Virus record (IMG/VR): IMGVR_UViG_2519899798_000002
Coordinates: 62,001 to 124,731 of that record
DNA from: an uncultured virus (IMG/VR IMGVR_UViG_2519899798_000002)
Taxonomy: Duplodnaviria > Heunggongvirae > Uroviricota > Caudoviricetes
DNA length: 62,731 nucleotides
Reading direction: 5' to 3' (one strand)
The notes under the pieces are model-generated. The model made no database searches. It was not told the origin of the DNA and saw only the letters and a list, made by a program, of their open reading frames with translations. Made by a program: the position numbers and the translations under genes. Of the stretch, positions 1 through 62,731 are shown one piece after another. Numbering within the stretch: position 1 is the first letter of the stretch; each line of letters starts with the position of its first letter.

Positions 1-224
1 ATTATAGTGAAAGAGGCTTTGCCATATATGAAGAGTTCAGTGACACTCAACAAACAATTGTTAAAGTTCAAAAAAGCTCTTTAGCTGAAGAGAATTGCGT
101 TTTCATTCTTGGGAATAACGATATAAGTAGTCATCCAGATAAGTATTTTCCTCCTCATTTAAATGTAGAGCAAGCTAAGCGTGTTATTAAAGCGCTGCAA
201 GAGTTTGTTAGGGATAATGAATAA
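1..224 (+). CDS. hypothetical phage protein, 5'-truncated by window edge
   Basis: open frame from nt 3: YSERGFAIYEEFSD...PHLNVEQAKRVIKALQEFVRDNE*, TAA 222-224. Confidence 0.7.
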   Translation, partial: YSERGFAIYEEFSDTQQTIVKVQKSSLAEENCVFILGNNDISSHPDKYFPPHLNVEQAKRVIKALQEFVRDNE

Positions 225-270
225 ACTAAGTTTCAATAAAATCGTACTTTTAACTAGATAGGGGTGCAAC

Positions 271-546
271 ATGCAACTAATCAATGACACAATTATTCTA
301 ACTAAAGAAATGAAAGATATTTTAGGTGATGTGGTGGAATATGCATACATTAAAAAGCCTTCCTGGTCAAGTAAACAAGATTTTGAAGGAGTTTACTCAG
401 AGGTGTTGGGACAAAAGGCAAGAATAGAGCCAGTTGATTCCTACCCGATTTTCGTTAAATTAACAAACGACAAAACATTTACACTGTGGTCATCTGAGTG
501 GGGCGGAATAAGATCTGAAACGGAAAAAGAATACTTAAATGATTAA
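271..546 (+). CDS. hypothetical protein
   Basis: 91-aa ORF with GGGG RBS, bounded by palindromes at 237 and 558. Confidence 0.75.
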   Translation: MQLINDTIILTKEMKDILGDVVEYAYIKKPSWSSKQDFEGVYSEVLGQKARIEPVDSYPIFVKLTNDKTFTLWSSEWGGIRSETEKEYLND

Positions 547-590
547 AGTAATTAAGTTAAAATCATTCTTTTAAAGATAGGAGAGAGGAA

Positions 591-1412
591 ATGTTTTTGG
601 GTCTAACTAAAAATGAGAAAGAGATCCTAAAATACGAGATCATTTCACCTGAAACTAGGTTAAAGTTCACACGGTACATAAGAAGTCAATGTTTAGATGA
701 TGAGAAAAAAGTGAGAATCGTCCATTTAAATAGAATAATAAATATAGCCAATAGTGTAATTGGGAGAAAGAACTATGTTCTAGACCCACAGTATGATGAT
801 GGTCTTCTTGAAATTGAATATGGATGGCATTTTGGTGAGTTGGAGTTGATTCTAAGAATACCAAACACTATTCAATTTATTGAAATAATTATTGATTTGT
901 TGGAACAAGGAATACTGTCTTTAGATGTTGTTTCAAAACTATTCAATGAAAGTTCAGCTTCTTTTTATATTGAAGAAACTGAGGATGGATTTCAACTAAC
1001 TACATTTTCGTTAACAGAAGAAGCACAGTTCAATGATATTGAGGAGCACCCAAATATTAGGTTGTTGATAGACCGAATGAATTTATTGTTTGATAAACAG
1101 GATTATTCTGGAGTGTTACATACTTCAGCGACAATTTTAGAAACATTGGCAAAAGACATTATTGATAGGGACACAATAGGAGATCAAAGTCTTGGTTCTT
1201 TTTTTGATTTATACAGAAAAGAATCAAGATTGCCAAATGAAATTTTAGATTATATCCATGATATTTATAAAAAAAGAAATTTAGAACCCCTAGCTGGTCA
1301 TGGAAGCACCAGTGCTCCTAGTATTAATAAAAAAGAAGCAATAATAATATCAGAAATGACCAAGTCCTTCGTATTAATGGAAAACACAATGGATGCTAAA
1401 TTAGAGTTGTGA
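591..1412 (+). CDS. abortive-infection (Abi_C/HEPN-like) C-terminal domain protein
   Basis: 273 aa; helical C-terminus with TILETLAKDI...RNLEPLAGHG (R-N-x6-H-G), resembling Abi_C/HEPN. Confidence 0.55.
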   Translation: MFLGLTKNEKEILKYEIISPETRLKFTRYIRSQCLDDEKKVRIVHLNRIINIANSVIGRKNYVLDPQYDDGLLEIEYGWHFGELELILRIPNTIQFIEIIIDLLEQGILSLDVVSKLFNESSASFYIEETEDGFQLTTFSLTEEAQFNDIEEHPNIRLLIDRMNLLFDKQDYSGVLHTSATILETLAKDIIDRDTIGDQSLGSFFDLYRKESRLPNEILDYIHDIYKKRNLEPLAGHGSTSAPSINKKEAIIISEMTKSFVLMENTMDAKLEL

Positions 1413-1427
1413 AAAACAAGGAGGCAT

Positions 1428-1691
1428 TTGGAAGTGAATACAAAGGATAATATTGAAGTGTTTTTCGAGTTTAGCGATGGAACTAAAAAAATATTTGACT
1501 ATGATGGATTAATTAAAGGGGAACGAACTGGAATTTATTCATTTAACTATAATATAGTACCCAGTCGTCTACAGCAAGATTTAAAGTCTTTTATTAAACA
1601 TAATGAAACCATAATCTTCGACCTTAATGAAACTAATGTCTATAAAACCAATGACATTGTAAATTATACTGTAAAAACACATTTAAGATAA
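1428..1691 (+). CDS. hypothetical protein
   Basis: 87-aa ORF, AGGAGG RBS, TTG start. Confidence 0.7.
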   Translation: MEVNTKDNIEVFFEFSDGTKKIFDYDGLIKGERTGIYSFNYNIVPSRLQQDLKSFIKHNETIIFDLNETNVYKTNDIVNYTVKTHLR

Positions 1692-1712
1692 AAGAAGTTT
1701 TAGACGAATTTT

Positions 1713-1743
1713 AAAAAAGAGCATTAATCTAAATGCTCTTTTT
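1713..1743. terminator. bidirectional intrinsic terminator
   Basis: AAAAAAGAGCATT-loop-AATGCTCTTTTT between convergent genes. Confidence 0.75.
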
Positions 1744-1908
1744 CATACCGCATCGCCGGCATTCCCGCAAGAATATTCCACTCTTCACAGAGCTTTTGAA
1801 CAAAGTGTAATCACAATTGTCGCAGCGGCCGTATTTTACATCAGGATATTCTTTATAATCATAAACGATTGAAGTATCATACCCGTTTGTTTCATATTTC
1901 TCTTCCAC
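1729..1908 (-). CDS. 59-aa zinc-ribbon protein (not in ORF track)
   Basis: GTG start after AGGTG RBS; MEEKYETNGYD...CDNC...CRRCGMKKSI*. Confidence 0.75.
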   Translation of the reverse strand: MEEKYETNGYDTSIVYDYKEYPDVKYGRCDNCDYTLFKSSVKSGIFLRECRRCGMKKSI

Positions 1909-1978
1909 AAGATCACCTACATAATTTATTCAACATACTCAAGAATACCAAATTTCGTTCGATATAGGGAGGGAACAA

Positions 1979-2230
1979 ATGATTGGATTAGCTTATTTTT
2001 TAATTATCTGGCTTGGAGTTGGATTATTGACTGGCATTAAGTTTATTTTTGTTGATCAGGTCTATAATGAAGAGTTTAAAGAACTCATGGATAAAGAAAC
2101 AGCAGCGGGCATGGAAAGGAATTTGGCCAACCTATTTTTCAAAAATAAGCTTAATGCGCTTGCTTTTTTCATCTTAATTGGTTTACTGCCATTAGCAATG
2201 AGGATTACAAAATTATTTAAAAGAGGTTGA
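1979..2230 (+). CDS. yopE: YopE-like membrane protein
   Basis: 83 aa, two hydrophobic segments, SPbeta synteny. Confidence 0.7.
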   Translation: MIGLAYFLIIWLGVGLLTGIKFIFVDQVYNEEFKELMDKETAAGMERNLANLFFKNKLNALAFFILIGLLPLAMRITKLFKRG

Positions 2231-2233
2231 TTT

Positions 2234-2449
2234 ATGCCTTTGATTGATTATTTTTATGTACTGCAGTTTGAAAACAAGGAATACTTCAAATCATTTAAGT
2301 TAGATGAGGACGGTTATTTGACATCTAACGACCTCCACGGCGCTTCTAAATTGCATAATATGTTAGAAGTCATTGAGGTTGCAAGTGAGCTCAAAACAAT
2401 GTGTAATGTCCAATGTGAAGTAAGGGAAATTCAAGTCGTAAAACGGTAG
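2234..2449 (+). CDS. yopF: YopF-like protein
   Basis: 71 aa, follows yopE. Confidence 0.65.
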   Translation: MPLIDYFYVLQFENKEYFKSFKLDEDGYLTSNDLHGASKLHNMLEVIEVASELKTMCNVQCEVREIQVVKR

Positions 2450-2459
2450 GGGTGTTCAG

Positions 2460-2591
2460 GTGTATTGGATAGAGTGGATGGAAGACGGGAAAAAGAAAAG
2501 CATTGTTGCCGAAGGTTGGATTGAATGGGCTGCCATACTTGAAGACTTGTATCAGAAGCGGTTTGAGTGTGTTGAATGGAAGCGGCTTTGA
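2460..2591 (+). CDS. yopG: YopG-like small protein (not in ORF track)
   Basis: GTG start; MYWIEWMEDGKKKSIVAEGWIEW...EWKRL*, 43 aa. Confidence 0.6.
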   Translation: MYWIEWMEDGKKKSIVAEGWIEWAAILEDLYQKRFECVEWKRL

Positions 2592-2607
2592 AAAGGGGTG
2601 AAATGCC

Positions 2608-2904
2608 ATTAAAAATTTAGTTTTATTGTCCAGCTTTTTAGGGATTGTGCTATCAATTATAGGGCAATTATTTGGAGCCCTAACAGATTTCTTTATTCCA
2701 GGTATTGCAAGGCTTATGGGGGTTTTAGCTGGGCTCCTAGTATTACTTTGCTTGAAGTCAAGAAACACAGAAATGCAGACATTTATAGTGAGTTCAAGTA
2801 CTGCATTAGGAATAATAGGTGCAGGAGTTTTATATCTTCCAGCAGCTATTGTCAATATCTTAATTGGGTTCAAACTAAACAAAAAGATGAGAGAGGAACA
2901 CTAA
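2608..2904 (+). CDS. small membrane protein (start ATT 2608 or TTG 2626)
   Basis: hydrophobic ORF; GGGGTG RBS 7 nt before in-frame ATT. Confidence 0.65.
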   Translation: MKNLVLLSSFLGIVLSIIGQLFGALTDFFIPGIARLMGVLAGLLVLLCLKSRNTEMQTFIVSSSTALGIIGAGVLYLPAAIVNILIGFKLNKKMREEH

Positions 2905-2932
2905 TAGAGCGGATCTGAGGGGAACGTATAAA

Positions 2933-3727
2933 TTGAAAGTAAATCAAACTTCAACTTCTTATCAAAAAGATACTAATTCATTTAGAGAATTTATTAAGTA
3001 TAATATAAACTCGATTAAGAGGACATTAATTGAAACAGAGCAATTATTAAACAAAGTAGGTTTTTTGAAGCTTCTTTTGCTTTTTTCTGTATCTTTATCA
3101 TGGATCACCTATGTAATTTATTTTGAGCATGTTGGCAATTTTATACTGAGAATATCTCAAGGGAACATCTTAATAGCAAATTTGGTGTTGCCTGTATTTC
3201 AGACGTTTCCCTTGCTTCTAAGTTTTATCTATGTTTTTAAAGACAATTACCGAGCTTTATTCTTTAAAGTGAAATTTTCAAGAATATTGATTTATATAAT
3301 TTTGGGAGTATTAACGGAGATTATACTATCGGTAAACATAGGCCTCTTACTAAAAGGAATAAAGCCAAGTGCAAATCCTGCAGTTGAGGATCCAATCGGT
3401 ATTACTATTTATAGTTTATCGATTAGTCTTATAGCAGAGCAAATTCTGTTCTTTTCTGTGTATTACTTTTTCTTTTTATTGTTTTTAAAAGTGAAACTTA
3501 ACAATAAAATTGTCGTGATAATATCTTTAATCCCTGCAATTTTAATTTTTGGTCTAGCGCATTTGGCAGTATATAACGGTAATGTTCTTCAATGCGTTTT
3601 TTTAATCGGCTTACCTTTTACATTAATGCAAGTTTTTTTGTTTTTCCGATCAGGGAACTTTTTTATTGGATACATAGTGCATCTAGTGTTTGATATTACT
3701 ATACTATTAATCGCTAAATTAACATAG
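2933..3727 (+). CDS. CPBP/Abi-family intramembrane metalloprotease-like protein
   Basis: multi-TM; AEQILFF (degenerate EExxxR), FGLAHL, HLVFD. Confidence 0.65.
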   Translation: MKVNQTSTSYQKDTNSFREFIKYNINSIKRTLIETEQLLNKVGFLKLLLLFSVSLSWITYVIYFEHVGNFILRISQGNILIANLVLPVFQTFPLLLSFIYVFKDNYRALFFKVKFSRILIYIILGVLTEIILSVNIGLLLKGIKPSANPAVEDPIGITIYSLSISLIAEQILFFSVYYFFFLLFLKVKLNNKIVVIISLIPAILIFGLAHLAVYNGNVLQCVFLIGLPFTLMQVFLFFRSGNFFIGYIVHLVFDITILLIAKLT

Positions 3728-3795
3728 TTGATTTTATAGTAATCTGCATTGTTAATTGTACTACGTTTTAAAAATTAAAAATGAAGGTGAAAAGT

Positions 3796-4338
3796 ATGAG
3801 CAATAACAAAGGTCAAGCAGTTGAGAAAATTCTTTCTTTTATTGAATCAAATGAAAAAGTTGCTTTAATGACTGGAACAAATATGTTTAAGAAACATGAA
3901 CTTGTGTTTAAAACCATTACTGAGAATTTTGTTGGATCAAGAATTTTACTTAGAACTAGCAGCTTAGATAATGCTAAGGTGTTTATGAAGGCAACTGGAA
4001 CTTTAAAAACAGGAGTCCCTTATAATTTGAACGGAAGTACAGTTTATATTGACACTATTACTAGAAGCACATGGGATAAGACACCAAGTGATTTGGATTT
4101 TGCAATTATTTACCCTCTTTTGCCTCTGACAAAACAGAAGCTTAGAGAAGAATTATTAAAGGATATTACTTTCTTCAAAAATATTAAAAAAATTTTACTA
4201 GTGAGTTCGCAAGATACATTTGATATGTCTTGGGCAGAGGATTTCATCAAAACAAAGATCATTTATGATGTTTTAGAAGAGGATCCTGATTATCATTATA
4301 GAGTCTTAGAAGATTTAAAAAGGTATAATTTAAAATAG
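3796..4338 (+). CDS. yopH: YopH-like protein
   Basis: MSNNKGQAVEKIL..., position upstream of yopJ/aimR. Confidence 0.6.
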   Translation: MSNNKGQAVEKILSFIESNEKVALMTGTNMFKKHELVFKTITENFVGSRILLRTSSLDNAKVFMKATGTLKTGVPYNLNGSTVYIDTITRSTWDKTPSDLDFAIIYPLLPLTKQKLREELLKDITFFKNIKKILLVSSQDTFDMSWAEDFIKTKIIYDVLEEDPDYHYRVLEDLKRYNLK

Positions 4339-4354
4339 CAGAAGAGGTTAAAAA

Positions 4355-5017
4355 ATGATTGAAAAAATGTTGCATGATAATTTACGTATTTGTTTTCCAA
4401 ACAAAAGAATTTTTATTTCAAGAGACCATAATTTCGCTTTTGCAGCTTGGGAAATAGGAAGATTAAGGGGATACATACAACCTGGGGCATCCCTAATTCA
4501 TATTGATTCGCATTTAGATTACTGTGACAATCCAATAGATGTTTCGGATATAAAAGAGGAAAGTCAGGCAGTCGAAATCGCTAACCAATTAGATATTGTA
4601 GAATTTATAATACCAGCACAAAAAAATGGCACATTAAAAGGTTGTTTTACAATTAACGATGATACCGTATATATTGAACAATCTGAAAATTTCCGACGAG
4701 CATATACATACAATCATTATGAACAAGTATTGAGAGAAAATTGGTACAAGGAAACAGAAGGTACAAGTTTGATTCTTGATTTGGACTTAGATTATTTTAA
4801 TAAAAACTACTTAGATTATAACTCAAATGCTTTGTTATTACCTGAAGAAGCCATAAGGACTCAATTATTAAACATGAAAGAGAAAATGTGGAATTGGGAC
4901 ATGATAACTGTAGCTTTATCACCAGAATTTTGTGGTGGTGATAAAGAGTGTGAATATTTATTAAACCTCTTTTTAGACGTGTTCAATTTAAAACTTGAAG
5001 ATGGAGAGCTATGGTGA
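4355..5017 (+). CDS. UPF0489-family (arginase/deacetylase-like) metal-binding protein
   Basis: DHNFAF, HIDSHLD, LDLDLDYF, ALSPEF motifs. Confidence 0.7.
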   Translation: MIEKMLHDNLRICFPNKRIFISRDHNFAFAAWEIGRLRGYIQPGASLIHIDSHLDYCDNPIDVSDIKEESQAVEIANQLDIVEFIIPAQKNGTLKGCFTINDDTVYIEQSENFRRAYTYNHYEQVLRENWYKETEGTSLILDLDLDYFNKNYLDYNSNALLLPEEAIRTQLLNMKEKMWNWDMITVALSPEFCGGDKECEYLLNLFLDVFNLKLEDGELW

Positions 5018-5050
5018 AAATCAAAAAAATAATTGTTTTAAGGAGTTAAT

Positions 5051-5476
5051 ATGAAAAACACATTTTTATATATTAGGTGGGAAGACCTACACGGTGAAAT
5101 AGGTGTTGATTCTTTCAATCTTCTAAAAGTTAGTTACTCTAATTTGTCTGTAAAGGAACTTGCAGAATTAATAAAAGAATTGATTTATGAAGAACGTGAA
5201 GATGTTGCTGCAAAATGCGACTTTATTTTAAGTGAGGATAATCCTGTGTTTACTGATAATCAACATGTAATTTACAAAGGATTAGCAGGAAGCATAAACT
5301 ACAAAGACTTGTTGCTTTCTTTAGCAACTACATTGGCCATGACTAATTGTTATTACCACGTACAAAATATACTTTACTTTGCTAAGTGTTTAAGGAATTT
5401 TGATAGAGAAATCTGCGACAAATTTGTAAAAGATATCGCAGAAGAGGTTTATCACAATCTAAAACATGGCGTTTAA
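5051..5476 (+). CDS. yopJ: YopJ-like hypothetical protein
   Basis: 141 aa, immediately upstream of aimR. Confidence 0.55.
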   Translation: MKNTFLYIRWEDLHGEIGVDSFNLLKVSYSNLSVKELAELIKELIYEEREDVAAKCDFILSEDNPVFTDNQHVIYKGLAGSINYKDLLLSLATTLAMTNCYYHVQNILYFAKCLRNFDREICDKFVKDIAEEVYHNLKHGV

Positions 5477-5578
5477 AGGTGGAATTAACTTTGTGCAATG
5501 AGGAGCTATTCCTCATTGTATCTAATTAAAATAGGAATTTTAAAGAGAATACAAATACAAAAAATATGTATAAATTAA

Positions 5579-5607
5579 TTGACTCGTAGTGTGGTCTATA
5601 GTATTAT
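5579..5607 (+). promoter_or_regulatory. sigA promoter of aimR
   Basis: TTGACT-N17-TATTAT. Confidence 0.7.
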
Positions 5608-5650
5608 TAAGTTAACCAATAAAGACAACAAAAAGAAATGAGGGGAAATA

Positions 5651-6811
5651 ATGGAGTTAATAAGGATAGCTATGAAGAAAGACTTGGAAAATGACAACTC
5701 TTTAATGAATAAATGGGCAACAGTAGCTGGCCTTAAAAACTCCAATCCTCTTTATGACTTCTTAAACCATGATGGGAAAACTTTTAATGAATTTTCTTCA
5801 ATAGTCAACATTGTTAAAAGTCAGTATCCAGACCGTGAATATGAATTAATGAAAGATTACTGTTTAAACCTAGATGTTAAGACAAAGGCAGCAAGAAGTG
5901 CATTGGAGTATGCTGATGCAAATATGTTTTTTGAAATAGAAGATGTTTTAATAGATTCAATGATTTCTTGCAGTAATTTGAAAAGTAAAGAATATGGAAA
6001 AGTGTATAAAATACATAGAGAACTGTCTAACTGTGATATTACTGAATTTGAGGCAGTGAAAAGACTCGGTAAATTAAATATTAAAACACCTGAAATGAAT
6101 TCTTTCTCAAGACTCTTGCTGCTTTATCATTATTTAAGCACTGGTAACTTTTCTCCGATGGCCCAACTTATAAAACAAATTGACCTAAGTGAGATTTCTG
6201 AGAACATGTACATTAGAAACACATATCAAACAAGAGTTCATGTTCTAATGTCGAATATAAAGCTAAATGAAAATTCATTAGAGGAGTGCAGAGAGTACTC
6301 TAAAAAGGCATTGGAAAGTACAAATATCCTCAGATTTCAGGTTTTCAGCTACTTAACTATTGGCAACTCTCTATTATTTTCGAATTATGAATTGGCTCAA
6401 GAAAACTTTTTAAAAGGGCTAAGCGTTTCTGTTCAAAATGAAAATTACAACATGATTTTCCAGCAGGCTTTGTGCTTCTTAAATAATGTATGGCGCAAAG
6501 AAAATAAGTGGATTAATTTTGAATCTGAGTCAATTATGGATTTGCAGGAGCAAGCCCATTGTTTTATCAACTTTAATGAAAATTCCAAAGCAAAAAAAGT
6601 TTTGGATAAACTAGATCTTTTACGTCATAACGATAATGAGCTTGCAATGCATCATTATTTGAAAGGGAGACTCGAACAAAATAAAGCATGTTTCTATTCT
6701 TCAATCGAGTATTTTAAAAAGTCTAATGACAAATTCCTTATTAGGCTGCCGTTGTTAGAACTGCAAAAGATGGGTGAAAATCAAAAACTTTTAGAATTAC
6801 TTTTACTTTAA
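5651..6811 (+). CDS. aimR: arbitrium receptor AimR (YopK), RRNPP family
   Basis: 386 aa starting MELIRIAMKKDLENDNSLMNKWATVAGL, SPbeta-type; followed by aimP. Confidence 0.97.
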   Translation: MELIRIAMKKDLENDNSLMNKWATVAGLKNSNPLYDFLNHDGKTFNEFSSIVNIVKSQYPDREYELMKDYCLNLDVKTKAARSALEYADANMFFEIEDVLIDSMISCSNLKSKEYGKVYKIHRELSNCDITEFEAVKRLGKLNIKTPEMNSFSRLLLLYHYLSTGNFSPMAQLIKQIDLSEISENMYIRNTYQTRVHVLMSNIKLNENSLEECREYSKKALESTNILRFQVFSYLTIGNSLLFSNYELAQENFLKGLSVSVQNENYNMIFQQALCFLNNVWRKENKWINFESESIMDLQEQAHCFINFNENSKAKKVLDKLDLLRHNDNELAMHHYLKGRLEQNKACFYSSIEYFKKSNDKFLIRLPLLELQKMGENQKLLELLLL

Positions 6812-6824
6812 AGGAGGTGAGACA

Positions 6825-6950
6825 ATGAAAAAACTTATTATGGCTTTAGTTATCTTGGGCGCACTAGGCACTTCTTACATAAGTGCAGATTCTTCAATCC
6901 AACAAGCTTCAGGTGATTATGAGGTTGCTGGAATGCCACGTGGAGCATAA
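6825..6950 (+). CDS. aimP: arbitrium pro-peptide AimP (YopL); mature peptide GMPRGA
   Basis: MKKLIMALVILGALGTSYISADSSIQQASGDYEVAGMPRGA*, AAGGAGG RBS. Confidence 0.97.
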   Translation: MKKLIMALVILGALGTSYISADSSIQQASGDYEVAGMPRGA

Positions 6951-6956
6951 AATCCA

Positions 6957-6985
6957 TTGACACATAAAGTTATTAGTATTATCAT
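6957..6985 (+). promoter_or_regulatory. sigA-like promoter downstream of aimP
   Basis: TTGACA-N17-TATCAT. Confidence 0.6.
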
Positions 6986-7014
6986 TTACTTAATTAAATT
7001 AAGCAGAGAAAAGG

Positions 7015-7051
7015 AAGACGTTTGGCTCTTTTAATGAGCTAAGCGTCTTTT
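7015..7051 (+). terminator. intrinsic terminator after aimP
   Basis: AAGACGTTTGGCTC...GAGCTAAGCGTCTT hairpin ending in a T run. Confidence 0.7.
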
Positions 7052-7065
7052 GTAGTTTTAAGGCC

Positions 7066-7102
7066 ATCACTTAAATATTAAGTTTTTATAACATCTAGTG
7101 AT
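7066..7102. promoter_or_regulatory. AimR operator
   Basis: ATCACT-N25-AGTGAT inverted repeat, the SPbeta AimR operator geometry. Confidence 0.9.
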
Positions 7103-7204
7103 CAACTCAAAGTACATACACCCTAATTAAATGAATTGCATTACAAAGCAGCACATTCGCAAAAAAAAATTGCGTAGAATGTGCTATTTGTCGTTAAAAA
7201 AATC

Positions 7205-7233
7205 TTTACTTCCCTTTTGTAATGCATTACAAT
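7205..7233 (+). promoter_or_regulatory. putative sro operon promoter overlapped by a perfect 16-bp palindrome
   Basis: TTTACT-N17-TACAAT; TTGTAATGCATTACAA at 7217-7232. Confidence 0.6.
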
Positions 7234-7281
7234 TGCTATAGATGCAAAAGATAAAAAATATGTATATAGGAGGTTGGTGGT

Positions 7282-7482
7282 ATGTCCGCAATTAGTTACT
7301 TAAAAAACAGTATGACAATACATAAAACCATTTACCAAAAGAAAGTTGAAAGCTTAGTTAAAAATGATTTGTTTTTTCATGAAAAAAGCATTGAAAAGTC
7401 AAAAATAATGAAGAATGAAAATGTTCGAAAACAACTAACTAAAGGATACATGAAATTGCTAAGTGAATACAAGGAGGATTAA
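7282..7482 (+). CDS. yopM: YopM (SroA)
   Basis: 66 aa, first gene after arbitrium locus. Confidence 0.8.
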
Positions 7483-7484
7483 TA

Positions 7485-7802
7485 ATGCATGTTGTAGAAC
7501 TTAGGTCTACAAATAATAAAGATATTGATGCCGATTTTGTTTTAAATGCGAAACAAACTTACATAGAGAGTGTACTAAACATAAGAAATATGATTGTTAA
7601 TGCAAAAACTGAAGATGATCTACATGGTGCAAAAATAGAGATAGCAGCATTATTAAAAGATCTAAATAGAGTATTATTAGGTGGAGATGGATTAAAAAGA
7701 AGCATTGAAAATAATCCACATTTTAGATCCCTAATACATTTTGTTAAGAATTTAAAACGACACATTGCAATTGAATTTGAAGAGTTTATTTATCAACCAT
7801 AA
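7485..7802 (+). CDS. yopN: YopN (SroB)
   Basis: 105 aa, sro synteny. Confidence 0.8.
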
Positions 7803-7849
7803 CATATACGCACTGCAGTCTATAGTATACATAAAAATAGGAGGTTGAC

Positions 7850-8062
7850 ATGTCAGAGCGAATAAAACAGCTAATGGTCAAACGTGGCATCACAGTAGAG
7901 GAATTGTCGAGGGAGACAATGATTGATATGCAGACATTAAACAAAATCATTGAAATGCCAGATGAATCAGATGTTACAACCATAAAGCTTATCGCTCTGG
8001 TGTTGAATGTCTCTATTGATGAGTTATTAGATGAGAAAGGAGGAGAAGAGAATGCAAAATAA
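7850..8062 (+). CDS. yopO: YopO (SroC), Cro/CI-type HTH regulator
   Basis: 70-aa XRE-type HTH (ITVEELSRET...IALVLNVSIDEL). Confidence 0.85.
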   Translation: MSERIKQLMVKRGITVEELSRETMIDMQTLNKIIEMPDESDVTTIKLIALVLNVSIDELLDEKGGEENAK

Positions 8063-9128
8063 AATTAAACAATTAAAAAATTATGCGGTTTACGATGATA
8101 TCGAGGGCTTTTTAATCAATAAAGATATAAGAAGTAGCTCAGGGAATTCTAACTATATGATCCCTTCATCAACTAGAAGGGTGTCGAACACCAGAAAGAA
8201 TTATGAAGGGGATATTAAGCAGTTCTTTAGTGTGATTAAAGGTAAAGATGTCAAAAGTTTAGTTCCCGATGATTTAGTTGTAAGTAAAAGCGAATTAAGC
8301 AACTATGTGAAGTATCTTCAGGAAAAGGGATTAGTTAATAATAGTATTAACAGAAAAATGACCTCCCTGAAGATGCTCTATACATATTTGGAGCATGATT
8401 ATAAGGACTATATTGACTTGTCGGTGTTTAATACTGTCGAAAGGCTTAAAACAGTAACTAAAAACTGGGATAAAACAACCCAGACAGAAGCCGAAAGAAT
8501 CGCTCAGGATATGTATATAAATGAAAGACAGAAACCTTTAATGAAAAAGCTGTTTGTTAAATTCGCCATCAGAACTTCTTTTCGTGTAAGTGCGATTTTG
8601 CGCGTAAGATGGAAAGACATACAGCTTGATGAGAGTACAGGCCATTATATAGTAACAGTTATTGATAAAGGATCTCAGGTTGTGTCTACAGGCATTAACC
8701 AGGTATTTTATGAGGAATTGTTGCAGCTGAAGGAAGAGGATGACAGCGAAACTGAATTGGTTTTTCAGGGGCTTTCGGAACAATCATTACGACACTCCTT
8801 GAAAAGGTCGAAAAAAAGGTTAGGTATACCTCCTGAAAGAGAATTAGTCTTACACTCATTTAAGGGTGTAGGAATTGACTATGTCTATGAGAATTCTGGT
8901 CACGATTTACTTGCAGCAAAAGAACAAGGAAATCATAAAAATACATTAACAACAGAGAGATATATGAGCAGAAAGATTAACATAGCGAACTCTGCTGGTG
9001 TAACAATGGATGAAAAAATCGATTTAAATCCACTATATGAAGCAACTCAAGAGGATTTTATTAGTTTTTTTGAAAACGCTGATCTTGTTACATTAAAAAA
9101 GTTTTTAAAGCATGTAAATGAGCGATAA
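8052..9128 (+). CDS. yopP: YopP (SroD), tyrosine recombinase-family protein
   Basis: 358 aa from MQNKIK; FRVS, DKG, HSFK, GNH, ERY integrase motifs. Confidence 0.9.
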   Translation: MQNKIKQLKNYAVYDDIEGFLINKDIRSSSGNSNYMIPSSTRRVSNTRKNYEGDIKQFFSVIKGKDVKSLVPDDLVVSKSELSNYVKYLQEKGLVNNSINRKMTSLKMLYTYLEHDYKDYIDLSVFNTVERLKTVTKNWDKTTQTEAERIAQDMYINERQKPLMKKLFVKFAIRTSFRVSAILRVRWKDIQLDESTGHYIVTVIDKGSQVVSTGINQVFYEELLQLKEEDDSETELVFQGLSEQSLRHSLKRSKKRLGIPPERELVLHSFKGVGIDYVYENSGHDLLAAKEQGNHKNTLTTERYMSRKINIANSAGVTMDEKIDLNPLYEATQEDFISFFENADLVTLKKFLKHVNER

Positions 9129-9234
9129 TCATTTTTTCGGCATATTACTCAGTTCAAATGATAATTCTTCTTGATTAACCAGATTGCCTTTGGTAACTTT
9201 AAATTTAGCAACATGACATGAGGTGAAAGGCTAT

Positions 9235-10617
9235 ATGACAGTGATCTTTGATCAGTCTGCAAATGAGAAACTGCTTTCAGAAATGAAAGATGCTATCTCG
9301 AAAAATAAACACATAAGATCTTTTATTAACGATATTCAATTAGAGATGGCTAAAAATAAAATTACTCCAGGGACAACACAAAAATTAATTTACGATATAG
9401 AAAATCCAGAAGTCGAAATTTCTAAAGAATATATGTACTTTTTAGCCAAGTCACTATACTCAGTTCTTGAAAGTGAAAGGTTTAATCCACGAAATTACTT
9501 CACAGAAACGGATATGAGAGAAATTGAAACGTTATGGGAAGGATCTGTGGAGGAAGATATAAAATTTCCGTATACATTCAAACAAGTTGTAAAGTATTCG
9601 GATGATAATTATTTCTTCCCAATCACTGCTAAAGAGTTGTTTATGCTATTTGAAAATAAGTTATTGCACTATAATCCTAATGCTCAAAGAACGAACAAAA
9701 CGAAAAAACTAGAGGGCTCAGATATTGAGATACCTGTACCGCAGCTCAATAAACAATCGGTTGAAGAAATAAAGGAACTGTTCTTAGATGGGAAATTAAT
9801 TAAATCAGTTTTTACGTTTAATGCACGTGTTGGAAGCGCAAGTTGTGGTGAAGAATTAAAATATGATGACGACACTATGTCGCTTACAGTGACTGAAGAC
9901 ACCATTTTAGACGTTTTAGACGGGTATCACCGGCTAATAGGCATTACTATGGCTATAAGACAGCATCCTGAGTTAGATCATTTGTTTGAAGAAACCTTTA
10001 AAGTGGACATCTATAACTACACTCAAAAAAGGGCGAGAGAGCATTTTGGGCAACAAAACACAATAAATCCAGTGAAGAAATCTAAAGTAGCTGAGATGAG
10101 CCAAAATGTTTATTCTAATAAAATTGTTAAGTTCATTCAGGATAATAGCATAATTGGTGATTATATAAAGACAAATGGAGACTGGATAAATCAGAATCAG
10201 AACTTACTTATAACTTTTTCTGACTTCAAAAAGGCAATTGAAAGAAGTTATTCTAAAAAAGATTTTTCAACTCAGGCAGACATTTTAAAAACTGCAAGAT
10301 ACCTTACATCTTTCTTTGATGCTTTAGCTACACAATATGTGGATGAGTTCTTAGGTGATATAGCAAAAGAAAGAAAGAGAAGTTTTGTGAACAACTATTT
10401 GTTCTTTAACGGCTACGTTGTACTAGCTAAGAAGTTGCAGTTAGATGGAGTAAGTCTAGATGATTTAGAAAGTAAAATTACCGATGTTTTAAGCTCTATA
10501 GACTTTAGTAAGAAAAATAAATTGTGGGATGAATTAGGTGTAGTAGACAAGAATGGAAATGCTAAATCACCACAAAAGATATGGAATTTCTTTAACAATT
10601 TAAAAATAGACGAGTAA
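9235..10617 (+). CDS. yopQ: YopQ (SroE), DndB/DGQHR-like repressor
   Basis: 460 aa; LDGYHRL motif; sro synteny. Confidence 0.85.
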   Translation: MTVIFDQSANEKLLSEMKDAISKNKHIRSFINDIQLEMAKNKITPGTTQKLIYDIENPEVEISKEYMYFLAKSLYSVLESERFNPRNYFTETDMREIETLWEGSVEEDIKFPYTFKQVVKYSDDNYFFPITAKELFMLFENKLLHYNPNAQRTNKTKKLEGSDIEIPVPQLNKQSVEEIKELFLDGKLIKSVFTFNARVGSASCGEELKYDDDTMSLTVTEDTILDVLDGYHRLIGITMAIRQHPELDHLFEETFKVDIYNYTQKRAREHFGQQNTINPVKKSKVAEMSQNVYSNKIVKFIQDNSIIGDYIKTNGDWINQNQNLLITFSDFKKAIERSYSKKDFSTQADILKTARYLTSFFDALATQYVDEFLGDIAKERKRSFVNNYLFFNGYVVLAKKLQLDGVSLDDLESKITDVLSSIDFSKKNKLWDELGVVDKNGNAKSPQKIWNFFNNLKIDE

Positions 10618-10640
10618 TTACTTAGGAGTTGTTTGTTGCA

Positions 10641-11618
10641 ATGTTCAATAGTGAGATTAAGGAAAAATATTTAGATACCTTATCTGAGGGTATGGTTATG
10701 CAGATGAGGCCTATTTTTGCAAAAGCAGAGATTACTGAGACTTTATATAATAAAGACATTTATGATTTCACATCAATGCAAATTTTAGAACTTATACGAT
10801 CATTCGACCAAACCACTATTGGTAGTGTTCGAAGAACCTTAGCATTATTGTCATTGTATATTGATTGGGCAATTTCATATAAGTTAAGTAAAGGATTAAC
10901 CAATTTGGCAAGAACTATTTCTGAAGAAGAGCTTTATGAATGTCTCGGAGACAAAAAATTATATATTACTTATAGTGAATTAGAGGAAATGGAAAATCAA
11001 TTAGTTAACTATCAATCAAAGGCTGTATTAAGGCTGTTGTTTGAAGGGGTTTCAGGTTTAGCTCATTCTGAATTGCTAAGTTTAACGAAGAAGCAAGTTG
11101 AGGATGCAATGCTTAACGGTAACGTTTTAACCCTGTATGATTCAAAGCACGGTGAACGAAAACTAAAAGTAAGTAGTGAATGTCTTGTTATTGCCTTAAA
11201 TGCAGCTCAGGAAACTAAATATAAATTAAAGAATGGGAAGGCAAAAGGCCAAACAAAAGAAGTCTTTTTAGTTGAAAATGATTATGTAGTTAAAACAAAA
11301 AGAACGTCCAACAAAGGAGACGGCCAAGCAAGCAAATTTGTCATAACTAATCTAATTACCGATATATCTGAGTTCTTTAAAATTAACTTTTTAACACCAA
11401 ACACTATTGTTAGATCTGGTCATTTATATAGAGCATATCAGCTTTATAAAGAAAAAGGGGTTATTGATAACTCTGTAAGGTATCAGATTATAGATGACTT
11501 TAATTTAAGAGTGAAATCCAAATATCGAGCAGTTTATTCAATGCAAGATTATATTAATGAGGAAGAAGTTAATAAATATTACGCAGAAGAACTAGGTCTA
11601 AAAGAGACGACCATTTAA
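10641..11618 (+). CDS. yopR: YopR (SroF/MrpR), master repressor with integrase fold
   Basis: 325 aa from MFNSEIKEKYL; last gene of sro operon. Confidence 0.9.
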   Translation: MFNSEIKEKYLDTLSEGMVMQMRPIFAKAEITETLYNKDIYDFTSMQILELIRSFDQTTIGSVRRTLALLSLYIDWAISYKLSKGLTNLARTISEEELYECLGDKKLYITYSELEEMENQLVNYQSKAVLRLLFEGVSGLAHSELLSLTKKQVEDAMLNGNVLTLYDSKHGERKLKVSSECLVIALNAAQETKYKLKNGKAKGQTKEVFLVENDYVVKTKRTSNKGDGQASKFVITNLITDISEFFKINFLTPNTIVRSGHLYRAYQLYKEKGVIDNSVRYQIIDDFNLRVKSKYRAVYSMQDYINEEEVNKYYAEELGLKETTI

Positions 11619-11623
11619 ATATG

Positions 11624-11663
11624 AAATCCATTTGACTATTTTGGTTAAATGGATTTTTCTTTT
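11624..11663 (+). terminator. intrinsic terminator of sro operon
   Basis: AAATCCATTTGAC...GTTAAATGGATTT + T-rich tail. Confidence 0.75.
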
Positions 11664-11806
11664 ATCTCAAAAAATTGTGAAAAAATTCGCATTTCGACAA
11701 AAATAGACAAAATAATCACTTTAAATACATGTTTAAATGTAGTAAGATGGTCATGTAAACCATATGGTTTACTAAGGAGGAGACCAAGACCAAAGTCTTA
11801 GTCGTT

Positions 11807-12031
11807 TCAATGCCTTTCAACCTTGAATTCATAGAGGTCTTCGACATTACAATCTAAAGCAGCAGCAATTCTTTTTGCAGTTCGAATAGACATATCTACT
11901 TTAACTAATCGATTATAGTCGCTCAGCTGCTGTTTCTTAATCCCAGTTATCTCTGAAAGTTCATTGATTGTAATGTCTTTCTTTCTACATAATTCAGGTA
12001 TCAAGCATTGCCCGATCTCAACTTTAATCAT
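11807..12031 (-). CDS. yopS: YopS, XRE HTH regulator
   Basis: 74-aa HTH (ITINELSEITGIKKQQLSDY...IAAALDC). Confidence 0.85.
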   Translation of the reverse strand: MIKVEIGQCLIPELCRKKDITINELSEITGIKKQQLSDYNRLVKVDMSIRTAKRIAAALDCNVEDLYEFKVERH

Positions 12032-12149
12032 AATCGGACATCCTCCTGCGTTCTGTTATGGAAAGACATAATACATATCATACCATACGAAGCCGATAAA
12101 TAACCACTAGCATAACACCTACTTTCTATGTATAATGATTATACAAAAC

Positions 12150-12163
12150 AGAACGCACGTTCC
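12150..12163. promoter_or_regulatory. LexA (DinR) SOS box upstream of yopT
   Basis: AGAAC-GCAC-GTTCC fits GAAC-N4-GTTC; TATAAT at 12131. Confidence 0.75.
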
Positions 12164-12213
12164 CTTAACACCTTAAGGGTTTATCACAGAAAATTGAACA
12201 TAGGAGAATGAGG

Positions 12214-12432
12214 ATGGCAGGTTATTTAAACAATATTGCACTGAATCTGGAGATTGTACTCAAAAACAAAGCAGATAGTCCAGAAGTCTCTGAAACATTG
12301 GTAACCAGGATTTGTGAAAATTTACTTTTATCTAAAGAAGTCTCGTTTTTAAAAGCTGACGGATCAGTTGAAAATTTTAAATTAAGTGATATGGAATATG
12401 AAATAACAAATACAGAAGAATTGCCTGAGTAA
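12214..12432 (+). CDS. yopT: YopT
   Basis: 72 aa, MAGYLNNIALNLEIVLKNKA. Confidence 0.8.
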   Translation: MAGYLNNIALNLEIVLKNKADSPEVSETLVTRICENLLLSKEVSFLKADGSVENFKLSDMEYEITNTEELPE

Positions 12433-12501
12433 AAATAAAAAAAAGAAAGACTCCATTAAACATAATGTAATCAGCAGCAAGAGGAGAATGAAGGTATTGT
12501 T

Positions 12502-12699
12502 TTGAATATATTTGTTGATCAAGATAATTACAAAGAGGTTAGTCTGAAACTTACAAAAAAATTGCTGACTTCAGAACATTATCAATTCCTACTTGGTTTC
12601 AAGGGAGAGAAATTAGATATTACAATTTCAGTTACACCACAAAGCCTCGTTAAGCTTAGGGATGACATCAATGAATTGATCTTTATGTTCTCAGATTAA
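12502..12699 (+). CDS. yopU: YopU
   Basis: 65 aa, synteny. Confidence 0.7.
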   Translation: MNIFVDQDNYKEVSLKLTKKLLTSEHYQFLLGFKGEKLDITISVTPQSLVKLRDDINELIFMFSD

Positions 12700-12734
12700 A
12701 ATTAGATTCGGTCACATAAATTGGCCGAATCTAA

Positions 12735-12763
12735 TTGACAGATATTAAATGATGGGTTATAGT
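12735..12763 (+). promoter_or_regulatory. sigA promoter of early accessory operon, preceded by a hairpin (12699-12736) and followed by SPBRE
   Basis: TTGACA-N17-TATAGT. Confidence 0.8.
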
Positions 12764-12810
12764 TTATTCAAATACAAATAATATGTATATAGGAGATGGT
12801 AAAGAGAGCT

Positions 12811-13005
12811 ATGTTGCTTGATGAAAAGCTCGATAAATTAATGAAAACGATTCTGCGATTAAAAGCATACAAAGAAGAGGAAAATTTACGAAGAGTCATC
12901 GGAGAATTTCATTCAATAATTGATTATGCTTACGAGGGGATGTATATAGCTGAAGATATGTTAAGAGAAGAAGAAAGTAAGGGCAAAGAAGTAAGTACAT
13001 ATTGA
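12811..13005 (+). CDS. yopV: YopV
   Basis: 64 aa, MLLDEKLDKLMK. Confidence 0.7.
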   Translation: MLLDEKLDKLMKTILRLKAYKEEENLRRVIGEFHSIIDYAYEGMYIAEDMLREEESKGKEVSTY

Positions 13006-13088
13006 ATTGTGTAATTTTCACTAAGGTAACAAAATTAAAATTAGTGGATAAAATGTAAGTTTTATAGAGATTTATAAAAGGAGGATGT

Positions 13089-13676
13089 ATGTTGAAAGAA
13101 ATAAATTTAATTGAACGTTCTTATTGTGGAAGTGGAGGTTGCATGAGTTGTCCTTTCTCACACAGCGATGAAGCTGAAGTGGCACAAAATTATGGCTGTC
13201 TTCCGACCCCTAAGCAAATTATTGAGATGAAGGAGAAGAGCGGACATAATTGGGCATGTCATAGCGATGCAACAGTTTTATGTGGTGGTTTTGCTAAGTA
13301 CATAAAAAGAAATAGACCTGATTTAAACATCAGTGAAGGGCAATTAATTTCATATGAAACTTGGGTTCATGAAGGTGAAGCAAAAGCCATACAGGAAGCA
13401 AATTCAAAAGAACTCCAACTGGCTCAGGAAGAGATTCAGCGGCTTACAAAAGAGAACAAAGAACTAAAATTAAAGGCCGAGGAACAGAAAGAAAAAAGCG
13501 GAATGAATGATACTTATATGGTATATGACACGCAAAGCGAAGATGTACAATTCCACGGCACAATGAAAAGCGCGGGGAAAGATTTTGAGTGCGCTATGGA
13601 TGGATTAGATAACGGGGAAACAGCTTATATTTTGAAAGTGATCAAAGCATTTACACCGAAGGGGGCTTCAGAATGA
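13089..13676 (+). CDS. hypothetical protein with Cys/His N-terminal domain and coiled coil
   Basis: CMSC, WACH..CGG; GGAGG RBS. Confidence 0.75.
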   Translation: MLKEINLIERSYCGSGGCMSCPFSHSDEAEVAQNYGCLPTPKQIIEMKEKSGHNWACHSDATVLCGGFAKYIKRNRPDLNISEGQLISYETWVHEGEAKAIQEANSKELQLAQEEIQRLTKENKELKLKAEEQKEKSGMNDTYMVYDTQSEDVQFHGTMKSAGKDFECAMDGLDNGETAYILKVIKAFTPKGASE

Positions 13677-13903
13677 AGACAAGGAAACTAACGATTCCAG
13701 CCCGCGATACCAATGGTTTCCTGATCGGGTTCAGGGAAGTTAATGCACTTTGGGAATGCCCTACTTGTGGCGAGGAAATGGGAAATCCTCAGCTCACGCA
13801 GCACGCTGAGGACGGATTCTTCGGACAAGTTCATATTTGGAAAAATCCCTGCGGACATGTAGCTCATTATAAAAATCTGAAGATTGTAGGTGATGTGGAA
13901 TGA
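13673..13903 (+). CDS. hypothetical zinc-finger protein
   Basis: CPTC...CGH; ATGA overlap. Confidence 0.75.
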   Translation: MKTRKLTIPARDTNGFLIGFREVNALWECPTCGEEMGNPQLTQHAEDGFFGQVHIWKNPCGHVAHYKNLKIVGDVE

Positions 13904-14091
13904 CGTGGATAGATTTAGTAAGGAAATACTTTCCCGATGCCAATGATAAGCAGTGTGATTTTATATTGTGGGAAAAAACTGCTTTCCCTTTAGCTTCTGT
14001 GGAAACTATTGGAAATCAGTTGCGGGAATATCAAACAAACATGTTTGCAGATAGAAGGAGTAATCGGGTCATTAAGGAGGGCGGGGAATGA
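13900..14091 (+). CDS. hypothetical protein
   Basis: 63 aa; ATGA overlap. Confidence 0.7.
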   Translation: MTWIDLVRKYFPDANDKQCDFILWEKTAFPLASVETIGNQLREYQTNMFADRRSNRVIKEGGE

Positions 14092-14291
14092 ATGCTGATG
14101 TAAAGCGTATTGAATATAAGCTTTGGTACGAAGTTAAGTTCGGTTGGAAGCATTTCAGTTTCGGTGCCAATGATGATAAAACCGCATTGGAATACGCAGA
14201 GGAATACGTAAATAATAACTACCTCAAAAATTATAAAGTGGAAAAAATAACGAATGAGACATTGTTTTGGACTGAGGCGGGTGCGGAATGA
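14088..14291 (+). CDS. hypothetical protein
   Basis: 67 aa; ATGA overlap. Confidence 0.7.
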   Translation: MNADVKRIEYKLWYEVKFGWKHFSFGANDDKTALEYAEEYVNNNYLKNYKVEKITNETLFWTEAGAE

Positions 14292-14446
14292 GTGAGATAG
14301 TTCCTTGTATCAAATGCGGAAAGATGACGGATGTAGATATGACTATGTGTTGTGATGGCTATATGTGCGGTTGTAAGGGGCTTCCCATTCACCCGCCTTT
14401 ATGCGAAGAGTGCGAGAAGACATTTTTTAAGGAGGGGGTGAAGTGA
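14288..14446 (+). CDS. 52-aa, 8-Cys protein (not in ORF track)
   Basis: [52 protein letters not shown]; coupled at both ends. Confidence 0.75.
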
Positions 14447-14871
14447 GTGAGAATTTAAATCTGCTGGAGGATAATGTAAAATCAAATCAAAGAGAAAAAT
14501 TCATTGCAAATGGTATACCCTATGATGAGCTTGATACACAAATGATCAATTTAATTGATATTTTGAATTTCAAGATTGGATTGAAAACACGCCACTGTTG
14601 TTTTGGACATAAACCATACGAGGAAATTCAAGTAATGTTTGAAGAAGAAGTGAATTTAAAAGAAGACCAAATTCTCGAATTGGCAGAATTAGCGGGGAGA
14701 GAATGGAAAGGTCTTCAGTTAAGCTTCAGCAAATGGGCACGGTTCTCCCCAATGATGTTCAATTGGTCATTAGTGTTATCGAAAAGATTTAGAAATCCAG
14801 AAGATCCAAATAAATATCGATACCTAAGATCAGTTGAAGAATTCTTTGAAAGCTATGTTGCAAAGAAGTGA
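14443..14871 (+). CDS. hypothetical protein
   Basis: 142 aa; TRHCCFGH motif. Confidence 0.75.
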
Positions 14872-14921
14872 TTAAAAGATGCATTTTAAAGTGAATTAGA
14901 TGAAGTAAAGGAGATGAACAG

Positions 14922-15656
14922 ATGGAAGCGTTACAACCAAATCAATATTTTGAAATGATTAAATCAAAGAAAAATAAGGTTACAGACAAAGAACTTCAAA
15001 GATATTACAACAATTGCTTGGTGTTACTCAATAAGTATAAGCAAACCAATCAAATTAAAGCTGCAAAGAAACTGATATTCCATTTAGAATCAATTGAAAA
15101 AGAACGGGAGATTGTAAAGCTTGGTATTGATACGTTTGTTTATCGAGATGACATTGAAGAATACATAGATAACATTGCAAAAGATACAGTCAAAATTATT
15201 GAGCTTGAAAATTACGAACGTGAAATCCCTGATGATGTAATCATTAAATTCAACAAAGTGAAAGATAAATTGGATCGGTTTTATGTGGTGTTTACAGATT
15301 ATACGGGGAAGGTTGAAAGGCAGATCGAAAAAGAACGGAGAGATAAGGATCCAATTTTATTCGGCACTTTTCAAGATGAGTCGAGCGGTACTTTGATTGA
15401 ACGTTTTTATTTCATAGGCGACTGGGAAGATGAGTATTGTGATCTCACTTTAGATAAGATGATTTCCGAAGTGCAGGAAGCAAAAGAATCAAATATTGCA
15501 ATGACCATCAATACACCCCAAGATATTGAGCAATTGAAGAAGCAGTTAAACAACATGGACAAGACGGGAAATGGGTTTAGGATGAATAATCCCGGATTTG
15601 CAATGGTTAATGAAAAAGAAAATTGGTTTAAAAAGCTGTTCAAAAGGCCGAAGTGA
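14922..15656 (+). CDS. hypothetical phage protein
   Basis: 244 aa; DPILFG...FYFIGDWEDEYCDL. Confidence 0.8.
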   Translation: MEALQPNQYFEMIKSKKNKVTDKELQRYYNNCLVLLNKYKQTNQIKAAKKLIFHLESIEKEREIVKLGIDTFVYRDDIEEYIDNIAKDTVKIIELENYEREIPDDVIIKFNKVKDKLDRFYVVFTDYTGKVERQIEKERRDKDPILFGTFQDESSGTLIERFYFIGDWEDEYCDLTLDKMISEVQEAKESNIAMTINTPQDIEQLKKQLNNMDKTGNGFRMNNPGFAMVNEKENWFKKLFKRPK

Positions 15657-16000
15657 TGAAAAGAACAGTTGACCTTACTGCAAATAGAGAGTTCATGAAG
15701 ATTGGAAATAGCCGAAGCGAGTCGTTAGTGCAAAGGTACTTAAAGAAGCGAATATACCCATGGAGTGTAGAAGCAGAAGTAAGACAGAACGACCTTTATA
15801 GTAACGGCCTATTGTTAACTGGCAACGGCTCTGAAAGAAAAAAACAGAAGGAATCAGCAGCATTTGAGAATACGTGTCACTGTTGTGGTAAGTGGGACTC
15901 CTTCCATATGACAATAACAAAATCAACCCTGTGTAAAAGTTGCGAAGAAATGCTTGATCACAGTGTTGTGAGCAACATCCCTTGGAGAAAGCAGTTTTGA
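15653..16000 (+). CDS. hypothetical zinc-finger protein
   Basis: CHCC...CKSC. Confidence 0.7.
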   Translation: MMKRTVDLTANREFMKIGNSRSESLVQRYLKKRIYPWSVEAEVRQNDLYSNGLLLTGNGSERKKQKESAAFENTCHCCGKWDSFHMTITKSTLCKSCEEMLDHSVVSNIPWRKQF

Positions 16001-16033
16001 TAAAAGTAAAATTTCAATGGAAAGAGGAGCTAT

Positions 16034-16336
16034 ATGAGAAGATATCAAACACATGAACAAGTTGCATTAAACTTCTTGCTTTCAGAGGCCAAAGAAGAGC
16101 TTAGATTATGTGAAGAAAGAATCGAGTTTCATGCAAAACATAGAGATTATGTTCTCATGAGGATGGAGAAAGAAATTGAAGCAAAGGCAAATGCGAAAAT
16201 TGAAAAATTATCTTCGTTGCTTGAGATGGAAAGAGAGTCTTGGGCAAACTTACCTTCTCTTTTACAAATTGGAATAGTGAACTCTAGGGGAGAATCTGTA
16301 ATTCAAGAAGAGCATTTTTCTGAGGAAATTGAATAG
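16034..16336 (+). CDS. hypothetical protein
   Basis: 100 aa, GAGGAG RBS. Confidence 0.7.
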   Translation: MRRYQTHEQVALNFLLSEAKEELRLCEERIEFHAKHRDYVLMRMEKEIEAKANAKIEKLSSLLEMERESWANLPSLLQIGIVNSRGESVIQEEHFSEEIE

Positions 16337-16607
16337 AATTGAAGTTTTAAAGAAAAGGAGCTGTTATAAAGTGAAAGATATCCGAGTTATATATGACAGA
16401 AACAAAACTTTAGAAGCGGTCGTTGTCCAGTTTGGAGACTATATGTGTGAGCTAGCAGAATCACAATTAATTGATGAAGAAACTAAAGAATTCGACGTGC
16501 TTAATGATGAATATCAAGGAACTTGGAAATATGAAAATGGAAAACACTGCGAAGTCGAAATTTATGATGGTGTAGACAAGTGGGTTTGTCAAGCATTCTT
16601 ACACTGA
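16329..16607 (+). CDS. hypothetical protein
   Basis: 92 aa, overlaps upstream stop. Confidence 0.7.
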   Translation: MNRIEVLKKRSCYKVKDIRVIYDRNKTLEAVVVQFGDYMCELAESQLIDEETKEFDVLNDEYQGTWKYENGKHCEVEIYDGVDKWVCQAFLH

Positions 16608-16643
16608 ATAAAAAGACTGTTTTAAAGAGAAAGGAGCTGAACT

Positions 16644-17315
16644 ATGGCAATTGATTTTGCAAAGTTAAATAATCCAGAATGGAAAAAGCAATGGCTTGAG
16701 GAGGAAAAAGAACGGGAGCGGCTTTTAGAAGAACAAGAAACACTGAGAAAGAAGACAGTTTGCTTTACCGGTCACAGACCAAATAAATTGGGTGGCTATG
16801 ATATGAAAAATCCCACAATGCTCAAACTCAAAGATAAGCTGCTTGAAGTGATTGAGGAGTTAATCATAAAAGAAGAGAAGTCCAGGTTTATAACTGGAGG
16901 AGCGTTAGGAACTGATCAGGCTGCTTGCTGGTGTGTACATATTCTAAAGAAGAAATTTCCCCATATCAAAAACATAATTGCAACACCTTTCAAGGAACAA
17001 GATAAAGTTTGGTCTGCAGACCAAAAAATGTGGTACAAACGTATGCTTGATGTGGCAGATGAGATTGTTAATGTTGAAGAATTAGATAAATATAAAGTTA
17101 GTGAAGATAAACCAGGAGAGTTTTCGCCGGCTAAGATGCAAAAGCGAAATGAGTACATGATTGATCACAGTGAAGCAATAGTAGCTGTTTATGATGGAAC
17201 TAAAAGTGGTACAAGGAACTGCTTAAATTATGCTAAAAGAACATTCCTAGGCCATCAATTATGGAGACTCCATCCTGATTTTAATTTTGAATTAGATATT
17301 ACTTACTTTACTTAA
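16644..17315 (+). CDS. SLOG/YspA (DUF1273) family protein, YoqJ-like
   Basis: CFTGHRP, ITGGALGTD, KRNEYMID, SGT motifs. Confidence 0.85.
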   Translation: MAIDFAKLNNPEWKKQWLEEEKERERLLEEQETLRKKTVCFTGHRPNKLGGYDMKNPTMLKLKDKLLEVIEELIIKEEKSRFITGGALGTDQAACWCVHILKKKFPHIKNIIATPFKEQDKVWSADQKMWYKRMLDVADEIVNVEELDKYKVSEDKPGEFSPAKMQKRNEYMIDHSEAIVAVYDGTKSGTRNCLNYAKRTFLGHQLWRLHPDFNFELDITYFT

Positions 17316-17336
17316 AACAAGAATAGGAGGATTAAA

Positions 17337-17744
17337 TTGAGAGAAATAAAGTTTCGGATGTATTCAAAAAAGAAAAAAATTATGCACTATTGGGATCATA
17401 TAAAACAGTTCCAGATGGCAGTGCTTGATGATAATAATGAAAATGAAAAATACAGTTCTTGGATGCAATACACCGGATTGAAGGATAAAAATGGTCGAGA
17501 GATTTATGAGGGGGATGGTTGTACGGCAAAACATAAGTCAGGAAAGATATATTCAGGTCAGGTTAAATATGACTTATCGTTTGTTTTTAATATTGAGGGT
17601 TTTGAAGAATTGTTCATTAACGGAGTAGGAGCCGTGAAAACTAACCGTACCTTTGATATATATTCGTTTATCAAATGGTTTGATGAAGTCGAAGTCATTG
17701 GTAACATTTACGAGAATCCTGAGCTGTTGGTGGCGGCAGAATGA
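17337..17744 (+). CDS. YopX-family protein (copy 1)
   Basis: REIKFR...MQYTGLKDKNGREIYEGD...EVIGNIYENPELL. Confidence 0.9.
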   Translation: MREIKFRMYSKKKKIMHYWDHIKQFQMAVLDDNNENEKYSSWMQYTGLKDKNGREIYEGDGCTAKHKSGKIYSGQVKYDLSFVFNIEGFEELFINGVGAVKTNRTFDIYSFIKWFDEVEVIGNIYENPELLVAAE

Positions 17745-18040
17745 AAGTGTTAGAGAATCAGACACTTTATCAGTGTGAACATTGTGGAAAGCGGCTGATG
17801 ACAAAGCACGGGGCTAGGCTTCACGAAAGAGTATATTGCTCAGTTGTCAAAGAGGAAGAACAGAAAAAACGTCAGGAATCCTGTGAACATAGGCACATGG
17901 AAATGAGTTATTGCACTATGCCGGGAGAAGATTATTTGCAAATACCTGACTATGAATGTTGTTCTGACTGTGGCATGACAGAAATGGAGATTGCAGAGCA
18001 AAAGAATAAGCTTCAGGAGGCGCAAAATGAAGGAAATTAA
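17741..18040 (+). CDS. hypothetical zinc-finger protein
   Basis: YQCEHCGK...H..C and CCSDC. Confidence 0.75.
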   Translation: MKVLENQTLYQCEHCGKRLMTKHGARLHERVYCSVVKEEEQKKRQESCEHRHMEMSYCTMPGEDYLQIPDYECCSDCGMTEMEIAEQKNKLQEAQNEGN

Positions 18041-18398
18041 ATTTCGCTCATGGATTAAAGACAAAAAAGAGATGCTTTATGAATTTACCTTAAAACAACC
18101 AACGGTTAGCTATTGTAAGTCAAACATTCTCATGCAATATACGGGGCTTAAGGATAAGAAAGGGAAGGAAATTTATGAAGAGGATATCATCCAAACATCT
18201 TATATGAAAATTAAAGGTTGCGCATACAGATGTGTTTTCTCAGCAGAGTTCGGTGGCTACTTATTTGATCCTTTTGTAATTGGAGATAAAGATGCTCCTC
18301 TAAAAGGTGTCGAGGAATTTTCCCAGCAGTGGGAAGATGTTAAACATGGTGAAGTTATCGGGAATATTTACGAAAATCCTAAGCTTTTGAGTAATTGA
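18027..18398 (+). CDS. YopX-family protein (copy 2)
   Basis: MKEIKFR...MQYTGLKDKKGKEIYEED...EVIGNIYENP. Confidence 0.9.
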   Translation: MKEIKFRSWIKDKKEMLYEFTLKQPTVSYCKSNILMQYTGLKDKKGKEIYEEDIIQTSYMKIKGCAYRCVFSAEFGGYLFDPFVIGDKDAPLKGVEEFSQQWEDVKHGEVIGNIYENPKLLSN

Positions 18399-18534
18399 AT
18401 AAAAGGATTATTTTATCTAGAGAGGACTGGACAAAATAATCAATAATAATACTCTATCGTAAGTTCATATTTTATATTACTTCGAAGAAAAACATTGAAT
18501 TTAAAAAGGGAGCTAGAAGCCCCCAATTGCGATC

Positions 18535-18816
18535 TTATATTCGTACACCTTCATAGTGCCCAATCCAATATCCATCTGAAACTTTAGTAATACCTTTTAA
18601 ATACCAGCGATATCCGCCGTCTTCAAATGAGTTGGCAAAAATACCTGTACTGCTAGGTAAATCCCAAGTGATAGCTTGAGCTTTAAAATCATCACTTGCA
18701 ACATTAGCTATTCCCTGATCCGGGCTTGGGCTTGTACTTGCAGCGAACGCTGGAGATGCTGAAACAAGTAAACCTACAGATAATGCGACACCTGTTAATA
18801 CTTTTTTGTAACTCAT
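18535..18816 (-). CDS. secreted protein, YoqM-like
   Basis: Sec signal KKVLTGVALSVGLLVSASPAFA. Confidence 0.75.
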   Translation of the reverse strand: MSYKKVLTGVALSVGLLVSASPAFAASTSPSPDQGIANVASDDFKAQAITWDLPSSTGIFANSFEDGGYRWYLKGITKVSDGYWIGHYEGVRI

Positions 18817-19007
18817 GTAAATCCCCCATTCTTATAATTTTTTCTTACAATTACATTATATGGATTTGTTGATTGGGGAAATAGCGAAATTACTCCCATA
18901 CATATGGAAATTGTGTGTCGGTTTTGTCATGATAGATGTGGAGAGATGGATTATAGGATGGAATCATAAAAAACTATAGAATAAAAATAAAATAAGTGGA
19001 GGTTATG

Positions 19008-19226
19008 TTGGTGATAAAGAGGAATCTGCTTAGCAACCACGTTGATGAGATTATCGGAGAATATTACGCTGCTAAAGGATATTCAGTCCATAGCATTGAC
19101 CGCCAGGAAAATGGACAACTAATCGTTGTTACGGAGCGAGTAGCAGAGGAGAAGGAAAATGCAAAAGTTGATATCGCATTTGATTTTGTACATAGAAGAC
19201 CACATAAGAAGAAGTATTTAGCATAA
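19008..19226 (+). CDS. yoqN: YoqN-like protein
   Basis: 72 aa, synteny. Confidence 0.55.
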   Translation: MVIKRNLLSNHVDEIIGEYYAAKGYSVHSIDRQENGQLIVVTERVAEEKENAKVDIAFDFVHRRPHKKKYLA

Positions 19227-19242
19227 AAAAGGCAAAGAGGAA

Positions 19243-19617
19243 TTAACACTCTTTACCGTTAGGTTTCTTTTTTAGACGATCACAGATAAATTTCATTATA
19301 CTGATAGCTATTGCAACAGATCCAATTATTAATGTGATTTGGAGGATGAATATTACTCCGAAATTTATATTCACATTGTCAAATAAGTCACTGGAAAAGG
19401 AAAGAAGCTTATGAATACCCAAGGCAAGTACGAAAAAGGTGAGGCATATTACGACAAGGGATGTTTTGGAATAATCTTTAGCGTGGTCAAAATTATAAAT
19501 TGCTATTGATACAAATAATAAACCCGTAGCGATCTTGTGGGATAGCGAATCATTCGCAGAAAATGATTGCACTACTATGCTTAAGAAAAATCCAGTAATA
19601 CCGATTGTTTTACTCAA
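19243..19617 (-). CDS. yoqO: YoqO-like membrane protein
   Basis: 124 aa from TTG, about 4 TM segments. Confidence 0.6.
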   Translation of the reverse strand: MSKTIGITGFFLSIVVQSFSANDSLSHKIATGLLFVSIAIYNFDHAKDYSKTSLVVICLTFFVLALGIHKLLSFSSDLFDNVNINFGVIFILQITLIIGSVAIAISIMKFICDRLKKKPNGKEC

Positions 19618-19730
19618 GGAATCACCTACTCTTATGTAAGTTAAGTATGAGTTTACCAATTAAAGGGGATTTTCTCAAGATGATACACATTAAAGTTAAA
19701 TTAAAATCGTGATTTAAAGGAGCGGAGATA

Positions 19731-20021
19731 ATGAACACTTATGTAGTCGATGACAGCAAGTATAAATGTATTTATGCGGGAACTGAGAAAGCAGCTGCTT
19801 TTAATAATGAATTTGAAAACGGAACAAGAGTAAGGGTTTGGTTTGAAGGCCATCACATAAAAACGTTTGAGAAAGAACAAAGAGAAGTCTGTGGAGTAGG
19901 AGAATGGATCCTTAAGTATGATGCTGCTACTGAATTGCAAAAGGAAGTAAATCGTTTGGAAAAGACATATTTCAAGAAGAAAGAATTGTTAGACACTATT
20001 AGACAAGCTGATGAAGTCTAA
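19731..20021 (+). CDS. hypothetical protein
   Basis: 96 aa, bounded by palindromes at 19702 and 20023. Confidence 0.75.
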
Positions 20022-20107
20022 ATAAAAGATAGTTTTTAACTAAACATATAAGGTTGGATCGTTATCGGTAAAAGCACACGCATCGATAACGATCGCAGAA
20101 GGGGTTG

Positions 20108-20260
20108 TTAATCTCTATAGCGGCGTCTTTTCTCGAAATAATCTGGATACTTATTCTGCTTTGATCTGGATTTAAATACAAACCAAATAGTAAAGGCAAA
20201 CATAGAATCCAGGACTTTATCAAAAGTCCAATTTGTGAAAAGATCCAGAAGAAAATTCAT
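20108..20260 (-). CDS. 50-aa small protein (not in ORF track)
   Basis: GGAGGTG RBS; MNFLLDLFTNWTFDKVLDSMFAFTIWFVFKSRSK...RRRYRD*; hairpin 20057-20094 downstream. Confidence 0.7.
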   Translation of the reverse strand: MNFLLDLFTNWTFDKVLDSMFAFTIWFVFKSRSKQNKYPDYFEKRRRYRD

Positions 20261-20407
20261 TAGATTTCACCTCCAAGACAAAAATGTCCTATCTCTCCTT
20301 AGATGGCATGTATATGACATGCCTCTATAAATAAAAGAGTGAAATCCAATATGAAAATCTAAAAAGAATTGAAAAAAACTTTTAAAAAAATATAAAGGGT
20401 GCAGTAA

Positions 20408-21247
20408 ATGACGGAAACTAAAGCGAACGCAAATGTGAAGATTCACGTACTGGCTGACGAAACACTTAGCGGCATCAAGCGCGAATACGTAGAGGTCGAT
20501 CGGAAGGCGGAGGTTGGCGAAAAGATCGTAATTGTTGATAAAAATGATCCGGGTGATGTATACGAGAACGGCGCTATTTTTACAGTTGACCGCGACTTCC
20601 CGGGAAAGAAGCACGTAGAAAGTGACGCAGCTAGATGCGGGGGCAATTTACACGGATTTATCCTTCGCGAAGAATATCGCGTACTAGAACCGACCGACAT
20701 CGTACACATTGACGGTGGGCGCTACGAATTAACTAATCGCAAGGCAAAAGTAGGTGAGAAAGTTATTACTATTACTAAATGTGATATTTACAGTAAAGGG
20801 GAGATTGGAACTGTTGGGTATCAAAGTCCACCTCGCTATATTTATGTGCGATTTGAAACGAGGGCAACCGGATGGCGTGTCCCACATGAAGATTACCGCG
20901 TTCTTGTTCCATTAGATAAATGTGAGAAGACATTTGAAACTAAAAATAGCGGATACAAAGAAATAAAAAACCTCATACATAATGACTTAGGTATCACAAA
21001 GCAAGATATACAAGAAATGATTAGTGTTGCGGTTTCTAATGAAGTACAGAAGATGTCTGAGTCAGGAAAGCTGGATAGTATTGCGGGGGTAAAAATCGAG
21101 TCTCTTATTGAAGAAGGTTTTAGGGACGGTGGTCGATTGCTGTATGGCTTTAGGGAAAGGGTATCGCAAACAGTTTCCGATGAGGTAGGTAAGCGTATTG
21201 CAAATGTATTGAACATTAATGTGGAATTAAAGGAGGAAAGAAATTGA
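20408..21247 (+). CDS. hypothetical protein with two internal repeats
   Basis: RKAEVGEKIVI...EEYRVLEP / RKAKVGEKVIT...EDYRVLVP. Confidence 0.8.
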   Translation: MTETKANANVKIHVLADETLSGIKREYVEVDRKAEVGEKIVIVDKNDPGDVYENGAIFTVDRDFPGKKHVESDAARCGGNLHGFILREEYRVLEPTDIVHIDGGRYELTNRKAKVGEKVITITKCDIYSKGEIGTVGYQSPPRYIYVRFETRATGWRVPHEDYRVLVPLDKCEKTFETKNSGYKEIKNLIHNDLGITKQDIQEMISVAVSNEVQKMSESGKLDSIAGVKIESLIEEGFRDGGRLLYGFRERVSQTVSDEVGKRIANVLNINVELKEERN

Positions 21248-21357
21248 CCAAACACGAGCGAGAAGACTATTTAAACAGGCTTGCTGATTACGGGTTAACA
21301 GAAGAAGAGGACGATGCAATGACAAATATTATGGACGATTTAGGACTTGATTGGTGA
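21244..21357 (+). CDS. 37-aa acidic peptide (not in ORF track)
   Basis: AAGGAGG RBS, TTG start; MTKHEREDYLNRLADYGLTEEEDDAMTNIMDDLGLDW*. Confidence 0.6.
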   Translation: MTKHEREDYLNRLADYGLTEEEDDAMTNIMDDLGLDW

Positions 21358-21409
21358 TCAAATTTGGATCAAAATAAAATATTTATTTTAATGGAAGGAG
21401 GGAACCAAA

Positions 21410-21823
21410 GTGGCAAATCAAGAGCAAATAAAACGCATGAATGATATTAATGACTTGATAAAGCTAATTGCTGATATTGATAGACGCACTTTCTTCTGTA
21501 AGCAAATGAATCGCAAAGCGTATTTCAGGTTTAAGAAGAAACTGTTCTTCGTTGATGATTACACGGGGGCTGATGTTTACCCGTATGAAATGGGGTACGG
21601 TAGTCCAAACGGCTTTTCGCACGGAGGCAACATGTGGCAACTGGTCAACAGTTTTAGAAAGTTCATTATAACAGGGAAATGCGGCGAACTGAGGGATTAT
21701 AAAGAAATATGGGCTTACAGCTATGAAGGATGCATGAAAATCCGTCAGAAGGCAAAAGAAATAGGGTTTATAGAGAGTGTTGATTATCCTTATAGCTTCG
21801 ATGATTGGATGATAACTTATTGA
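21410..21823 (+). CDS. YoqU-like hypothetical protein
   Basis: 137 aa; GFSHGG motif; next to ligB. Confidence 0.7.
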   Translation: MANQEQIKRMNDINDLIKLIADIDRRTFFCKQMNRKAYFRFKKKLFFVDDYTGADVYPYEMGYGSPNGFSHGGNMWQLVNSFRKFIITGKCGELRDYKEIWAYSYEGCMKIRQKAKEIGFIESVDYPYSFDDWMITY

Positions 21824-21888
21824 TCAATGTACTAAATTTTCACCCGGATTTTAAAAGCTAGGCTCTAAGGAGTTATGTAACGGAGAGA

Positions 21889-22701
21889 TTACACTCTCCA
21901 TGATTCGAAGGAAGGTATTCGGAGTTTGCCGTGCGTAGTCTTAAATCTGTGCTTAACCTTACATAAAATAGGCTCAATAAATACATATTCATCAGATTGA
22001 GACTTTACTTGTTTCATAGAGTGGAACTTACTTCGTTCTGCATGTGGCATGAATTCCATAAACCCAGCTGCAGTTCCATCGGGATAGGATAGTAGGAATT
22101 TTATATCTCTTTTGGTGTAGCCGGTTATGAGAACTTCAGTGTAATCATAATTAATCACTTTAAGCCAATTATGCGAACGTTTATTTATCTCATAAGGGGA
22201 GTTAGCTTTCTTGATTACGATTCCCTCTAAATTCTTTTCTTTGGCCAGGTTGAAGTAAGCAAGACCGTTACCTTGAATTCCTTCAATAACACAAACATTT
22301 GGATGATTTAGCTCAAGTGAGTTTAGAACTGTCTTACGCTCAGTGAGCGGCTTGGTTGCAATTGACTGACCGTCTTTGTAAATAACATCAAAGACACAGT
22401 AAACGATCTTATGAGCTGATTTTTTGGACATGAAACGTTCCATTACAGCCTCAAAGTCAGGAGCGCCACCTGGGGCAGCTACAATAACTTCACCATCGAG
22501 TACTGTTCTATCTGGAATATCTAAGTCCAAGAGTTCTGGAAACTTGCTTGTTACTTCGTTGTTGTGACGAGTGTATAGCTTAATCTGATTATCAAATTTA
22601 GAAAGGATGAGTCTGATTCCATCAAATTTGAGCTCAGTGATATAGTTCTCGTCGTTAAAAGGCTCTTTTATTGAATGCAATAGCATTGGCGATACAAACA
22701 A
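21889..22701 (-). CDS. ligB: ATP-dependent DNA ligase LigB (YoqV)
   Basis: ELKFDGIR, LDGEV, EGIVIK, WLKV motifs; 270 aa. Confidence 0.92.
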   Translation of the reverse strand: MFVSPMLLHSIKEPFNDENYITELKFDGIRLILSKFDNQIKLYTRHNNEVTSKFPELLDLDIPDRTVLDGEVIVAAPGGAPDFEAVMERFMSKKSAHKIVYCVFDVIYKDGQSIATKPLTERKTVLNSLELNHPNVCVIEGIQGNGLAYFNLAKEKNLEGIVIKKANSPYEINKRSHNWLKVINYDYTEVLITGYTKRDIKFLLSYPDGTAAGFMEFMPHAERSKFHSMKQVKSQSDEYVFIEPILCKVKHRFKTTHGKLRIPSFESWRV

Positions 22702-22770
22702 AATATCACCTCCTACTTAGAAAATATTAGCTAAGCGAAGGTGATATATAAAGCGATATGGCAGTGGTAC

Positions 22771-23446
22771 TTAATGGGATTCAATGAGCTCAGGTGAATT
22801 GTTTTTAGGTGAATTCACTAAAGATGAAACCTGGTATGCTTCCATGTCATCAGCATCATATGGCTGCAGTAAGCTTTGTAGATAATCAGGATCAGTATTT
22901 TTAGGGTTAAGCCATTCCTTTTCGTTCTCATCAGTAAGGATAACCGGCATCCGATCATGAATGTCTTTCATAAGTTCATTAGGCTTTGTCGTGATGATTG
23001 TACAAGTGTATAAAGGATTGCCTTCAGGCGTATTCCACTTCTCATATAAACCAGCAAAAGCAAAGAGGTTGGATGATTTAAGTTTAATCCGCATTGGAAT
23101 CTTAGTCTTTGGATCAAGGCGTTTCCATTCATAAAAACTGTCAGCGGGTATGATACAACGTTTGCTGACAAGTGGCTTTCGAAAGCTTGGTTTCTCGGCC
23201 AGTGTTTCGGCACGAGCATTAATCATCTTGTATCCGATCTTTTCATCTTTAGCCCATGGAGGGATAAGACCCCATTTAAGTTTGCCCAGACGGTTATTGG
23301 ATCCATCGTTGATGATTGTCAGGATGTTTTTGTGAAGGAGCGACATTATAGCTAGGGTGATACTCACCTTCAGGTAAGAATTGATCTATGTTGAATTGCT
23401 CAATGATGTCATCAAACTCAGAAAATAAAGTGAACCTGCCACACAT
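22771..23446 (-). pseudogene. yoqW: SRAP/HMCES abasic-site protein YoqW with +1 frameshift
   Basis: MCGRFTL start at 23446; extra base in T5 run 23327-23331 breaks YNVAPSQ|NILTII; removing it gives 224 aa with WGLIP, INARAET, IHDRMPVIL. Confidence 0.85.
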
Positions 23447-23516
23447 GTTCATCATCCTTTAGGGTTTTTGAATATTGTACAGGCTTGATGCAAGAAAAAC
23501 AAAAAGGAGGAATGTG

Positions 23517-23735
23517 ATGCAGCAGCAAACAGTTGAGGTTAAAGAAGTTGATGTGTTGATTAGGGGAATCTGGAGAAAGAAAAAGTTTACCGATATTCAA
23601 AAGGGACAAACCTTTAAGATTGAGGAGAACGGAAGAACAAAGAAATACATAGCAAGAACAGATCCTTATTGGGATGACATGTATGAGACTTACATTATTG
23701 ATTTGTTGGATAAAAATAAAATTAGAAGAGGGTAA
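23517..23735 (+). CDS. yoqX: YoqX-like protein
   Basis: 72 aa, AGGAGG RBS, synteny. Confidence 0.6.
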
Positions 23736-23737
23736 AA

Positions 23738-24442
23738 GTGATCGGATTAACACAAGAAGAGAAAGTTAGAAGAGCAATTCAAAGGAAAAAGGACAAATAC
23801 AATAAAACGCACAAAACAATCAATGGTGTTGAATACAAGCTTTGTTCGATATGTAATGATTGGCTGTTAACAGATGTGTACTATAAAAATAAAAGTAATA
23901 ACGTAGATGGATTATACCCATATTGCAAATCATGCGCTATCAATAAAGCCCATAAATGGGCCATTAATAATCGAGAATCTTCTAGGATCTTGAAAGAAAA
24001 ATATGCTAAGAGTGACAAAGGAAGAGAACGGAACAATATTGCTTGGAAGAAGAGAACTCAAAACGGTTACATAAGAGAATACCAAAGGTTAAATAAAGAA
24101 AAAATAAAGTTTTACCAGTTGAAAAGGAAAGAGAAAAAACATAAAGTTTCTGAGGTTGAGAGAGACAGGTGTAAATCATATTTTAACTACAGTTGTGCTT
24201 ATTGTGGATTATCGGAGATAGACCATTTTAAAGTTAACAATCAAAAACTCCATTTAGACCATGTTGACCCTAATGGTGCAAACGATTTAAGTAATAATGT
24301 CCCTGCTTGTAAATCTTGCAATTCAAGCAAAGGAACTAATTCACTTTATAGCTGGTATTTAAACAAGTCCTTTTATAGACAAGAAAGATATGATTTACTA
24401 CTCAAATGGCTTAATGAAGATTATAAAATAGCACTGGAGTAA
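23738..24442 (+). CDS. HNH endonuclease with zinc fingers
   Basis: CSIC, CKSC, CAYCG, HLDHVDP..G..N..N.VPACKSCNSSKG. Confidence 0.85.
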   Translation: MIGLTQEEKVRRAIQRKKDKYNKTHKTINGVEYKLCSICNDWLLTDVYYKNKSNNVDGLYPYCKSCAINKAHKWAINNRESSRILKEKYAKSDKGRERNNIAWKKRTQNGYIREYQRLNKEKIKFYQLKRKEKKHKVSEVERDRCKSYFNYSCAYCGLSEIDHFKVNNQKLHLDHVDPNGANDLSNNVPACKSCNSSKGTNSLYSWYLNKSFYRQERYDLLLKWLNEDYKIALE

Positions 24443-24501
24443 AAATAAAATTAAACATTCAATAAAAACGATATTTTAACCAGAATCCAGGAGGTAATGA
24501 A

Positions 24502-24897
24502 ATGAACTTATATGAAATTATGCTAGAACACTTTGCACCCAAGGGAAGTGAGCGGGGTATCTGTACATACGTGCTTGCTCAATCTGATGAAGAGGTATAT
24601 GAATGGTTGAAAACTGATCCAAGCCTATCTGACGGCAGGGTAGTCTATACCCCATATCAAGACAACGAAGAAGACGGTAAAACATATGCAATTTATAATC
24701 AGAGCTTTGATATTGTTGGTCATGAAAAATATAAAGATCGAATGATTCGATTAAAAGGTGAGTTGAATGATGAAGTTGAACTAACCGATCTTTATTACGG
24801 AATGACCTTAGTCGGGTGGCGTATGGTGAAATCGGATATTTCAACGGAACAAATTGAATTGTTAAAAGATACTGGCATCAGTATGGAGTTTGCATAA
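24502..24897 (+). CDS. yoqY: YoqY-like protein
   Basis: 131 aa, upstream of yoqZ. Confidence 0.6.
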   Translation: MNLYEIMLEHFAPKGSERGICTYVLAQSDEEVYEWLKTDPSLSDGRVVYTPYQDNEEDGKTYAIYNQSFDIVGHEKYKDRMIRLKGELNDEVELTDLYYGMTLVGWRMVKSDISTEQIELLKDTGISMEFA

Positions 24898-24994
24898 AAG
24901 TAATTTTTTATTCGGATAAGGGGGTGGTACTAATGTGATTGCTTAAAAGATGAGAAAAAGAATAAAAATAAAATTATATAAGGAGAGTTGTTAA

Positions 24995-25819
24995 TTGTTG
25001 AAGTTTAAAAACAGAATAGAGGAAGAAGAGATTAAGGGGGCAGAGAAGGCTAGCTTTGGCGGGCCTGACCTTCTCTACCGCACACTTCGCAAGGTTACGA
25101 AGCTATATAAGTATATCACAGCCAAGAAGTCTTTTCCAATCCTAGTTACCTCACTGTTTGCATTGTTTAATCAAAGTTCAGTTCTAGCTGCAGATAAGTA
25201 TAGTAATTTTAAAGAGTTGAAAGCAAATGAGTCACCTTTGAGCTATAACATTCTAACTACCGATGTTGATAGGCGTGTGCTTATTTTGGCTCCTCATGGT
25301 GGAGGTATTGAAGGAGGGACTAGCGAGCTTGCAAAAGAACTAAGTAAGTCTTATTCTACCTATCTATTTGAAGGTTTAAGGATACCAGGAGCTTCTGAGT
25401 TGCATATTACAAGTACCAATTTTGATGAACCTCAAGCTTTAGATTTATTAAGTAAGCATGATTTTACAATCTCTATTCATGGGTATGCATCAAGTAAAAA
25501 ACATACTTTAGTCGGTGGGACAGACAGAGTAAAAGCAGCAAAGATTACCTCATTACTTAACGATGCAGGCTTTACTGCAGAATTACTGCCTGAAGGCTCC
25601 CGATTAGCCGGTACAGATATACAGAACATTGCTAATAAAAATAGCACTGGTATGAGTATTCAACTTGAAATAAGCACTGAACAACGAAGAGAAATGTTTA
25701 ATACTTTTACACTGGCTGGAAGGAATGGAACGCAGAATCAAGTTTTTTATGACTATATTGCTGTTCTCACTAAATTCATTAATGAAAATGTGTATTGTAT
25801 GGCTGGTGTAGCACCATGA
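24995..25819 (+). CDS. pghZ: phage-type poly-gamma-glutamate hydrolase (YoqZ/PghZ)
   Basis: APHGGGIEGGT, LHITSTNFDEP, ISIHG, QLEIS motifs. Confidence 0.88.
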   Translation: MLKFKNRIEEEEIKGAEKASFGGPDLLYRTLRKVTKLYKYITAKKSFPILVTSLFALFNQSSVLAADKYSNFKELKANESPLSYNILTTDVDRRVLILAPHGGGIEGGTSELAKELSKSYSTYLFEGLRIPGASELHITSTNFDEPQALDLLSKHDFTISIHGYASSKKHTLVGGTDRVKAAKITSLLNDAGFTAELLPEGSRLAGTDIQNIANKNSTGMSIQLEISTEQRREMFNTFTLAGRNGTQNQVFYDYIAVLTKFINENVYCMAGVAP

Positions 25820-27576
25820 CATTGTTGAATAAATCCATACGATACTATGTTGACTTTGATCAGTGGGGAATAAATGCATTTAACTTGAATCCAATTGAAA
25901 CAACTAAAGGATTTAATGAAGCTCTTATATATGCATCAGAGAACAACTTTCCTATTGTTGAAATTCCAAAAGGGAATTTTATTATTGATTCAGTAAATAC
26001 ATTAAATCAACGAAATCCTGAAATTGGTGGGGGAATTAAAATCCCATCAAATATGGAGCTCCTTTTGGATCCAGAAGCAGTGTTTCAAGTTAACCCTAAT
26101 GGGTATCAGGGCTATTCTTGTTTTTATATTGGGCTTGCAGAGAACGTAATAATTAGAGGAGGTCGTATTATAGGTGACCGGTATCAACATGATTATTCTC
26201 TAATTGATACCAATAGAAAAACACATGAATGGGGATTTGGAATACATGTTCATGGAAGCAAAAATGTTTTGATTGAAAATGTACAAATCTCAGATTGTAT
26301 TGGAGACAACATTTGGATTGCAGCTCACGGAATGATGAATTACCCAGGGATGGTTTATACGCCTTCCAAAAGTGTGACCGTAAGAAAATGCGAACTGAAA
26401 AGAGGGAGACGGAACAATTTAGCTACTAACGGTTGTGAAGGTTTATTGGTTGAAGACTGTGATATAGAGGAAGCTGGAGGAGATACAATTGGCCCTCAAC
26501 TAGGTATTGATTTAGAGGGCTACGGAGAAAACGGAAGAAAGTATGATCATCCTTATGAGTTAACGATATCGGATTGCAGGTTTAGAAAAAATGGTCGTGG
26601 TTCGGTTACTGCTCATACAAGCGGTAAAGTTTCCATCAAAGATAACTACTGTGACAATGTTATTTCATATGGCTACAGTACAGATGTGAGTATTAAGGGT
26701 AACAAGATAATAAATGAAGGGGAATCTAAAGAGTATGGAATAGACTCTGTAGGCTTTTCGAGCACTGAGACTAGCAACAGAATTCAAATAACTGATAACA
26801 ATATTCAAGGGTTTAAAATAGGCATGATGATTAGAGGGAAAGGGGTATCGATTGATAATAATACCGTAAAGAACGCTTCAAATTGTGCGATAGCAACACA
26901 TATGGCCGAAGATGTTTCCATTTCAAACAACAGAATACAGGACAGCGATTGTATTCAGATCCAGGTGAGGAATTCATCAGATATTAAAGTATGCAATAAT
27001 AAAGGGAAAGGGACAACCTCAACATATGCGATTAAAGTGATGGATTCTAATGATGTCACCTTTATTAACAATAAGTTCTCCAATCTTTACGGAGGTCTAT
27101 ATTGTGAAAGGTCACAGTCCATCAGAATTAAGCAAAATGATTTCTTATTAAGTGGAAAAGGTTACGGGATATATTGGGATAAAGATTCAAAAGTCTTCCT
27201 GACAAGAAACGAGATATTTGAACCAAGAAATGTTGCAATTATGGGGGCAGCTGATATGTACAATATCAGAATAAGTGATAACCAGATATATAATTGCAAA
27301 GCAATCATTGCGATCCACTTAATAGGCGGTTCTGAGCATATGGTTAGAGGAAATGAAATCATGTTTAACAGAGATTCAGATCAAGGCTATGGAATATATT
27401 TAAACGGAACAAAAAAGGTTCGATTAATTAGGAATGATGTTCAAGGTATTGGTTCAAGAATTCTTTCGCATCCATTTGCAACGTTTAATGCTTCCAGTAC
27501 AACTTTAATACATAATACATACGACAGCGGCACACCTAGATTAGCCTTAGATGATACAGTAATCGATTATAAATAA
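25816..27576 (+). CDS. yorA: right-handed beta-helix protein YorA
   Basis: parallel beta-helix repeats; overlaps pghZ stop. Confidence 0.8.
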   Translation: MTLLNKSIRYYVDFDQWGINAFNLNPIETTKGFNEALIYASENNFPIVEIPKGNFIIDSVNTLNQRNPEIGGGIKIPSNMELLLDPEAVFQVNPNGYQGYSCFYIGLAENVIIRGGRIIGDRYQHDYSLIDTNRKTHEWGFGIHVHGSKNVLIENVQISDCIGDNIWIAAHGMMNYPGMVYTPSKSVTVRKCELKRGRRNNLATNGCEGLLVEDCDIEEAGGDTIGPQLGIDLEGYGENGRKYDHPYELTISDCRFRKNGRGSVTAHTSGKVSIKDNYCDNVISYGYSTDVSIKGNKIINEGESKEYGIDSVGFSSTETSNRIQITDNNIQGFKIGMMIRGKGVSIDNNTVKNASNCAIATHMAEDVSISNNRIQDSDCIQIQVRNSSDIKVCNNKGKGTTSTYAIKVMDSNDVTFINNKFSNLYGGLYCERSQSIRIKQNDFLLSGKGYGIYWDKDSKVFLTRNEIFEPRNVAIMGAADMYNIRISDNQIYNCKAIIAIHLIGGSEHMVRGNEIMFNRDSDQGYGIYLNGTKKVRLIRNDVQGIGSRILSHPFATFNASSTTLIHNTYDSGTPRLALDDTVIDYK

Positions 27577-27587
27577 AGAGTTGCATA

Positions 27588-27623
27588 AGAACACTTGTTC
27601 CCTTTTGTGATTTGGTATATAAT
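27588..27623 (+). promoter_or_regulatory. LexA box overlapping sigA promoter of yorB
   Basis: AGAAC-ACTT-GTTCC; TTGTTC-N17-TATAAT. Confidence 0.8.
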
Positions 27624-27661
27624 TTAGCAGTACCAAAAATTACAAAATAGGGGATGAGAGT

Positions 27662-27958
27662 ATGAGTGAACAGAAACTTAGAATCGGAGAAATACGGTAT
27701 GAGGTTTTTGATGACTATGATCTCTACACAGGAGAGTATTTAGGAAAAACTCTCGGCAATGCTTATTTTATTGCTAGAATTAAAAAGGAAAGTGTAGTTC
27801 AAGTAGGGATTCAGAAAATTAATTACTCAAGTGATGCTAAAATTGGTTTTGATGCTTTTGGAGAAGAAACAGAAGAGAAAATAAAAGAACATCTTTTAGC
27901 TGTGTATAGTTTAATTGCAGCAGGTGCAAAAGACTATGGTCTAGAAGGAAATATTTAG
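27662..27958 (+). CDS. yorB: YorB-like SOS-induced protein
   Basis: 98 aa, behind LexA box. Confidence 0.6.
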   Translation: MSEQKLRIGEIRYEVFDDYDLYTGEYLGKTLGNAYFIARIKKESVVQVGIQKINYSSDAKIGFDAFGEETEEKIKEHLLAVYSLIAAGAKDYGLEGNI

Positions 27959-28023
27959 AGTTAGGCTGGGCTAGTTTAGACTTAAACTAGCCTATAAAAC
28001 ATAACGAATAAGGGGTTAACTGA

Positions 28024-28404
28024 ATGCCAAACATTATTTCTAAAGAGCAAGATGAAGCAATTAAATACTTTAGAAACAAATTGAATTTATCAGACAAAGA
28101 CTTATACATACCGTTGATTAATTTTGAACTACTTAGAGACAAGAACGAACAATATGCCAATGTCCTTTACGAGCTTTATAAAAACGACCCTTATTTGTTT
28201 ATTAGAGCTTTAAAGGAAGGTTATGTGGTTAATCAGCCAATTGCATTTGATGAGGCCATTGTACGTTTCTTTAATGGTGAAGAACTAGCTATTGTACATA
28301 AAACAACAGGCAGAAGATACAATGTTAATGTGAAAATGAAGCAGCTACCCGACGGATTTACATTGCAAACAATGGATGTATGGTTGTGGAGTGAACTTGT
28401 TTAA
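28024..28404 (+). CDS. yorC: YorC
   Basis: 126 aa, MPNIISKEQDEAIKYF. Confidence 0.7.
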   Translation: MPNIISKEQDEAIKYFRNKLNLSDKDLYIPLINFELLRDKNEQYANVLYELYKNDPYLFIRALKEGYVVNQPIAFDEAIVRFFNGEELAIVHKTTGRRYNVNVKMKQLPDGFTLQTMDVWLWSELV

Positions 28405-28663
28405 TTATTATAAATCCATGATATAATTCTCTTTAATCCTAAGGGAGAGAATTAAAATGGTAATGGTTTTGGGGGTTAAAAGGTGATTAATATTATTGGA
28501 GGATGAGCTAATATGGAAGTAAGAGTCGGAGGTTGATCATCTCTAGGAGCTGCCATTGTGTGGCTCTTTGACACTTATACTTAATAAAATGATAATTTTA
28601 TTCGAATTAGAAAGATTGAAAATGAAACACAAAAATAAAAAATATAAATGTTTATAAAACATG

Positions 28664-28692
28664 TAGACAAAGACAAAAAATATGTATATAAT
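28664..28692 (+). promoter_or_regulatory. sigA promoter of replication operon with embedded SPBRE
   Basis: TAGACA-N17-TATAAT. Confidence 0.8.
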
Positions 28693-28724
28693 AAAATCAA
28701 GTTAGAGGGAAGGAGGCGAATTAC

Positions 28725-29081
28725 TTGGAGGTACTTGGGATAACAGAGAAGGCATTAAGCTATTACAGAGAAAACGTTAAAGGCAATAAGACTATTACTC
28801 CTGATCAGGCCCTGTTAAAGATGATAAGGAATGTCACACTTGTCAAAGAAACTCATCCTGAGCGAGTTAAAAAACGTTTATTTTACACAGAGTATGCTTA
28901 CGGAAATATGACAATCAAGGTTAACAGAAAAAAGCAAGTGTTTGAAATTGTAAATAAATCAGGATGCTTTTCTGACCAAAATGATTGGAAGTTCCCAAAA
29001 AGAAGGTACATAGAACTTAGTAAAGAACTTGGAATCAAAGATTGTAAGATTAGTAAAATTACATATTCGAAAAAATCATAA
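28725..29081 (+). CDS. yorE: YorE-like protein
   Basis: 118 aa, first gene of replication operon. Confidence 0.6.
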   Translation: MEVLGITEKALSYYRENVKGNKTITPDQALLKMIRNVTLVKETHPERVKKRLFYTEYAYGNMTIKVNRKKQVFEIVNKSGCFSDQNDWKFPKRRYIELSKELGIKDCKISKITYSKKS

Positions 29082-29098
29082 TACAAAAATCATAATAC
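29071..29098 (+). repeat. 14-bp tandem duplication AAAAATCATAATAC
   Basis: two adjacent copies. Confidence 0.8.
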
Positions 29099-29130
29099 AC
29101 AAAAATAAAAATAGAGGATGATAATTGCAT

Positions 29131-30471
29131 ATGGCATATAAGAAAAAAGATGATATTAAAATTAACAAAAAACACGGAGGGAAAGAATTCACAAACAATT
29201 TTAGGTTTGTTGGTTTAGTTAAACCCGTAAGAAAAAAAGATCCAGAAACAGACAGTTGGTATGATGCCGAAATTTTTGAAACAACTGTTACACAAACAAA
29301 GAAAAACAGAAGGGTGCTTCAGTTTAATATCGAAACAGCACCTTATAATGAATTAAAAGTGGAACTTTCTGGAATGGAACGTGATTTAGCTTATGCTTAT
29401 AGTTCCGTACATAAAAAAACAGTTCCACTTCCATGGGCTGACCGAAACGATAAGACCAAACTACCCGATGAAACGTATCATGTCATTGCACCAGAATGGG
29501 ACGTAACTGAACAATTAGCTAAAATCGTGAAGCCTGGTATGTGGGTAGAAGTTCAAGGCCAGTACGAATTTGATTCTTTTGAAAACAACAACGGAGAAGA
29601 AATCAAATTAGTGAAACGAATCATTAAAAGAGTTTATCCATTGAAAAATGGAGAAGTTGAAATTAAAGGCGTGAAAGATGGGGATCAATTTAAAGTGTAT
29701 GACTCAGAGGAAGAGGGAATCTGGCTCGGTAGTGGAAAAGCAAAAGAAGGGGTAGCAAAAGTTAAGGTGGGTTGGTTAAATCCGGATGGTGGAGACTTAT
29801 TCATCACCAAAATTACTGACGATGGTGAGGGGAAACGTTTTAAAGTAAGTTACACTGATGATGTTGTTGAAACGGATAAGATTAAGGTGTCGAATAACAT
29901 TCAAAGTGAAGTTAGAGTAGTAGAAGCAGATGGAAAATACAGTTATGTGCCTTATGTAAGAGACTTTGCTTCTAAAGATTTTAAAGAACATAACAAATTT
30001 GAAATGCAGCTAGGGATTAAGAGTACATACCAAGATGAAGAAACAAAGGATACAAAGGTAAATGGAGTTTATCTTGATCATGGAAAAGAAAAAAGTGTTC
30101 CAAAAGATGTTGAGCTTATTGTTTATTATAAAGAACCAGAAGAAGGCAAAAAACCTTTTGCAGATGCATTTGTTGGTTTAAAGAGAGGCGATTTTCTGGT
30201 TGTTGAAGGGATCGACAATAACAGAGCACAATTTACACAAGTCGAAGTTGCAGAATCAGAGGAAGAGAATCCTTTTGAAGATGTAGGGGAAAAAGTTGCT
30301 TCTTTTGAGACAGTCTCAACTGGAACTCGAAAGGGTCTAGAAGTATTGAGATACATTGGCGGTACTTGGAAGAGCGAATTCTTATCGGAGGAAGAGATTT
30401 CTAATGAGAAAAAACCTAATGAAGATCCTTTCGCTGAAGTAACTGTAGACGATGATGACCTGCCTTTCTAA
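29131..30471 (+). CDS. putative ssDNA-binding protein (YorF position)
   Basis: acidic DDDDLPF C-terminal tail typical of SSBs. Confidence 0.7.
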   Translation: MAYKKKDDIKINKKHGGKEFTNNFRFVGLVKPVRKKDPETDSWYDAEIFETTVTQTKKNRRVLQFNIETAPYNELKVELSGMERDLAYAYSSVHKKTVPLPWADRNDKTKLPDETYHVIAPEWDVTEQLAKIVKPGMWVEVQGQYEFDSFENNNGEEIKLVKRIIKRVYPLKNGEVEIKGVKDGDQFKVYDSEEEGIWLGSGKAKEGVAKVKVGWLNPDGGDLFITKITDDGEGKRFKVSYTDDVVETDKIKVSNNIQSEVRVVEADGKYSYVPYVRDFASKDFKEHNKFEMQLGIKSTYQDEETKDTKVNGVYLDHGKEKSVPKDVELIVYYKEPEEGKKPFADAFVGLKRGDFLVVEGIDNNRAQFTQVEVAESEEENPFEDVGEKVASFETVSTGTRKGLEVLRYIGGTWKSEFLSEEEISNEKKPNEDPFAEVTVDDDDLPF

Positions 30472-30523
30472 GATAAGTTGCGATTTGCGATTTAATAATA
30501 ATTAAATTATAAGGAGAGATTGA

Positions 30524-31684
30524 ATGAGTTTCCGTAAGAAAATTAAAAATAACACACCAAAGGTTGAACTACAATCGATCATGACACTAGTAGCAGGAGG
30601 ATATAAGACAGGTAAGACACGTCTGTGGAAAGAGGTAACTGAATTACACTATTCAAACCCCGAAGAAGCTTTATTGTTGTCTTTTGAGGACGGATACGAG
30701 ACATGGCAGCTAGACAACATCGTTCCTCTCCATGATGAAGGAACAGATAAAAACCTTTGGAAAGTTTGGGATTACTTTAAAAAAACAGTTGTCCCAGAAT
30801 TAGTTCAAGAGGCAAAGACAGGGAGAATCGTTAAACTTATTGGAGTAGATACAGCAGATAGAGCAATCGATGCTTGTACAGCTTGGATTCTGTACGATAG
30901 AAATAAACGCTATGGGAAAACTTTTGAGTCACTTCAAGATATTTCTGAGTCAACTAATGGTAAAGAAAACGGATGGACAGCGCTTTATGAAGAACTAAAA
31001 AAGCCTTTTGACACATTAAAAAATGCAGGCTATGGACTGATGTTTCTGGCCTGGACAAAAGAAAAAGAAACCACCCTGTATGATGGAATGAAATATAATT
31101 CAGTTCAATTAATGATGCCCAACTCTGGAAGAAAAGTATTTGAATCACAGGCAAGTCTAATCTGCTGCTTACATAATGAAGTTTCTGTATTAGATAAACA
31201 AGGCAATGAATTAGAAGATAACATTAAAGATAAAAAAGGACGTGATAAGGCAAGTAACTTCCATGACACAAAAGTTATGATGTATTTTAGACCATCTGAG
31301 TATGTTGAAATTGCAGGCGGACGTTATACTGAACTACCTGAAAAAGTTGAATATAGCGCAGAAAACTTTTTAAAGACATTCGAGAATGCGGTGCTTGGCC
31401 AAATTAAAAAGACTAATCGAACTGTTCATGAGATAAAAAAAGAGGAAGAACAACTCAGAGAGGAAAAAGTCCAAGAGGCAGCTGAAAAAGCTGCAAATGA
31501 TCCTCAGACGTATTTAGATGAGATCACGTTTTTAGTGTCTGACCAACCACCTGCAGTGAAACGCCAGCTAGCTGATGCCTATGCAACAAAGTTTGATGGG
31601 CAAAAGAATTATAAACAACTTAATTCGGTAGAAGATCTTAAAGAAGCTTTAATAATCACTAAATCTGTACTTAATGCAGTTTAA
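30524..31684 (+). CDS. P-loop ATPase (AAA_24/Sak4-like, YorG position)
   Basis: GGYKTGKT Walker A; IGVDT Walker B. Confidence 0.75.
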   Translation: MSFRKKIKNNTPKVELQSIMTLVAGGYKTGKTRLWKEVTELHYSNPEEALLLSFEDGYETWQLDNIVPLHDEGTDKNLWKVWDYFKKTVVPELVQEAKTGRIVKLIGVDTADRAIDACTAWILYDRNKRYGKTFESLQDISESTNGKENGWTALYEELKKPFDTLKNAGYGLMFLAWTKEKETTLYDGMKYNSVQLMMPNSGRKVFESQASLICCLHNEVSVLDKQGNELEDNIKDKKGRDKASNFHDTKVMMYFRPSEYVEIAGGRYTELPEKVEYSAENFLKTFENAVLGQIKKTNRTVHEIKKEEEQLREEKVQEAAEKAANDPQTYLDEITFLVSDQPPAVKRQLADAYATKFDGQKNYKQLNSVEDLKEALIITKSVLNAV

Positions 31685-31729
31685 TAAAGGGGAGTTTTTC
31701 TCCCCTTAGTTTCTAAAAGGAGAGCGGAT

Positions 31730-32341
31730 ATGAGGGAAGTTAAATGCCAGTGGTGCGGATCTAAAGGGGTAAAAAAAGAAATGCTCTGTGAAGCAAAACC
31801 AACTGGGAAATACAATAAAAACGGCACTGAAAAGTACATAAGGAAATATTTTCACGATAAGTGTTATGTTCAATATGAGAAGGATAAAGCGTTTAAAGAA
31901 AAAGAAGCAAATGAATTTGATGAACTCTACCTATACCTTAAAGATCTACATAGACTAGAGGGATTAAGTAAGAGAATGATTGAAAGGTTACAGGATCTAA
32001 GAAATGGAACGGTTAAATATCAAAGTCAAAAAGTTAAAAGATATAAAAAAGGAGTTCCGTTTAGAGACATTTTAGACACCTATAAGTATTCAGAACAGCA
32101 ATTACATAAAGCAAGGGATTACAAACAGTTCGAATCATCTTGGCACGAATTTGCGTATTTCTTGAGTATTATAGTTAGTAACATAAATGAAGTAAAAGAA
32201 AGGAACAGACGCTTAGCACAGCAAGACTCAATTCGTACAAGCGTTATAAAAAAACAAATTCAGCTTCAGGATGAAATTGATCTTGAGGTTAAGAGGAATA
32301 AAAACAAGAAGGATGAATTAGATATTTCAAGTTTATTATAG
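31730..32341 (+). CDS. YorH-like replication protein
   Basis: N-terminal CQWC...HDKC; upstream of helicase. Confidence 0.6.
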   Translation: MREVKCQWCGSKGVKKEMLCEAKPTGKYNKNGTEKYIRKYFHDKCYVQYEKDKAFKEKEANEFDELYLYLKDLHRLEGLSKRMIERLQDLRNGTVKYQSQKVKRYKKGVPFRDILDTYKYSEQQLHKARDYKQFESSWHEFAYFLSIIVSNINEVKERNRRLAQQDSIRTSVIKKQIQLQDEIDLEVKRNKNKKDELDISSLL

Positions 32342-32351
32342 GGAGTAAGCA

Positions 32352-33863
32352 ATGACAAAACAAAAATATATAGAAGAATTTGTTGAACCCTCGCATATTC
32401 ATGAAGCTCTGTTTGTAGGTTATTTATGGTCAAATCCAATGCTTTATCAAAGATACAGAACCCATAAAGTCTCAAGTGAGACGTTCACAGAGTCCATTTG
32501 GTACTTCTATTACACAGTAGGGTCTCAGATGTTCGAAAATGGTATTAGAGACTTTGATGATAAAACAGTATATTCATTTCTAGTATCTAGACCCAAAGAA
32601 AAAAATAAAAAAAGTTATATCGACGCTTATAATGACTTTGGTGGTTTTGAATCAATAGAAGAGTTAATGAACGAATGCAAAAAAGACAGCCATAATGAGG
32701 AATACCATTTTAATGAAATTCAAAAGTATGAGAGTTTAAGAAAACTGCAGCAGGCCTCACTAATTGATATTACGAACTGCGAGTTAATCCATAAACTGAC
32801 TGCAATGACTTTAAAACAATTACAACTGTATATGCAGTATAAACATAAAGAAACCTTTGCTCACATTAATTCTGGTGATGTAATTGAACATGATCTTGTG
32901 GATGGGCTAGATGAAACAATTGAGGATTTAGATTCAGGGGAGTCTATGGGATCACCATTGCATGATTCACCTCGATTAAATAGGAAAATTAAAGGTTGGA
33001 AAGACGGTTCTCTTTATTATTTAGTCCTATCCTCCGGTGTTGGGAAAAGTTCAATTGCAATGGAAAAATTCATTTTAAGTCTTTTTGAAAACCAAGAGAA
33101 GGCGATTTTAGCTATAAACGAAGAAAGTGTAAAGAAATGGCGTTCGCTACTGCTTGCGACTATTTCATCTAAGGTTTTAAAGAAACCGATTAACAGAGAA
33201 AAATTATACGAAGGTAATTTTAAACAAGAGATGTTAAATAAATTAAATGCAGCAAAAGACTGGGCATGGGAGCGAGGACAAGGATTAATTAAAACACTGG
33301 AGTTAAAGAAGTATCGAGTAGAGGATATCCTCAGTCGTGTAGAGCTATATAGACCAAAAGGATACAACAAGCTTATAATCGATACTTTTAAACCTGATAG
33401 ATCACAAAAAGATATGGCTCGGTGGGAAGCCTTTTCAAATTCAGCACAAGAATTGCACGATTTAATAAAAGAAGATAATCAAAATGTTGGAACGTTAGCT
33501 ACAGTGCAGCTGAAGTTAGGTAAGGAAACAAGGTTTTTGGATTTGGACTCAACAGGTAAGAGTATGGAAATCAACGAGGTAGCTGCAGTTGTAATGATGG
33601 GTAGATTGCTTTTTGCAGATGAGTACACTGGTTCTAAAAGCAAATACGAGTTAAAACCGTACAACTATAAAAAAGATGGGTTAGGAAACTGGTATGAAGA
33701 AGAGTATAAGTTAGATCCTAAGAAAACATACTTAGTTCTTTTTCTAGCAAAGAACCGTTTCGGAAGTGAAGAAGAGCAGATTATATATGAAGTGAATTAC
33801 AGTATTAACTCGTTCGAAGAAGTTGCATATGTGAAGGTTCCAAGAATAGGAGGATCATTCTAA
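32352..33863 (+). CDS. DnaB-like replicative helicase (YorI position)
   Basis: SGVGKS, LIIDT, TVQL, AKNRFG motifs. Confidence 0.88.
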   Translation: MTKQKYIEEFVEPSHIHEALFVGYLWSNPMLYQRYRTHKVSSETFTESIWYFYYTVGSQMFENGIRDFDDKTVYSFLVSRPKEKNKKSYIDAYNDFGGFESIEELMNECKKDSHNEEYHFNEIQKYESLRKLQQASLIDITNCELIHKLTAMTLKQLQLYMQYKHKETFAHINSGDVIEHDLVDGLDETIEDLDSGESMGSPLHDSPRLNRKIKGWKDGSLYYLVLSSGVGKSSIAMEKFILSLFENQEKAILAINEESVKKWRSLLLATISSKVLKKPINREKLYEGNFKQEMLNKLNAAKDWAWERGQGLIKTLELKKYRVEDILSRVELYRPKGYNKLIIDTFKPDRSQKDMARWEAFSNSAQELHDLIKEDNQNVGTLATVQLKLGKETRFLDLDSTGKSMEINEVAAVVMMGRLLFADEYTGSKSKYELKPYNYKKDGLGNWYEEEYKLDPKKTYLVLFLAKNRFGSEEEQIIYEVNYSINSFEEVAYVKVPRIGGSF

Positions 33864-33877
33864 GAAGGTGGCGATTA

Positions 33878-34942
33878 ATGTCCGATCTACAAACCATTAG
33901 GGAAAGAATTTATAAGGAAGAAAAAATACAAGATGTTTTAGAAGCTCTTGGATGTTGGGGCATCAGCACCGAACAAGGAGGTAAGTTGTTTGTTGCTGGA
34001 CTTCCTGACGGTGATAATGAACGAAGTGTTCAAGTCAAAAACACACCCTCTTTAACTTCAAATATCAGAAGCAAGGGAATATCAGGATCAATATTTGATG
34101 TCATATCCTACATACTTTATGAAGCTAAATCTGAAGATGATAAAAAAGCATGCCTTTCAAAGAGCAAATTTTGGTTATGCAATAAACTAAATTATTTAGA
34201 GTACATAGATGGATTTTATAAATTAACAAAAGAAAAAGAAAAACCACAACCGAATAGATGGCTGCACAAGCTTCAGAAAAATCGTAATAAGGAAGATGGA
34301 ATAACCGATGAGAACGAAATATTGCCCGAAAGTGTTTTGGATCAGTACGGAAATATTCCGTATTTAGGATGGTATAATGAAGGATTGTCACTTAGGACAC
34401 AAAAGCTTTTTGGTGTAGGAATTGATGTAAGATCTGAACGCGTAACTTTTCCGGTACATAATAAGAGTGGTCAATTAATTGGTGTTAAAGGGCGATATAT
34501 TGGAAATGACCCAGTGGTTAATGATAAATATAAGTATCTCTATATACAGCCCTGTAATAAGTCAATTGAATTTTATAATTTACATAGAGCTCTCCCTCAC
34601 ATTAAGAGACTGAAAGAAGCAATAGTGGTCGAAGGTGGCAAAACCACCTGGTATTTAACTCAATGGGGGTTTAAAAACTGTATTTCAATTGAAGGAGACA
34701 GTATGTCTGATGAGCAAATAAGGATACTTAAAAATTTAGGGATTGGGATTAAATTTGTATTTGCATATGACAAAGACAAAGATGCCAAATTCATTGTTAA
34801 TGAGGTATCCAGGCTTACAGGCAGATTACGTTACGGAATTTATGACAAGGACAACCTTTTATCTGATAAAGATTCGCCTACAGATAAAGGATACGATGTT
34901 TGGACTTCCTTATACGAAAACAAATTTAAAATAAATAGATAG
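33878..34942 (+). CDS. DNA primase, TOPRIM domain (YorJ position)
   Basis: RVTFPV, GVKGR, VVEG, YDKD. Confidence 0.85.
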   Translation: MSDLQTIRERIYKEEKIQDVLEALGCWGISTEQGGKLFVAGLPDGDNERSVQVKNTPSLTSNIRSKGISGSIFDVISYILYEAKSEDDKKACLSKSKFWLCNKLNYLEYIDGFYKLTKEKEKPQPNRWLHKLQKNRNKEDGITDENEILPESVLDQYGNIPYLGWYNEGLSLRTQKLFGVGIDVRSERVTFPVHNKSGQLIGVKGRYIGNDPVVNDKYKYLYIQPCNKSIEFYNLHRALPHIKRLKEAIVVEGGKTTWYLTQWGFKNCISIEGDSMSDEQIRILKNLGIGIKFVFAYDKDKDAKFIVNEVSRLTGRLRYGIYDKDNLLSDKDSPTDKGYDVWTSLYENKFKINR

Positions 34943-34947
34943 GATGG

Positions 34948-36642
34948 ATGCTGTTGATTTATAAACTTATAGGGGAGAATGATTATAAAAATCCTATTTA
35001 TACAATAATAAAGAATAGAGATATTAATGCTGATACGTTCTTTAATTTAAATTCATCAGTTATAAATCATTATTCCCTATTAAATAATATGGATAAGGGC
35101 ATTAATTGTTTATTGAAACATATTGAATTAAAGAACAATATATTTATCCAAGTTGATTCTGATTGTGATGGGTATCTATCAAGCGCAATCCTAATTAATT
35201 ACCTAAATCAAGCCTTTCCTGGTACTAAAGTAAAATGGAGGCTTCATGATAAAAAAGATCATGGGGCCTCACTGGAAACAATACCAGAAGATACGCATTT
35301 GTTAATTATTCCTGATGCAGGAAGTAACCAATATGCGTTACACCAAGAGTTAAAAGAGCGGGGAATAGATACGTTAGTACTTGATCACCATGAATGTGAA
35401 AAAGAATCAAATGCTGCAATCATTATAAATAACCAGCTCTCAAATAAGTATCAGAACAAAAGACTTTCAGGTGTGGGTATTGTTTATAAATTTTGTAAAG
35501 CTTTAGATGACAAACTTGGTTTAGACTTGGCTGACAGCTTCTTAGATTTAGTTGCAATTGGGAATATTGGCGATGTAATTGACTTACGGGAACCAGAAAC
35601 ACGTTATTATGTAAAGAAGGGCTTAAAGCAAATTAAAAACCCACTGATAAAAGAAATCGTGGGCAGACAATCATTTTTCTTAGATGGAAATATAAATATA
35701 CATTTTACGGCATTCTCTATTGTTCCATTCATAAATGCAGCTATACGCTACGCAACAATGGAGGAAAAGACAGATATGATGAAGGCATTACTAGGCAGTC
35801 AAGAATCTGTTTATTATCCAAGGAAGAAAATATACGAGCCTATAGTAAAGTCAGTCGCCAGAAGAATTTCAAATACGAAGAATAGGCAGAAAAAATCACT
35901 TGAAAAACCAGTTAATGTATTAATTGAGCAGCTTATCAAAGAAAATAAAACGAATGATAAAGTAATAGTTTTAGATGTTTCCGATGAATTAAAATCCTCA
36001 TTTACAGGGCTTGTAGCTACCCAATTAGCTAAGAAGTTTAAGAGACCCGTAATGTTAGGCAGGAAAACAAAGGAAGGGAAATTTGGAGGGTCTGCAAGAG
36101 GATATGAAAAAAGTGGAATTAAAGACTTTAAAAAATTACTTACTGAAACAGGCCTTTTTAACTTTTGCGAAGGGCATGCAAATGCATTTGGTTTTGAAAT
36201 AGAAGCTGAATACTTTGAAAACTTGAGTACTCAATTAAACAGCATTATTGAAGCAGATGTTTTATTAGAAGATGTTCATGAAGTAGACTTCATTATCCCC
36301 GCTGCAGACATGGATGCTACTTTAATTAAATCTATACATAAATATAGGGACGACTGGGGATCAACAGTTGAAGAACCCCTAATAGCAATTGAAGGTATAC
36401 AAATAAATAATACTGATGTAAGAGTATACAAAAACAGAACATCAACGTTTGTTATTAATGTTGGAGAATACAAATTGACTAAACCGTACTATAAAGGCGA
36501 TTTTGATGAATTGTTTGATAATGGAGACGAAACATTTTATTTAGACGTTGTTGGTAAATGCAAGGTTAATAAATATGAAAATAAATCAGCTCCTGCAGTA
36601 GAGATAGTGGATATTGAAGTAACAGATAGCTTCTTATTTTAA
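34948..36642 (+). CDS. RecJ-like DHH ssDNA exonuclease (YorK position)
   Basis: DSDCDG, LDHH, GSAR, GHANAFG. Confidence 0.9.
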   Translation: MLLIYKLIGENDYKNPIYTIIKNRDINADTFFNLNSSVINHYSLLNNMDKGINCLLKHIELKNNIFIQVDSDCDGYLSSAILINYLNQAFPGTKVKWRLHDKKDHGASLETIPEDTHLLIIPDAGSNQYALHQELKERGIDTLVLDHHECEKESNAAIIINNQLSNKYQNKRLSGVGIVYKFCKALDDKLGLDLADSFLDLVAIGNIGDVIDLREPETRYYVKKGLKQIKNPLIKEIVGRQSFFLDGNINIHFTAFSIVPFINAAIRYATMEEKTDMMKALLGSQESVYYPRKKIYEPIVKSVARRISNTKNRQKKSLEKPVNVLIEQLIKENKTNDKVIVLDVSDELKSSFTGLVATQLAKKFKRPVMLGRKTKEGKFGGSARGYEKSGIKDFKKLLTETGLFNFCEGHANAFGFEIEAEYFENLSTQLNSIIEADVLLEDVHEVDFIIPAADMDATLIKSIHKYRDDWGSTVEEPLIAIEGIQINNTDVRVYKNRTSTFVINVGEYKLTKPYYKGDFDELFDNGDETFYLDVVGKCKVNKYENKSAPAVEIVDIEVTDSFLF

Positions 36643-36659
36643 CGGGATGAGGTGATGCC

Positions 36660-38951
36660 GTGATTATAAAACCAAAGTTAGAAACGGATATAACAAAACT
36701 ATACGAAAAACATTGGGTAAATGACTTTGATGAGATAAATACACTATTTCATAAAGATGAGCCGAAACTCTGTGTTCTTGACTCAGAGACTACAGGTTTA
36801 CATATCATTAAAGACAAACCGTTTATGTGGGTTTTTGGCTGGATGCTCCCAAAAGAAAAAAGAACAGATGAAATTAAAGGAAGGGTATTTGCTTTTGATT
36901 CTAAAGCCGAAATTCTTTTACAAGTAATTGCCCTAACAAAAAAATGTGTAATGACTGTTGGTCACAATGTAAAATACGATTTGCACATGTTAATAAACGG
37001 CGGTATTTCTGAAAAAGTTGTTTACGGGTTGAAAAATATTACAGATACAATGGGCCTTTGTAGGTTTTCCTTTGATGCTGTATCTGCACGAGACGGTGGA
37101 GATGTTTTAGGGCTTAAAAAAGTATCAGAAAAGTATATTGATCCAAAGGCAGGCGAGTTTGAGAAAGAGGTAAAGAAAGAACTACGAAAAATAAATGATG
37201 CTAAGCGAAATATATTAAAAGAATTATTAAAGCCCTATAAAGGATGGGGACTTGGAAAAATTAAAGAAGCGTACAAGGTAAAAAAGCGAAACGAAATGGA
37301 CTACTTTACAAAAGAGAAAAAGCAACGGTGGCTGAAGGTGCCTGAAGAAATTGAAAATGTGTATTTTAAATGGATGGAAGAAAATCCTTTTGCAGATTAC
37401 TCTGAAGTAGACCGAGATATAATGATGGAATATGTCCATAGTGATGGTATCTATACATTAGAGTTAGTTGAATTTACTTACCCTACAGTATTAAAAAGAA
37501 AACAAAAAGCCATTCTTGAACAAGAAAATAAACTGATAATCGAATTATTAAAAATGGAACGTGTTGGTATGAAAGTAGATATGCCTTATTTGCACAGCTG
37601 CTTTAAAAAATGTGAGGACGAAATTCAAAAACTGTATGAAGAACTATGGGGAATTGTTGGAGAATATTTCACCGTTTCTCAAGGGACAGTAATTGCTGAT
37701 TACTTTGAGAAAAAGCTTGGAGAGAGACCAGAAACAACTGATAAATCTTTTCTTAAAAAACACAAAGATGATCGTGTATCCCAATTAATTACAAGACTTA
37801 GACGACTTGAAAAGTGGCAATCGACTTATATCTCAAGGATTATTGAAGTGGCGCAATATGATAATCATTTTTATACTCAGTATGGGCAGTTTAACACTGT
37901 GTCTGGAAGGCTGGGATCAGATGCGCAGCAATTCCCTAAAGAAAGAATTCTAACAGAGGAAGGAGAGCTCTACGAGAAAGAAAATGGAGAAGGTAAGGCA
38001 CCGATTGAATATGAAATTTTCTCTCCGAGGCGAGCATTTATAGTTGAAGGAGGAAATTACAACAAAATTGCATACTTTGATTTATCACAAATAGAGTTAA
38101 GAGCACAGGCAAACTATACAGTTCTGTTGAAGAAGCCTGATTTAAACCTATGCCGAGCATATATGCCTTTTAAATGTACTCATTACATAACTGGTGAAGA
38201 GTTTCGTTTTGATACGAAAGAAGAAAGAGCAAGGTGGTATGAAAAGAAAGAAGACGGAACTTCAGTTTGGCTTCTTGAAAACGGAGAGAGCTGGACTCCC
38301 ACTGATGTCCATAGCGAAACATCACATAATACATTAATGGCATTGGCATTTAAATGTGTAGACAAGTATAAGCAATACGAACATGAAAAAGAATCTCCAG
38401 TTGATGAAAAATCTTTTAAAAAGTTCTGGAGATACATAGGAAAGATGTTTAACTTCATGCGAAACTATGGAGGCGGTGCTAAAAAAGCATCGGAAGCACT
38501 TGAAGTCTCAATGGAAATTGCTAATGCCCTTGTCTCAGGTTGGTCAAATACCTTTCCAGAGGTATCTTATTATCAGAAACAAGTTGCAGCTAAAGTACAA
38601 AAGAATAGCTATGCAACAAATATGTATGGGAGAGTTTATTTCCTTTCAAATACTGATAAAGCATACAAAGTAGGGAACTATCTTGTTCAAGGCTCATGCG
38701 CAGATATGTTAAAAGGATATGTTATTAGGATTGGGGAATTTTTAAGAGAAAACAATTGTAAAACTCTTCCCTTAGCTAATATTCATGATGAATTACAGTT
38801 TTTAGTGTACAAGGGTGAGGAATGGATTTTTCCTCATATTAAACGAATTATGGAAGACGTTGAGTGGATGCAAGTGCCTGTAGTAGTGGATTTAGAGATT
38901 ACAGAAACTACATGGGCTGATAAAAAAGAAGTCCAAATTAAAGCAGCGTAA
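36660..38951 (+). CDS. family-A DNA polymerase with 3'-5' exonuclease
   Basis: DSETTG, GHNVKYD, SGRL, DLSQIELR, RYIGKMFNFMRNYGG, IHDEL. Confidence 0.92.
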   Translation: MIIKPKLETDITKLYEKHWVNDFDEINTLFHKDEPKLCVLDSETTGLHIIKDKPFMWVFGWMLPKEKRTDEIKGRVFAFDSKAEILLQVIALTKKCVMTVGHNVKYDLHMLINGGISEKVVYGLKNITDTMGLCRFSFDAVSARDGGDVLGLKKVSEKYIDPKAGEFEKEVKKELRKINDAKRNILKELLKPYKGWGLGKIKEAYKVKKRNEMDYFTKEKKQRWLKVPEEIENVYFKWMEENPFADYSEVDRDIMMEYVHSDGIYTLELVEFTYPTVLKRKQKAILEQENKLIIELLKMERVGMKVDMPYLHSCFKKCEDEIQKLYEELWGIVGEYFTVSQGTVIADYFEKKLGERPETTDKSFLKKHKDDRVSQLITRLRRLEKWQSTYISRIIEVAQYDNHFYTQYGQFNTVSGRLGSDAQQFPKERILTEEGELYEKENGEGKAPIEYEIFSPRRAFIVEGGNYNKIAYFDLSQIELRAQANYTVLLKKPDLNLCRAYMPFKCTHYITGEEFRFDTKEERARWYEKKEDGTSVWLLENGESWTPTDVHSETSHNTLMALAFKCVDKYKQYEHEKESPVDEKSFKKFWRYIGKMFNFMRNYGGGAKKASEALEVSMEIANALVSGWSNTFPEVSYYQKQVAAKVQKNSYATNMYGRVYFLSNTDKAYKVGNYLVQGSCADMLKGYVIRIGEFLRENNCKTLPLANIHDELQFLVYKGEEWIFPHIKRIMEDVEWMQVPVVVDLEITETTWADKKEVQIKAA

Positions 38952-38970
38952 ATTGAAATAGCTAGGAGAG

Positions 38971-39693
38971 ATGAAAATTTTCAAAAAACTTATATACAAA
39001 CACAAAAAATATGTATATCATAGAATTAATGAGATGACACTTTTTGCTACAATTGGGTTGTTAGGAGTAGGACTCGTATATAGCGCTAAAAACTTGTATA
39101 CACATCAAGACAATCAAGTCTCAATAAAAGAGTCATTTTATCTAAATAAAAAAGAGGTGAGGCAAAAACTTATTCATGAAATTGACGTTCCAAGAATCCT
39201 TCCCAAGCTAAAGAGTGAGGAAGAAAAACAGGCTGAAAGTAGAAAAAAGTATCTTAATGCGAAGATTACATATCTAACAGAAGAAAATAAAAAAGCAGCA
39301 AAACATACAAAGACAAAAAAAGTGCAAAAAACCAATACAAAGAGAAATGTTGATAAAGCAGTTTCAAAAAGTACAATTGCAAAGGCAGTGAAGAGTCATG
39401 AAGTTGTTGCCACTGCTTACACAGCGTTTTGTTCTACAGGGTGCACAGGGAAAACAAGAACCGGCTATGATGTATCAAACACATCCTATTACAATGGAAA
39501 AAGAATAATTGCTGTTGATCCAGAAGTAATTCCTTTGTATTCATTAGTTAAAGTTTCATATGAAGGGAATAGCTTTCAAGCATATGCAATAGATACAGGA
39601 GGAGATATTAAAAACAATCGTATTGATATTCTGATGGACAGTGAGCAAGAAGCATGTGCATTTGGTCGTAAAAATGTAAGAGTGAGCTGGTAA
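38971..39693 (+). CDS. yorM: YorM-like 3D-domain cell-wall protein (start possibly 39034)
   Basis: ATAY, IAVDP..IP, AIDTGG.IK.NRIDI; N-terminal TM. Confidence 0.85.
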   Translation: MKIFKKLIYKHKKYVYHRINEMTLFATIGLLGVGLVYSAKNLYTHQDNQVSIKESFYLNKKEVRQKLIHEIDVPRILPKLKSEEEKQAESRKKYLNAKITYLTEENKKAAKHTKTKKVQKTNTKRNVDKAVSKSTIAKAVKSHEVVATAYTAFCSTGCTGKTRTGYDVSNTSYYNGKRIIAVDPEVIPLYSLVKVSYEGNSFQAYAIDTGGDIKNNRIDILMDSEQEACAFGRKNVRVSW

Positions 39694-39801
39694 ATCGATC
39701 CAAATGGCAGAAAGGTATAAACATTTCAACAATTCGTTCGATGCAATACATAACATGAAATATATCCCAAGGAAAACTATTACATAGAGAGAGTGAAGAG
39801 G

Positions 39802-39960
39802 ATGTTCATTTTGGATAAAGAGGCTAAGGTAAAATCAACTGGAGAGCGTGGGATTATTGAAGCGATCTATCCTGAAACAGAAACAGTAGAACTCTGTTAT
39901 TATGATGGAACTTATGATGAAAGACGTTTTGATGATGTTGTTATGGCAACAAGCAGTTAA
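39802..39960 (+). CDS. YorN-like small protein
   Basis: MFILDKEAKVKSTGERGIIEAIYP...ATSS*. Confidence 0.6.
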   Translation: MFILDKEAKVKSTGERGIIEAIYPETETVELCYYDGTYDERRFDDVVMATSS

Positions 39961-39995
39961 AATGCATGACAAAAATAAAAAATAGGGTGAGATAA

Positions 39996-40193
39996 TTGAA
40001 GTGTATTCAAATTGAAATGTCATTCACAGACGAATATGGACAGGTGACCAGATTAAATAAGACTTATAAACCGTCGATTATTGAAGAACATAAAGGGGAA
40101 ATCCCTGGATTGTTGCTAGATGATTTTAAGAGGTTCTTGTCGTCCCTTGGGTTTAATGAAAAACAGGTTTCTAGAATAGTAACAGAAGATTAA
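39996..40193 (+). CDS. yorO: YorO-like protein
   Basis: 65 aa, synteny. Confidence 0.6.
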   Translation: MKCIQIEMSFTDEYGQVTRLNKTYKPSIIEEHKGEIPGLLLDDFKRFLSSLGFNEKQVSRIVTED

Positions 40194-40225
40194 GATGTTT
40201 TTTATTGAGAGGAGGTGGTATTAAA

Positions 40226-40441
40226 TTGCCTAAATACTGGAGTTATCCTGTTGGGCTAGCTGTAGAAATTAACAATAATGCACGATATGGGTGCCCACAT
40301 CATGTGGGTAGAAAAGGAAAGATTATCGAGCATTTACATTCAGCTACATATGACTATGCAGTTAGCGATGAAACAGGTGACATTACTTACTTTAAAGAAC
40401 ATGAATTAACGCCACTAAAGGGAGGATTAACTTATGTTTAA
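40226..40441 (+). CDS. yorP: YorP (SH3-like)
   Basis: MPKYWSYPVGLAVEINNNARYGCP, 71 aa. Confidence 0.8.
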   Translation: MPKYWSYPVGLAVEINNNARYGCPHHVGRKGKIIEHLHSATYDYAVSDETGDITYFKEHELTPLKGGLTYV

Positions 40442-40589
40442 AAAAGGTCAAAAGGTAATTGTTGATTTCACAGACGAGATTGGAGCTGTTGCGAAAGTTG
40501 ATTATCGCTACAACCAGGTAGAAGTGAAGTATCCTGACGGTACTTACCAGGTTGTTGGATTTCATAAATTAAGAAAGGTGGAGGATTAA
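40434..40589 (+). CDS. yorQ: YorQ-like protein
   Basis: 51 aa, MFKKGQKVIVDF...RKVED*. Confidence 0.65.
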   Translation: MFKKGQKVIVDFTDEIGAVAKVDYRYNQVEVKYPDGTYQVVGFHKLRKVED

Positions 40590-41086
40590 TGACATTAATT
40601 ATCTTGGAGGGGCCTGATTGCTGCTTTAAATCAACAGTTGCAGCAAAGTTAAGCAAGAAACTGAAGTATCCAATTATCAAAGGTTCAAGCTTTGAGTTGG
40701 CCACAAGTGGAAATGAGAAGTTATTTGAGCACTTCAACAAATTAGCTGACGAAGACAATGTGATTATTGACAGGTTTGTTTATTCTAACTTGGTATATGC
40801 AAAGAAGTTCAAAGATTACTCGATCCTTACAGAACAGCAGCTTAGGATTATTGAGGATAAAATTAAATTGAAAGCGAAGGTTGTATACTTACACGCTGAT
40901 CCAAGGGTTATTAAGAAAAGGTTGAGTGTACGTGGAGATGATTATATAGAGGGAAAAGATATCAATTCAATTTTAGACTTGTACAGAGAAGTTATGATCA
41001 ATGCTGGATTACATACATATTCATGGGATACAGGACAATGGAGCAGCGATGAGATTGTAGAGGATTTGATTCAATTATTTGAGTGA
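40589..41086 (+). CDS. yorR: YorR, nucleotide kinase-like
   Basis: LEGPDCCFKST P-loop; IIDRF. Confidence 0.85.
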   Translation: MTLIILEGPDCCFKSTVAAKLSKKLKYPIIKGSSFELATSGNEKLFEHFNKLADEDNVIIDRFVYSNLVYAKKFKDYSILTEQQLRIIEDKIKLKAKVVYLHADPRVIKKRLSVRGDDYIEGKDINSILDLYREVMINAGLHTYSWDTGQWSSDEIVEDLIQLFE

Positions 41087-41123
41087 ACAAAAAGGAAGGA
41101 GTGAACTAACACTCCCCAGTAAA

Positions 41124-41471
41124 CTAACGTGCTTCTACTGTAATTTTATAAATAACATAATTGTCGTTAATGTCATATGCGTAAACTACTGCTGTGCCTA
41201 GTGATGAATAAGAAGATACAACACCACTTGAACTAATGCTAATTAGGTTGCTGCCAGATACTATTTCCCAACGTGTATAACCTTTTAATAGAGATACGTT
41301 AGAGTTTCTTAACATGTGATAATCAACTGTACTAATCGGATTACCTAGTTGTTTAACTTGGTCTACTGATTTGACAGGCGTTAGAGCTGAGGCTTGTGAT
41401 GTGAAAGCAGGGAGAGCCAGAGTGGTTAGAGATAAGGCAGAAACAATCAATCCTTTGTAAAACTTTTTCAT
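41124..41471 (-). CDS. secreted protein with Ig-like beta domain
   Basis: Sec signal MKKFYKGLIVSALSLTTLALPAFTSQASA. Confidence 0.75.
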   Translation of the reverse strand: MKKFYKGLIVSALSLTTLALPAFTSQASALTPVKSVDQVKQLGNPISTVDYHMLRNSNVSLLKGYTRWEIVSGSNLISISSSGVVSSYSSLGTAVVYAYDINDNYVIYKITVEAR

Positions 41472-41605
41472 AAGAATTACCTCCCAGGTTTTGATTGTGA
41501 TACAACTCTAGTCTAGCATGTTAAATATTTGAAATGTGTGAAGTGTTTGTGAAACTGATTAAAATTTGTCTTGTATACAAACTTAAAATTAGAGGAGTAG
41601 ATAGA

Positions 41606-41824
41606 TTGGATAGTTACCCAGAGTCCCTAAAAAAAGAGACAGAGGAGATTAAAGAGCGTGTTAGGAATGGAAATATCAAAGAAGACAGGATTAAAGAAAT
41701 TGCAGAAACGACAGTTGAGTTTTTGAAATCAGAGGAGAAAAGACATAAATACTTTTCTGAAGTTGCTGCAGCTATGGCTGATAACTTAAGTGAGTTTTTC
41801 AAATCGTATCTAAAAGGAGAGTGA
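41606..41824 (+). CDS. yorV: YorV-like protein
   Basis: 72 aa from TTG. Confidence 0.6.
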   Translation: MDSYPESLKKETEEIKERVRNGNIKEDRIKEIAETTVEFLKSEEKRHKYFSEVAAAMADNLSEFFKSYLKGE

Positions 41825-42192
41825 ATATGCTAACTGATCAAGAAAAAATTGACTTGGTAAACGCTCTTGATTTTGTAGTTATTGAACCACATACACAAAG
41901 CATTTACGTACATAACGATGAAAAGACCAATGGAGTATTAGCTAAGGTTTTGCACACTATTTCAGTAGATGAGTATATTGAGAGCTTTCAGAAAGGGATT
42001 CTAATTGATATCTTTCCAGCAGCAATGCAAGAAGCCGGTGCGGAAGGATTTAAAGATGGCCAGTTTGTGATTATGCCAAAGAAATTTTATGTTGATCAAT
42101 GTTATGCGATGAGTAAGGAAATCGAGCGGTTAACTAAACAAATGGATCTACACAATATTAAACCAAATACATATCGAGGCTTGATTCATTAA
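41821..42192 (+). CDS. yorW: YorW-like protein
   Basis: 123 aa, synteny. Confidence 0.6.
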   Translation: MNMLTDQEKIDLVNALDFVVIEPHTQSIYVHNDEKTNGVLAKVLHTISVDEYIESFQKGILIDIFPAAMQEAGAEGFKDGQFVIMPKKFYVDQCYAMSKEIERLTKQMDLHNIKPNTYRGLIH

Positions 42193-42231
42193 ATTGTTTC
42201 AAGAAAAAACGAAAGGATAAAGGGATGTTTA

Positions 42232-42459
42232 TTGAAAAAGTATTATGTAAGGTGTAAAGACAGCAAAGGTGAAAATGCGTCTCTAGTTATTGAGGCGCTA
42301 TCACCTGAGCATGCAAAAGAACAAGCATACGAAGTAAATGAGGTAAGGGATATTTATAATGTAAGTCTGGGAGAAGGAAGATCAAGGAATTATCTTGAAC
42401 GAAAATATTCTCCATACATAAAAAATGACAACGGCAAGGCTATAACTATCTTTTCATAA
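42232..42459 (+). CDS. yorX: YorX-like protein
   Basis: 75 aa, synteny. Confidence 0.6.
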   Translation: MKKYYVRCKDSKGENASLVIEALSPEHAKEQAYEVNEVRDIYNVSLGEGRSRNYLERKYSPYIKNDNGKAITIFS

Positions 42460-42473
42460 GGGAGGACGGCTCC

Positions 42474-42671
42474 ATGCGAATATCTGATCCAATAAAAGAA
42501 ACTCTCGTGCAAAATGTGGATCAACTTAGCAGTAAAATCGATGAGTTGTTCATATACCTTGAAAATGAGTTGCCTTCAACAACTGAAAGGCAATGGAAAA
42601 CAATAGACAAAAAATTCGGTGAGGTTTTTACTAAATCTAACGAATTACAAAATTACATAAGTTGTTTATAA
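42474..42671 (+). CDS. YorY-like protein
   Basis: 65 aa, GGAGG RBS. Confidence 0.6.
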   Translation: MRISDPIKETLVQNVDQLSSKIDELFIYLENELPSTTERQWKTIDKKFGEVFTKSNELQNYISCL

Positions 42672-42858
42672 AGGTGAGCAATATCCCTTTGAGTTAATGA
42701 CATCTGTGATACTTATTATTCAAAATCGCCTTTGTTTCTTAACAATTATTTATATGATTGGTAGCATTTATTAAAGAAAGAAGGTGATTTATGAGATTGT
42801 CTGTTTGATAAGTATTGGTGCCAGATGAGAATTATATTTATACAAAGGGGTTATTTTA

Positions 42859-43617
42859 ATGAACAAGTCTTTTTATCGAACGATCTTAGCATTAGTTGCC
42901 GTATTTGTGCTGGCCTTTGCAACATTTCCTCAGAATAGCGATGCAAAGAGTACAATTTCAACAGATAATATTGACAAGGGTAAGGTAAAATCAGAAGCAG
43001 AATTTATTGCAGATCACACTATTGATGTGAGCAAAAAGACTAAGGAAAAACTTCTTTCAAAGGCAAATAAGGCAATTGAAGACGGAGACATTAAGTATCA
43101 TAAATCAAACGAAAAAGTATTTGATAATGCATCAGTTAGGGCTATCAAGTATGATGATGGTACAGTAACTTATTCAGTTTCTTATTTATACGTGGACACT
43201 GAAAAAGTAGATAGAGTTAGTTCATTCAATGTTTCATTTGATAGCGATATGAATATTGAAGAATACTATGAAGTTGATATGAAGAAAATCAGCAGCACTC
43301 AAAACGAAATGAGTTATTGGGTTAATGGCGTTAAGGATGAAGACAAGTCTGGTGTCTTTGAAACAGAAAAATCTTTAGAAGATCAAACAAGCTCATCTAA
43401 CATGATGAGTACTCAGAGTTGGACTGGATGTGTATCAGATTGCTTAGGTGATAAGAATATTAGCCAATGGGCAATTACTGGTTTAGCTATTTTATGTGGA
43501 GCTGCATGCACAGCTGGTGTTCCAGCAACAGCAGGAACTGCTTGCTATGCTTGTGTAAATACTGCTGGTATTATTGGTGTAAATGCATTCTTTGATTGTA
43601 TGGAGAAGTGTAAATGA
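42859..43617 (+). CDS. secreted precursor with C-terminal 8-Cys bacteriocin-like domain
   Basis: signal peptide; charged pro-region; C-terminal CxxxC/CxxxC/CxxC/CxxxC in a hydrophobic Gly/Ala-rich tail. Confidence 0.7.
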   Translation: MNKSFYRTILALVAVFVLAFATFPQNSDAKSTISTDNIDKGKVKSEAEFIADHTIDVSKKTKEKLLSKANKAIEDGDIKYHKSNEKVFDNASVRAIKYDDGTVTYSVSYLYVDTEKVDRVSSFNVSFDSDMNIEEYYEVDMKKISSTQNEMSYWVNGVKDEDKSGVFETEKSLEDQTSSSNMMSTQSWTGCVSDCLGDKNISQWAITGLAILCGAACTAGVPATAGTACYACVNTAGIIGVNAFFDCMEKCK

Positions 43618-43778
43618 TCAATATCTTAAGTAAAATACTATTTATTTTGTCTGGTTGTGCATTGTTGATCTTTGGGATAATTTTAAAGAATGGATCAATG
43701 GCTTTTGGATTGTTTGCCTTATTCTTCATAGCGGCAATAATTGTTCGTGTATTTCATAAACGAACTGAAGACCATTAG
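43614..43778 (+). CDS. 54-aa two-TM protein, putative immunity (not in ORF track)
   Basis: ATGA overlap; MINILSKILFILSGCALLIFGIILKNGSMAFGLFALFFIAAIIVRVFHKRTEDH*. Confidence 0.7.
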   Translation: MINILSKILFILSGCALLIFGIILKNGSMAFGLFALFFIAAIIVRVFHKRTEDH

Positions 43779-43843
43779 CAGCAGCCATATTGTACTGTAG
43801 GGGAGGAAACTCTCCTACTCTTGAAAAATAGATAAAAAAACAA

Positions 43844-43872
43844 TAGACAAATACAAATAATATGTATATAGT
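43844..43872 (+). promoter_or_regulatory. sigA promoter with embedded SPBRE, upstream of yorZ
   Basis: TAGACA-N17-TATAGT. Confidence 0.8.
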
Positions 43873-43903
43873 TAAAATAACTTAGAGCAAAGGGAGAGGG
43901 TTA

Positions 43904-44116
43904 ATGAATCATATATGTGACATCTGTAAAGAGTACATTAACGGAAAAACAATTTGTCTTAGAATCAGCGATGATAAAACTTATGTAGACTTCAATTGTT
44001 GTGAAGGTTGTGCAAAGGGTTATTCCGAGAAAGTGAAGAAGGAATGCAGCAACTTAAGCGTTAAAAAGACATTAGAGTATTTAAGGCTAAACAACAAATA
44101 CAAAATAAGTGGATAA
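43904..44116 (+). CDS. yorZ: YorZ-like zinc-binding protein
   Basis: CDIC...CCEGC, 70 aa. Confidence 0.7.
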   Translation: MNHICDICKEYINGKTICLRISDDKTYVDFNCCEGCAKGYSEKVKKECSNLSVKKTLEYLRLNNKYKISG

Positions 44117-44226
44117 AATATTCCTTTTATCGAGAATTGTTTCTAAAAGTGAAAACGCCATAAAAACTTCTTATGGCGTCTGTCGAACAGGGAGGTGAGC
44201 CAAAAGGCTTTGGATTTACTCTGAGA

Positions 44227-44352
44227 TTAGTAAAGGAATGAAGCACCAACAATGATCAACAGGATGAACAACACCACGATCAATACGAAGCTGCTTCCAC
44301 CAGAGTATCCGCCGCCGGAGTATCCACCAGAATAACCACCGTAGAATCCCAT
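44227..44352 (-). CDS. yosA: YjcZ-family small sporulation protein YosA
   Basis: MGFYGGYSGGYSGGGYSGGSSFVLIVVLFILLIIVGASFLY*, AAAGGAGG RBS. Confidence 0.85.
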   Translation of the reverse strand: MGFYGGYSGGYSGGGYSGGSSFVLIVVLFILLIIVGASFLY

Positions 44353-44482
44353 ATTGCCACCTCCTTTAGTGAAGATAGTACATGATATGGCAAAGGTTAA
44401 AAATTCGACATGGATTTCAGTCTAAAAAAGAAAAAATGAAGTTTTTGTCTAAATTTAAGAATTAAGGAGAGGAGACAATTTA

Positions 44483-45031
44483 ATGACAAAGACCTGGTTC
44501 ATCAGCGATCCTCACTTTGGTCATAAGAATATCATCAAGTATGAAGGTAACAAACGAGTATTTAAAGACACTGAACATATGGACAATGTGATTATTGAGA
44601 ACTTCAATAAAACAGTTAGCGAAGGTGATACAGTCTTTTGGCTTGGAGACATGTTTTTCTGTAATTCAAAAAGAATCGAGTACATAGTGAGTCGGCTAAA
44701 GAAAACTAGAAACATTCTTATTAGAGGAAATCATGACAAAGGAATTTCAGACACAAAGTTTAGAAGACTTGGTTTTGATCCACATAGGATGTATCTCTAT
44801 GAGGATTATATCCTTACTCATGAACCAATTTCTCAGGTGAATATGAACAGATTAATTGAGGAATTTCAACTTTGCTGCAATGTACATGGGCATACGCACA
44901 GTGAGGAAACTGGTCTAGAAAAGCTAAGTCATGTATGTGTAAGTGTTGAGAATACTGACTTTAAACCAGTTACGTTGGGGTGGATTAACACAAAAAGGTG
45001 GGAAGGTGCAAGAAATCCTCATTGGAAATAG
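44483..45031 (+). CDS. yosC: calcineurin-like metallophosphoesterase YosC
   Basis: SDPHFGH, LGD, GNHD, HGHTH. Confidence 0.8.
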   Translation: MTKTWFISDPHFGHKNIIKYEGNKRVFKDTEHMDNVIIENFNKTVSEGDTVFWLGDMFFCNSKRIEYIVSRLKKTRNILIRGNHDKGISDTKFRRLGFDPHRMYLYEDYILTHEPISQVNMNRLIEEFQLCCNVHGHTHSEETGLEKLSHVCVSVENTDFKPVTLGWINTKRWEGARNPHWK

Positions 45032-45090
45032 AAAAGAATTTCCCGGGCAAGCGCAGTAAACGACAAATTAAAACAAAAGGAGATGAACGT

Positions 45091-45561
45091 ATGCAAACAT
45101 TAGATGCACCAATTTACGAAGTTAAACAGGAGAGTGACTGGTATAAGTCTGAGAAGAAACGAAAAGAAGACATTAACTCATTCTTTGATAAATTTGAAGA
45201 AAAGTATGGAGTGTAAGAGGGGTTTTCGTTTTATCACTCTGAGTATTTCGGAGTCTATGAAGGAACAGAAGCGTATGAAGTATTTAAAAACGACATTGTT
45301 AAAAATCCAGTAGATGGATTCTATGCTTTCAAAAAACGATCTAAGTTCTTCAAAGAAATAAAAACTATGATTGATCAAATTGAAGAGGTGAATCCCTTCA
45401 GGTCTCATGATGAACTTGGTTTAAACAACATGACTGGTCGCCAATGGATAGGTGATAGGTGGTTTTTTGGAGTTAAAACTGAACAGCTTGTTAAAGGAGA
45501 CAGTGTGGTTGCTACTGATTATAAAGATTATCTAAAAATTGTAATGGAGCATTTAGATTAA
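45091..45561 (+). pseudogene. hypothetical gene interrupted by in-frame TAA
   Basis: MQTLDAPIYE...KYGV*EGFSFYHSE...MIDQIEE...EHLD in one frame; TAA 45214-45216. Confidence 0.7.
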
Positions 45562-45616
45562 AACATACAAGACCATTAAACAACAAATCAAAACAAATAA
45601 TGAGGAGAGAATAATC

Positions 45617-45823
45617 ATGAACAATGAAAAATGGGTAGTTGAGGTCTATGCAGGTAAAGAATTCGTTGGAAAGATGACTGGCTTAGATGGAAAGGTAGCA
45701 GTATTTAATAAAAGAGAGCAAGCAATGACTGCAGCTCAAGAACTGAAAGCAGGAGGCTCATTAGGAGTATGGTGCAAGCTTGCAAAACTGGATGGGTGTG
45801 AAAATATTGCAGCTAGTCATTAA
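45617..45823 (+). CDS. hypothetical protein
   Basis: 68 aa, GAGGAG RBS. Confidence 0.7.
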   Translation: MNNEKWVVEVYAGKEFVGKMTGLDGKVAVFNKREQAMTAAQELKAGGSLGVWCKLAKLDGCENIAASH

Positions 45824-45983
45824 CATTCTTGAAATCACGGGTCTTTTGTTGATTGGAGTAGTTTCACTAGATACATATGGAACTAAAAGGAGAATAAAAC
45901 CTCAAATAGCTCTAGGATTATTAGTTCTAGCTGGTTTGTTATTCATGGCAGGTTTGGTTTTACAGATTATCAACAATGTCTAA
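45780..45983 (+). CDS. small membrane protein (start probably GTG ~45798)
   Basis: two hydrophobic segments. Confidence 0.6.
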   Translation: MQNWMGVKILQLVINILEITGLLLIGVVSLDTYGTKRRIKPQIALGLLVLAGLLFMAGLVLQIINNV

Positions 45984-46020
45984 ATAAAATTCAATTTTTA
46001 TCGTGAAAGGAGCAACTGAA

Positions 46021-46143
46021 ATGCAGGATAAATTAACGTCAGCAGTTCACTTTATTGAAGTCAATCGGGATGAAATGGGTGACAAGAAATCACTAAATAT
46101 GCTTCTAAAAGCATTAAAGAAGATCATCAATGAGGGAAGATAA
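46021..46143 (+). CDS. 40-aa protein (not in ORF track)
   Basis: AAGGAG RBS; MQDKLTSAVHFIEVNRDEMGDKKSLNMLLKALKKIINEGR*. Confidence 0.65.
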   Translation: MQDKLTSAVHFIEVNRDEMGDKKSLNMLLKALKKIINEGR

Positions 46144-46463
46144 TGAAGTTTCATATTCTTGAAGATAAACAAATGAGGGATATTGGTTTTACGGATCATG
46201 TGAAATCAAAGTGGTACTTCATAAAGTCAATTCAACCCAACATCACATTTAATTTAACAATACATAAAAAGAGTCTCAAGGGTGAAATTGACGTATTAGA
46301 TGAAAGATACTTACAGCCATATGATTATCAATACTATATGAAAGCTTGCACAAGAGCGGAACTTGAATTCCCATACGTTACTAATGATAAAGTGCAAGAA
46401 ATTATGGCTAATTTTATTGAACAAGGAATCATAACAGAATATGAAATGGGGAGCTACATTTAA
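46143..46463 (+). CDS. hypothetical protein
   Basis: 106 aa; DVLDERYLQPYDY. Confidence 0.75.
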   Translation: MKFHILEDKQMRDIGFTDHVKSKWYFIKSIQPNITFNLTIHKKSLKGEIDVLDERYLQPYDYQYYMKACTRAELEFPYVTNDKVQEIMANFIEQGIITEYEMGSYI

Positions 46464-46475
46464 GGAGGTGAATAA

Positions 46476-46898
46476 GTGGGGAGACATCAAGCTAAGTTTG
46501 AAGGCAAGATAATCAATAAATCATATGGATTGGACGCACTCGGTCGTTTTTCTGAATATGAGAAAATCGAACTCAACTGTTTCTTTGAAGGAATAATTGA
46601 CTTAGATCCAATTGAAGTTGGGGGCAAAGTATACATTCCTGGTTTTAATGAATATGTAGTTGTTACTGACAGACAACGCAACACAAATAATGAATGGACG
46701 TATCAGACTGATAAAATCATTAAAACAATTGAAGACAAAGAAAGCCTTGAAAAGGCGCTTCAAGAGCAAGCAAAACTTGAAGAAGAATGGCAACAGCGTG
46801 TAAGACAAGAAAATCAATGTGTTAAAGAAGAAAATGATAAGTGCAAAACTTCCTGGTGGAAACGTCTCTGGAGATTCATTAGAGCCGATGAGATTTAG
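46476..46898 (+). CDS. hypothetical protein
   Basis: 140 aa, AAGGAGG RBS. Confidence 0.75.
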   Translation: MGRHQAKFEGKIINKSYGLDALGRFSEYEKIELNCFFEGIIDLDPIEVGGKVYIPGFNEYVVVTDRQRNTNNEWTYQTDKIIKTIEDKESLEKALQEQAKLEEEWQQRVRQENQCVKEENDKCKTSWWKRLWRFIRADEI

Positions 46899-46943
46899 AG
46901 ATCTAAATAAAAGTTTTATTTTAAACAAAAGAGGAGGAAATAA

Positions 46944-47312
46944 ATGAATGACAATCTGAATAAATACTTGAATAATTTGGAGCATTTTATTGAGTTAATA
47001 GAAGAAATCATTAATTTCCTTCATGAAAGGAATTATAAACTTAATAAAAATGAAAAAGAGCATGCGAGAGAGTTAATGAAATGTTTTAAAGATCAATTAA
47101 ATTCTGAAGTTACCTCTATTAAGAAGATAAGAAAAATAGTTGGTTATGATGATATTTGTTTCAATAATTATTATGCAGGAATTAGCGATGCCTCAATAAG
47201 GATTTATAAAAAGTGGAATTCTATACCCAATGAAAAGTGGGTACATGAATTGGCGGATGCTAGACATTCAATTAGGCATTATCTGACTATCCTGAAGAGA
47301 AAATTAAAATAA
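46944..47312 (+). CDS. hypothetical protein
   Basis: 122 aa, GAGGAGG RBS. Confidence 0.7.
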   Translation: MNDNLNKYLNNLEHFIELIEEIINFLHERNYKLNKNEKEHARELMKCFKDQLNSEVTSIKKIRKIVGYDDICFNNYYAGISDASIRIYKKWNSIPNEKWVHELADARHSIRHYLTILKRKLK

Positions 47313-47321
47313 AATAAAAGG

Positions 47322-47576
47322 ATGATGACAATGAATGCGAAATTCGGATTATATGTTAAGGGAGCGCACGTTAAAACTTATGATGATGCTATCCAAGCTC
47401 ACAAAGATGCTATTTTTGCTCAAGAAGAAATTGGAGTTCCGCATGAGGTGATTCAAATGAATTTGCATATGGATGAGGCAATTGAATTCCTCAATAAATA
47501 TGATAACAGTTCAAAAAGCGCACAAGATGCTCAGGTATTGTTAAGAAATTTAAGGGAACTATTCCAACAAAACTAG
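47322..47576 (+). CDS. hypothetical protein
   Basis: 84 aa. Confidence 0.65.
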   Translation: MMTMNAKFGLYVKGAHVKTYDDAIQAHKDAIFAQEEIGVPHEVIQMNLHMDEAIEFLNKYDNSSKSAQDAQVLLRNLRELFQQN

Positions 47577-47627
47577 ATAAAATCACAGCTTTATTCAAAA
47601 TAAAATTAAAAAATAAGGAGATGTAAA

Positions 47628-47981
47628 ATGGGGGCAGCTAGACGTATTGATCCAACTCAACCATATGTAAAAAAGAAGAACATTATTAACTTTACAGTAG
47701 CCACTGAGAACACTCATATTCATTTAGCTGATGGACAATCTTTTCCTGTATTAAAAGGTGAGATTATTGCAACCGACCAACAGGGAAATCAATTTGTTGA
47801 ATTAGAAAAGAATCTAGGTGATTACGTTCCAGTTAAGAAGAGTTCCTTATATGAAAGTATGGCACAGGGCTACATGGAAATGGGCAACATTAATCGTGAG
47901 ATATCAGAAGCATTCAATTACGCTGAAAATGAAGCTGAAACAGTGACTACAAAATTAATTACAGGGGCTTATAACGATTAG
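47628..47981 (+). CDS. yosL: YosL, MazE-mimic MazF inhibitor
   Basis: 117 aa; C-terminal ESMAQGYMEMGNINREISEAFNYAENEAET resembles the B. subtilis MazE C-terminus. Confidence 0.85.
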   Translation: MGAARRIDPTQPYVKKKNIINFTVATENTHIHLADGQSFPVLKGEIIATDQQGNQFVELEKNLGDYVPVKKSSLYESMAQGYMEMGNINREISEAFNYAENEAETVTTKLITGAYND

Positions 47982-48376
47982 TGATCATTACATATGAGAG
48001 TAAAACAGGCAATGTAAAAAGGTTTGTAAAAGCGCTGCAACACAAATCAGATATTAAGGCAATTGAAATAACAGATGATACCATCATCAATCAAGAGTTC
48101 ATACATATTACATACACGATTGGCTTTGGGGAAGTGCCTGAAAGGACATTGAATTTTATTAATAAGAATAAAAATAAAATAAGAGGAGTTGCTGTTAGTG
48201 GAAACAAGGTTTGGGGTGATAACTATGGTTTAGCTGGAGACAAGCTCTCAGCTAAGTTCCACACACCATTGTTATTAAAGTTTGAACTTAGTGGAACGAA
48301 ACAAGACTTACAGAAGCTCATTCAGGAGGTACAACTTATTGACAAACACAATACCAAAGTGGATCAAGCTCAATAA
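47981..48376 (+). CDS. nrdI: class Ib RNR flavodoxin NrdI (YosM)
   Basis: YESKTGNVKRF, TYTIGFG, SGNKVWG, KFELSGT. Confidence 0.95.
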   Translation: MIITYESKTGNVKRFVKALQHKSDIKAIEITDDTIINQEFIHITYTIGFGEVPERTLNFINKNKNKIRGVAVSGNKVWGDNYGLAGDKLSAKFHTPLLLKFELSGTKQDLQKLIQEVQLIDKHNTKVDQAQ

Positions 48377-50438
48377 TGAGATCATGATTCAGAAAGATGG
48401 GAAGTATCAATTCGAAAAGGATAAGGAGGCCGTACATAGCTACTTTGTTGATTATATAAATCAAAACACAGTCTTTTTCCATGATTTAAAAGAGAAGCTG
48501 GATTATCTGATTAAAAATGATTATTACGAAGAAGAATTCTTAGATCAATACACATTTGAACAGATTAAATCAATTTATAAGATTGCTTACAGTTACAAAT
48601 TTAGATTCCCATCTTTTATGAGCGCGTTTAAGTTCTACAATGACTACGCATTGAAGACAAACGATAAAACAAAGATCCTGGAAAGGTATGAGGATCGTGT
48701 CTCAATTGTGGCTTTATATTGCGCTGATGGTGATTATGAGAAAGCTGTTGAGGAAGTACATACTATGATGAAACAAGAGTATCAGCCGGCAACACCTACT
48801 TTCCTTAATGCTGGACGTAAGCGAAGAGGTGAAATGGTGAGCTGCTTCTTACTTGAAGTAGGCGACAGTTTGAATGATATTTCACGTGCTATTGATATCT
48901 CCATGCAGCTTTCTAAGCTAGGTGGAGGAGTAGCATTAAATCTAAACAAACTAAGAGCCAAAGGTGAAGCGATTAAAGACGTAGAGAATGCGACTAAAGG
49001 TGTCGTAGGTGTTATGAAGCTATTGGATAATGCTTTTAGATATGCAGATCAAATGGGACAAAGACAAGGATCAGGAGCAGTTTATCTAAGTGTATTCCAT
49101 CCAGACATTACAGATTTCCTAGATACCAAAAAAATAAGTGCTGATGAAGATGTCCGAGTTAAAACATTATCTATTGGTGTAGTTGTTCCAGATAAATTTA
49201 TTGAACTTGCAAGGGAAGACAAGGATTATTACATGTTCTATCCTCATTCAGTATACAAGGAATATGGGCAGTATCTTGATGAGATGGATATTAATGAAAT
49301 GTATGATGAGCTTGTTGAAAACCCTAGGGTTAGAAAAGCTAAAGGGAATACTCGAAAGCTGTTAGAGCAATTGGCCATTCTAAGAAGCGAATCAGGCTAT
49401 CCGTATATTATGTTCGCTGACAATGTAAATAAAGTGCATCCAAATGAACATATTTCAAAAGTGAAGTTTTCAAATTTGTGTTCTGAAGTCCTCCAATCAT
49501 CACAAGTATCAGTTTATACGGATTACAATAAAGAGGATGAAATTGGCTTAGATATCTCCTGCAATCTTGGCTCAATGAACATTGTAAATGTAATGAGTAA
49601 TCAATCAATTGCTTCAACAGTAAGAATAGCAATTGACTCATTGACAACTGTCACAAGGAAAACAAACATTGTAAATGCTCCAGCTGTTGCAAGAGCAAAT
49701 ACATTAATGAGATCGATTGGCTTAGGACAGATGAACCTACATGGATTTCTAGCTCAAAATAATATTGCTTATGAAAGTGAAGAAGCTAAAGATTTTGTTA
49801 ATACATACTTTATGATGATTAACTTCTACTCACTGCAGCGTTCTATGGAAATTGCACGAGAAACAGGGGAGACATACTACAAGTTTGATGGTTCAACTTA
49901 TAAATCAGGTGAGTATTTCGAAAAGTACGTAACAAATGATTATAGCCCTCAGTTTGAAAAGGTTAAAAAGCTATTTGGAGATCAACATATTCCTAACATT
50001 GAAGATTGGACGAAACTTAAAGAAGATGTAATGAAATATGGCTTATACCATTCGTATAGGCAGGCTATTGCACCTACGGGAAGCATCTCATATGTTCAAT
50101 CATCTACAGCAGGTGTAATGCCAATTATGGAGAGAATTGAGGAACGTACATACGGAAACAGTAAGACATATTATCCGATGCCAGGTTTATCGGCTCAGAA
50201 TTGGTTCTTCTACAAAGAAGCATACGACATGGATATGTTTAAGGTAGTTGATCTTATTGCAACAATTCAGCAGCACGTTGACCAAGGAATTTCATTTACA
50301 TTGTTTTTAAAGGATACGATGACAACAAGAGATTTGAACCGAATTGATCTCTATGCTCATCATCGAGGAATTAAGACTTTGTACTATGCGAGAACAAAAG
50401 ATACAGGACAGGAAGGGTGTCTGTCTTGTTTAGTTTAA
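48339..50438 (+). CDS. nrdE: class Ib ribonucleotide reductase alpha subunit, no intron or intein
   Basis: TTG start after GGAGG; ATPTFLNAG, SCFL, SNLCSE, APTGSIS, TLYY, CLSC. Confidence 0.96.
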   Translation: MTNTIPKWIKLNNEIMIQKDGKYQFEKDKEAVHSYFVDYINQNTVFFHDLKEKLDYLIKNDYYEEEFLDQYTFEQIKSIYKIAYSYKFRFPSFMSAFKFYNDYALKTNDKTKILERYEDRVSIVALYCADGDYEKAVEEVHTMMKQEYQPATPTFLNAGRKRRGEMVSCFLLEVGDSLNDISRAIDISMQLSKLGGGVALNLNKLRAKGEAIKDVENATKGVVGVMKLLDNAFRYADQMGQRQGSGAVYLSVFHPDITDFLDTKKISADEDVRVKTLSIGVVVPDKFIELAREDKDYYMFYPHSVYKEYGQYLDEMDINEMYDELVENPRVRKAKGNTRKLLEQLAILRSESGYPYIMFADNVNKVHPNEHISKVKFSNLCSEVLQSSQVSVYTDYNKEDEIGLDISCNLGSMNIVNVMSNQSIASTVRIAIDSLTTVTRKTNIVNAPAVARANTLMRSIGLGQMNLHGFLAQNNIAYESEEAKDFVNTYFMMINFYSLQRSMEIARETGETYYKFDGSTYKSGEYFEKYVTNDYSPQFEKVKKLFGDQHIPNIEDWTKLKEDVMKYGLYHSYRQAIAPTGSISYVQSSTAGVMPIMERIEERTYGNSKTYYPMPGLSAQNWFFYKEAYDMDMFKVVDLIATIQQHVDQGISFTLFLKDTMTTRDLNRIDLYAHHRGIKTLYYARTKDTGQEGCLSCLV

Positions 50439-50494
50439 ATTAAATAGTAAAGGAGTCGGCACTCTGTAATGCTGCCTGACTCCTGCGTTCTAAA

Positions 50495-50926
50495 TTAAAG
50501 TCCTCTTGCTTTAACAAATGCTTGGATATCTTCACCATCTTTATTTGTTACACGGACTTTATAAGTACCTTCTATATCTTTTACGTAAAAGGTTGTTTCT
50601 TTGAACTTTCCTGGTTTCACTGTAATACCGTCTGCTATTCTCTTGCCGTCAGGGTTCGTAATTCTGTACTCAAAAGGGTAGTCTCCATCATTTGCAATGT
50701 AAACTCTGATTTTGTCGTCTTCACTTCCAAAATAATCGAAATATAAGTTTCCTGCAGCTGTAAAATAACCAGTTTCACAAATTAAAGTGCCACGGTCACA
50801 TCTAGGATCTTCTAAAGGATTTATGACTTTCACAGGATTTTGAATCGACTTTGCTGAAACAGCAGTACTACCAATAGTAGGTATTAGACCTAAAACTAAA
50901 GCACCAGCAATAAATTTCTTTTTCAT
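50495..50926 (-). CDS. secreted hypothetical protein inserted between nrdE and nrdF
   Basis: Sec signal MKKKFIAGALVLGLIPTIGSTAVSA; GGAGG RBS. Confidence 0.75.
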   Translation of the reverse strand: MKKKFIAGALVLGLIPTIGSTAVSAKSIQNPVKVINPLEDPRCDRGTLICETGYFTAAGNLYFDYFGSEDDKIRVYIANDGDYPFEYRITNPDGKRIADGITVKPGKFKETTFYVKDIEGTYKVRVTNKDGEDIQAFVKARGL

Positions 50927-51043
50927 TTTTTATTCCTCCCTTAATAGTGAATATGTTGCATTATAAAATTTACAACATTTATAAAATATTCCCTTCTTTT
51001 TACAGGTGGTGAGGGAGGAAAAAATATTTAGGAGGTCACATTT

Positions 51044-52048
51044 TTGTCACAACTCAACGAAAACAAGCTGTATACTGCAGCAAACTGGTCAAAGCATGAA
51101 GACGATTTTACCCAAATGTTCTATAACCAAAACGTGAAGCAGTTCTGGCTTCCGGAAGAGATTGCTTTAAACGGCGATCTCCTCACATGGAAGTACCTCG
51201 GAAAAAACGAGCAGGACACTTATATGAAAGTCTTAGCTGGGTTGACGTTGTTGGATACAGAACAAGGCAACACAGGCATGCCTATAATTGCGGAACATGT
51301 AGATGGGCATCAAAGAAAGGCAGTTTTAAATTTCATGGCTATGATGGAAAATGCTGTTCATGCAAAGTCTTACAGCAACATTTTTCTTACATTAGCTCCA
51401 ACTGAGCAGATAAATGAAGTCTTTGAATGGGTGAAAAACAATAGGTTTCTTCAAAAGAAGGCTAGAACAATTGTTTCAGTCTATAAATCAATCAAGAAAA
51501 ACGATGAAATTTCTTTATTCAAAGCAATGGTTTCATCTGTTTTTCTGGAGAGTTTCCTTTTCTACTCAGGGTTTTATTATCCACTTTACTTTTACGGACA
51601 AGGAAAACTTATGCAGAGCGGGGAAATTGTAAATTTAATTATCCGTGACGAAGCGATACACGGCGTTTACATCGGTTTATTAGCACAGGAGATATATAAG
51701 AAACAAACTCCTCTGAAGCAAAAAGAACTGCATGCATGGGCTTTAAGTTTACTGCAGGAGCTTTATGAAAATGAACTGGAGTATACAGAAGATGTTTATG
51801 ATCAGGTTGGATTAGCTCCAGATGTAAAGAAATTCATCAGATACAACGCAAATAAAGCTTTAAACAATCTGGGCTTTGATCATTGGTTTGAAGAAGAGGA
51901 TGTTAATCCAATTGTTATCAATGGTTTGAGCACTAAGACTAAATCCCATGACTTCTTTTCAACTAAAGGAAACGGGTACAAAAAAGCCACGGTTGAACCA
52001 TTAAAGGATTCTGATTTTATTTTTACCGAGAAAGGGTGTATTCAGTGA
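51044..52048 (+). CDS. nrdF: class Ib ribonucleotide reductase beta subunit, no intron
   Basis: [30 protein letters not shown]. Confidence 0.96.
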
Positions 52049-52287
52049 GATTGATTAAATTAGAGCAGCCTAATTGCAATCCATGTAAAATGGTTTCCAA
52101 TTACTTAGAACAAGCAGATATTCATTTTGAGACAGTGGACGTTACACAGGAACCAGAAGTAGCAGCAAGATTTGGTGTCATGGGAGTACCGGCAACCATT
52201 TTGCTGAATGATCAAGGAGAAGAAGTAAAACGAAGTGTTGGTTTTAAGCCTAATGAACTTGATGAGTTACTAAAGGAATTACGATAA
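52045..52287 (+). CDS. yosR: thioredoxin/NrdH-like protein YosR
   Basis: CNPC motif. Confidence 0.9.
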
Positions 52288-52337
52288 AAGGGTAATTTTA
52301 AACAAACTTAAATTAAAAGGAGCTATATTACATAACA

Positions 52338-52766
52338 ATGCAAATTAAAATCAAATACTTAGATGAAACACAAACAAGAATCAGCAAAATTGAGCAGGGA
52401 GACTGGATCGATCTTCGTGCAGCTGAAGATGTAACAATCAAAAAAGATGAATTTAAGCTTGTCCCACTAGGTGTAGCAATGGAGCTGCCTGAAGGTTACG
52501 AAGCACATGTCGTTCCTCGGTCGAGCACATATAAGAACTTTGGCGTTATTCAAACAAATTCAATGGGTGTTATTGATGAGTCGTACAAGGGAGACAACGA
52601 TTTTTGGTTCTTTCCTGCTTATGCATTACGTAATACTGAGATTAAAAAGGGAGATCGGATTTGTCAATTTAGAATTATTAAGAAAATGCCGGCAGTTGAA
52701 TTGGTAGAGGTTGAGCATTTGGGGAATGAAGATCGTGGCGGACACGGTTCAACGGGGACGAAGTAA
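52338..52766 (+). CDS. yosS: trimeric dUTPase YosS
   Basis: [25 protein letters not shown]. Confidence 0.95.
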
Positions 52767-52859
52767 GTAAAATTAAAAACCTTGGCTGTATTCATGCTGT
52801 GATCTGAACAATGGAGGTTTCAGCCAAGGTACATATTATCATATGAGAGAATGCATAAA

Positions 52860-53474
52860 TTATTCAATGTTTATTGATGAAGAGTTCTTTTTAATACGAC
52901 AATTCAATTTTCCATAAAGCATCCTTAAGATGTAAAAGAACCAATACCCTATTAAAGTACCTAGAGTGTTAAGAATTAAATCATCTACATCAAAACTTCT
53001 GTAAATTGTTCCTATATACACTGAAAACGAAAGCTGTATTAATTCAATAAACAAAGATATGAAAAATCCAGTTAGCAAAATCCTTTTTACATTTAACTTA
53101 TTAAATAAAAGAGGAAACAACAAGCCAACTGGCATTAATAATATTAGGTTTCCTCCAATTGATCTAATTACATAGGGTTGAAGACCTTCATGATAAATGT
53201 CTACAAAAAAGTAAAACGGGATAAAGTTATTTCCTGATACAAAAGGGATATAAGTGTCATCCCTCATATCCTTAATTAAAACAGTATCTATTGGAATAGG
53301 GAATAATGTAACACTTATCAAGTTGAAAAAGTAAACCAATAAACAAAAGATAACAATATGTTTATGTATGGGTAGGCGGCCTTTTTTGTAAAGGACTTGT
53401 CTTATGAGTCTATAAAATATAAAGCAAAAATAAAGAACCATTAAGTATGGCAAGAGAAAAGCTGAGTCGAGCAT
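52860..53474 (-). CDS. VanZ-family membrane protein
   Basis: NFIPF, GNLILLMPVG, IELIQ, RSFDVDDLILNTLG. Confidence 0.88.
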   Translation of the reverse strand: MLDSAFLLPYLMVLYFCFIFYRLIRQVLYKKGRLPIHKHIVIFCLLVYFFNLISVTLFPIPIDTVLIKDMRDDTYIPFVSGNNFIPFYFFVDIYHEGLQPYVIRSIGGNLILLMPVGLLFPLLFNKLNVKRILLTGFFISLFIELIQLSFSVYIGTIYRSFDVDDLILNTLGTLIGYWFFYILRMLYGKLNCRIKKNSSSINIE

Positions 53475-53586
53475 AAATACACCACAATTTCCTTTTTAAC
53501 TCATTTTAACATAAATAGGGAAAAGGAGAGATCTGATTTCAATAAAAGAATACTTTTATCTAAAATCAATAAGGAGGAAAGAGATC

Positions 53587-53796
53587 ATTAACAACAAAGA
53601 AAGAGCTTTACAAGCAAAATATGATGACATGCTGTATAGGAACGGTCTTTGTTTTGGATTTCTTCAGTTACAAGGGCTTGAAGATGAATTTATTGAGCAT
53701 ATGAGACAAGTTGCTGAGTATGAAAAAGATCTGAGATACAAAAAGTCAGCAACTAATTTTCTGAAGATGATTGACAAAAATAAAATAGGCGGGTGA
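53587..53796 (+). CDS. 69-aa protein with probable ATT start (not in ORF track)
   Basis: AAGGAGG RBS, then (M)NNKERALQAKYDDMLYRNG...NKIGG*. Confidence 0.6.
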   Translation: MNNKERALQAKYDDMLYRNGLCFGFLQLQGLEDEFIEHMRQVAEYEKDLRYKKSATNFLKMIDKNKIGG

Positions 53797-53800
53797 TTAA

Positions 53801-54091
53801 TTGTTAAAGGCTAAAAATAAAATAATAAAGAGTATTGAAAAGATCAATAAACTTGAAGAGGGATTGGAACTATTTGAAGAAGGTGACGAAGAATATTTAA
53901 GTGTATTAGTGAAAATTCAGGGGCTATATGATGAAATCTCAGATACTGCTTTAGAGTGTTTTAAAGAGATGACTACAAAAATTAGGAAAACTGGTCAGAA
54001 ACGGATTATAAAAGGGATTGATCAGTTGCCACATACAATTAAAGAAAACATTGCTGATCAAGTGAATGATTTTAAAGGGGGAGCTATTTGA
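53801..54091 (+). CDS. yosV: YosV-like protein
   Basis: 96 aa, synteny. Confidence 0.55.
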   Translation: MLKAKNKIIKSIEKINKLEEGLELFEEGDEEYLSVLVKIQGLYDEISDTALECFKEMTTKIRKTGQKRIIKGIDQLPHTIKENIADQVNDFKGGAI

Positions 54092-54165
54092 ATAAAAGTA
54101 AATATTAACGGTATAGAGTTTGAGGGTGAGTAATAGCCAACCCAATACAAATATAAAATTAGGAG

Positions 54166-54579
54166 ATGTTTACTATAACATATGTAACTTTATTTCTATC
54201 AGCTTATCTAATTGTATTAAACATTAATGAGGTCAGGTTGATTATGCGAGGGGAAAGCAATACGTATATAAAAGTAAAGAGTGTACTTGATAATTCAACT
54301 CCAGAAGATGCGAAACGAAATAAGAATTTAATTTACCTGTTTACTTTGCTTAAGGGGAGTTCTTTAATCATCCCCTTGGCATATAACGGTTTAATTATGC
54401 ATGAAAATATCCTTATACTCTGTTGGACAGCATTTTCAGTTATATACACAGTCCTAAGCATGTTTAAGGTTTTAGACGTGTTGGAGGGCGAAACAGTGAG
54501 CCATAGTAGGTATATTTATTTGGCTTATGTCTTTGGGAACCTTATCTTTGCTTTGAGTATTATTTTTCATATAATTTGA
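54166..54579 (+). CDS. membrane protein (YosW-like)
   Basis: 137 aa, about 4 TM. Confidence 0.65.
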
Positions 54580-54587
54580 AATTGTGT

Positions 54588-55193
54588 TTAGCTGCATTCA
54601 TTATACGGCTCAAGCCCTTTTAGCATAGGTCTTGAAGGATGTCTTGGAGAGTTTTTCACAGTTAGAAGCTTGTCAAAATGAGTTTTTATTACATAAACCT
54701 GATTCTGATTCGCTTCTTTAAGCAACAACATAAAGTCATTACATTGTTTTTTATGGAATTGCCTATCAAATAAATCAGGGCAATCTCCCCAAGCCAAGAC
54801 GACTTTTTTTGAGTCTCTTACAAGGGAGCTCAATACCTGCCGATTAGTTGCCATTACTGTATCAAATAAATTTGTATTTTCGTGTTGTAAGTTTTTAATT
54901 AGAGAAGATAACATTGTAGAATTGGTTTCATAAAAGGGATACAGATTGGCAATATGTATTGTACCTACTTCGTTAAGGGTGTGGCTGAATTTACAAAGCT
55001 TGTTTATGGTTAGGTCAGAAATATCCCTGCCTGCCATACTTGGATTTAACATTATATAAACAAAAGAGGAGTCTAAAGAGTTGTTTAATTTTATCGATAA
55101 ACAGTACCTAGCTTCGATGGAATCTGTTAATCTTTCAGTTTTACACTCAATAACTTCGCTAACAAACTCCGGCTTATACTTATAAACAGGCAT
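54588..55193 (-). CDS. DUF1643-family protein
   Basis: IMLNPSMA..D.T, NLYP, LAWG, PRHP. Confidence 0.8.
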   Translation of the reverse strand: MPVYKYKPEFVSEVIECKTERLTDSIEARYCLSIKLNNSLDSSFVYIMLNPSMAGRDISDLTINKLCKFSHTLNEVGTIHIANLYPFYETNSTMLSSLIKNLQHENTNLFDTVMATNRQVLSSLVRDSKKVVLAWGDCPDLFDRQFHKKQCNDFMLLLKEANQNQVYVIKTHFDKLLTVKNSPRHPSRPMLKGLEPYNECS

Positions 55194-55268
55194 AACTGAC
55201 CATCCCTTTCCAATTTATAACTAAGAATATCTTACCAAAGTGTGTAAATGAAAGGAAGTTAATTTTAA

Positions 55269-56108
55269 ATGACTCAATTCGATAAACAATACAACTCAAT
55301 CATAAATGACATTATAAATAATGGAATCTCAGACGAAGAATTTAATGTAAGAACCAAGTGGGACTCTGATGGAACACCGGCTCATACACTAAGCGTGATT
55401 AGTAAGCAAATGAGGTTTGACAACTCAGAGGTTCCTATTTTAACGACAAAAAAGGTTGCCTGGAAAACAGCCATTAAAGAGTTGCTCTGGATTTGGCAGC
55501 TAAAATCTAACGATGTTACTGAATTAAACAAGATGGGCGTACATATTTGGGATCAGTGGAAACAAGAAGACGGCACCATCGGAAATGCTTATGGATTTCA
55601 GTTGAGCAAGAAAAACAGAAATCTAAATGGAGAAAAAGTGGATCAGGTTGATTATCTTCTGCATCAATTGAAGAACAACCCATCTTCACGGAGACACATT
55701 ACAATGCTTTGGAATCCTATTGAATTAGACTCAATGGCCTTAACACCATGTATATACGAGACACAATGGTACGTTAAACAAGGGAAACTCCATCTGGAGG
55801 TAAGAGCACGGAGCAATGACATGGCATTGGGAAATCCATTCAATGTATTCCAGTACAATGTGTTGCAGCGCATGATTGCTCAAGTGACTGGTTATGAGCT
55901 TGGTGAATATATCTTTAACATTGGGGATTGCCATGTGTACACACGTCATATAGACAATTTGAAAATTCAAATCGAAAGAGAACAGTTTGAAGCACCTGAA
56001 TTATGGATCAATCCCGAAGTCGAAGATTTTTATGACTTTACAATTGATGATTTCAAGTTAATCAACTATAAGCATGGCGACAAGCTTTTATTTGAGGTAG
56101 CGGTTTAA
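55269..56108 (+). CDS. thyA: thymidylate synthase (phi3T thyP3 / B. subtilis ThyA type)
   Basis: MTQFDKQYNSII..., SRRHI, LTPC, RSNDMALGNPFN; 279 aa. Confidence 0.96.
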   Translation: MTQFDKQYNSIINDIINNGISDEEFNVRTKWDSDGTPAHTLSVISKQMRFDNSEVPILTTKKVAWKTAIKELLWIWQLKSNDVTELNKMGVHIWDQWKQEDGTIGNAYGFQLSKKNRNLNGEKVDQVDYLLHQLKNNPSSRRHITMLWNPIELDSMALTPCIYETQWYVKQGKLHLEVRARSNDMALGNPFNVFQYNVLQRMIAQVTGYELGEYIFNIGDCHVYTRHIDNLKIQIEREQFEAPELWINPEVEDFYDFTIDDFKLINYKHGDKLLFEVAV

Positions 56109-56169
56109 CCAATTTGTATTCATAAATAAAGGTTGTTGAAATAAACTCTCTCAACAACCTTTATTTATT

Positions 56170-56301
56170 TTAGTTAAGTATACAATTACATTTGTTGTTT
56201 TGGGTTGAAAAATCTGCTGCTTGAGCATTTTCAGTAGAGACAGATAATGATACTGAAGATACCAACAAAAAGGAGAACAAGAATAAAAATGATTTTTTCA
56301 T
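56170..56301 (-). CDS. 43-aa secreted peptide (not in ORF track)
   Basis: AGGAGG RBS; MKKSFLFLFSFLLVSSVSLSVSTENAQAADFSTQNNKCNCILN*. Confidence 0.75.
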   Translation of the reverse strand: MKKSFLFLFSFLLVSSVSLSVSTENAQAADFSTQNNKCNCILN

Positions 56302-56596
56302 AAATAAAGCCTCCTATATATAGTGTAAGGTAAGGATAGAATAAAATTACAGAAAAGTCAAAATAATTTATATTTTAAACGGGTTATTAAAACATCTTTA
56401 TGAACAGAGGGATTTGTCAGGGCTAAGTAAATGGATTTAAGAATGAAAATAAAATAACTATAGACAAATACAAATAATATGTATAATATAATAATAGAAG
56501 ATGATGAAATGACAGTTTTTTTATCTAATATACAAAAACAAAAAATATACATTTTTTAAAACTAATATTTTATTCAAACTTTAAGGAGGTGATTCA

Positions 56597-56950
56597 TTGG
56601 AAGTAGGAGACAAAATACATAGCACCAACGAACAGATAAGAGCCTTGGAGGAAAAGAAATATCAAATTGAAACAACTTTACTTGAAAAGCAGAGGGATAT
56701 TTTAAGACTTGAAACCCAGCAAAACAAAGAGAAGCTTGAATTCTTATTCGAACTAAGCGAAGTCTTAACCCAATTGGATGGTGAAGAATGGGTTAGCTGC
56801 ACAATTGCTTTACGAATTATTAGAAGAAATAAAAGAAAGTATTTAGACCTTTTTGAGCTGGTTAACGAAAAAGCATACATAAATAAGAATAAATTTAAAG
56901 TTCTTCATGATGAGTTCTTTAATCTGAAACAAGAATTGAATGAGATTTGA
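56597..56950 (+). CDS. yosX: YosX-like protein
   Basis: 117 aa, downstream of SPBRE promoter. Confidence 0.65.
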
Positions 56951-56966
56951 AAAGGGACGCTAATAA

Positions 56967-57062
56967 TTAGCGTCCACCAAGAGTAGGTATGACTTTCCAG
57001 AAGAGTGTTAGTACAGCAAGGAATGCGAATACTGTAGCAGCATTTTTTATGATACGAGTCAT
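56967..57062 (-). CDS. 31-aa single-TM peptide (not in ORF track)
   Basis: AGGAGG RBS; MTRIIKNAATVFAFLAVLTLFWKVIPTLGGR*; hairpin 56953-56975 over its stop. Confidence 0.7.
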   Translation of the reverse strand: MTRIIKNAATVFAFLAVLTLFWKVIPTLGGR

Positions 57063-57110
57063 AGATCAAACCTCCTTTATGTAATTTAGGTATATTGTAC
57101 CACATAAATA

Positions 57111-57124
57111 CGAATATGTGTTCG
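57111..57124. promoter_or_regulatory. LexA SOS box
   Basis: CGAAT-ATGT-GTTCG; minus-strand TG-N-TACAAT with -10 at 57094-57099. Confidence 0.7.
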
Positions 57125-57154
57125 TTTTTTTAGGAATTTTCTTGGGGTGGGCAA

Positions 57155-57358
57155 ATGAGCGAGGAAGTTAAGGAACTACGTTGTACTGTTGCTGATTTAA
57201 TTGGCGAGAATGAGCAGCTGAAAGAAGATTGGAAGAAGTTAGCTGGGTTGTTTGTGCAATCACTTGCTTTAAACATAACGCTAATGGATGAAACTTTGCC
57301 AGAGTGGCGTTACTTTGCAAACGAGGAAATCGAAAAATTAAAGGAGTTATGTAAATGA
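57155..57358 (+). CDS. hypothetical protein
   Basis: 67 aa. Confidence 0.65.
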   Translation: MSEEVKELRCTVADLIGENEQLKEDWKKLAGLFVQSLALNITLMDETLPEWRYFANEEIEKLKELCK

Positions 57359-57663
57359 ATATTCCTTTAAGCATTGTCGAAGCGGGAAAAACCGACGAGT
57401 ATGTGAGATTGCAAAAAAGGCGAGATTATTTTAAAGAAAAGCATGACGAAGCCTTAGAAGTGGCGAAGAAGGTATCGAGAAAGCTTTACGCTACTACTTC
57501 ACAAAATGGCTATCAGAGTGTAATTACGCCAAATGGATTAGTTATCGAAATAGCGAACGCGGCGAAAAAATGTATGTCGGCAAATAGAAGAATAGAGCAC
57601 GTCGAAGCAATTCTTTCCGTAGTTGAAAAAGATATTAAATGCTTAGAAGAAAAGTGTGTGTAA
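57355..57663 (+). CDS. hypothetical protein
   Basis: 102 aa; ATGA overlap. Confidence 0.65.
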   Translation: MNIPLSIVEAGKTDEYVRLQKRRDYFKEKHDEALEVAKKVSRKLYATTSQNGYQSVITPNGLVIEIANAAKKCMSANRRIEHVEAILSVVEKDIKCLEEKCV

Positions 57664-57811
57664 GATGTGTATTATGCCTTGTACTGTAATAGGAGGTGAA
57701 ATATATATGTACATGCGAAGAGGGTAGTGGCAAATGTCCTTATAGTGATGGAGCGCTGGATATATTCTAAATGAAATCTGTATTTTATAAAAAAACTGGT
57801 CATTAGACCAG

Positions 57812-58486
57812 TTAAACATATTTATACCTACTCATTAAAGTTAAGTTGAAAATTTGTTCAGATGAAAACCCCATGCTCATGGCTCTGTGCATGTCTTCAG
57901 TTTCGCAATGAAGTGAATAGAAAAGCTGATCAACCTTATCAAAAAACATCTTGTCGAGATAATTTTCATCAAATAAATAAGCAACAATTGCATCCGATTT
58001 TTCAATTTCTGTTTTTGCTTTTAATCGTTTGTTTCCGTCAACACATAACAGAGGGGTTGGCGTACCATAAAATCTAACAAGGAAAGGCAATCTGTTATCG
58101 TTAACTTTTGATGCAATAAGTGGTGCAGAGGAATTGAAATGAACTGAATCCAAACTGAAGTTGTGTCTTTCTACGTTTGCATGTGTAATAAGATATTTCA
58201 TTTTTTCTATATCAAATTTATAAATATAGCTACCTACAGGTGAATTAAATTTAAAATCAAACATCTCGTGAGTTTCTTCAGAGCTTTTTAGAGGATTGAT
58301 GACTTTGTCTATGTTTGACTTAAGAAGCTCGTCTTCTTTTATGAGAGTATCTATCCAAAAATTTTTCCAATCCTTAAAGAAGGGGAGTGAACCTAAAGCA
58401 TGCTTGAAAATGTCTTGGTTCAAATATTTATCAAATGGGAATGAATAGTATTCACTTGGTGAAGTAGCTGTAAAACAAATCGGCAA
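57812..58486 (-). CDS. hypothetical protein with ParB-like VDGNKR motif
   Basis: 224 aa, GGAGG RBS, TTG start. Confidence 0.65.
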   Translation of the reverse strand: MPICFTATSPSEYYSFPFDKYLNQDIFKHALGSLPFFKDWKNFWIDTLIKEDELLKSNIDKVINPLKSSEETHEMFDFKFNSPVGSYIYKFDIEKMKYLITHANVERHNFSLDSVHFNSSAPLIASKVNDNRLPFLVRFYGTPTPLLCVDGNKRLKAKTEIEKSDAIVAYLFDENYLDKMFFDKVDQLFYSLHCETEDMHRAMSMGFSSEQIFNLTLMSRYKYV

Positions 58487-58579
58487 AATAAAACCTCCAA
58501 CCTTTTTTACTCAATTATACCAGTAAATGAGGTTGAATGAAATATATACAATTTATGAGGGAAATAATCCCCTCATAAA

Positions 58580-58798
58580 TTAATGAAATTGACCGCCCAT
58601 GTTTTGTTGAGCTAAGCGAACTAAACGTTTAGTGATTTCTCCACCAACTGAACCGTTTGCACGAGATGTAGTCTCAGCACCTAATTGAACACCAAACTCA
58701 GAAGCTATTTCAAGTTTCATTTGTTCAATAGCTGAAGCTGCTTGAGGAATTAGTAAATCATTATTGTTGTTTGATCTTGATCTACTTTGTTGAGCCAT
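58580..58798 (-). CDS. sspC: alpha/beta-type small acid-soluble spore protein SspC
   Basis: [37 protein letters not shown]...[14 protein letters not shown]. Confidence 0.97.
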
Positions 58799-58844
58799 CT
58801 TATTCATCTCCTAAAGTGTAATGAAAACAAGCTTGTTTGAATCA

Positions 58845-58873
58845 TATTATGGAGAGATTATTTTAATTTATAC
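58845..58873 (-). promoter_or_regulatory. sigG-type promoter of sspC
   Basis: GTATA-N17-CATAATA on minus strand. Confidence 0.65.
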
Positions 58874-58916
58874 ACGCCAGAGAAATAAATTTTTCATTAA
58901 GAAAGGTGGGGACAAA

Positions 58917-59743
58917 ATGAAAATTGATTATGTATCAGATCTCCATATAAATCATTGGATACCTTGGAATGTAAATCAGATTAAGTGGGAGAAGCGAACA
59001 AGAGAAATTGTAAATAGGTTAATCTCAAACGGTAATGGGGAGGTATTGGTCATTGCCGGCGATTTTACTGAATGGAATCAACAAACTTTATGGGTTTAGA
59101 TGAGGCAGCAAAGCAATACGAGAAGGTTTACTTTACATATGGTAATCATGATCTTTATTTACTTAGCAAGAGCCAAAAAAGGAAATACTCAGACTCGTTA
59201 GGCAGGTTGAATGATCTAATTCAAAAAGCTGCTGATATGAAAAATGTAACACCATTAATTAAGACAACTGAAACATACAAAGGAAAAGTCTTTGCAGGAG
59301 ATGTAATGTGGTACCTTCCAAAAGGAATCGAAGGATGGGACTTCTTTAAAGGAGTATCTAACGATTCTAATTACATTTGGCTTAATGGTTATAACAAAGT
59401 AGATGGTGTAAGAGCGATGTGGAAAGAATCAATGGATTGGTATGAAACGCTTGAAAATACACAAGTTGATGTATTTGTCTCACATGTTCCACCTGTTCAC
59501 AATCCTTATTCTCCATTTGAACCTAATACATGCTACATGGTTGATGTCCCGTTCATTAACGCAAAACACTGGGTTTGTGGACATGATCATTTACAAGCTG
59601 AGTTTGACAAAGATGGAACGAGCTTTCACATGAATTGTATCGGATACCCGTATGACTATGATAATTATCCGAGTGTCAATGTGATACCTGGTGAAGAAGT
59701 AGATTCATATAAAACGTTTGAGCTTAAAACATTCGAGATTTAG
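58917..59743 (+). pseudogene. yotB: metallophosphoesterase YotB with -1 frameshift
   Basis: SDLH, AGD in one frame, GNHD, SH, GHDH in the next; adding one T at ~59095-59097 gives 275 aa. Confidence 0.8.
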
Positions 59744-59793
59744 ATTTAATTAAAATTCTAATTTTATGCAGAATTAAAACAGGAGTGGACTAA

Positions 59794-59925
59794 ATGGACA
59801 ATAGAGAACAAATTGACTGGACTTGTAAAGAATGCAGTTTTAGTTGGATAGGGGATTACACAGATTTTTCATGTCCTGCATGTGATGAGATTGATATAAG
59901 ACCCAAAAATAAGTTATTGAATTGA
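59794..59925 (+). CDS. 43-aa zinc-ribbon protein (not in ORF track)
   Basis: MDNREQIDWTCKEC...CPACDEIDIRPKNKLLN*; bounded by palindromes at 59751 and 59927. Confidence 0.7.
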   Translation: MDNREQIDWTCKECSFSWIGDYTDFSCPACDEIDIRPKNKLLN

Positions 59926-59957
59926 ATAAAATGTTGATTTCATTTAGAAAGGAGATA

Positions 59958-60203
59958 GTGACAACGGACGTTTTAGAAAGAGCAATTAAACGTGAGAGAC
60001 AAACCAAGTATAGACTCCTAAGAAAATTTAGAAAAGCTAGAGATATGGCTAGCAAACATAGTAAAAGAGGCTACACATGCAATTTCCTTAGGAGGCAAAT
60101 TAGATATCATGATCAGTACAGTTGGATTCAGAAATACTCTAAAAACGAACTTGCAATAAGAATATTTCAATGGTCAGAACGAGAGAGAAACATGTTCAGA
60201 TAA
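59958..60203 (+). CDS. basic hypothetical protein
   Basis: AAGGAG RBS, GTG start. Confidence 0.6.
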   Translation: MTTDVLERAIKRERQTKYRLLRKFRKARDMASKHSKRGYTCNFLRRQIRYHDQYSWIQKYSKNELAIRIFQWSERERNMFR

Positions 60204-60222
60204 ATTAAGAAGGGAGAGTCTT

Positions 60223-60642
60223 ATGGAGAATACAATGCCCTGGTTTGATTTAGACTTTGAGTTTAAACCAGACAATAACATTGATGAAGCTCTTGTGCGA
60301 TTATTTGATCTCATGAAGAAGAGTCTCCACATTTATTTCAATATTAAAAACTCTTCTGATATTCATGAGTTTTTAAAAATCGTAGCAGTAAAAAACAATG
60401 TTGATTATTCCTTTATTGAATGGATTAAGGGAAAAGGTATCCCAAGATTAAAGAAAATTGATTTCGAAAGTTTGCCAAGCAATGATCAATTTCTTGCAAT
60501 GATTGAGTTCGATGAATACTGTCTTAAATGTGAGATGGATTTTAAAGAACCAGAAGAGGTAAGGAGCTGTATCATCACGATTATTAATAGTATTCAAGAA
60601 TATATTAATATCTGCAACCAGTTAATCAAAGGAGAGATTTAA
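60223..60642 (+). CDS. hypothetical protein
   Basis: 139 aa. Confidence 0.75.
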   Translation: MENTMPWFDLDFEFKPDNNIDEALVRLFDLMKKSLHIYFNIKNSSDIHEFLKIVAVKNNVDYSFIEWIKGKGIPRLKKIDFESLPSNDQFLAMIEFDEYCLKCEMDFKEPEEVRSCIITIINSIQEYINICNQLIKGEI

Positions 60643-61104
60643 TGGTGAAAACAGAATTCAATGTTAATGATGTGTTAGAAAATTATAAACGAAGAGATGA
60701 GGAACGTAGGGAATTCATCATTCACGAAGGCTACACTGCTATCGAAGAAATCATTAAAGAAGTGAACCAAAGAGGATCTCTAAATGAAGCAGATATTTAT
60801 TACGGAACACCTAAGCCGCAGCTAAGTTTCTCGGACGTTGAATTAGGTTACATGCTTACTTCAGGACGAAATTGTTCAAATTTTTGAAGTGTATGGACAA
60901 GGTACTGATAGCTGGTTTTTGAAACCAAGTGACGATACCATTTATAAACTGTATAACACAGCTTACGGAGTGTATTTAAACCAGTTCGATGATTTCATTA
61001 ATTACACAATAAATAAAGAGAATGAGAGTAAAAAGGTTTCTTCTAGTCCCACGATCTTAAATGACATTACCGGCAGATATACAGTTGGAAGAGGTTCTAA
61101 GTAG
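60642..61104 (+). pseudogene. probably one gene split by deletion or frameshift
   Basis: second ORF has no RBS; its frame reads QDEIVQIFEVYGQG upstream of the called start. Confidence 0.5.
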
Positions 61105-61274
61105 TGATCGTTACAGCTTGGATATTGTTCGTCGCATTTGGGCTTGTGTTGTTAGCAAACATGGATTCCCAAGGGGATATTAAATTTGCAGTATATATTG
61201 GTGTATTGAAATTTGTTTCAGTATTGATTGTTGCTATTACAGCAGGAGTAATTTGGGGAGGATTATTTCAATGA
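61104..61274 (+). CDS. 56-aa two-TM protein (not in ORF track)
   Basis: MIVTAWILFVAFGLVLL...AGVIWGGLFQ*. Confidence 0.65.
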   Translation: MIVTAWILFVAFGLVLLANMDSQGDIKFAVYIGVLKFVSVLIVAITAGVIWGGLFQ

Positions 61275-61435
61275 TAAAAAGGATTATGAGTTTTAAGTAT
61301 GACGACTGGAGACATATTTTCTTCTTATTAAAGAATGTAGCGAAGAATTTCTTTAAAGGTGATTTTCATGAAGCAAGCGATGCGCTTTATTGGATACGGG
61401 TACACTTGTCTTTTGACTCAAATAAAGTGAAGTGA
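61271..61435 (+). CDS. hypothetical protein
   Basis: GGAGG RBS; ATGA overlap. Confidence 0.6.
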   Translation: MIKRIMSFKYDDWRHIFFLLKNVAKNFFKGDFHEASDALYWIRVHLSFDSNKVK

Positions 61436-61490
61436 ACATTAGATAAAATCGGTCTTTTATTTACAATAAAAATAAAATTAGTGGAGGAGA

Positions 61491-61682
61491 ATGGAGATTA
61501 ACGAGGCTTATCATTCAATTCAAACACTTTATAAAAAGATGGATAGACAAATGAAAACAGTAAAGGAGGCCATTGAAGAAAAAGATTTGCAAAGAGCGCA
61601 CCGTAACTTAATTAACTTAGCTGACAACAATGAGGAATTAATGCAGGAAATCAGGTGGATCAAAAAGGGAACCGCCATGTGA
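61491..61682 (+). CDS. yotK: YotK-like protein
   Basis: 63 aa, synteny. Confidence 0.6.
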   Translation: MEINEAYHSIQTLYKKMDRQMKTVKEAIEEKDLQRAHRNLINLADNNEELMQEIRWIKKGTAM

Positions 61683-61683
61683 T

Positions 61684-61926
61684 TTATTTGATCAATTGTC
61701 TGCGCTCTTTAAAGTTCCATACATAAAGCTCTTCTATAGAGCAACCTATGGCATCAGCAAACGTCATTGCTGTTCCAATATTCATATTTGATTTAAAACC
61801 ACTTACATAATCATTAATACGTTGTTTAGGTAATCCAGTACGTTCAACAAGGTCTTCAATTGAAACGCTATATTCATGCATAAGCTCATTAAGTCTTGAA
61901 TCAACCGGTTTCCATTGTTTTTTCAC
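61684..61926 (-). CDS. yotL: YotL, XRE HTH regulator
   Basis: SIEDLVERTGLPKQRINDY...FADAIGCSIEEL. Confidence 0.8.
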   Translation of the reverse strand: MKKQWKPVDSRLNELMHEYSVSIEDLVERTGLPKQRINDYVSGFKSNMNIGTAMTFADAIGCSIEELYVWNFKERRQLIK

Positions 61927-62000
61927 TATGTACACCTCTTTCAGCAACGATTTTAGCACATACATAATTTACCTTCAATATAGATTAGGAGAGTGATTGA

Positions 62001-62588
62001 TTGGGAGCAAACAATCAAGGAAAAGTTTTTGAAGCGAACATTGAAAAATCTGCAGCGGATCAGAAGTTGTTCTTCTACCGAATTAAAGACGTTAACCCAA
62101 TGTTTTTGAAAAGGGGAGCAGCAGTATCAAAAAACAAATATGATTGCTTTCTGTTCTTTAAGGGGCACTTGTTCCCCTTTGAGCTAAAGTCGACAAAGAA
62201 CAAGTCCATTTCCTTCAGTGAGAAGATCATAAAAGGGCAGCAGATTAAACATTTAAAAGAGGCAGCACAATACCCAAATATAATTCCTGGTTTCCTGTTT
62301 CAATTTAGAGAGCCAGAGAACAAGGTTTATTTCGTACATATTGATGATTTCCTTACATATAAGAACATAGCTGAAAAACAGGCGGAACATACATATAAGA
62401 ATAAAGTTAACAAGTCCAGTATCCCGATTGCGATTTGTGAAGAGATTGGTACAGAAGTAAGATGGATGAAAAAGAAAGTGAATTATACATATTATCTAAA
62501 CAGGTTATGCGGGGAATTGATTAATAAATTTTCGAATAGGACAAATTGTAATGCTCATACACCTTATAAAAAGAAGGTGATTATGTGA
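62001..62588 (+). CDS. yotM: RecU-like Holliday junction resolvase YotM
   Basis: GKVFE, YDC, FELKST, QQIKHL. Confidence 0.85.
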   Translation: MGANNQGKVFEANIEKSAADQKLFFYRIKDVNPMFLKRGAAVSKNKYDCFLFFKGHLFPFELKSTKNKSISFSEKIIKGQQIKHLKEAAQYPNIIPGFLFQFREPENKVYFVHIDDFLTYKNIAEKQAEHTYKNKVNKSSIPIAICEEIGTEVRWMKKKVNYTYYLNRLCGELINKFSNRTNCNAHTPYKKKVIM

Positions 62589-62731
62589 CTGAGAAAGAAT
62601 TAATTGAAAAGTACAACTTGCAAAATTGCACCGTCACATACTGTAATGAGCCTAATTTGGAATTAATGACGAGAGCCTTTATGGATTACCAAAGAAAACT
62701 TTATCAAGTAAAGAAAAAGGCTACTCATTAA
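62585..62731 (+). CDS. 48-aa protein in the sprB (RDF) position
   Basis: AAGGTG RBS, GTG start; MTEKELIEKYNLQNCTVTYCNEPNLELMTRAFMDYQRKLYQVKKKATH*. Confidence 0.65.
   Translation: MTEKELIEKYNLQNCTVTYCNEPNLELMTRAFMDYQRKLYQVKKKATH

Follow-up and report, generated by a model that had tools for sequence, protein, structure and literature searches.

The palindrome TAAAA-N6-TTTTA, which recurs at gene junctions of this SPbeta-like Bacillus phage and its relatives, was found to be the core of a 28-bp symmetric site with a spacer that is private to each position. We favour, with a probability of roughly 55%, the reading that these dyads are sites of Xer/dif layout that serve as joints of fixed position, each with its own label, at which related phages exchange modules without a change of order. 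The same spacers are kept in the same order from genome to genome and the genes between the copies are swapped; evolutionarily, the copies therefore act as such joints.

Copy number, position and anatomy of the dyad

The window, i.e., the whole stretch of 62,731 nucleotides analysed here, contains 23 perfect copies, compared to a mean of 1.17 (sd 1.01, maximum 4) in 100 dinucleotide-preserving shuffles, none of which reached 23. The excess over chance claimed in a previous sequence-only reading thus withstood shuffled controls. All 19 coordinates given there were perfect copies, and four more were found (2610, 11378, 13049, 39125). Its statement that 5.6–13 kb and 28.7–41.5 kb hold no copies was inexact, because perfect cores exist at 11378 and 39125, and its eight copies with one or two mismatches compare with 29 copies that have a single arm mismatch, 7 of them intergenic, and 171 copies that have two, 25 of them intergenic. 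Six of the seven intergenic one-mismatch copies carry the spacer of a perfect copy in relatives.

In an unbiased scan of the window for 5-mer dyads (1,024 arms at 13 spacings from 0 to 12; 13,312 dyads), TAAAA-N6-TTTTA ranked first (23 vs. 1.28 expected, P=3e-21). Across the whole 124.7-kb phage, 32 perfect copies were found at N6 and 0–4 at every other spacing from N0 to N14. Altered arms with N6 gave one (GAAAA/TTTTC), zero (CAAAA/TTTTG), and three copies (AAAAA/TTTTT). According to a crude ORF-based gene model, non-coding DNA (10.6%) holds 20 of the 23 window copies and 29 of the 32 genome copies. Copies typically start between -3 and 12 nt past a stop codon and 17–37 nt ahead of the next start, directly 5' of ribosome-binding sites at gene borders in early and late regions. 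The copies of the window are as follows; all are perfect except the last three.

237..252: junction dyad, spacer TCGTAC; intergenic, 12 nt past stop, 18 nt before next start; spacer counted 7 times in 10 genomes; breakpoints 236, 252
558..573: junction dyad, spacer TCATTC; counted 5 times, 4 right-flank classes; breakpoint 573
2610..2625: dyad of ambiguous gene context, spacer ATTTAG; inside a minus-strand ORF (crude model), plus-strand ORF starts at 2626; counted 4 times
5527..5542: junction dyad upstream of aimR, spacer TAGGAA; adjoins SPBRE-like box at 5557; 6 left-flank classes, 1 right-flank class
11378..11393: core match inside mrpR/yopR coding sequence; outer arms off consensus; same flanks in 7/7 instances; probably non-functional
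13049..13064: junction dyad, spacer TGTAAG; counted 8 times
14873..14888: junction dyad, spacer GATGCA; in 10/10 genomes, 5 left and 5 right flank classes; breakpoints 14873–14894
16609..16624: junction dyad, spacer AGACTG; in 10/10 genomes, 4 left and 6 right flank classes; in a precise cassette indel, SPbeta vs. phi3T/SPbetaL6
18400..18415: junction dyad, spacer GGATTA; shared with SPbetaL6 only, flanks differ
20023..20038: junction dyad, spacer GATAGT; counted 9 times; each of the four left/right pairings present
21375..21390: junction dyad, spacer TATTTA; counted 6 times
24463..24478: junction dyad, spacer ACGATA; counted 5 times
24895..24910: junction dyad, spacer GTAATT; the TAA of the dyad terminates the upstream gene
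28585..28600: junction dyad, spacer TGATAA; overlaps the -10 of a strong promoter-like site TTGACA-17-GATAAT (28568–28596); SPBRE-like boxes near
39125..39140: dyad, spacer GAGTCA; 150 nt into the longest yorM-like ORF (5' part), 123 nt after an SPBRE-like box; counted 6 times, same flanks
44114..44129: junction dyad, spacer TATTCC; the TAA of the dyad serves as stop codon; in 10/10 genomes, four-gamete positive
45985..46000: junction dyad, spacer TTCAAT; in 10/10 genomes, 3 x 3 flank classes
46908..46923: junction dyad, spacer GTTTTA; in 10/10 genomes, 4 left and 6 right flank classes
52285..52300: junction dyad, spacer GGGTAA; the TAA of the dyad serves as stop codon; in 10/10 genomes
53543..53558: junction dyad between divergent genes, spacer GAATAC; breakpoint 53541 in 7 relatives
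56557..56572: junction dyad upstream of yosX-like gene, spacer CTAATA; directly 3' of SPBRE-like box (56538); in 10/10 genomes
59751..59766: junction dyad, spacer TTCTAA; in 10/10 genomes, four-gamete positive
61444..61459: junction dyad, spacer TCGGTC; in 10/10 genomes, 5 x 5 flank classes, four-gamete positive
16001..16016: decayed copy, spacer GTAAAA; 1 arm mismatch; spacer of perfect copy SPBc2 86886
16334..16349: decayed copy, spacer TTGAAG; 1 arm mismatch; spacer of perfect copy SPBc2 87599
41560..41575: decayed copy, spacer TTTGTC; 1 arm mismatch; spacer of perfect copy SPBc2 115044

The full site reads TYTnnA-TAAAA-N6-TTTTA-WnnARA, and the outer arms are conserved (A at +22 in 27/27 copies, T at -4 in 21/27, A at -1 in 22/27). 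Two 11-bp arms thus flank a 6-bp spacer. This 11+6+11 geometry matches Xer/dif-type recombinase core sites, the known dif layout being the standard of comparison, and agrees with the tyrosine-recombinase layout noted previously. The symmetric consensus also holds for copies between minus-strand genes. No hairpin covariation was found in the outer arms (-5/+21 pairs: C.A 8, C.G 5, T.G 6, T.A 4), which together with the symmetry points to a dimeric binder. Checks for promoters and terminators led to rejection of both identities. The dyad is also distinct from SPBRE, the MrpR operator: in SPBc2, SPBRE maps to published ChAP-seq targets including yopM and yopV, both of which are without a perfect dyad.

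SPBc2 has 34 copies (2 for the control), each of nine SPbeta relatives 30–43, and ten uncultivated records 12–55 (vs. 1–5). Distant phages of 54–170 kb carry 12–55 copies, and the enrichment extends to phages outside the arbitrium/Sro group, such as FADO (33 vs. 1), Tsamsa (23 vs. 3), and E3 (30 vs. 7). About 30–55 copies per genome at gene junctions are a trait of SPbeta-like and more distant large Firmicute phages. No published description of the dyad was found in the literature.

Spacer labels and mosaic breakpoints

Among 10 compared genomes, which are non-independent samples, the 350 copies draw on just 73 spacers, 12 of which occur in 10/10 genomes. The 32 listed spacers of this phage all differ from each other. 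At least two left and at least two right flank classes were observed for 30 of 53 shared spacers, and five spacers showed all four left/right combinations; most flank classes are joined to a single spacer (63/76 left, 63/73 right; score threshold of 0.5, with gene model, flank classes, and HSP ends all being crude). Identity around shared spacers drops to 0.3–0.45 just beyond +/-6–7 nt. At dyad 44114, for example, SPbeta and phi3T have the core in common, while the right flank is unrelated and the left flank largely unlike. Spacers diverge by 0.014 differences per site vs. 0.028–0.041 in their neighbours, and constraint on the spacer is a trend only (6/64 clusters vs. 8–14/64).

Spacer order was collinear in 9/9 relatives, with differing flanking genes, and the set of labelled sites varies from genome to genome. 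Two exact dyad-to-dyad cassette indels were found, one retaining the right and the other the left spacer.

In the comparison with nine SPbeta relatives, homology breakpoints piled up at the core: of 283 unique HSP ends, 34 map no more than 10 bp from a copy, compared to 2.6 expected if uniform. A breakpoint was present in 25 of 29 motif junctions and in 55 of 102 motif-less junctions of at least 20 bp (p=0.002). Within motif junctions, 23 of 56 breakpoints fall within 5 bp of the core vs. 11.2+/-3.0, a value reached in 2 of 5000 simulations. Conserved collinear spacers, differing flanks, and breakpoints at the core support the reading of the copies as cassette borders; the proposed division of the accessory genome into cassettes is upheld by the same breakpoints, by one spacer being joined to different flanks, and by the two exact indels. 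As 55 motif-less junctions also have breakpoints, the dyad is not required for mosaicism. In four lab-evolved phi3T x SPbeta hybrids, all large parental switches lie inside tracts of 1.4–18 kb that do not differ between the parents; the remaining switches (3–68 nt) in these hybrids showed no palindrome and no dyad-only joint. The sequencing runs examined contained 0 dyad-to-dyad joints, in data that give no real test.

A candidate reader and competing explanations

On the grounds of its sequence and its distribution, the conserved Xer-like recombinase YopP (SroD) is the best candidate reader of the dyads:

8031..9128 (+): yopP/sroD-like Xer-type tyrosine recombinase gene (PF00589 + PF02899)

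The family retains R-K-H-(R/K)-H-Y, with R185, K213, H275, H302, and Y311 invariant in seven homologues of 21–34% identity. Its profile matches XerA/XerC-like proteins and XerD at 1e-13 to 1e-14, and IntI4 over part of the length only. Homologues were detected in four of four distant dyad-rich genomes and in a 54-kb fragment; only 10 of 212 proteins are common to all four genomes, including the YopP-like and MrpR-like proteins. Three observations count against this assignment. YopP of this phage has K at the usual Arg-II position, and Lactococcus phage 949 has a YopP homologue without dyad enrichment. YopP of phi3T is only 33% identical to that of this phage and the dyads are the same; hence YopP varies with the immunity module and the site does not. 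In the favoured reading, a dimeric phage protein, YopP being the best candidate, would read the arms, and exchange would take place between allelic copies sharing a spacer, either by YopP catalysis or by general or single-strand-annealing recombination that starts from the conserved 16–28 bp.

A purely regulatory role, to which we give a minor though real chance, would make the dyads operator or roadblock sites that silence or time transcription between genes. The binder would be a member of the Sro repression module, either SroD/YopP or the ParB/DndB-like SroE/YopQ, or a different factor. Mosaic joints would then be a passive by-product, the conserved island at gene borders being the sole shared sequence where recombination of diverged phages can start. 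The location 5' of ribosome-binding sites, the symmetry without covariation, the proximity to many SPBRE promoters, and the use of ordinary homology by lab crossovers all fit this role. MrpR, of related fold, is described as a proven non-catalytic repressor (PMC10516654), and SroE as a second repressor with a mode not established there (bioRxiv 10.1101/2025.11.27.690993). However, a pure repressor would not need the catalytic residues that YopP keeps, the dyad is enriched outside the arbitrium/Sro group, and YopQ was detected in only two of four distant dyad-rich genomes. The 10 MrpR ChAP-seq peaks reported were all assigned to SPBRE promoters, rather than about 34 sites (PMC10516654). Moreover, private spacers that are identical despite replacement of both flanks are left unexplained. 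The repressor-site alternative (SroD/SroE) suggested previously remains a real candidate.

The integron-like system proposed from the sequence appears improbable. Here, a tyrosine recombinase of the phage would cut out, insert, and reorder cassettes of one gene each, using any pair of dyads in the same genome. The core-site geometry, the encoded Xer-like enzyme, the two exact indels, and the varying set of labelled sites are compatible with such a system. Reordering is contradicted by the unpermuted spacers in all nine relatives, and crossovers in the lab hybrids took place within long stretches of homology. Differing spacers block most tyrosine recombinases, and those of this genome are mutually different. 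Furthermore, no attC-type folded sites were found among the dyads, and the YopP profile is closest to Xer proteins.

A role at the RNA level is very improbable, be it as a small hairpin or as a signal that governs mRNA processing, stability, or translation of the gene downstream: the motif does lie inside polycistronic units ahead of start codons and its arms could form a 5-bp A-U stem, but the 28-mer has a mean folding energy of -1.5 kcal/mol, both outer arms are conserved without covariation, and the symmetric consensus is unchanged between minus-strand genes.

Related systems

Heterospecific lox/FRT sites, with identical arms and differing spacers, are engineered for recombinase-mediated cassette exchange. 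As only like exchanges with like, order is preserved, in agreement with the dyads; unlike these engineered tools, the dyads are only putative substrates of a recombinase. The stoperators of mycobacteriophage L5/Bxb1, said to go back to Brown et al. 1997, are reportedly asymmetric 13-bp elements in one orientation relative to transcription. They resemble the dyads as dozens of repressor-type sites scattered over the short gaps between genes in a temperate phage, but have no variable spacer or label.

The 28-bp geometry of 11+6+11 is shared with the pdif sites of Acinetobacter plasmids. There, Xer/dif core sites are described as flanking 'dif modules' around adaptive genes (Mindlin et al., 2019, PMC6449649), so that both systems have many short recombinase-type sites in accessory regions and an Xer-family enzyme on hand. 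In contrast to pdif, the dyads reside in phage genomes, have a different arm sequence, and occur in 30–55 copies with private spacers in fixed order; no module was seen to have moved between different dyad addresses across the compared genomes. The candidate recombinase is single and phage-encoded, whereas pdif uses host XerC plus XerD.

The PeSL (promoter-early stem-loop) cassettes of T4-type phages are likewise reported as short repeats between small non-essential genes, with modular shuffling by insertions, deletions, and replacements between relatives (Arbiol et al., 2010, PMC2839356). PeSLs are described there as sigma70 promoters and terminator hairpins that recombine via mutual homology, whereas the dyads are no promoters, terminators, or hairpins and have the arms, not the spacer, in common.

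SPBRE, the MrpR/YopR/SroF operator of SPbeta (PMC10516654; bioRxiv 10.1101/2025.11.27.690993), is a repeated intergenic element of the same phages and is also read by a protein of tyrosine-recombinase fold. Unlike the dyad, it is reported as an asymmetric A-tract box (15–26 bp) to which a monomer binds at some 10 promoters. It often lies 20–270 bp from a dyad.

A symmetric 28-bp border element at gene junctions

The dyad TAAAA-N6-TTTTA, in which N6 is the spacer, forms the core of a 28-bp border element that is strict, ancient and symmetric; its spacers are private and keep their order, and the homology between related phages breaks there. In the window, 23 copies were found, compared to 1.17 ± 1.01 (maximum 4) in 100 shuffled sequences. 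The sequence-only reading had listed 19 perfect copies; every coordinate was correct, and four extra copies lie at 2610, 11378, 13049 and 39125. When all 1,024 5-mer arms were scanned at 13 spacings, the dyad came out on top for the window (23 vs. 1.28, P = 3e-21), and the second rank, ATAAA-N8-TTTAT, is the same site taken one base wider. The whole phage holds 32 copies with the N6 spacing and 0–4 copies for each other spacing from N0 to N14, and the whole-phage excess vanishes when the outer T/A pair is altered.

The copies listed in the sequence-only reading had all been placed at gene junctions. According to a rough gene model built on ORFs (89.4% coding), 29 of the 32 whole-phage copies are intergenic. 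The usual position is −3 to 12 nt past a stop codon and 17–37 nt ahead of the next start; in three copies of the window, the stop codon is the motif's own TAA. Seven of the 29 one-mismatch copies are intergenic, and since the spacers of six of these seven occur in perfect copies in relatives, they are decayed members.

A logo was built from 27 intergenic copies turned to gene direction. The flanks carry the symmetry outward, with T(-6) Y(-5) T(-4) n n A(-1) to the left of the dyad and W n n A(+20) R(+21) A(+22) to its right, so that the whole element comprises an 11-bp arm, the 6-bp spacer and a second 11-bp arm. Conservation in the arms reaches 27/27 at A(+22), 22/27 at A(-1) and 21/27 at T(-4). 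The pairs at positions −5/+21 (C.A 8, C.G 5, T.G 6, T.A 4) indicate that the arms are kept independently and not as pairs, the spacer lacks self-complementarity, and RNA folding of the 28-mer yields a mean of only −1.5 kcal/mol. Independent arms and weak folding point to a symmetric binding site for a protein on double-stranded DNA and not to a hairpin; an RNA hairpin or cruciform was ruled out because covariation is absent and folding negligible. The sequence-only reading had likened the inverted arms around a 6-bp spacer to a tyrosine-recombinase core site, and the logo TYTnnA-TAAAA-N6-TTTTA-WnnARA, with N6 only, agrees with the Xer/dif-type arrangement of two ~11-bp inverted arms and a 6–8 bp center.

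A generic promoter or terminator was ruled out by site counts: promoter-like sites are not enriched (54 vs. 58.7 ± 6.7 and 59 vs. 81.1 ± 10.3 in shuffles) and few overlap dyads, and no terminator-like site on the plus strand adjoins one. ComK and CodY boxes, A/T dyad sites of host proteins, were provisionally set aside because their spacing would differ from that of the junction dyad. The strongest promoter-like site (TTGACA-17-GATAAT, 28568–28596, 11/12 match) lies upstream of the yorE-like gene, and its −10 hexamer sits within the spacer of dyad 28585; a protein bound at this dyad would block it.

Labeled spacers, fixed order and breakpoints

The window is the right half (62001–124731) of a 124,731-bp phage genome of the SPbeta family. 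Its top DNA matches, Goe13, Goe12 and SPBc2, share 95–97% identity over a coverage of only 54–72%, which characterizes the phage as a mosaic relative. The window encodes aimR, a YopO-like HTH protein, the integrase-family YopP-like protein, the DndB/ParB-like YopQ and MrpR/YopR, and a replication module of the Goe11/12/14 type (29125–38951). The replication helicase is 100% identical to that of Goe11/12/14-type phages and <60% identical to that of all other phages matched; the SPBc2 helicase is absent among the matches listed for it.

The phage was compared with nine SPbeta-family relatives. Across these ten genomes, which are related so that counts do not represent independent events, 350 copies carry only 73 spacers, 12 of them present in all ten. 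Of the 53 shared spacers, 30 adjoin at least two flank classes on the left and at least two on the right (up to 5–6 classes, hinging on the score threshold), and at five sites all four left/right combinations occur. Most flank classes are associated with one spacer (63/76 left, 63/73 right), and the exceptions are mostly single-base variants. Where the distal flanks differ, identity falls to the background of 0.3–0.45 just beyond ±6–7 nt, and the conserved island is thus the 28-bp element itself.

The spacer order is perfectly collinear in nine of nine relatives. Such strict collinearity contradicts the integron-like reordering of genes proposed in the sequence-only reading. Integron attC sites are imperfect inverted repeats of 57–141 bp that fold single-stranded, and integron cassettes excise and re-insert in varying order, whereas the dyad spans 16–28 bp, barely folds, shows no arm covariation and keeps its order. 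Exact dyad-to-dyad cassette indels were observed twice, in SPBc2 (87599/88400) compared to phi3T and SPbetaL6, and in SPbetaL2 (109208/109649) compared to SPbetaL6. A test for modules of the pdif type revealed many replacements at the same address besides these two indels, and no module at two different addresses.

BLAST HSP ends between the whole phage and the nine relatives (775, or 283 unique, each fuzzy by ~10 bp) lay within 10 bp of a copy in 34 of the unique cases, compared to 2.6 expected for a uniform distribution. A breakpoint was present in 25 of 29 junctions with the motif. Among junctions without it, the figure was 67 of 182 overall (p = 8e-7) and 55 of 102 for those at least 20 bp long (p = 0.002). 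Inside motif junctions, 23 of 56 breakpoints fell within 5 bp of the core, while random placement gave 11.2 ± 3.0 and reached this value in 2 of 5000 simulations. The sequence-only reading had proposed breakpoints within the 6-bp spacer of SPbeta-family genomes as a check; the ends do cluster at the core, and comparative data place crossovers no more finely than this identical core.

At orthologous sites grouped by flank, spacers differ at 0.014 per site compared to 0.028–0.041 nearby, and 6 of 64 clusters have a varying spacer compared to 8–14 of 64 in control windows. This trend, which is no proof, suggests that the spacers may be under constraint. Next to the left flank of 28585, the spacer is TGATAA in the window phage and four others, and TTATCA, its exact reverse complement, in phi3T (89340), SPbetaL3 and BUCT083. 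The difference could reflect a flipped spacer or merely two point changes.

Laboratory hybrids of phi3T(s) and SPbeta were also analyzed (four deposited; Hyb1-3 and PP526179). All large parental switches lie within tracts of 1.4–18 kb that are identical in both parents; the other switches span 3–68 nt and are palindrome-free, and a joint formed by the dyad only was seen in none of the four. The parent-identical tracts start or end at dyads. In Hyb2, for example, the tracts 104630–106015 and 114170–119046 have a start or end only a few bases away from a dyad (104632, 106012 and 119045). Dragos et al. (bioRxiv 10.1101/2020.05.06.055103) assign 15 of their 16 recombination sites to homologous regions and describe one "nonhomologous" site after yosA. 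The dyad adjoining yosA (SPbeta 116415–116430, spacer TATTCC) is common to SPbeta and phi3Ts, with right flanks that are unrelated and left flanks that are largely unlike, and is a candidate location of that site. Public contig runs revealed the same mosaic differences of a relative, with joints at 14900, 15995 and 24958 beside dyads.

Distribution across phages and a candidate reader

SPBc2 contains 34 dyads compared to 2 in the reversed control. The nine relatives have 30–43 copies with the N6 spacing and 0–5 with other spacings, and their extended half-site occurs 14–32 times per strand compared to 0–1 in the control. Among uncultivated viral contigs, 64 loci matched a strict 28-mer probe, and several of the matched contigs hold 4–11 copies per 20 kb without megablast similarity to the cultured set. 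Ten whole uncultivated records contain 12–55 copies (control 1–5), with 55 vs. 3 in the richest. In five of these ten records, N6 was again the sole enriched spacing, and the intergenic share was 39/55, 15/22, 9/15, 17/22 and 15/19. Cultured phages outside Spbetavirus carry the dyad as well, namely FADO (33 vs. 1), Tsamsa (23 vs. 3) and Geobacillus E3 (30 vs. 7). A Staphylococcus "SPbeta-like" phage has 17 copies compared to 8 in the reversed control, and the dyad is nonetheless its top dyad (P = 1e-8). In Lactococcus phage 949, TAAAA-N6-TTTTA is not in excess. The top dyad of phage 949 is ATTAT-N3-ATAAT (10 vs. 1.24 expected), which has a different geometry.

Of 212 predicted proteins, just 10 gave tblastn matches in each of four near-complete genomes that are distant and rich in dyads. 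Two of these ten, the YopP-like and the MrpR-like protein, have the tyrosine-recombinase fold and are encoded at separate loci. A 399-aa protein left of the window (genome 48137–49336, minus strand), with a dyad 110 nt away, is also among the ten; it was dropped as a third recombinase due to its metallophosphoesterase-like DWHFG, GNHG and GHIHH motifs. YopQ (SroE) was found in only two of the four genomes, and its candidacy as universal dyad reader is weakened.

In YopP, residues R185, K213, H275, H302 and Y311 are invariant among seven homologues of 21–34% identity. The family retains the Xer-type active site (Arg-I, hairpin Lys, His-II, His-III, Tyr) at positions that align with XerD. The Arg-II position is R or K in the family and K in the window phage, which thus encodes an Xer-family recombinase with an R-K-H-R-H/W-Y-type active site in which Arg-II is K. 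The YopP-family profile best matched XerA/XerC-like proteins (2.5e-14), XerD (1.4e-13) and XerH with the catalytic positions aligned. For the IntI-type integrase, which integrons encode beside a single attI and a shared promoter (Pc), the match was IntI4 at 4.5e-11, with its best stretch only at positions 234–300. The longest YopP-like ORF (8031–9128) shares 32 nt with the YopO-like HTH gene (7850–8062), and the gene model puts the yopP start at 8052.

YopP is SroD, which has been described as an auxiliary repressor. As SPbeta integrates through the serine recombinase SprA (PMC8612738), YopP is left without an assigned recombination role. Two findings speak against YopP as reader: the phi3T allele is just 33% identical, yet the phi3T dyads are the same, and a homologue also occurs in phage 949, which lacks the dyads. 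We infer a dimeric reader of the dyad, for which YopP is the best guess.

Possible addressed exchange and relation to known elements

The comparisons suggest that exchange may occur between allelic dyad copies. As both partners have an identical core, sequence alone cannot separate enzyme-catalyzed from homology-seeded exchange. A tentative reading, to which we assign a probability of roughly one in five, is that large Firmicute phages perform a natural "addressed cassette-exchange" by a single phage-encoded Xer-like recombinase, YopP/SroD, on dif-like sites. YopP/SroD would pair allelic sites of co-resident or co-infecting relatives, and the private 6-bp overlap at each of 30–55 sites would restrict strand exchange to like with like. 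Any gene block could then be swapped between phages, and gene order would never be broken.

Addressed exchange would correspond in nature to what heterospecific lox/FRT sites are engineered to do. The closest published kinds are pdif-flanked modules (PMC6449649) and the PeSL cassettes of T4-type phages (PMC2839356); PeSL-type elements combine a strong sigma70-like promoter with a terminator stem-loop, whereas by the site counts above the dyads are neither promoters nor terminators. The dyad was undescribed in the literature searched by motif string and SPbeta mosaicism and may have an earlier mention elsewhere, and term searches of SPbeta-family comparative papers gave no passage on such an element. 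Stem-loops and two further palindromes are annotated in the SPBc2 record, and this dyad class is not.

SPbeta is a model temperate phage whose relatives carry accessory genes for defense, counter-defense, toxins and sporulation-related functions, and how large phages remain syntenic despite free exchange of such genes is a question of how phages evolve. A border element that is strict and shared across the family would supply a physical substrate for mosaicism; it combines recombinase-site geometry with conserved, ordered labels, occurs in phages of Bacillus, Geobacillus and Staphylococcus, and would hint at a role for the conserved Xer-like YopP. If catalyzed, the exchange would represent a new, natural form of site-specific recombination and offer a ready toolkit of orthogonal sites. 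It can be put to a direct test in a system that is tractable in the laboratory.

The dyad was also compared with the known SPbeta repressor site. The 15-bp repeated motif SPBRE is bound by the repressor MrpR (YopR, SroF) at ~10 promoters and is the sole repeated SPbeta element named in the literature consulted (PMC10516654). The SroF box of phi3T is described in bioRxiv 10.1101/2025.11.27.690993 as an asymmetric A-tract of 26 bp bound by a monomer. When the A-tract box from the aimR upstream region was sought in SPBc2, it recurred at exactly the published MrpR ChAP-seq targets (aimR, yopM, yopV, yorE, yorM, yorZ, yosX and the yonP/T/X region). At yopM and yopV the box is present and no perfect dyad is nearby, so the dyad is a second, more abundant element; its identity with SPBRE was rejected on these dyad-free boxes, the different sequence and the 34 dyads of SPBc2. 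In the window, SPBRE-like A-tract boxes occur at 5557, 28635/28673, 39002 and 56470/56538, with weaker ones at 7251, 12774 and 43853, and most lie ~20–270 bp from a junction dyad. The SPBRE-like box of SPBc2 holds a small dyad of its own, ATACA-N7-TGTAT (6 vs. 0.4 expected).

Follow-up and report, generated by a model that had tools for sequence, protein, structure and literature searches.

The window analysed here, a stretch of 62,731 nucleotides, is the early part of the genome of an SPbeta-like phage (124.7 kb) and is studded with short palindromes, each carrying an individual 6-letter barcode. Judged from sequence comparison, these palindromes are joints at which related as well as distant phages swap cassettes. 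They are probably core-type tyrosine recombinase sites, i.e., 28-bp dyads for spacer-matched exchange by a phage enzyme. No earlier description of the motif was found in the literature.

With regard to architecture, the exact form TAAAA-N6-TTTTA occurs 23 times in the window, as compared with a mean of 1.17 and a maximum of 4 in 100 dinucleotide shuffles, and 32 times in the whole genome (versus 0-4), while other spacer lengths (2-5 and 7-12) between TAAAA and TTTTA yield just 0-4 copies in the window. The core widens to a 28-bp dyad with an 11-6-11 layout, as in pdif sites, in which the 6-bp spacer is free in sequence and beyond which (outside -6 and +21) information drops. One mismatch is present in the cores at 16001, 47578 and 59927 and in the left site at 19702. 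Sites number up to 70 per genome, concentrate in accessory regions and bracket single genes; they are not limited to accessory-gene junctions, as one exact core lies within yopR (11378) and six sites are located in the late region beyond the window. The 28-bp sites listed in Table 1 were scored by weight matrix, which did not call the core at 2610.

The same phage contains another dispersed repeat, SPBRE, the MrpR/SroF operator, which according to two reports is bound by a recombinase-fold protein (PMC10516654; bioRxiv 10.1101/2025.11.27.690993). Identity of the palindrome with SPBRE was rejected: SPBRE is asymmetric, a motif of its own that lies at promoters (5542, 7247, 12759, 28658, 38987, 43838, 56455), and the promoters of aimR, yopM, yopV, yorE, yorM, yorZ and yosX carry repeat family D1/D10. 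In phi3T the box differs from SPBRE whereas the palindromes are the same. SPBRE-like promoter repeats do lie upstream, as proposed in a first-pass annotation, at genes matching published MrpR targets by synteny.

That annotation had described the palindromes as phased to stop codons and enclosing one- or two-gene units, reminiscent of promoterless integron cassettes. Indeed, the TAA of the site is the stop of the ORFs 24502-24897, 43904-44116 and 52036-52287, which by position in the SPbeta and Goe13 annotations fit yoqY, yorZ and yosR, and the sites at 14873, 16001, 16609, 18400, 20023, 45985, 47578 and 59927 start 1-2 nt past a stop. The phasing is real but partly built in, because stop triplets belong to the consensus of the left arm: of 187 distinct left flanks from 17 phages, 70 have a stop at -4, -3 or 0, positions that fall within this arm of the 28-bp site, and 52 have no called stop close by. 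The unit positions hold as well, except that 16034-16607 comprises two units of one gene each, separated by a site at 16334. A start codon follows 30-49 nt past the first T of the site in 109 of the 194 distinct right flanks (in 59 no start is called within 90 nt), so most cassettes lack room for a promoter; the term promoterless is nevertheless too general, since gad1 and gad2 have been described with their own promoter. The view of the sites as recombination-type joints bounding gene cassettes was supported.

Table 1. Sites, cassettes and candidate recombinase genes in window coordinates (yomM: genome G000). Sites are named by their spacer and are 28 bp long unless given as cores; phage counts refer to the 17 phages compared.
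Feature	Position	Strand	Remarks
Site TCGTAC	231..258		13/17 phages; 4 left, 5 right flank alleles
Single-gene cassette, 91 aa	271..546	+	slot TCGTAC>TCATTC
Site TCATTC	552..579		
Exact 16-bp core ATTTAG	2610..2625		poor outer arms; spacer in 5/17 phages
Site TAGGAA	5521..5548		adjoins SPBRE-like repeat ahead of aimR
yopP, tyrosine recombinase	8031..9128	+	PF00589; second candidate enzyme
Exact 16-bp core TTAACT	11378..11393		within yopR/mrpR; 12/17 phages
Site TGTAAG	13043..13070		17/17 phages; run X8 contig joint at 13064
Site GATGCA	14867..14894		17/17 phages; 7 left, 8 right alleles, 15 combinations
Two-gene unit, 244 + 115 aa	14922..16000	+	slot GATGCA>GTAAAA
Site GTAAAA	15995..16022		right core TTTCA
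Single-gene cassette, 100 aa	16034..16336	+	slot GTAAAA>TTGAAG; this phage only among the 17
Site TTGAAG	16328..16355		left core TAGAA; score 17.2; overlooked in first-pass annotation
Single-gene cassette, 78 aa	16371..16607	+	ends in AGACTG site; start 16371 most likely
Site AGACTG	16603..16630		16/17 phages; run X8 contig joint at 16605
Site GGATTA	18394..18421		3' of YopX-family gene
Degenerate site TCGTGA	19696..19723		
Single-gene unit, yoqP-like, 96 aa	19731..20021	+	
Site GATAGT	20017..20044		address also in FADO
Site TATTTA	21369..21396		
Site ACGATA	24457..24484		right border of gad2 in SPbetaL7
yoqY cassette	24502..24897	+	
Site GTAATT	24889..24916		TAA = yoqY stop
Site TGATAA	28579..28606		ahead of replication module
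Site GAGTCA	39119..39146		
Site TTTGTC	41554..41581		right core TTGTA
Site TATTCC	44108..44135		TAA = yorZ stop
Site TTCAAT	45979..46006		
Site GTTTTA	46902..46929		17/17 phages; 8 right alleles
Two-gene unit, 122 + 84 aa	46944..47576	+	slot GTTTTA>TCACAG
Site TCACAG	47572..47599		right core CTTTA
Site GGGTAA	52279..52306		TAA = stop of thioredoxin gene yosR
Site GAATAC	53537..53564		
Site CTAATA	56551..56578		
Site TCTGTA	57766..57793		left core TGAAA
Site TTCTAA	59745..59772		address common to phage FADO
Single-gene cassette, yotD-like, 43 aa	59794..59925	+	slot TTCTAA>TGTTGA
Site TGTTGA	59921..59948		right core TTTCA
Site TCGGTC	61438..61465		17/17 phages
yomM	G000 31233-32234	minus	outside window

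Flank, spacer and order statistics were derived from 17 phages; since these and many IMG/VR loci are kin, the counts do not represent independent events. As far as can be read from these genomes, each 6-bp spacer is a fixed address, and it is precisely at the sites that one cargo gives way to an unrelated one. Spacer order is collinear (no conflict in 1068 pairs), common spacers hold one orientation and order in pairwise plus-strand searches, and of 290 gene families 284 are in the same order throughout, the remaining six occupying incompatible slots. One spacer has many flanks, while among flank alleles found two or more times, 98 of 102 on the left and 96 of 101 on the right are tied to one spacer, heterologous-spacer junctions accounting for 4 and 5 alleles, respectively. 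Duplicate spacers are absent from seven genomes (7.0 expected, P about 0.001).

Individual slots illustrate this. At site TCGTAC all four combinations of two flank pairs occur. The slot TCGTAC>TCATTC with the 271..546 cassette, the product of which matched no Pfam/PHROG family, is the same 321 bp in 7/17 phages, and relatives in IMG/VR have TCATTC on the right in 7/7 and a scored TCGTAC site on the left in 2/7 cases. Four IMG/VR relatives of 16034..16336 reside in the same GTAAAA to AGACTG neighbourhood, and the yoqP-like unit occupies slot TCGTGA>GATAGT in seven phages and compatible wider slots in seven others. The yoqY slot is filled by an unrelated 413-bp cassette in L6, L4 and BUCT082, slot TTCTAA>TGTTGA holds seven alternative cargos in 16 phages, and the first gene of unit 46944..47576 occurs in this phage only among the 17, with no relative found in IMG/VR. 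The idea that homologs move between motif-bounded positions was not sustained, as the unit genes keep their addresses in other phages, with the exception of yotD, which is one slot off.

These data also bear on the likeness to integrons (IntI, attC, attI, Pc), i.e., to an array from which cassettes would be excised as circles, reinserted at any site and read from upstream SPBRE promoters. Common features are compact units with one or two ORFs and, in most cases, no room for a promoter, the site-RBS-ORF-site anatomy and the stop codon within the arm, and attC sites borne by phages are on record in one study (PMC9892861). The few heterologous junctions and families in incompatible slots would fit as well, and so would one gene found both after TGCATA and, more than 60 kb away, in TTCTAA>TGTTGA. 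The anti-Gabija gene gad2 is a site-bounded cassette, and its published spontaneous deletion runs from the first base of one site to a point 3 bp outside the next. On the other hand, the relocated gene has adopted the local spacers and did not bring its own, synteny is largely fixed, which had been named beforehand as the outcome speaking against the analogy, and exchange takes place between genomes and in register. The sites do not fold into attC-like hairpins (294 sites, with a median RNA energy of -1.15 kcal/mol), their arms are no more complementary than shuffled ones and do not covary, R/L boxes are lacking, and no attI/Pc platform was seen next to a recombinase. Fixed order and missing hairpin largely refute integron-like shuffling as the main mode, and we regard such an array as highly improbable.

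Of 1237 strict homology breakpoints, 424 lie at sites, which make up 1.6% of the DNA; a breakpoint is found at 214 of the 325 gene junctions that have a site and at 229 of the 1166 that have none. About two thirds of the breakpoints (813/1237 strict, 493/718 distinct) lie elsewhere, outside degenerate sites as well. Sixteen independent four-way flank cycles were found at 12 addresses, and in the cleanest one the partners have just 14-21 uninterrupted bp in common. The outer left arm moves together with the upstream cargo. Identity between right flanks at one address extends further, to about +27, so that many 5' junctions arose near the ribosome-binding site and not at the spacer. A contig from run X8 has zero differences from the window over 12500-13064 and 16605-20043 and 781 other letters between the two sites.

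Sharing extends across lineages. Phage FADO has 2372 of its 164,756 bp in common with SPbeta-like phages at 80% identity or more, in four blocks, five of whose eight ends lie at like-address sites; one block is a 361-bp, 100%-identical cassette running from site to site. FADO has 11 of 33 addresses (2.7 expected) and a YomM homolog of 32% identity. The motif is weak in AM4 (10 versus 2-5), in which both recombinases are present, and SPO1 has neither motif nor YomM.

The dyads might instead be operators, bound by SroE, by a repressor with a recombinase fold or by an architectural protein. As no other sequence is conserved between unrelated genes, they would act passively as 16-28-bp microhomologies used by YorG, the Sak4-like annealing protein of the phage, or by host recombination. 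Microhomology likewise predicts recombination of like spacers only, a Sak4-like gene resides in the window (30524-31684) with weak homologs in FADO and Kirov, and MrpR exemplifies a recombinase fold used as repressor in the same phage. In four published laboratory hybrids no crossover is pinned to a site: for eight of nine major switches the identical tract is 1.4-18 kb long and includes sites, and one used 39 bp of identity without a site. We nevertheless consider the operator explanation unlikely. Crossovers within 14-21 bp are short for annealing or RecA pathways, the minimal identity for RecA in B. subtilis being about 70 bp, and both the avoidance of duplicate spacers and the site on the yomM stop are left unexplained. 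YorG has no match in G006 and the Staphylococcus phage, nor has SroE in FADO and Kirov, all of which are site-rich; the motif is retained where SroF is 23-29% identical and SroE 27-29% or undetected. SroF boxes are another motif, one that varies between phages.

The enzyme acting on the presumed recombinase sites is probably phage-encoded, the most likely candidate being YomM, alone or paired with YopP in XerC/D fashion; host CodV/RipX may be alternative catalysts. The gene yomM belongs to the late region and lies about 27 kb away from the arrays, and a site adjoins its stop (-10..+40) in 34/42 IMG/VR and 11/20 GTDB loci; such a site is missing in 9/20 GTDB loci and in FADO, Kirov, the Staphylococcus phage, AM4 and nattely. 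YomM lacks an arm-binding domain, and its best fold matches are XerA/Cre, with IntI lower and Tn1549 Int among the matches. K211, H281, K284, H309 and Y319 are present in 39/39 close homologs, R181 in at least 90%. HxxK replaces the usual HxxR in both SPbeta proteins and, with the integrase fold present, in all 39 YomM homologs, while those of FADO, Kirov, AM4 and nattely have HxxR. YopP residues R185-K213-H275-K278-H302-Y311 are kept in 8/8 aligned genomes, with R for K278 in three, and among five site-rich distant genomes YopP is as intact and as widely shared as YomM.

Recombinase sites could also serve mainly genome maintenance, i.e., circularization of terminally redundant, headful-packaged DNA or resolution of multimers, in a manner similar to P1 Cre/loxP, with many addressed sites so that a matching pair is present at the permuted ends; cassette exchange would then be a by-product. 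SPbeta-like phages use pac/headful packaging with circular permutation according to one preprint (bioRxiv 10.1101/2021.11.22.469490), sites occur in the late region and within core genes too, and the YomM homolog is encoded just upstream of a tape-measure or tail gene in FADO, Kirov, AM4 and the Staphylococcus phage. However, the largest inter-site gap in eight site-rich genomes amounts to 11-18% of the genome and is no smaller than random (P 0.28-0.97), compared with a terminal redundancy guessed at about 2 kb, and sites crowd accessory regions. Maintenance as the main role appears distinctly improbable.

For addressed exchange by a recombinase, the following route can be envisaged. Two 11-bp binding arms, common to all sites, would flank a 6-bp overlap that differs between sites and acts as the address, so that a site would normally recombine only with its twin in another genome copy, be it a sister chromosome, a resident prophage or a co-infecting phage. 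A first crossover would fuse two phage genomes at one address, and a second at another common address would resolve the fusion and swap the stretch in between, a course resembling that of pdif cointegrates and of engineered cassette exchange. Having each spacer only once would guard the genome against self-deletion and inversion, and exchange would proceed between genomes in register at like-spacer sites rather than by shuffling inside an array. There is an even chance that SPbeta-like phages and their large siphophage relatives in Firmicutes encode a crossing-over system of their own, consisting of a tyrosine recombinase (or a YomM/YopP pair) and dozens of orthogonal sites. If so, 6-bp addresses would be common even to phage lineages with almost no other DNA similarity and would provide standardised slots in which accessory genes, anti-defence genes among them, are swapped in register. 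Such a system would be the equivalent in nature of engineered cassette exchange and would generate phage mosaicism in a programmed way.

On our best reading, spacer-matched crossover would work by analogy with the pdif/dif modules (XerC/XerD) of Acinetobacter Rep_3 plasmids. These also have two binding sites (11 bp each in its table) around a 6-bp spacer, many sites per replicon that bound accessory genes, a requirement for identical or near-identical spacers, as found here for flank alleles and FADO block ends, and replacement of single modules via a cointegrate (PMC13141974). In contrast to pdif, the present sites reside on a phage chromosome with phage-encoded candidate enzymes, and their near-symmetric TAAAA/TTTTA arms, compared by eye with the pdif table in that paper, do not correspond to XerC/XerD boxes. 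C and D modules do not alternate, and neither alternating inverse sites nor inverted modules were found in plus-strand pairwise searches of 17 phages; spacers are unique per genome and their order is fixed.

Common arms and a partner-choosing spacer are likewise features of heterospecific lox/FRT sites in recombinase-mediated cassette exchange, and YomM folds like Cre/XerA; such use of heterospecific sites is engineered and P1 Cre-loxP has one natural site, whereas 17-70 natural orthogonal sites with a 6-bp spacer exist per genome here. Coupling sequences of Tn916/Tn1549 possess AT-rich inverted arms and a variable core of roughly 6 bp, but one element inserts into many targets and mismatched cores are tolerated, while like spacers predominate in the phages. 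Boundary or linker sequences of mosaic phages and T4 PeSL are short, conserved promoter or homology elements at module borders, unlike the strict dyads described here, with their individually conserved spacers and crossovers within 14-21 bp.

The core TAAAA-N6-TTTTA, a pattern chosen from this window itself, occurs there in 23 copies as compared to a mean of 1.17 and a maximum of 4 in 100 dinucleotide shuffles, and among the spacer lengths compared the enrichment is limited to six bases. The same six-base enrichment is seen genome-wide (32 copies vs. 0-4), and in 16 other phages the specificity for this spacer length is equal (22-36 copies vs. 0-3). Among 310 distinct flanked cores, information reaches -6 and +21 (0 being the first T of the core), pointing to an 11-6-11 dyad with the consensus T[CT]TRAATAAAA N6 TTTTA[AT]NNA[GA]A; the weight matrix built for the site includes this phage's own sites. 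An RNA hairpin or terminator reading was rejected in view of weak energy and the absence of covariation. Another repeat, rich in A (AAAATAAAAT[TA]AGTGGA-like), frequently lies next to the palindromes or to ribosome-binding sites and was not found in the distant phages, and phage FADO (W23) carries another strong palindrome, CGTTG-N1-CAACG, in 13 copies.

The first-pass annotation had described the palindromes as phased to stop codons and as enclosing units of one or two genes. All of its coordinates were recovered upon rechecking the window; the proposed two-gene unit at 16034-16607 is divided by an additional site at 16334. Phasing to stop codons is indeed seen, but it is partly internal to the site, since stops at -4, -3 and 0 fall within the left arm. 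Genes end at one of these positions in 70 of 187 distinct left flanks, 47 of the 70 with the TAA of the core.

The 6-bp spacer of a site is here termed its address, and A>B denotes the slot between sites A and B. For the comparison of addresses, this phage was set beside 16 of 24 SPbeta-like records, each represented by its early region; a second copy of the SPbeta record, SPbetaL7, two variants of phi3T and four hybrid phages were not included. Across 550 site instances in these 17 phages, one spacer typically has many unrelated neighbours, e.g., GATGCA, which in 17 genomes joins seven left and eight right alleles in 15 combinations, and flank alleles are tied to one spacer in 98 of 102 cases on the left and 96 of 101 on the right. 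Spacer order is free of conflicts in all 1068 pairs, and individual slots accommodate alternative cargos (seven in TTCTAA>TGTTGA, six in GTTTTA>GGATGA and eight in TGCATA>CAACAA). Repeated spacers, direct or reversed, are absent from seven genomes, although 7.0 would be expected (P about 0.001, or 0.004 if G010, a relative of G012, is omitted). Neighbouring spacers are no more similar than random (53 pairs, P 0.31-0.43), so that an origin of new addresses from partial-match insertion is unsupported. The prophages G010 and G012 have, as judged by eye, about 20 addresses in common in the same order, from which TAGACC and CGTGCC depart by being swapped.

The units had also been likened to promoterless integron cassettes expressed from upstream SPBRE-controlled promoters. 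In the phages compared, 284 of 290 gene families keep to one order, and an integron appears very improbable; SPBRE (the MrpR/SroF operator) is a separate promoter repeat, distinct from the palindrome. Six families depart from it: a missed degenerate site partly accounts for one, and in another the gene has truly moved, by >60 kb, retaining its 3' arm and acquiring the local spacers.

How phages exchange unrelated genes at sharply defined borders is a long-standing question, for which illegitimate or relaxed homologous recombination is the customary answer. The sites described here probably serve as spacer-matched crossover points for a phage tyrosine recombinase acting between genome copies, and cassette exchange would be the product of two such crossovers. 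When phages are compared pairwise, 424 of 1237 strict breakpoints lie at sites, i.e., within -10 to +25, which is 1.6% of the DNA, while 625 fall in the remaining intergenic or gene-end stretches, which make up 30% of the DNA, and 188 within genes, which make up 68%. Gene junctions have a breakpoint in 214 of 325 cases where a site is present vs. 229 of 1166 where it is absent. At sites, homology begins at -2 to 0 and stops at +13 to +17 or at +21/22. When only distinct ends are counted, sites account for 225 of 718. The remaining 493 do not fall on degenerate sites either, so that most of the mosaicism is made by other routes.

Sixteen independent four-way flank cycles were found, distributed over 12 addresses. 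According to alignments, the partners have 20 uninterrupted bp in common at GATGCA, 17 at TCGTAC, 21 at AGACTG and 14 at TCTGTA, and at several other four-way addresses the right leaders share more sequence. Left outer arms are about as similar within an address as between addresses, and right flanks show extra identity within an address out to about +27. Passive microhomology at protein-binding sites, another reading of these joints, is considered unlikely. Genome circularisation as the main purpose of the sites would agree with headful packaging, as published in bioRxiv 10.1101/2021.11.22.469490; however, site spacing along the genome is no more regular than random, and we regard this purpose as quite unlikely. 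With regard to crossover at the sites themselves, a contig from sequencing run X8 shows no difference from the window at 12500-13064 and 16605-20043 and 781 other letters in between, the two joints being the final base of a core and position -4 of another core; contigs from runs X1, X5 and X6, which drop rare forms, contain no joint at any site.

In four phi3T(s)-SPbeta hybrids, eight of nine major switches lie within identical tracts of 1.4-18 kb that contain sites, and the ninth lies in 39 bp with no site; short patches of parental sequence, seen at a single place in two of the hybrids, were excluded from the nine as probable reference differences. These laboratory hybrids pin no crossover to a site, and their authors, in bioRxiv 10.1101/2020.05.06.055103, attribute them to homologous recombination. 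In SPbetaL7, CAGAGA and ACGATA sites exactly bracket the anti-Gabija gene gad2, the stop of which is the core TAA, and gad1 of phi3T begins 51 bp past the same CAGAGA address; this slot is missing from the window's phage. A Cas13a-escape deletion of gad2 (109,505-110,753; bioRxiv 10.1101/2023.05.01.538930) runs from the first base of the left site to a point 3 bp outside the right one, its length of 1249 bp comparing with 1252 bp for a clean site-to-site event. This single, inexact event is suggestive of site-to-site recombination. The 'dedicated locus' ascribed to gad1/gad2 in the same source would be explained as one addressed slot.

FADO, which has 33 sites, encodes a homolog 32% identical to YomM and matches SPbeta-like phages at >=80% in only 2372 of its 164,756 bp, arranged in four blocks, five of whose eight ends lie at like-address sites. 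One 361-bp block, from TTCTAA to TGTTGA, is identical to the cassette of Goe12 and Goe13, with unrelated DNA on either side; judging from these sequences, homologous recombination in the flanks cannot have been its origin. Eleven of the 33 FADO addresses occur in the SPbeta-like pool (2.7 expected), and the overlap is at chance for Kirov (4/25), the SPbeta-like Staphylococcus phage (3/17), G006 (3/24), G010 (0/49) and G012 (4/70). In a de novo palindrome search the motif ranked top or near-top in all six of these genomes; enrichment is weak at most in Lactococcus AM4 and Enterococcus nattely, and SPO1 has neither the motif nor a YomM match. Around yomM in 20 GTDB loci, 63 matches have a six-base spacer vs. 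7-18 with other lengths.

The candidate recombinase YomM has conserved catalytic residues, with HxxK. A site is present at the yomM stop in 34 of 42 IMG/VR loci (many near-identical; two of 44 skipped) and in 11 of 20 GTDB loci (two partial ones of 22 excluded); many of these sites have a TCCCTC-like spacer, also where protein identity is down to 65%. In G012 the site at this stop takes the TGAAA/TTTCA form predominating in that genome, and of the named phages the five most distant lack it. YopP, presumably the auxiliary repressor SroD, is also intact and common to all five site-rich distant genomes, so that the enzyme may be either of these proteins, the two together, or the Xer proteins of the host. 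YomM occurs in two allelic forms, with 98% and 65% identity to that of the whole phage genome (compared with Goe11-14, L5, L7 and L8), among SPbeta-like phages that are close in other respects and have the same sites, and in entries L082, L084, L091, L098 and L123, 215-712 bp of extra DNA separate yomM from its TCCCTC-type site.

Coordinates of features in the window and in related genomes
Feature	Sequence	Position	Strand	Remark
YomM, 333 aa	whole phage genome (G000)	31233-32234	minus	XerA/Cre-like fold
A-rich repeat	window	13028-13048, 18978-18998, 44093-44113, 48165-48185, 61468-61486		
YopX-family region entries	window	13089-13676, 17337-17744, 17991-18398		Pfam
Replication module	window	36660-38951, 29125-34942		
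Cassette gene, 122 aa	window	46944-47312		
Metallophosphoesterase	window	58821-59743		PHROG 1649; ORFs 58821-59099 and 59072-59743
gad2 slot	SPbetaL7 (L321)	109,505-110,778		CAGAGA and ACGATA sites
DNA methylase ORFs	phi3T (L003)	25780-28174		
Swapped pair TAGACC and CGTGCC	G010	51763/53247		
Swapped pair TAGACC and CGTGCC	G012	52605/52917		

A description of the site was not found in the full texts searched, a scope beyond which lie subscription papers (original SPbeta genome, SroE) and bioRxiv supplements; word searches of the accessible text of PMC10516654, bioRxiv 2021.11.22.469490, bioRxiv 2025.11.27.690993 and PMC9892861 gave no mention of it. Likewise, no paper on yomM was found, a full-text search for 'yomM' and 'SPbeta' yielding 0. 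The phage sites would work like Acinetobacter pdif modules (PMC13141974); however, the phage arms are not XerC/XerD boxes and the modules neither alternate nor invert, so that the sites are not pdif members. The joints are spelled out in the sequence and can be put to the test in a model phage that infects B. subtilis 168, the elements being a pair of candidate genes, a substrate of 28 bp and a rule for the spacers. With spacer-matched crossover, yomM would gain a function, and genome engineering would be supplied with a recombinase having dozens of naturally orthogonal sites.

The source record (124,731 bp, of which the window comprises bases 62,001-124,731) is classed as a provirus, and 24 of 28 database matches to window 13-25 kb are SPbeta-like phage records. 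The window contains the aimR-yopR control region, a replication module and accessory yoq, yor, yos and yot regions. Among the tested unit genes, Pfam yielded no family at cut-off apart from thioredoxin and YopX. Two YopX-family genes reside in one slot, and in other phages genes with a similar C-terminal stretch, as at the YopX loci, precede several different addresses. The 122-aa cassette gene has a faint Apea-like HEPN match (E 0.007, below cut-off) and no relative among the 17 phages or in IMG/VR. The metallophosphoesterase is broken into two ORFs. In phi3T, two neighbouring DNA methylase ORFs occupy the slot GATCAA>TTTGTC and the preceding one, where SPbeta has one. The replication module, situated between TGATAA and GAGTCA sites, is unlike that of SPbeta in that a 763-aa polymerase (PHROG 17 match) replaces the 1305-aa YorL, and the helicase/primase region differs as well.
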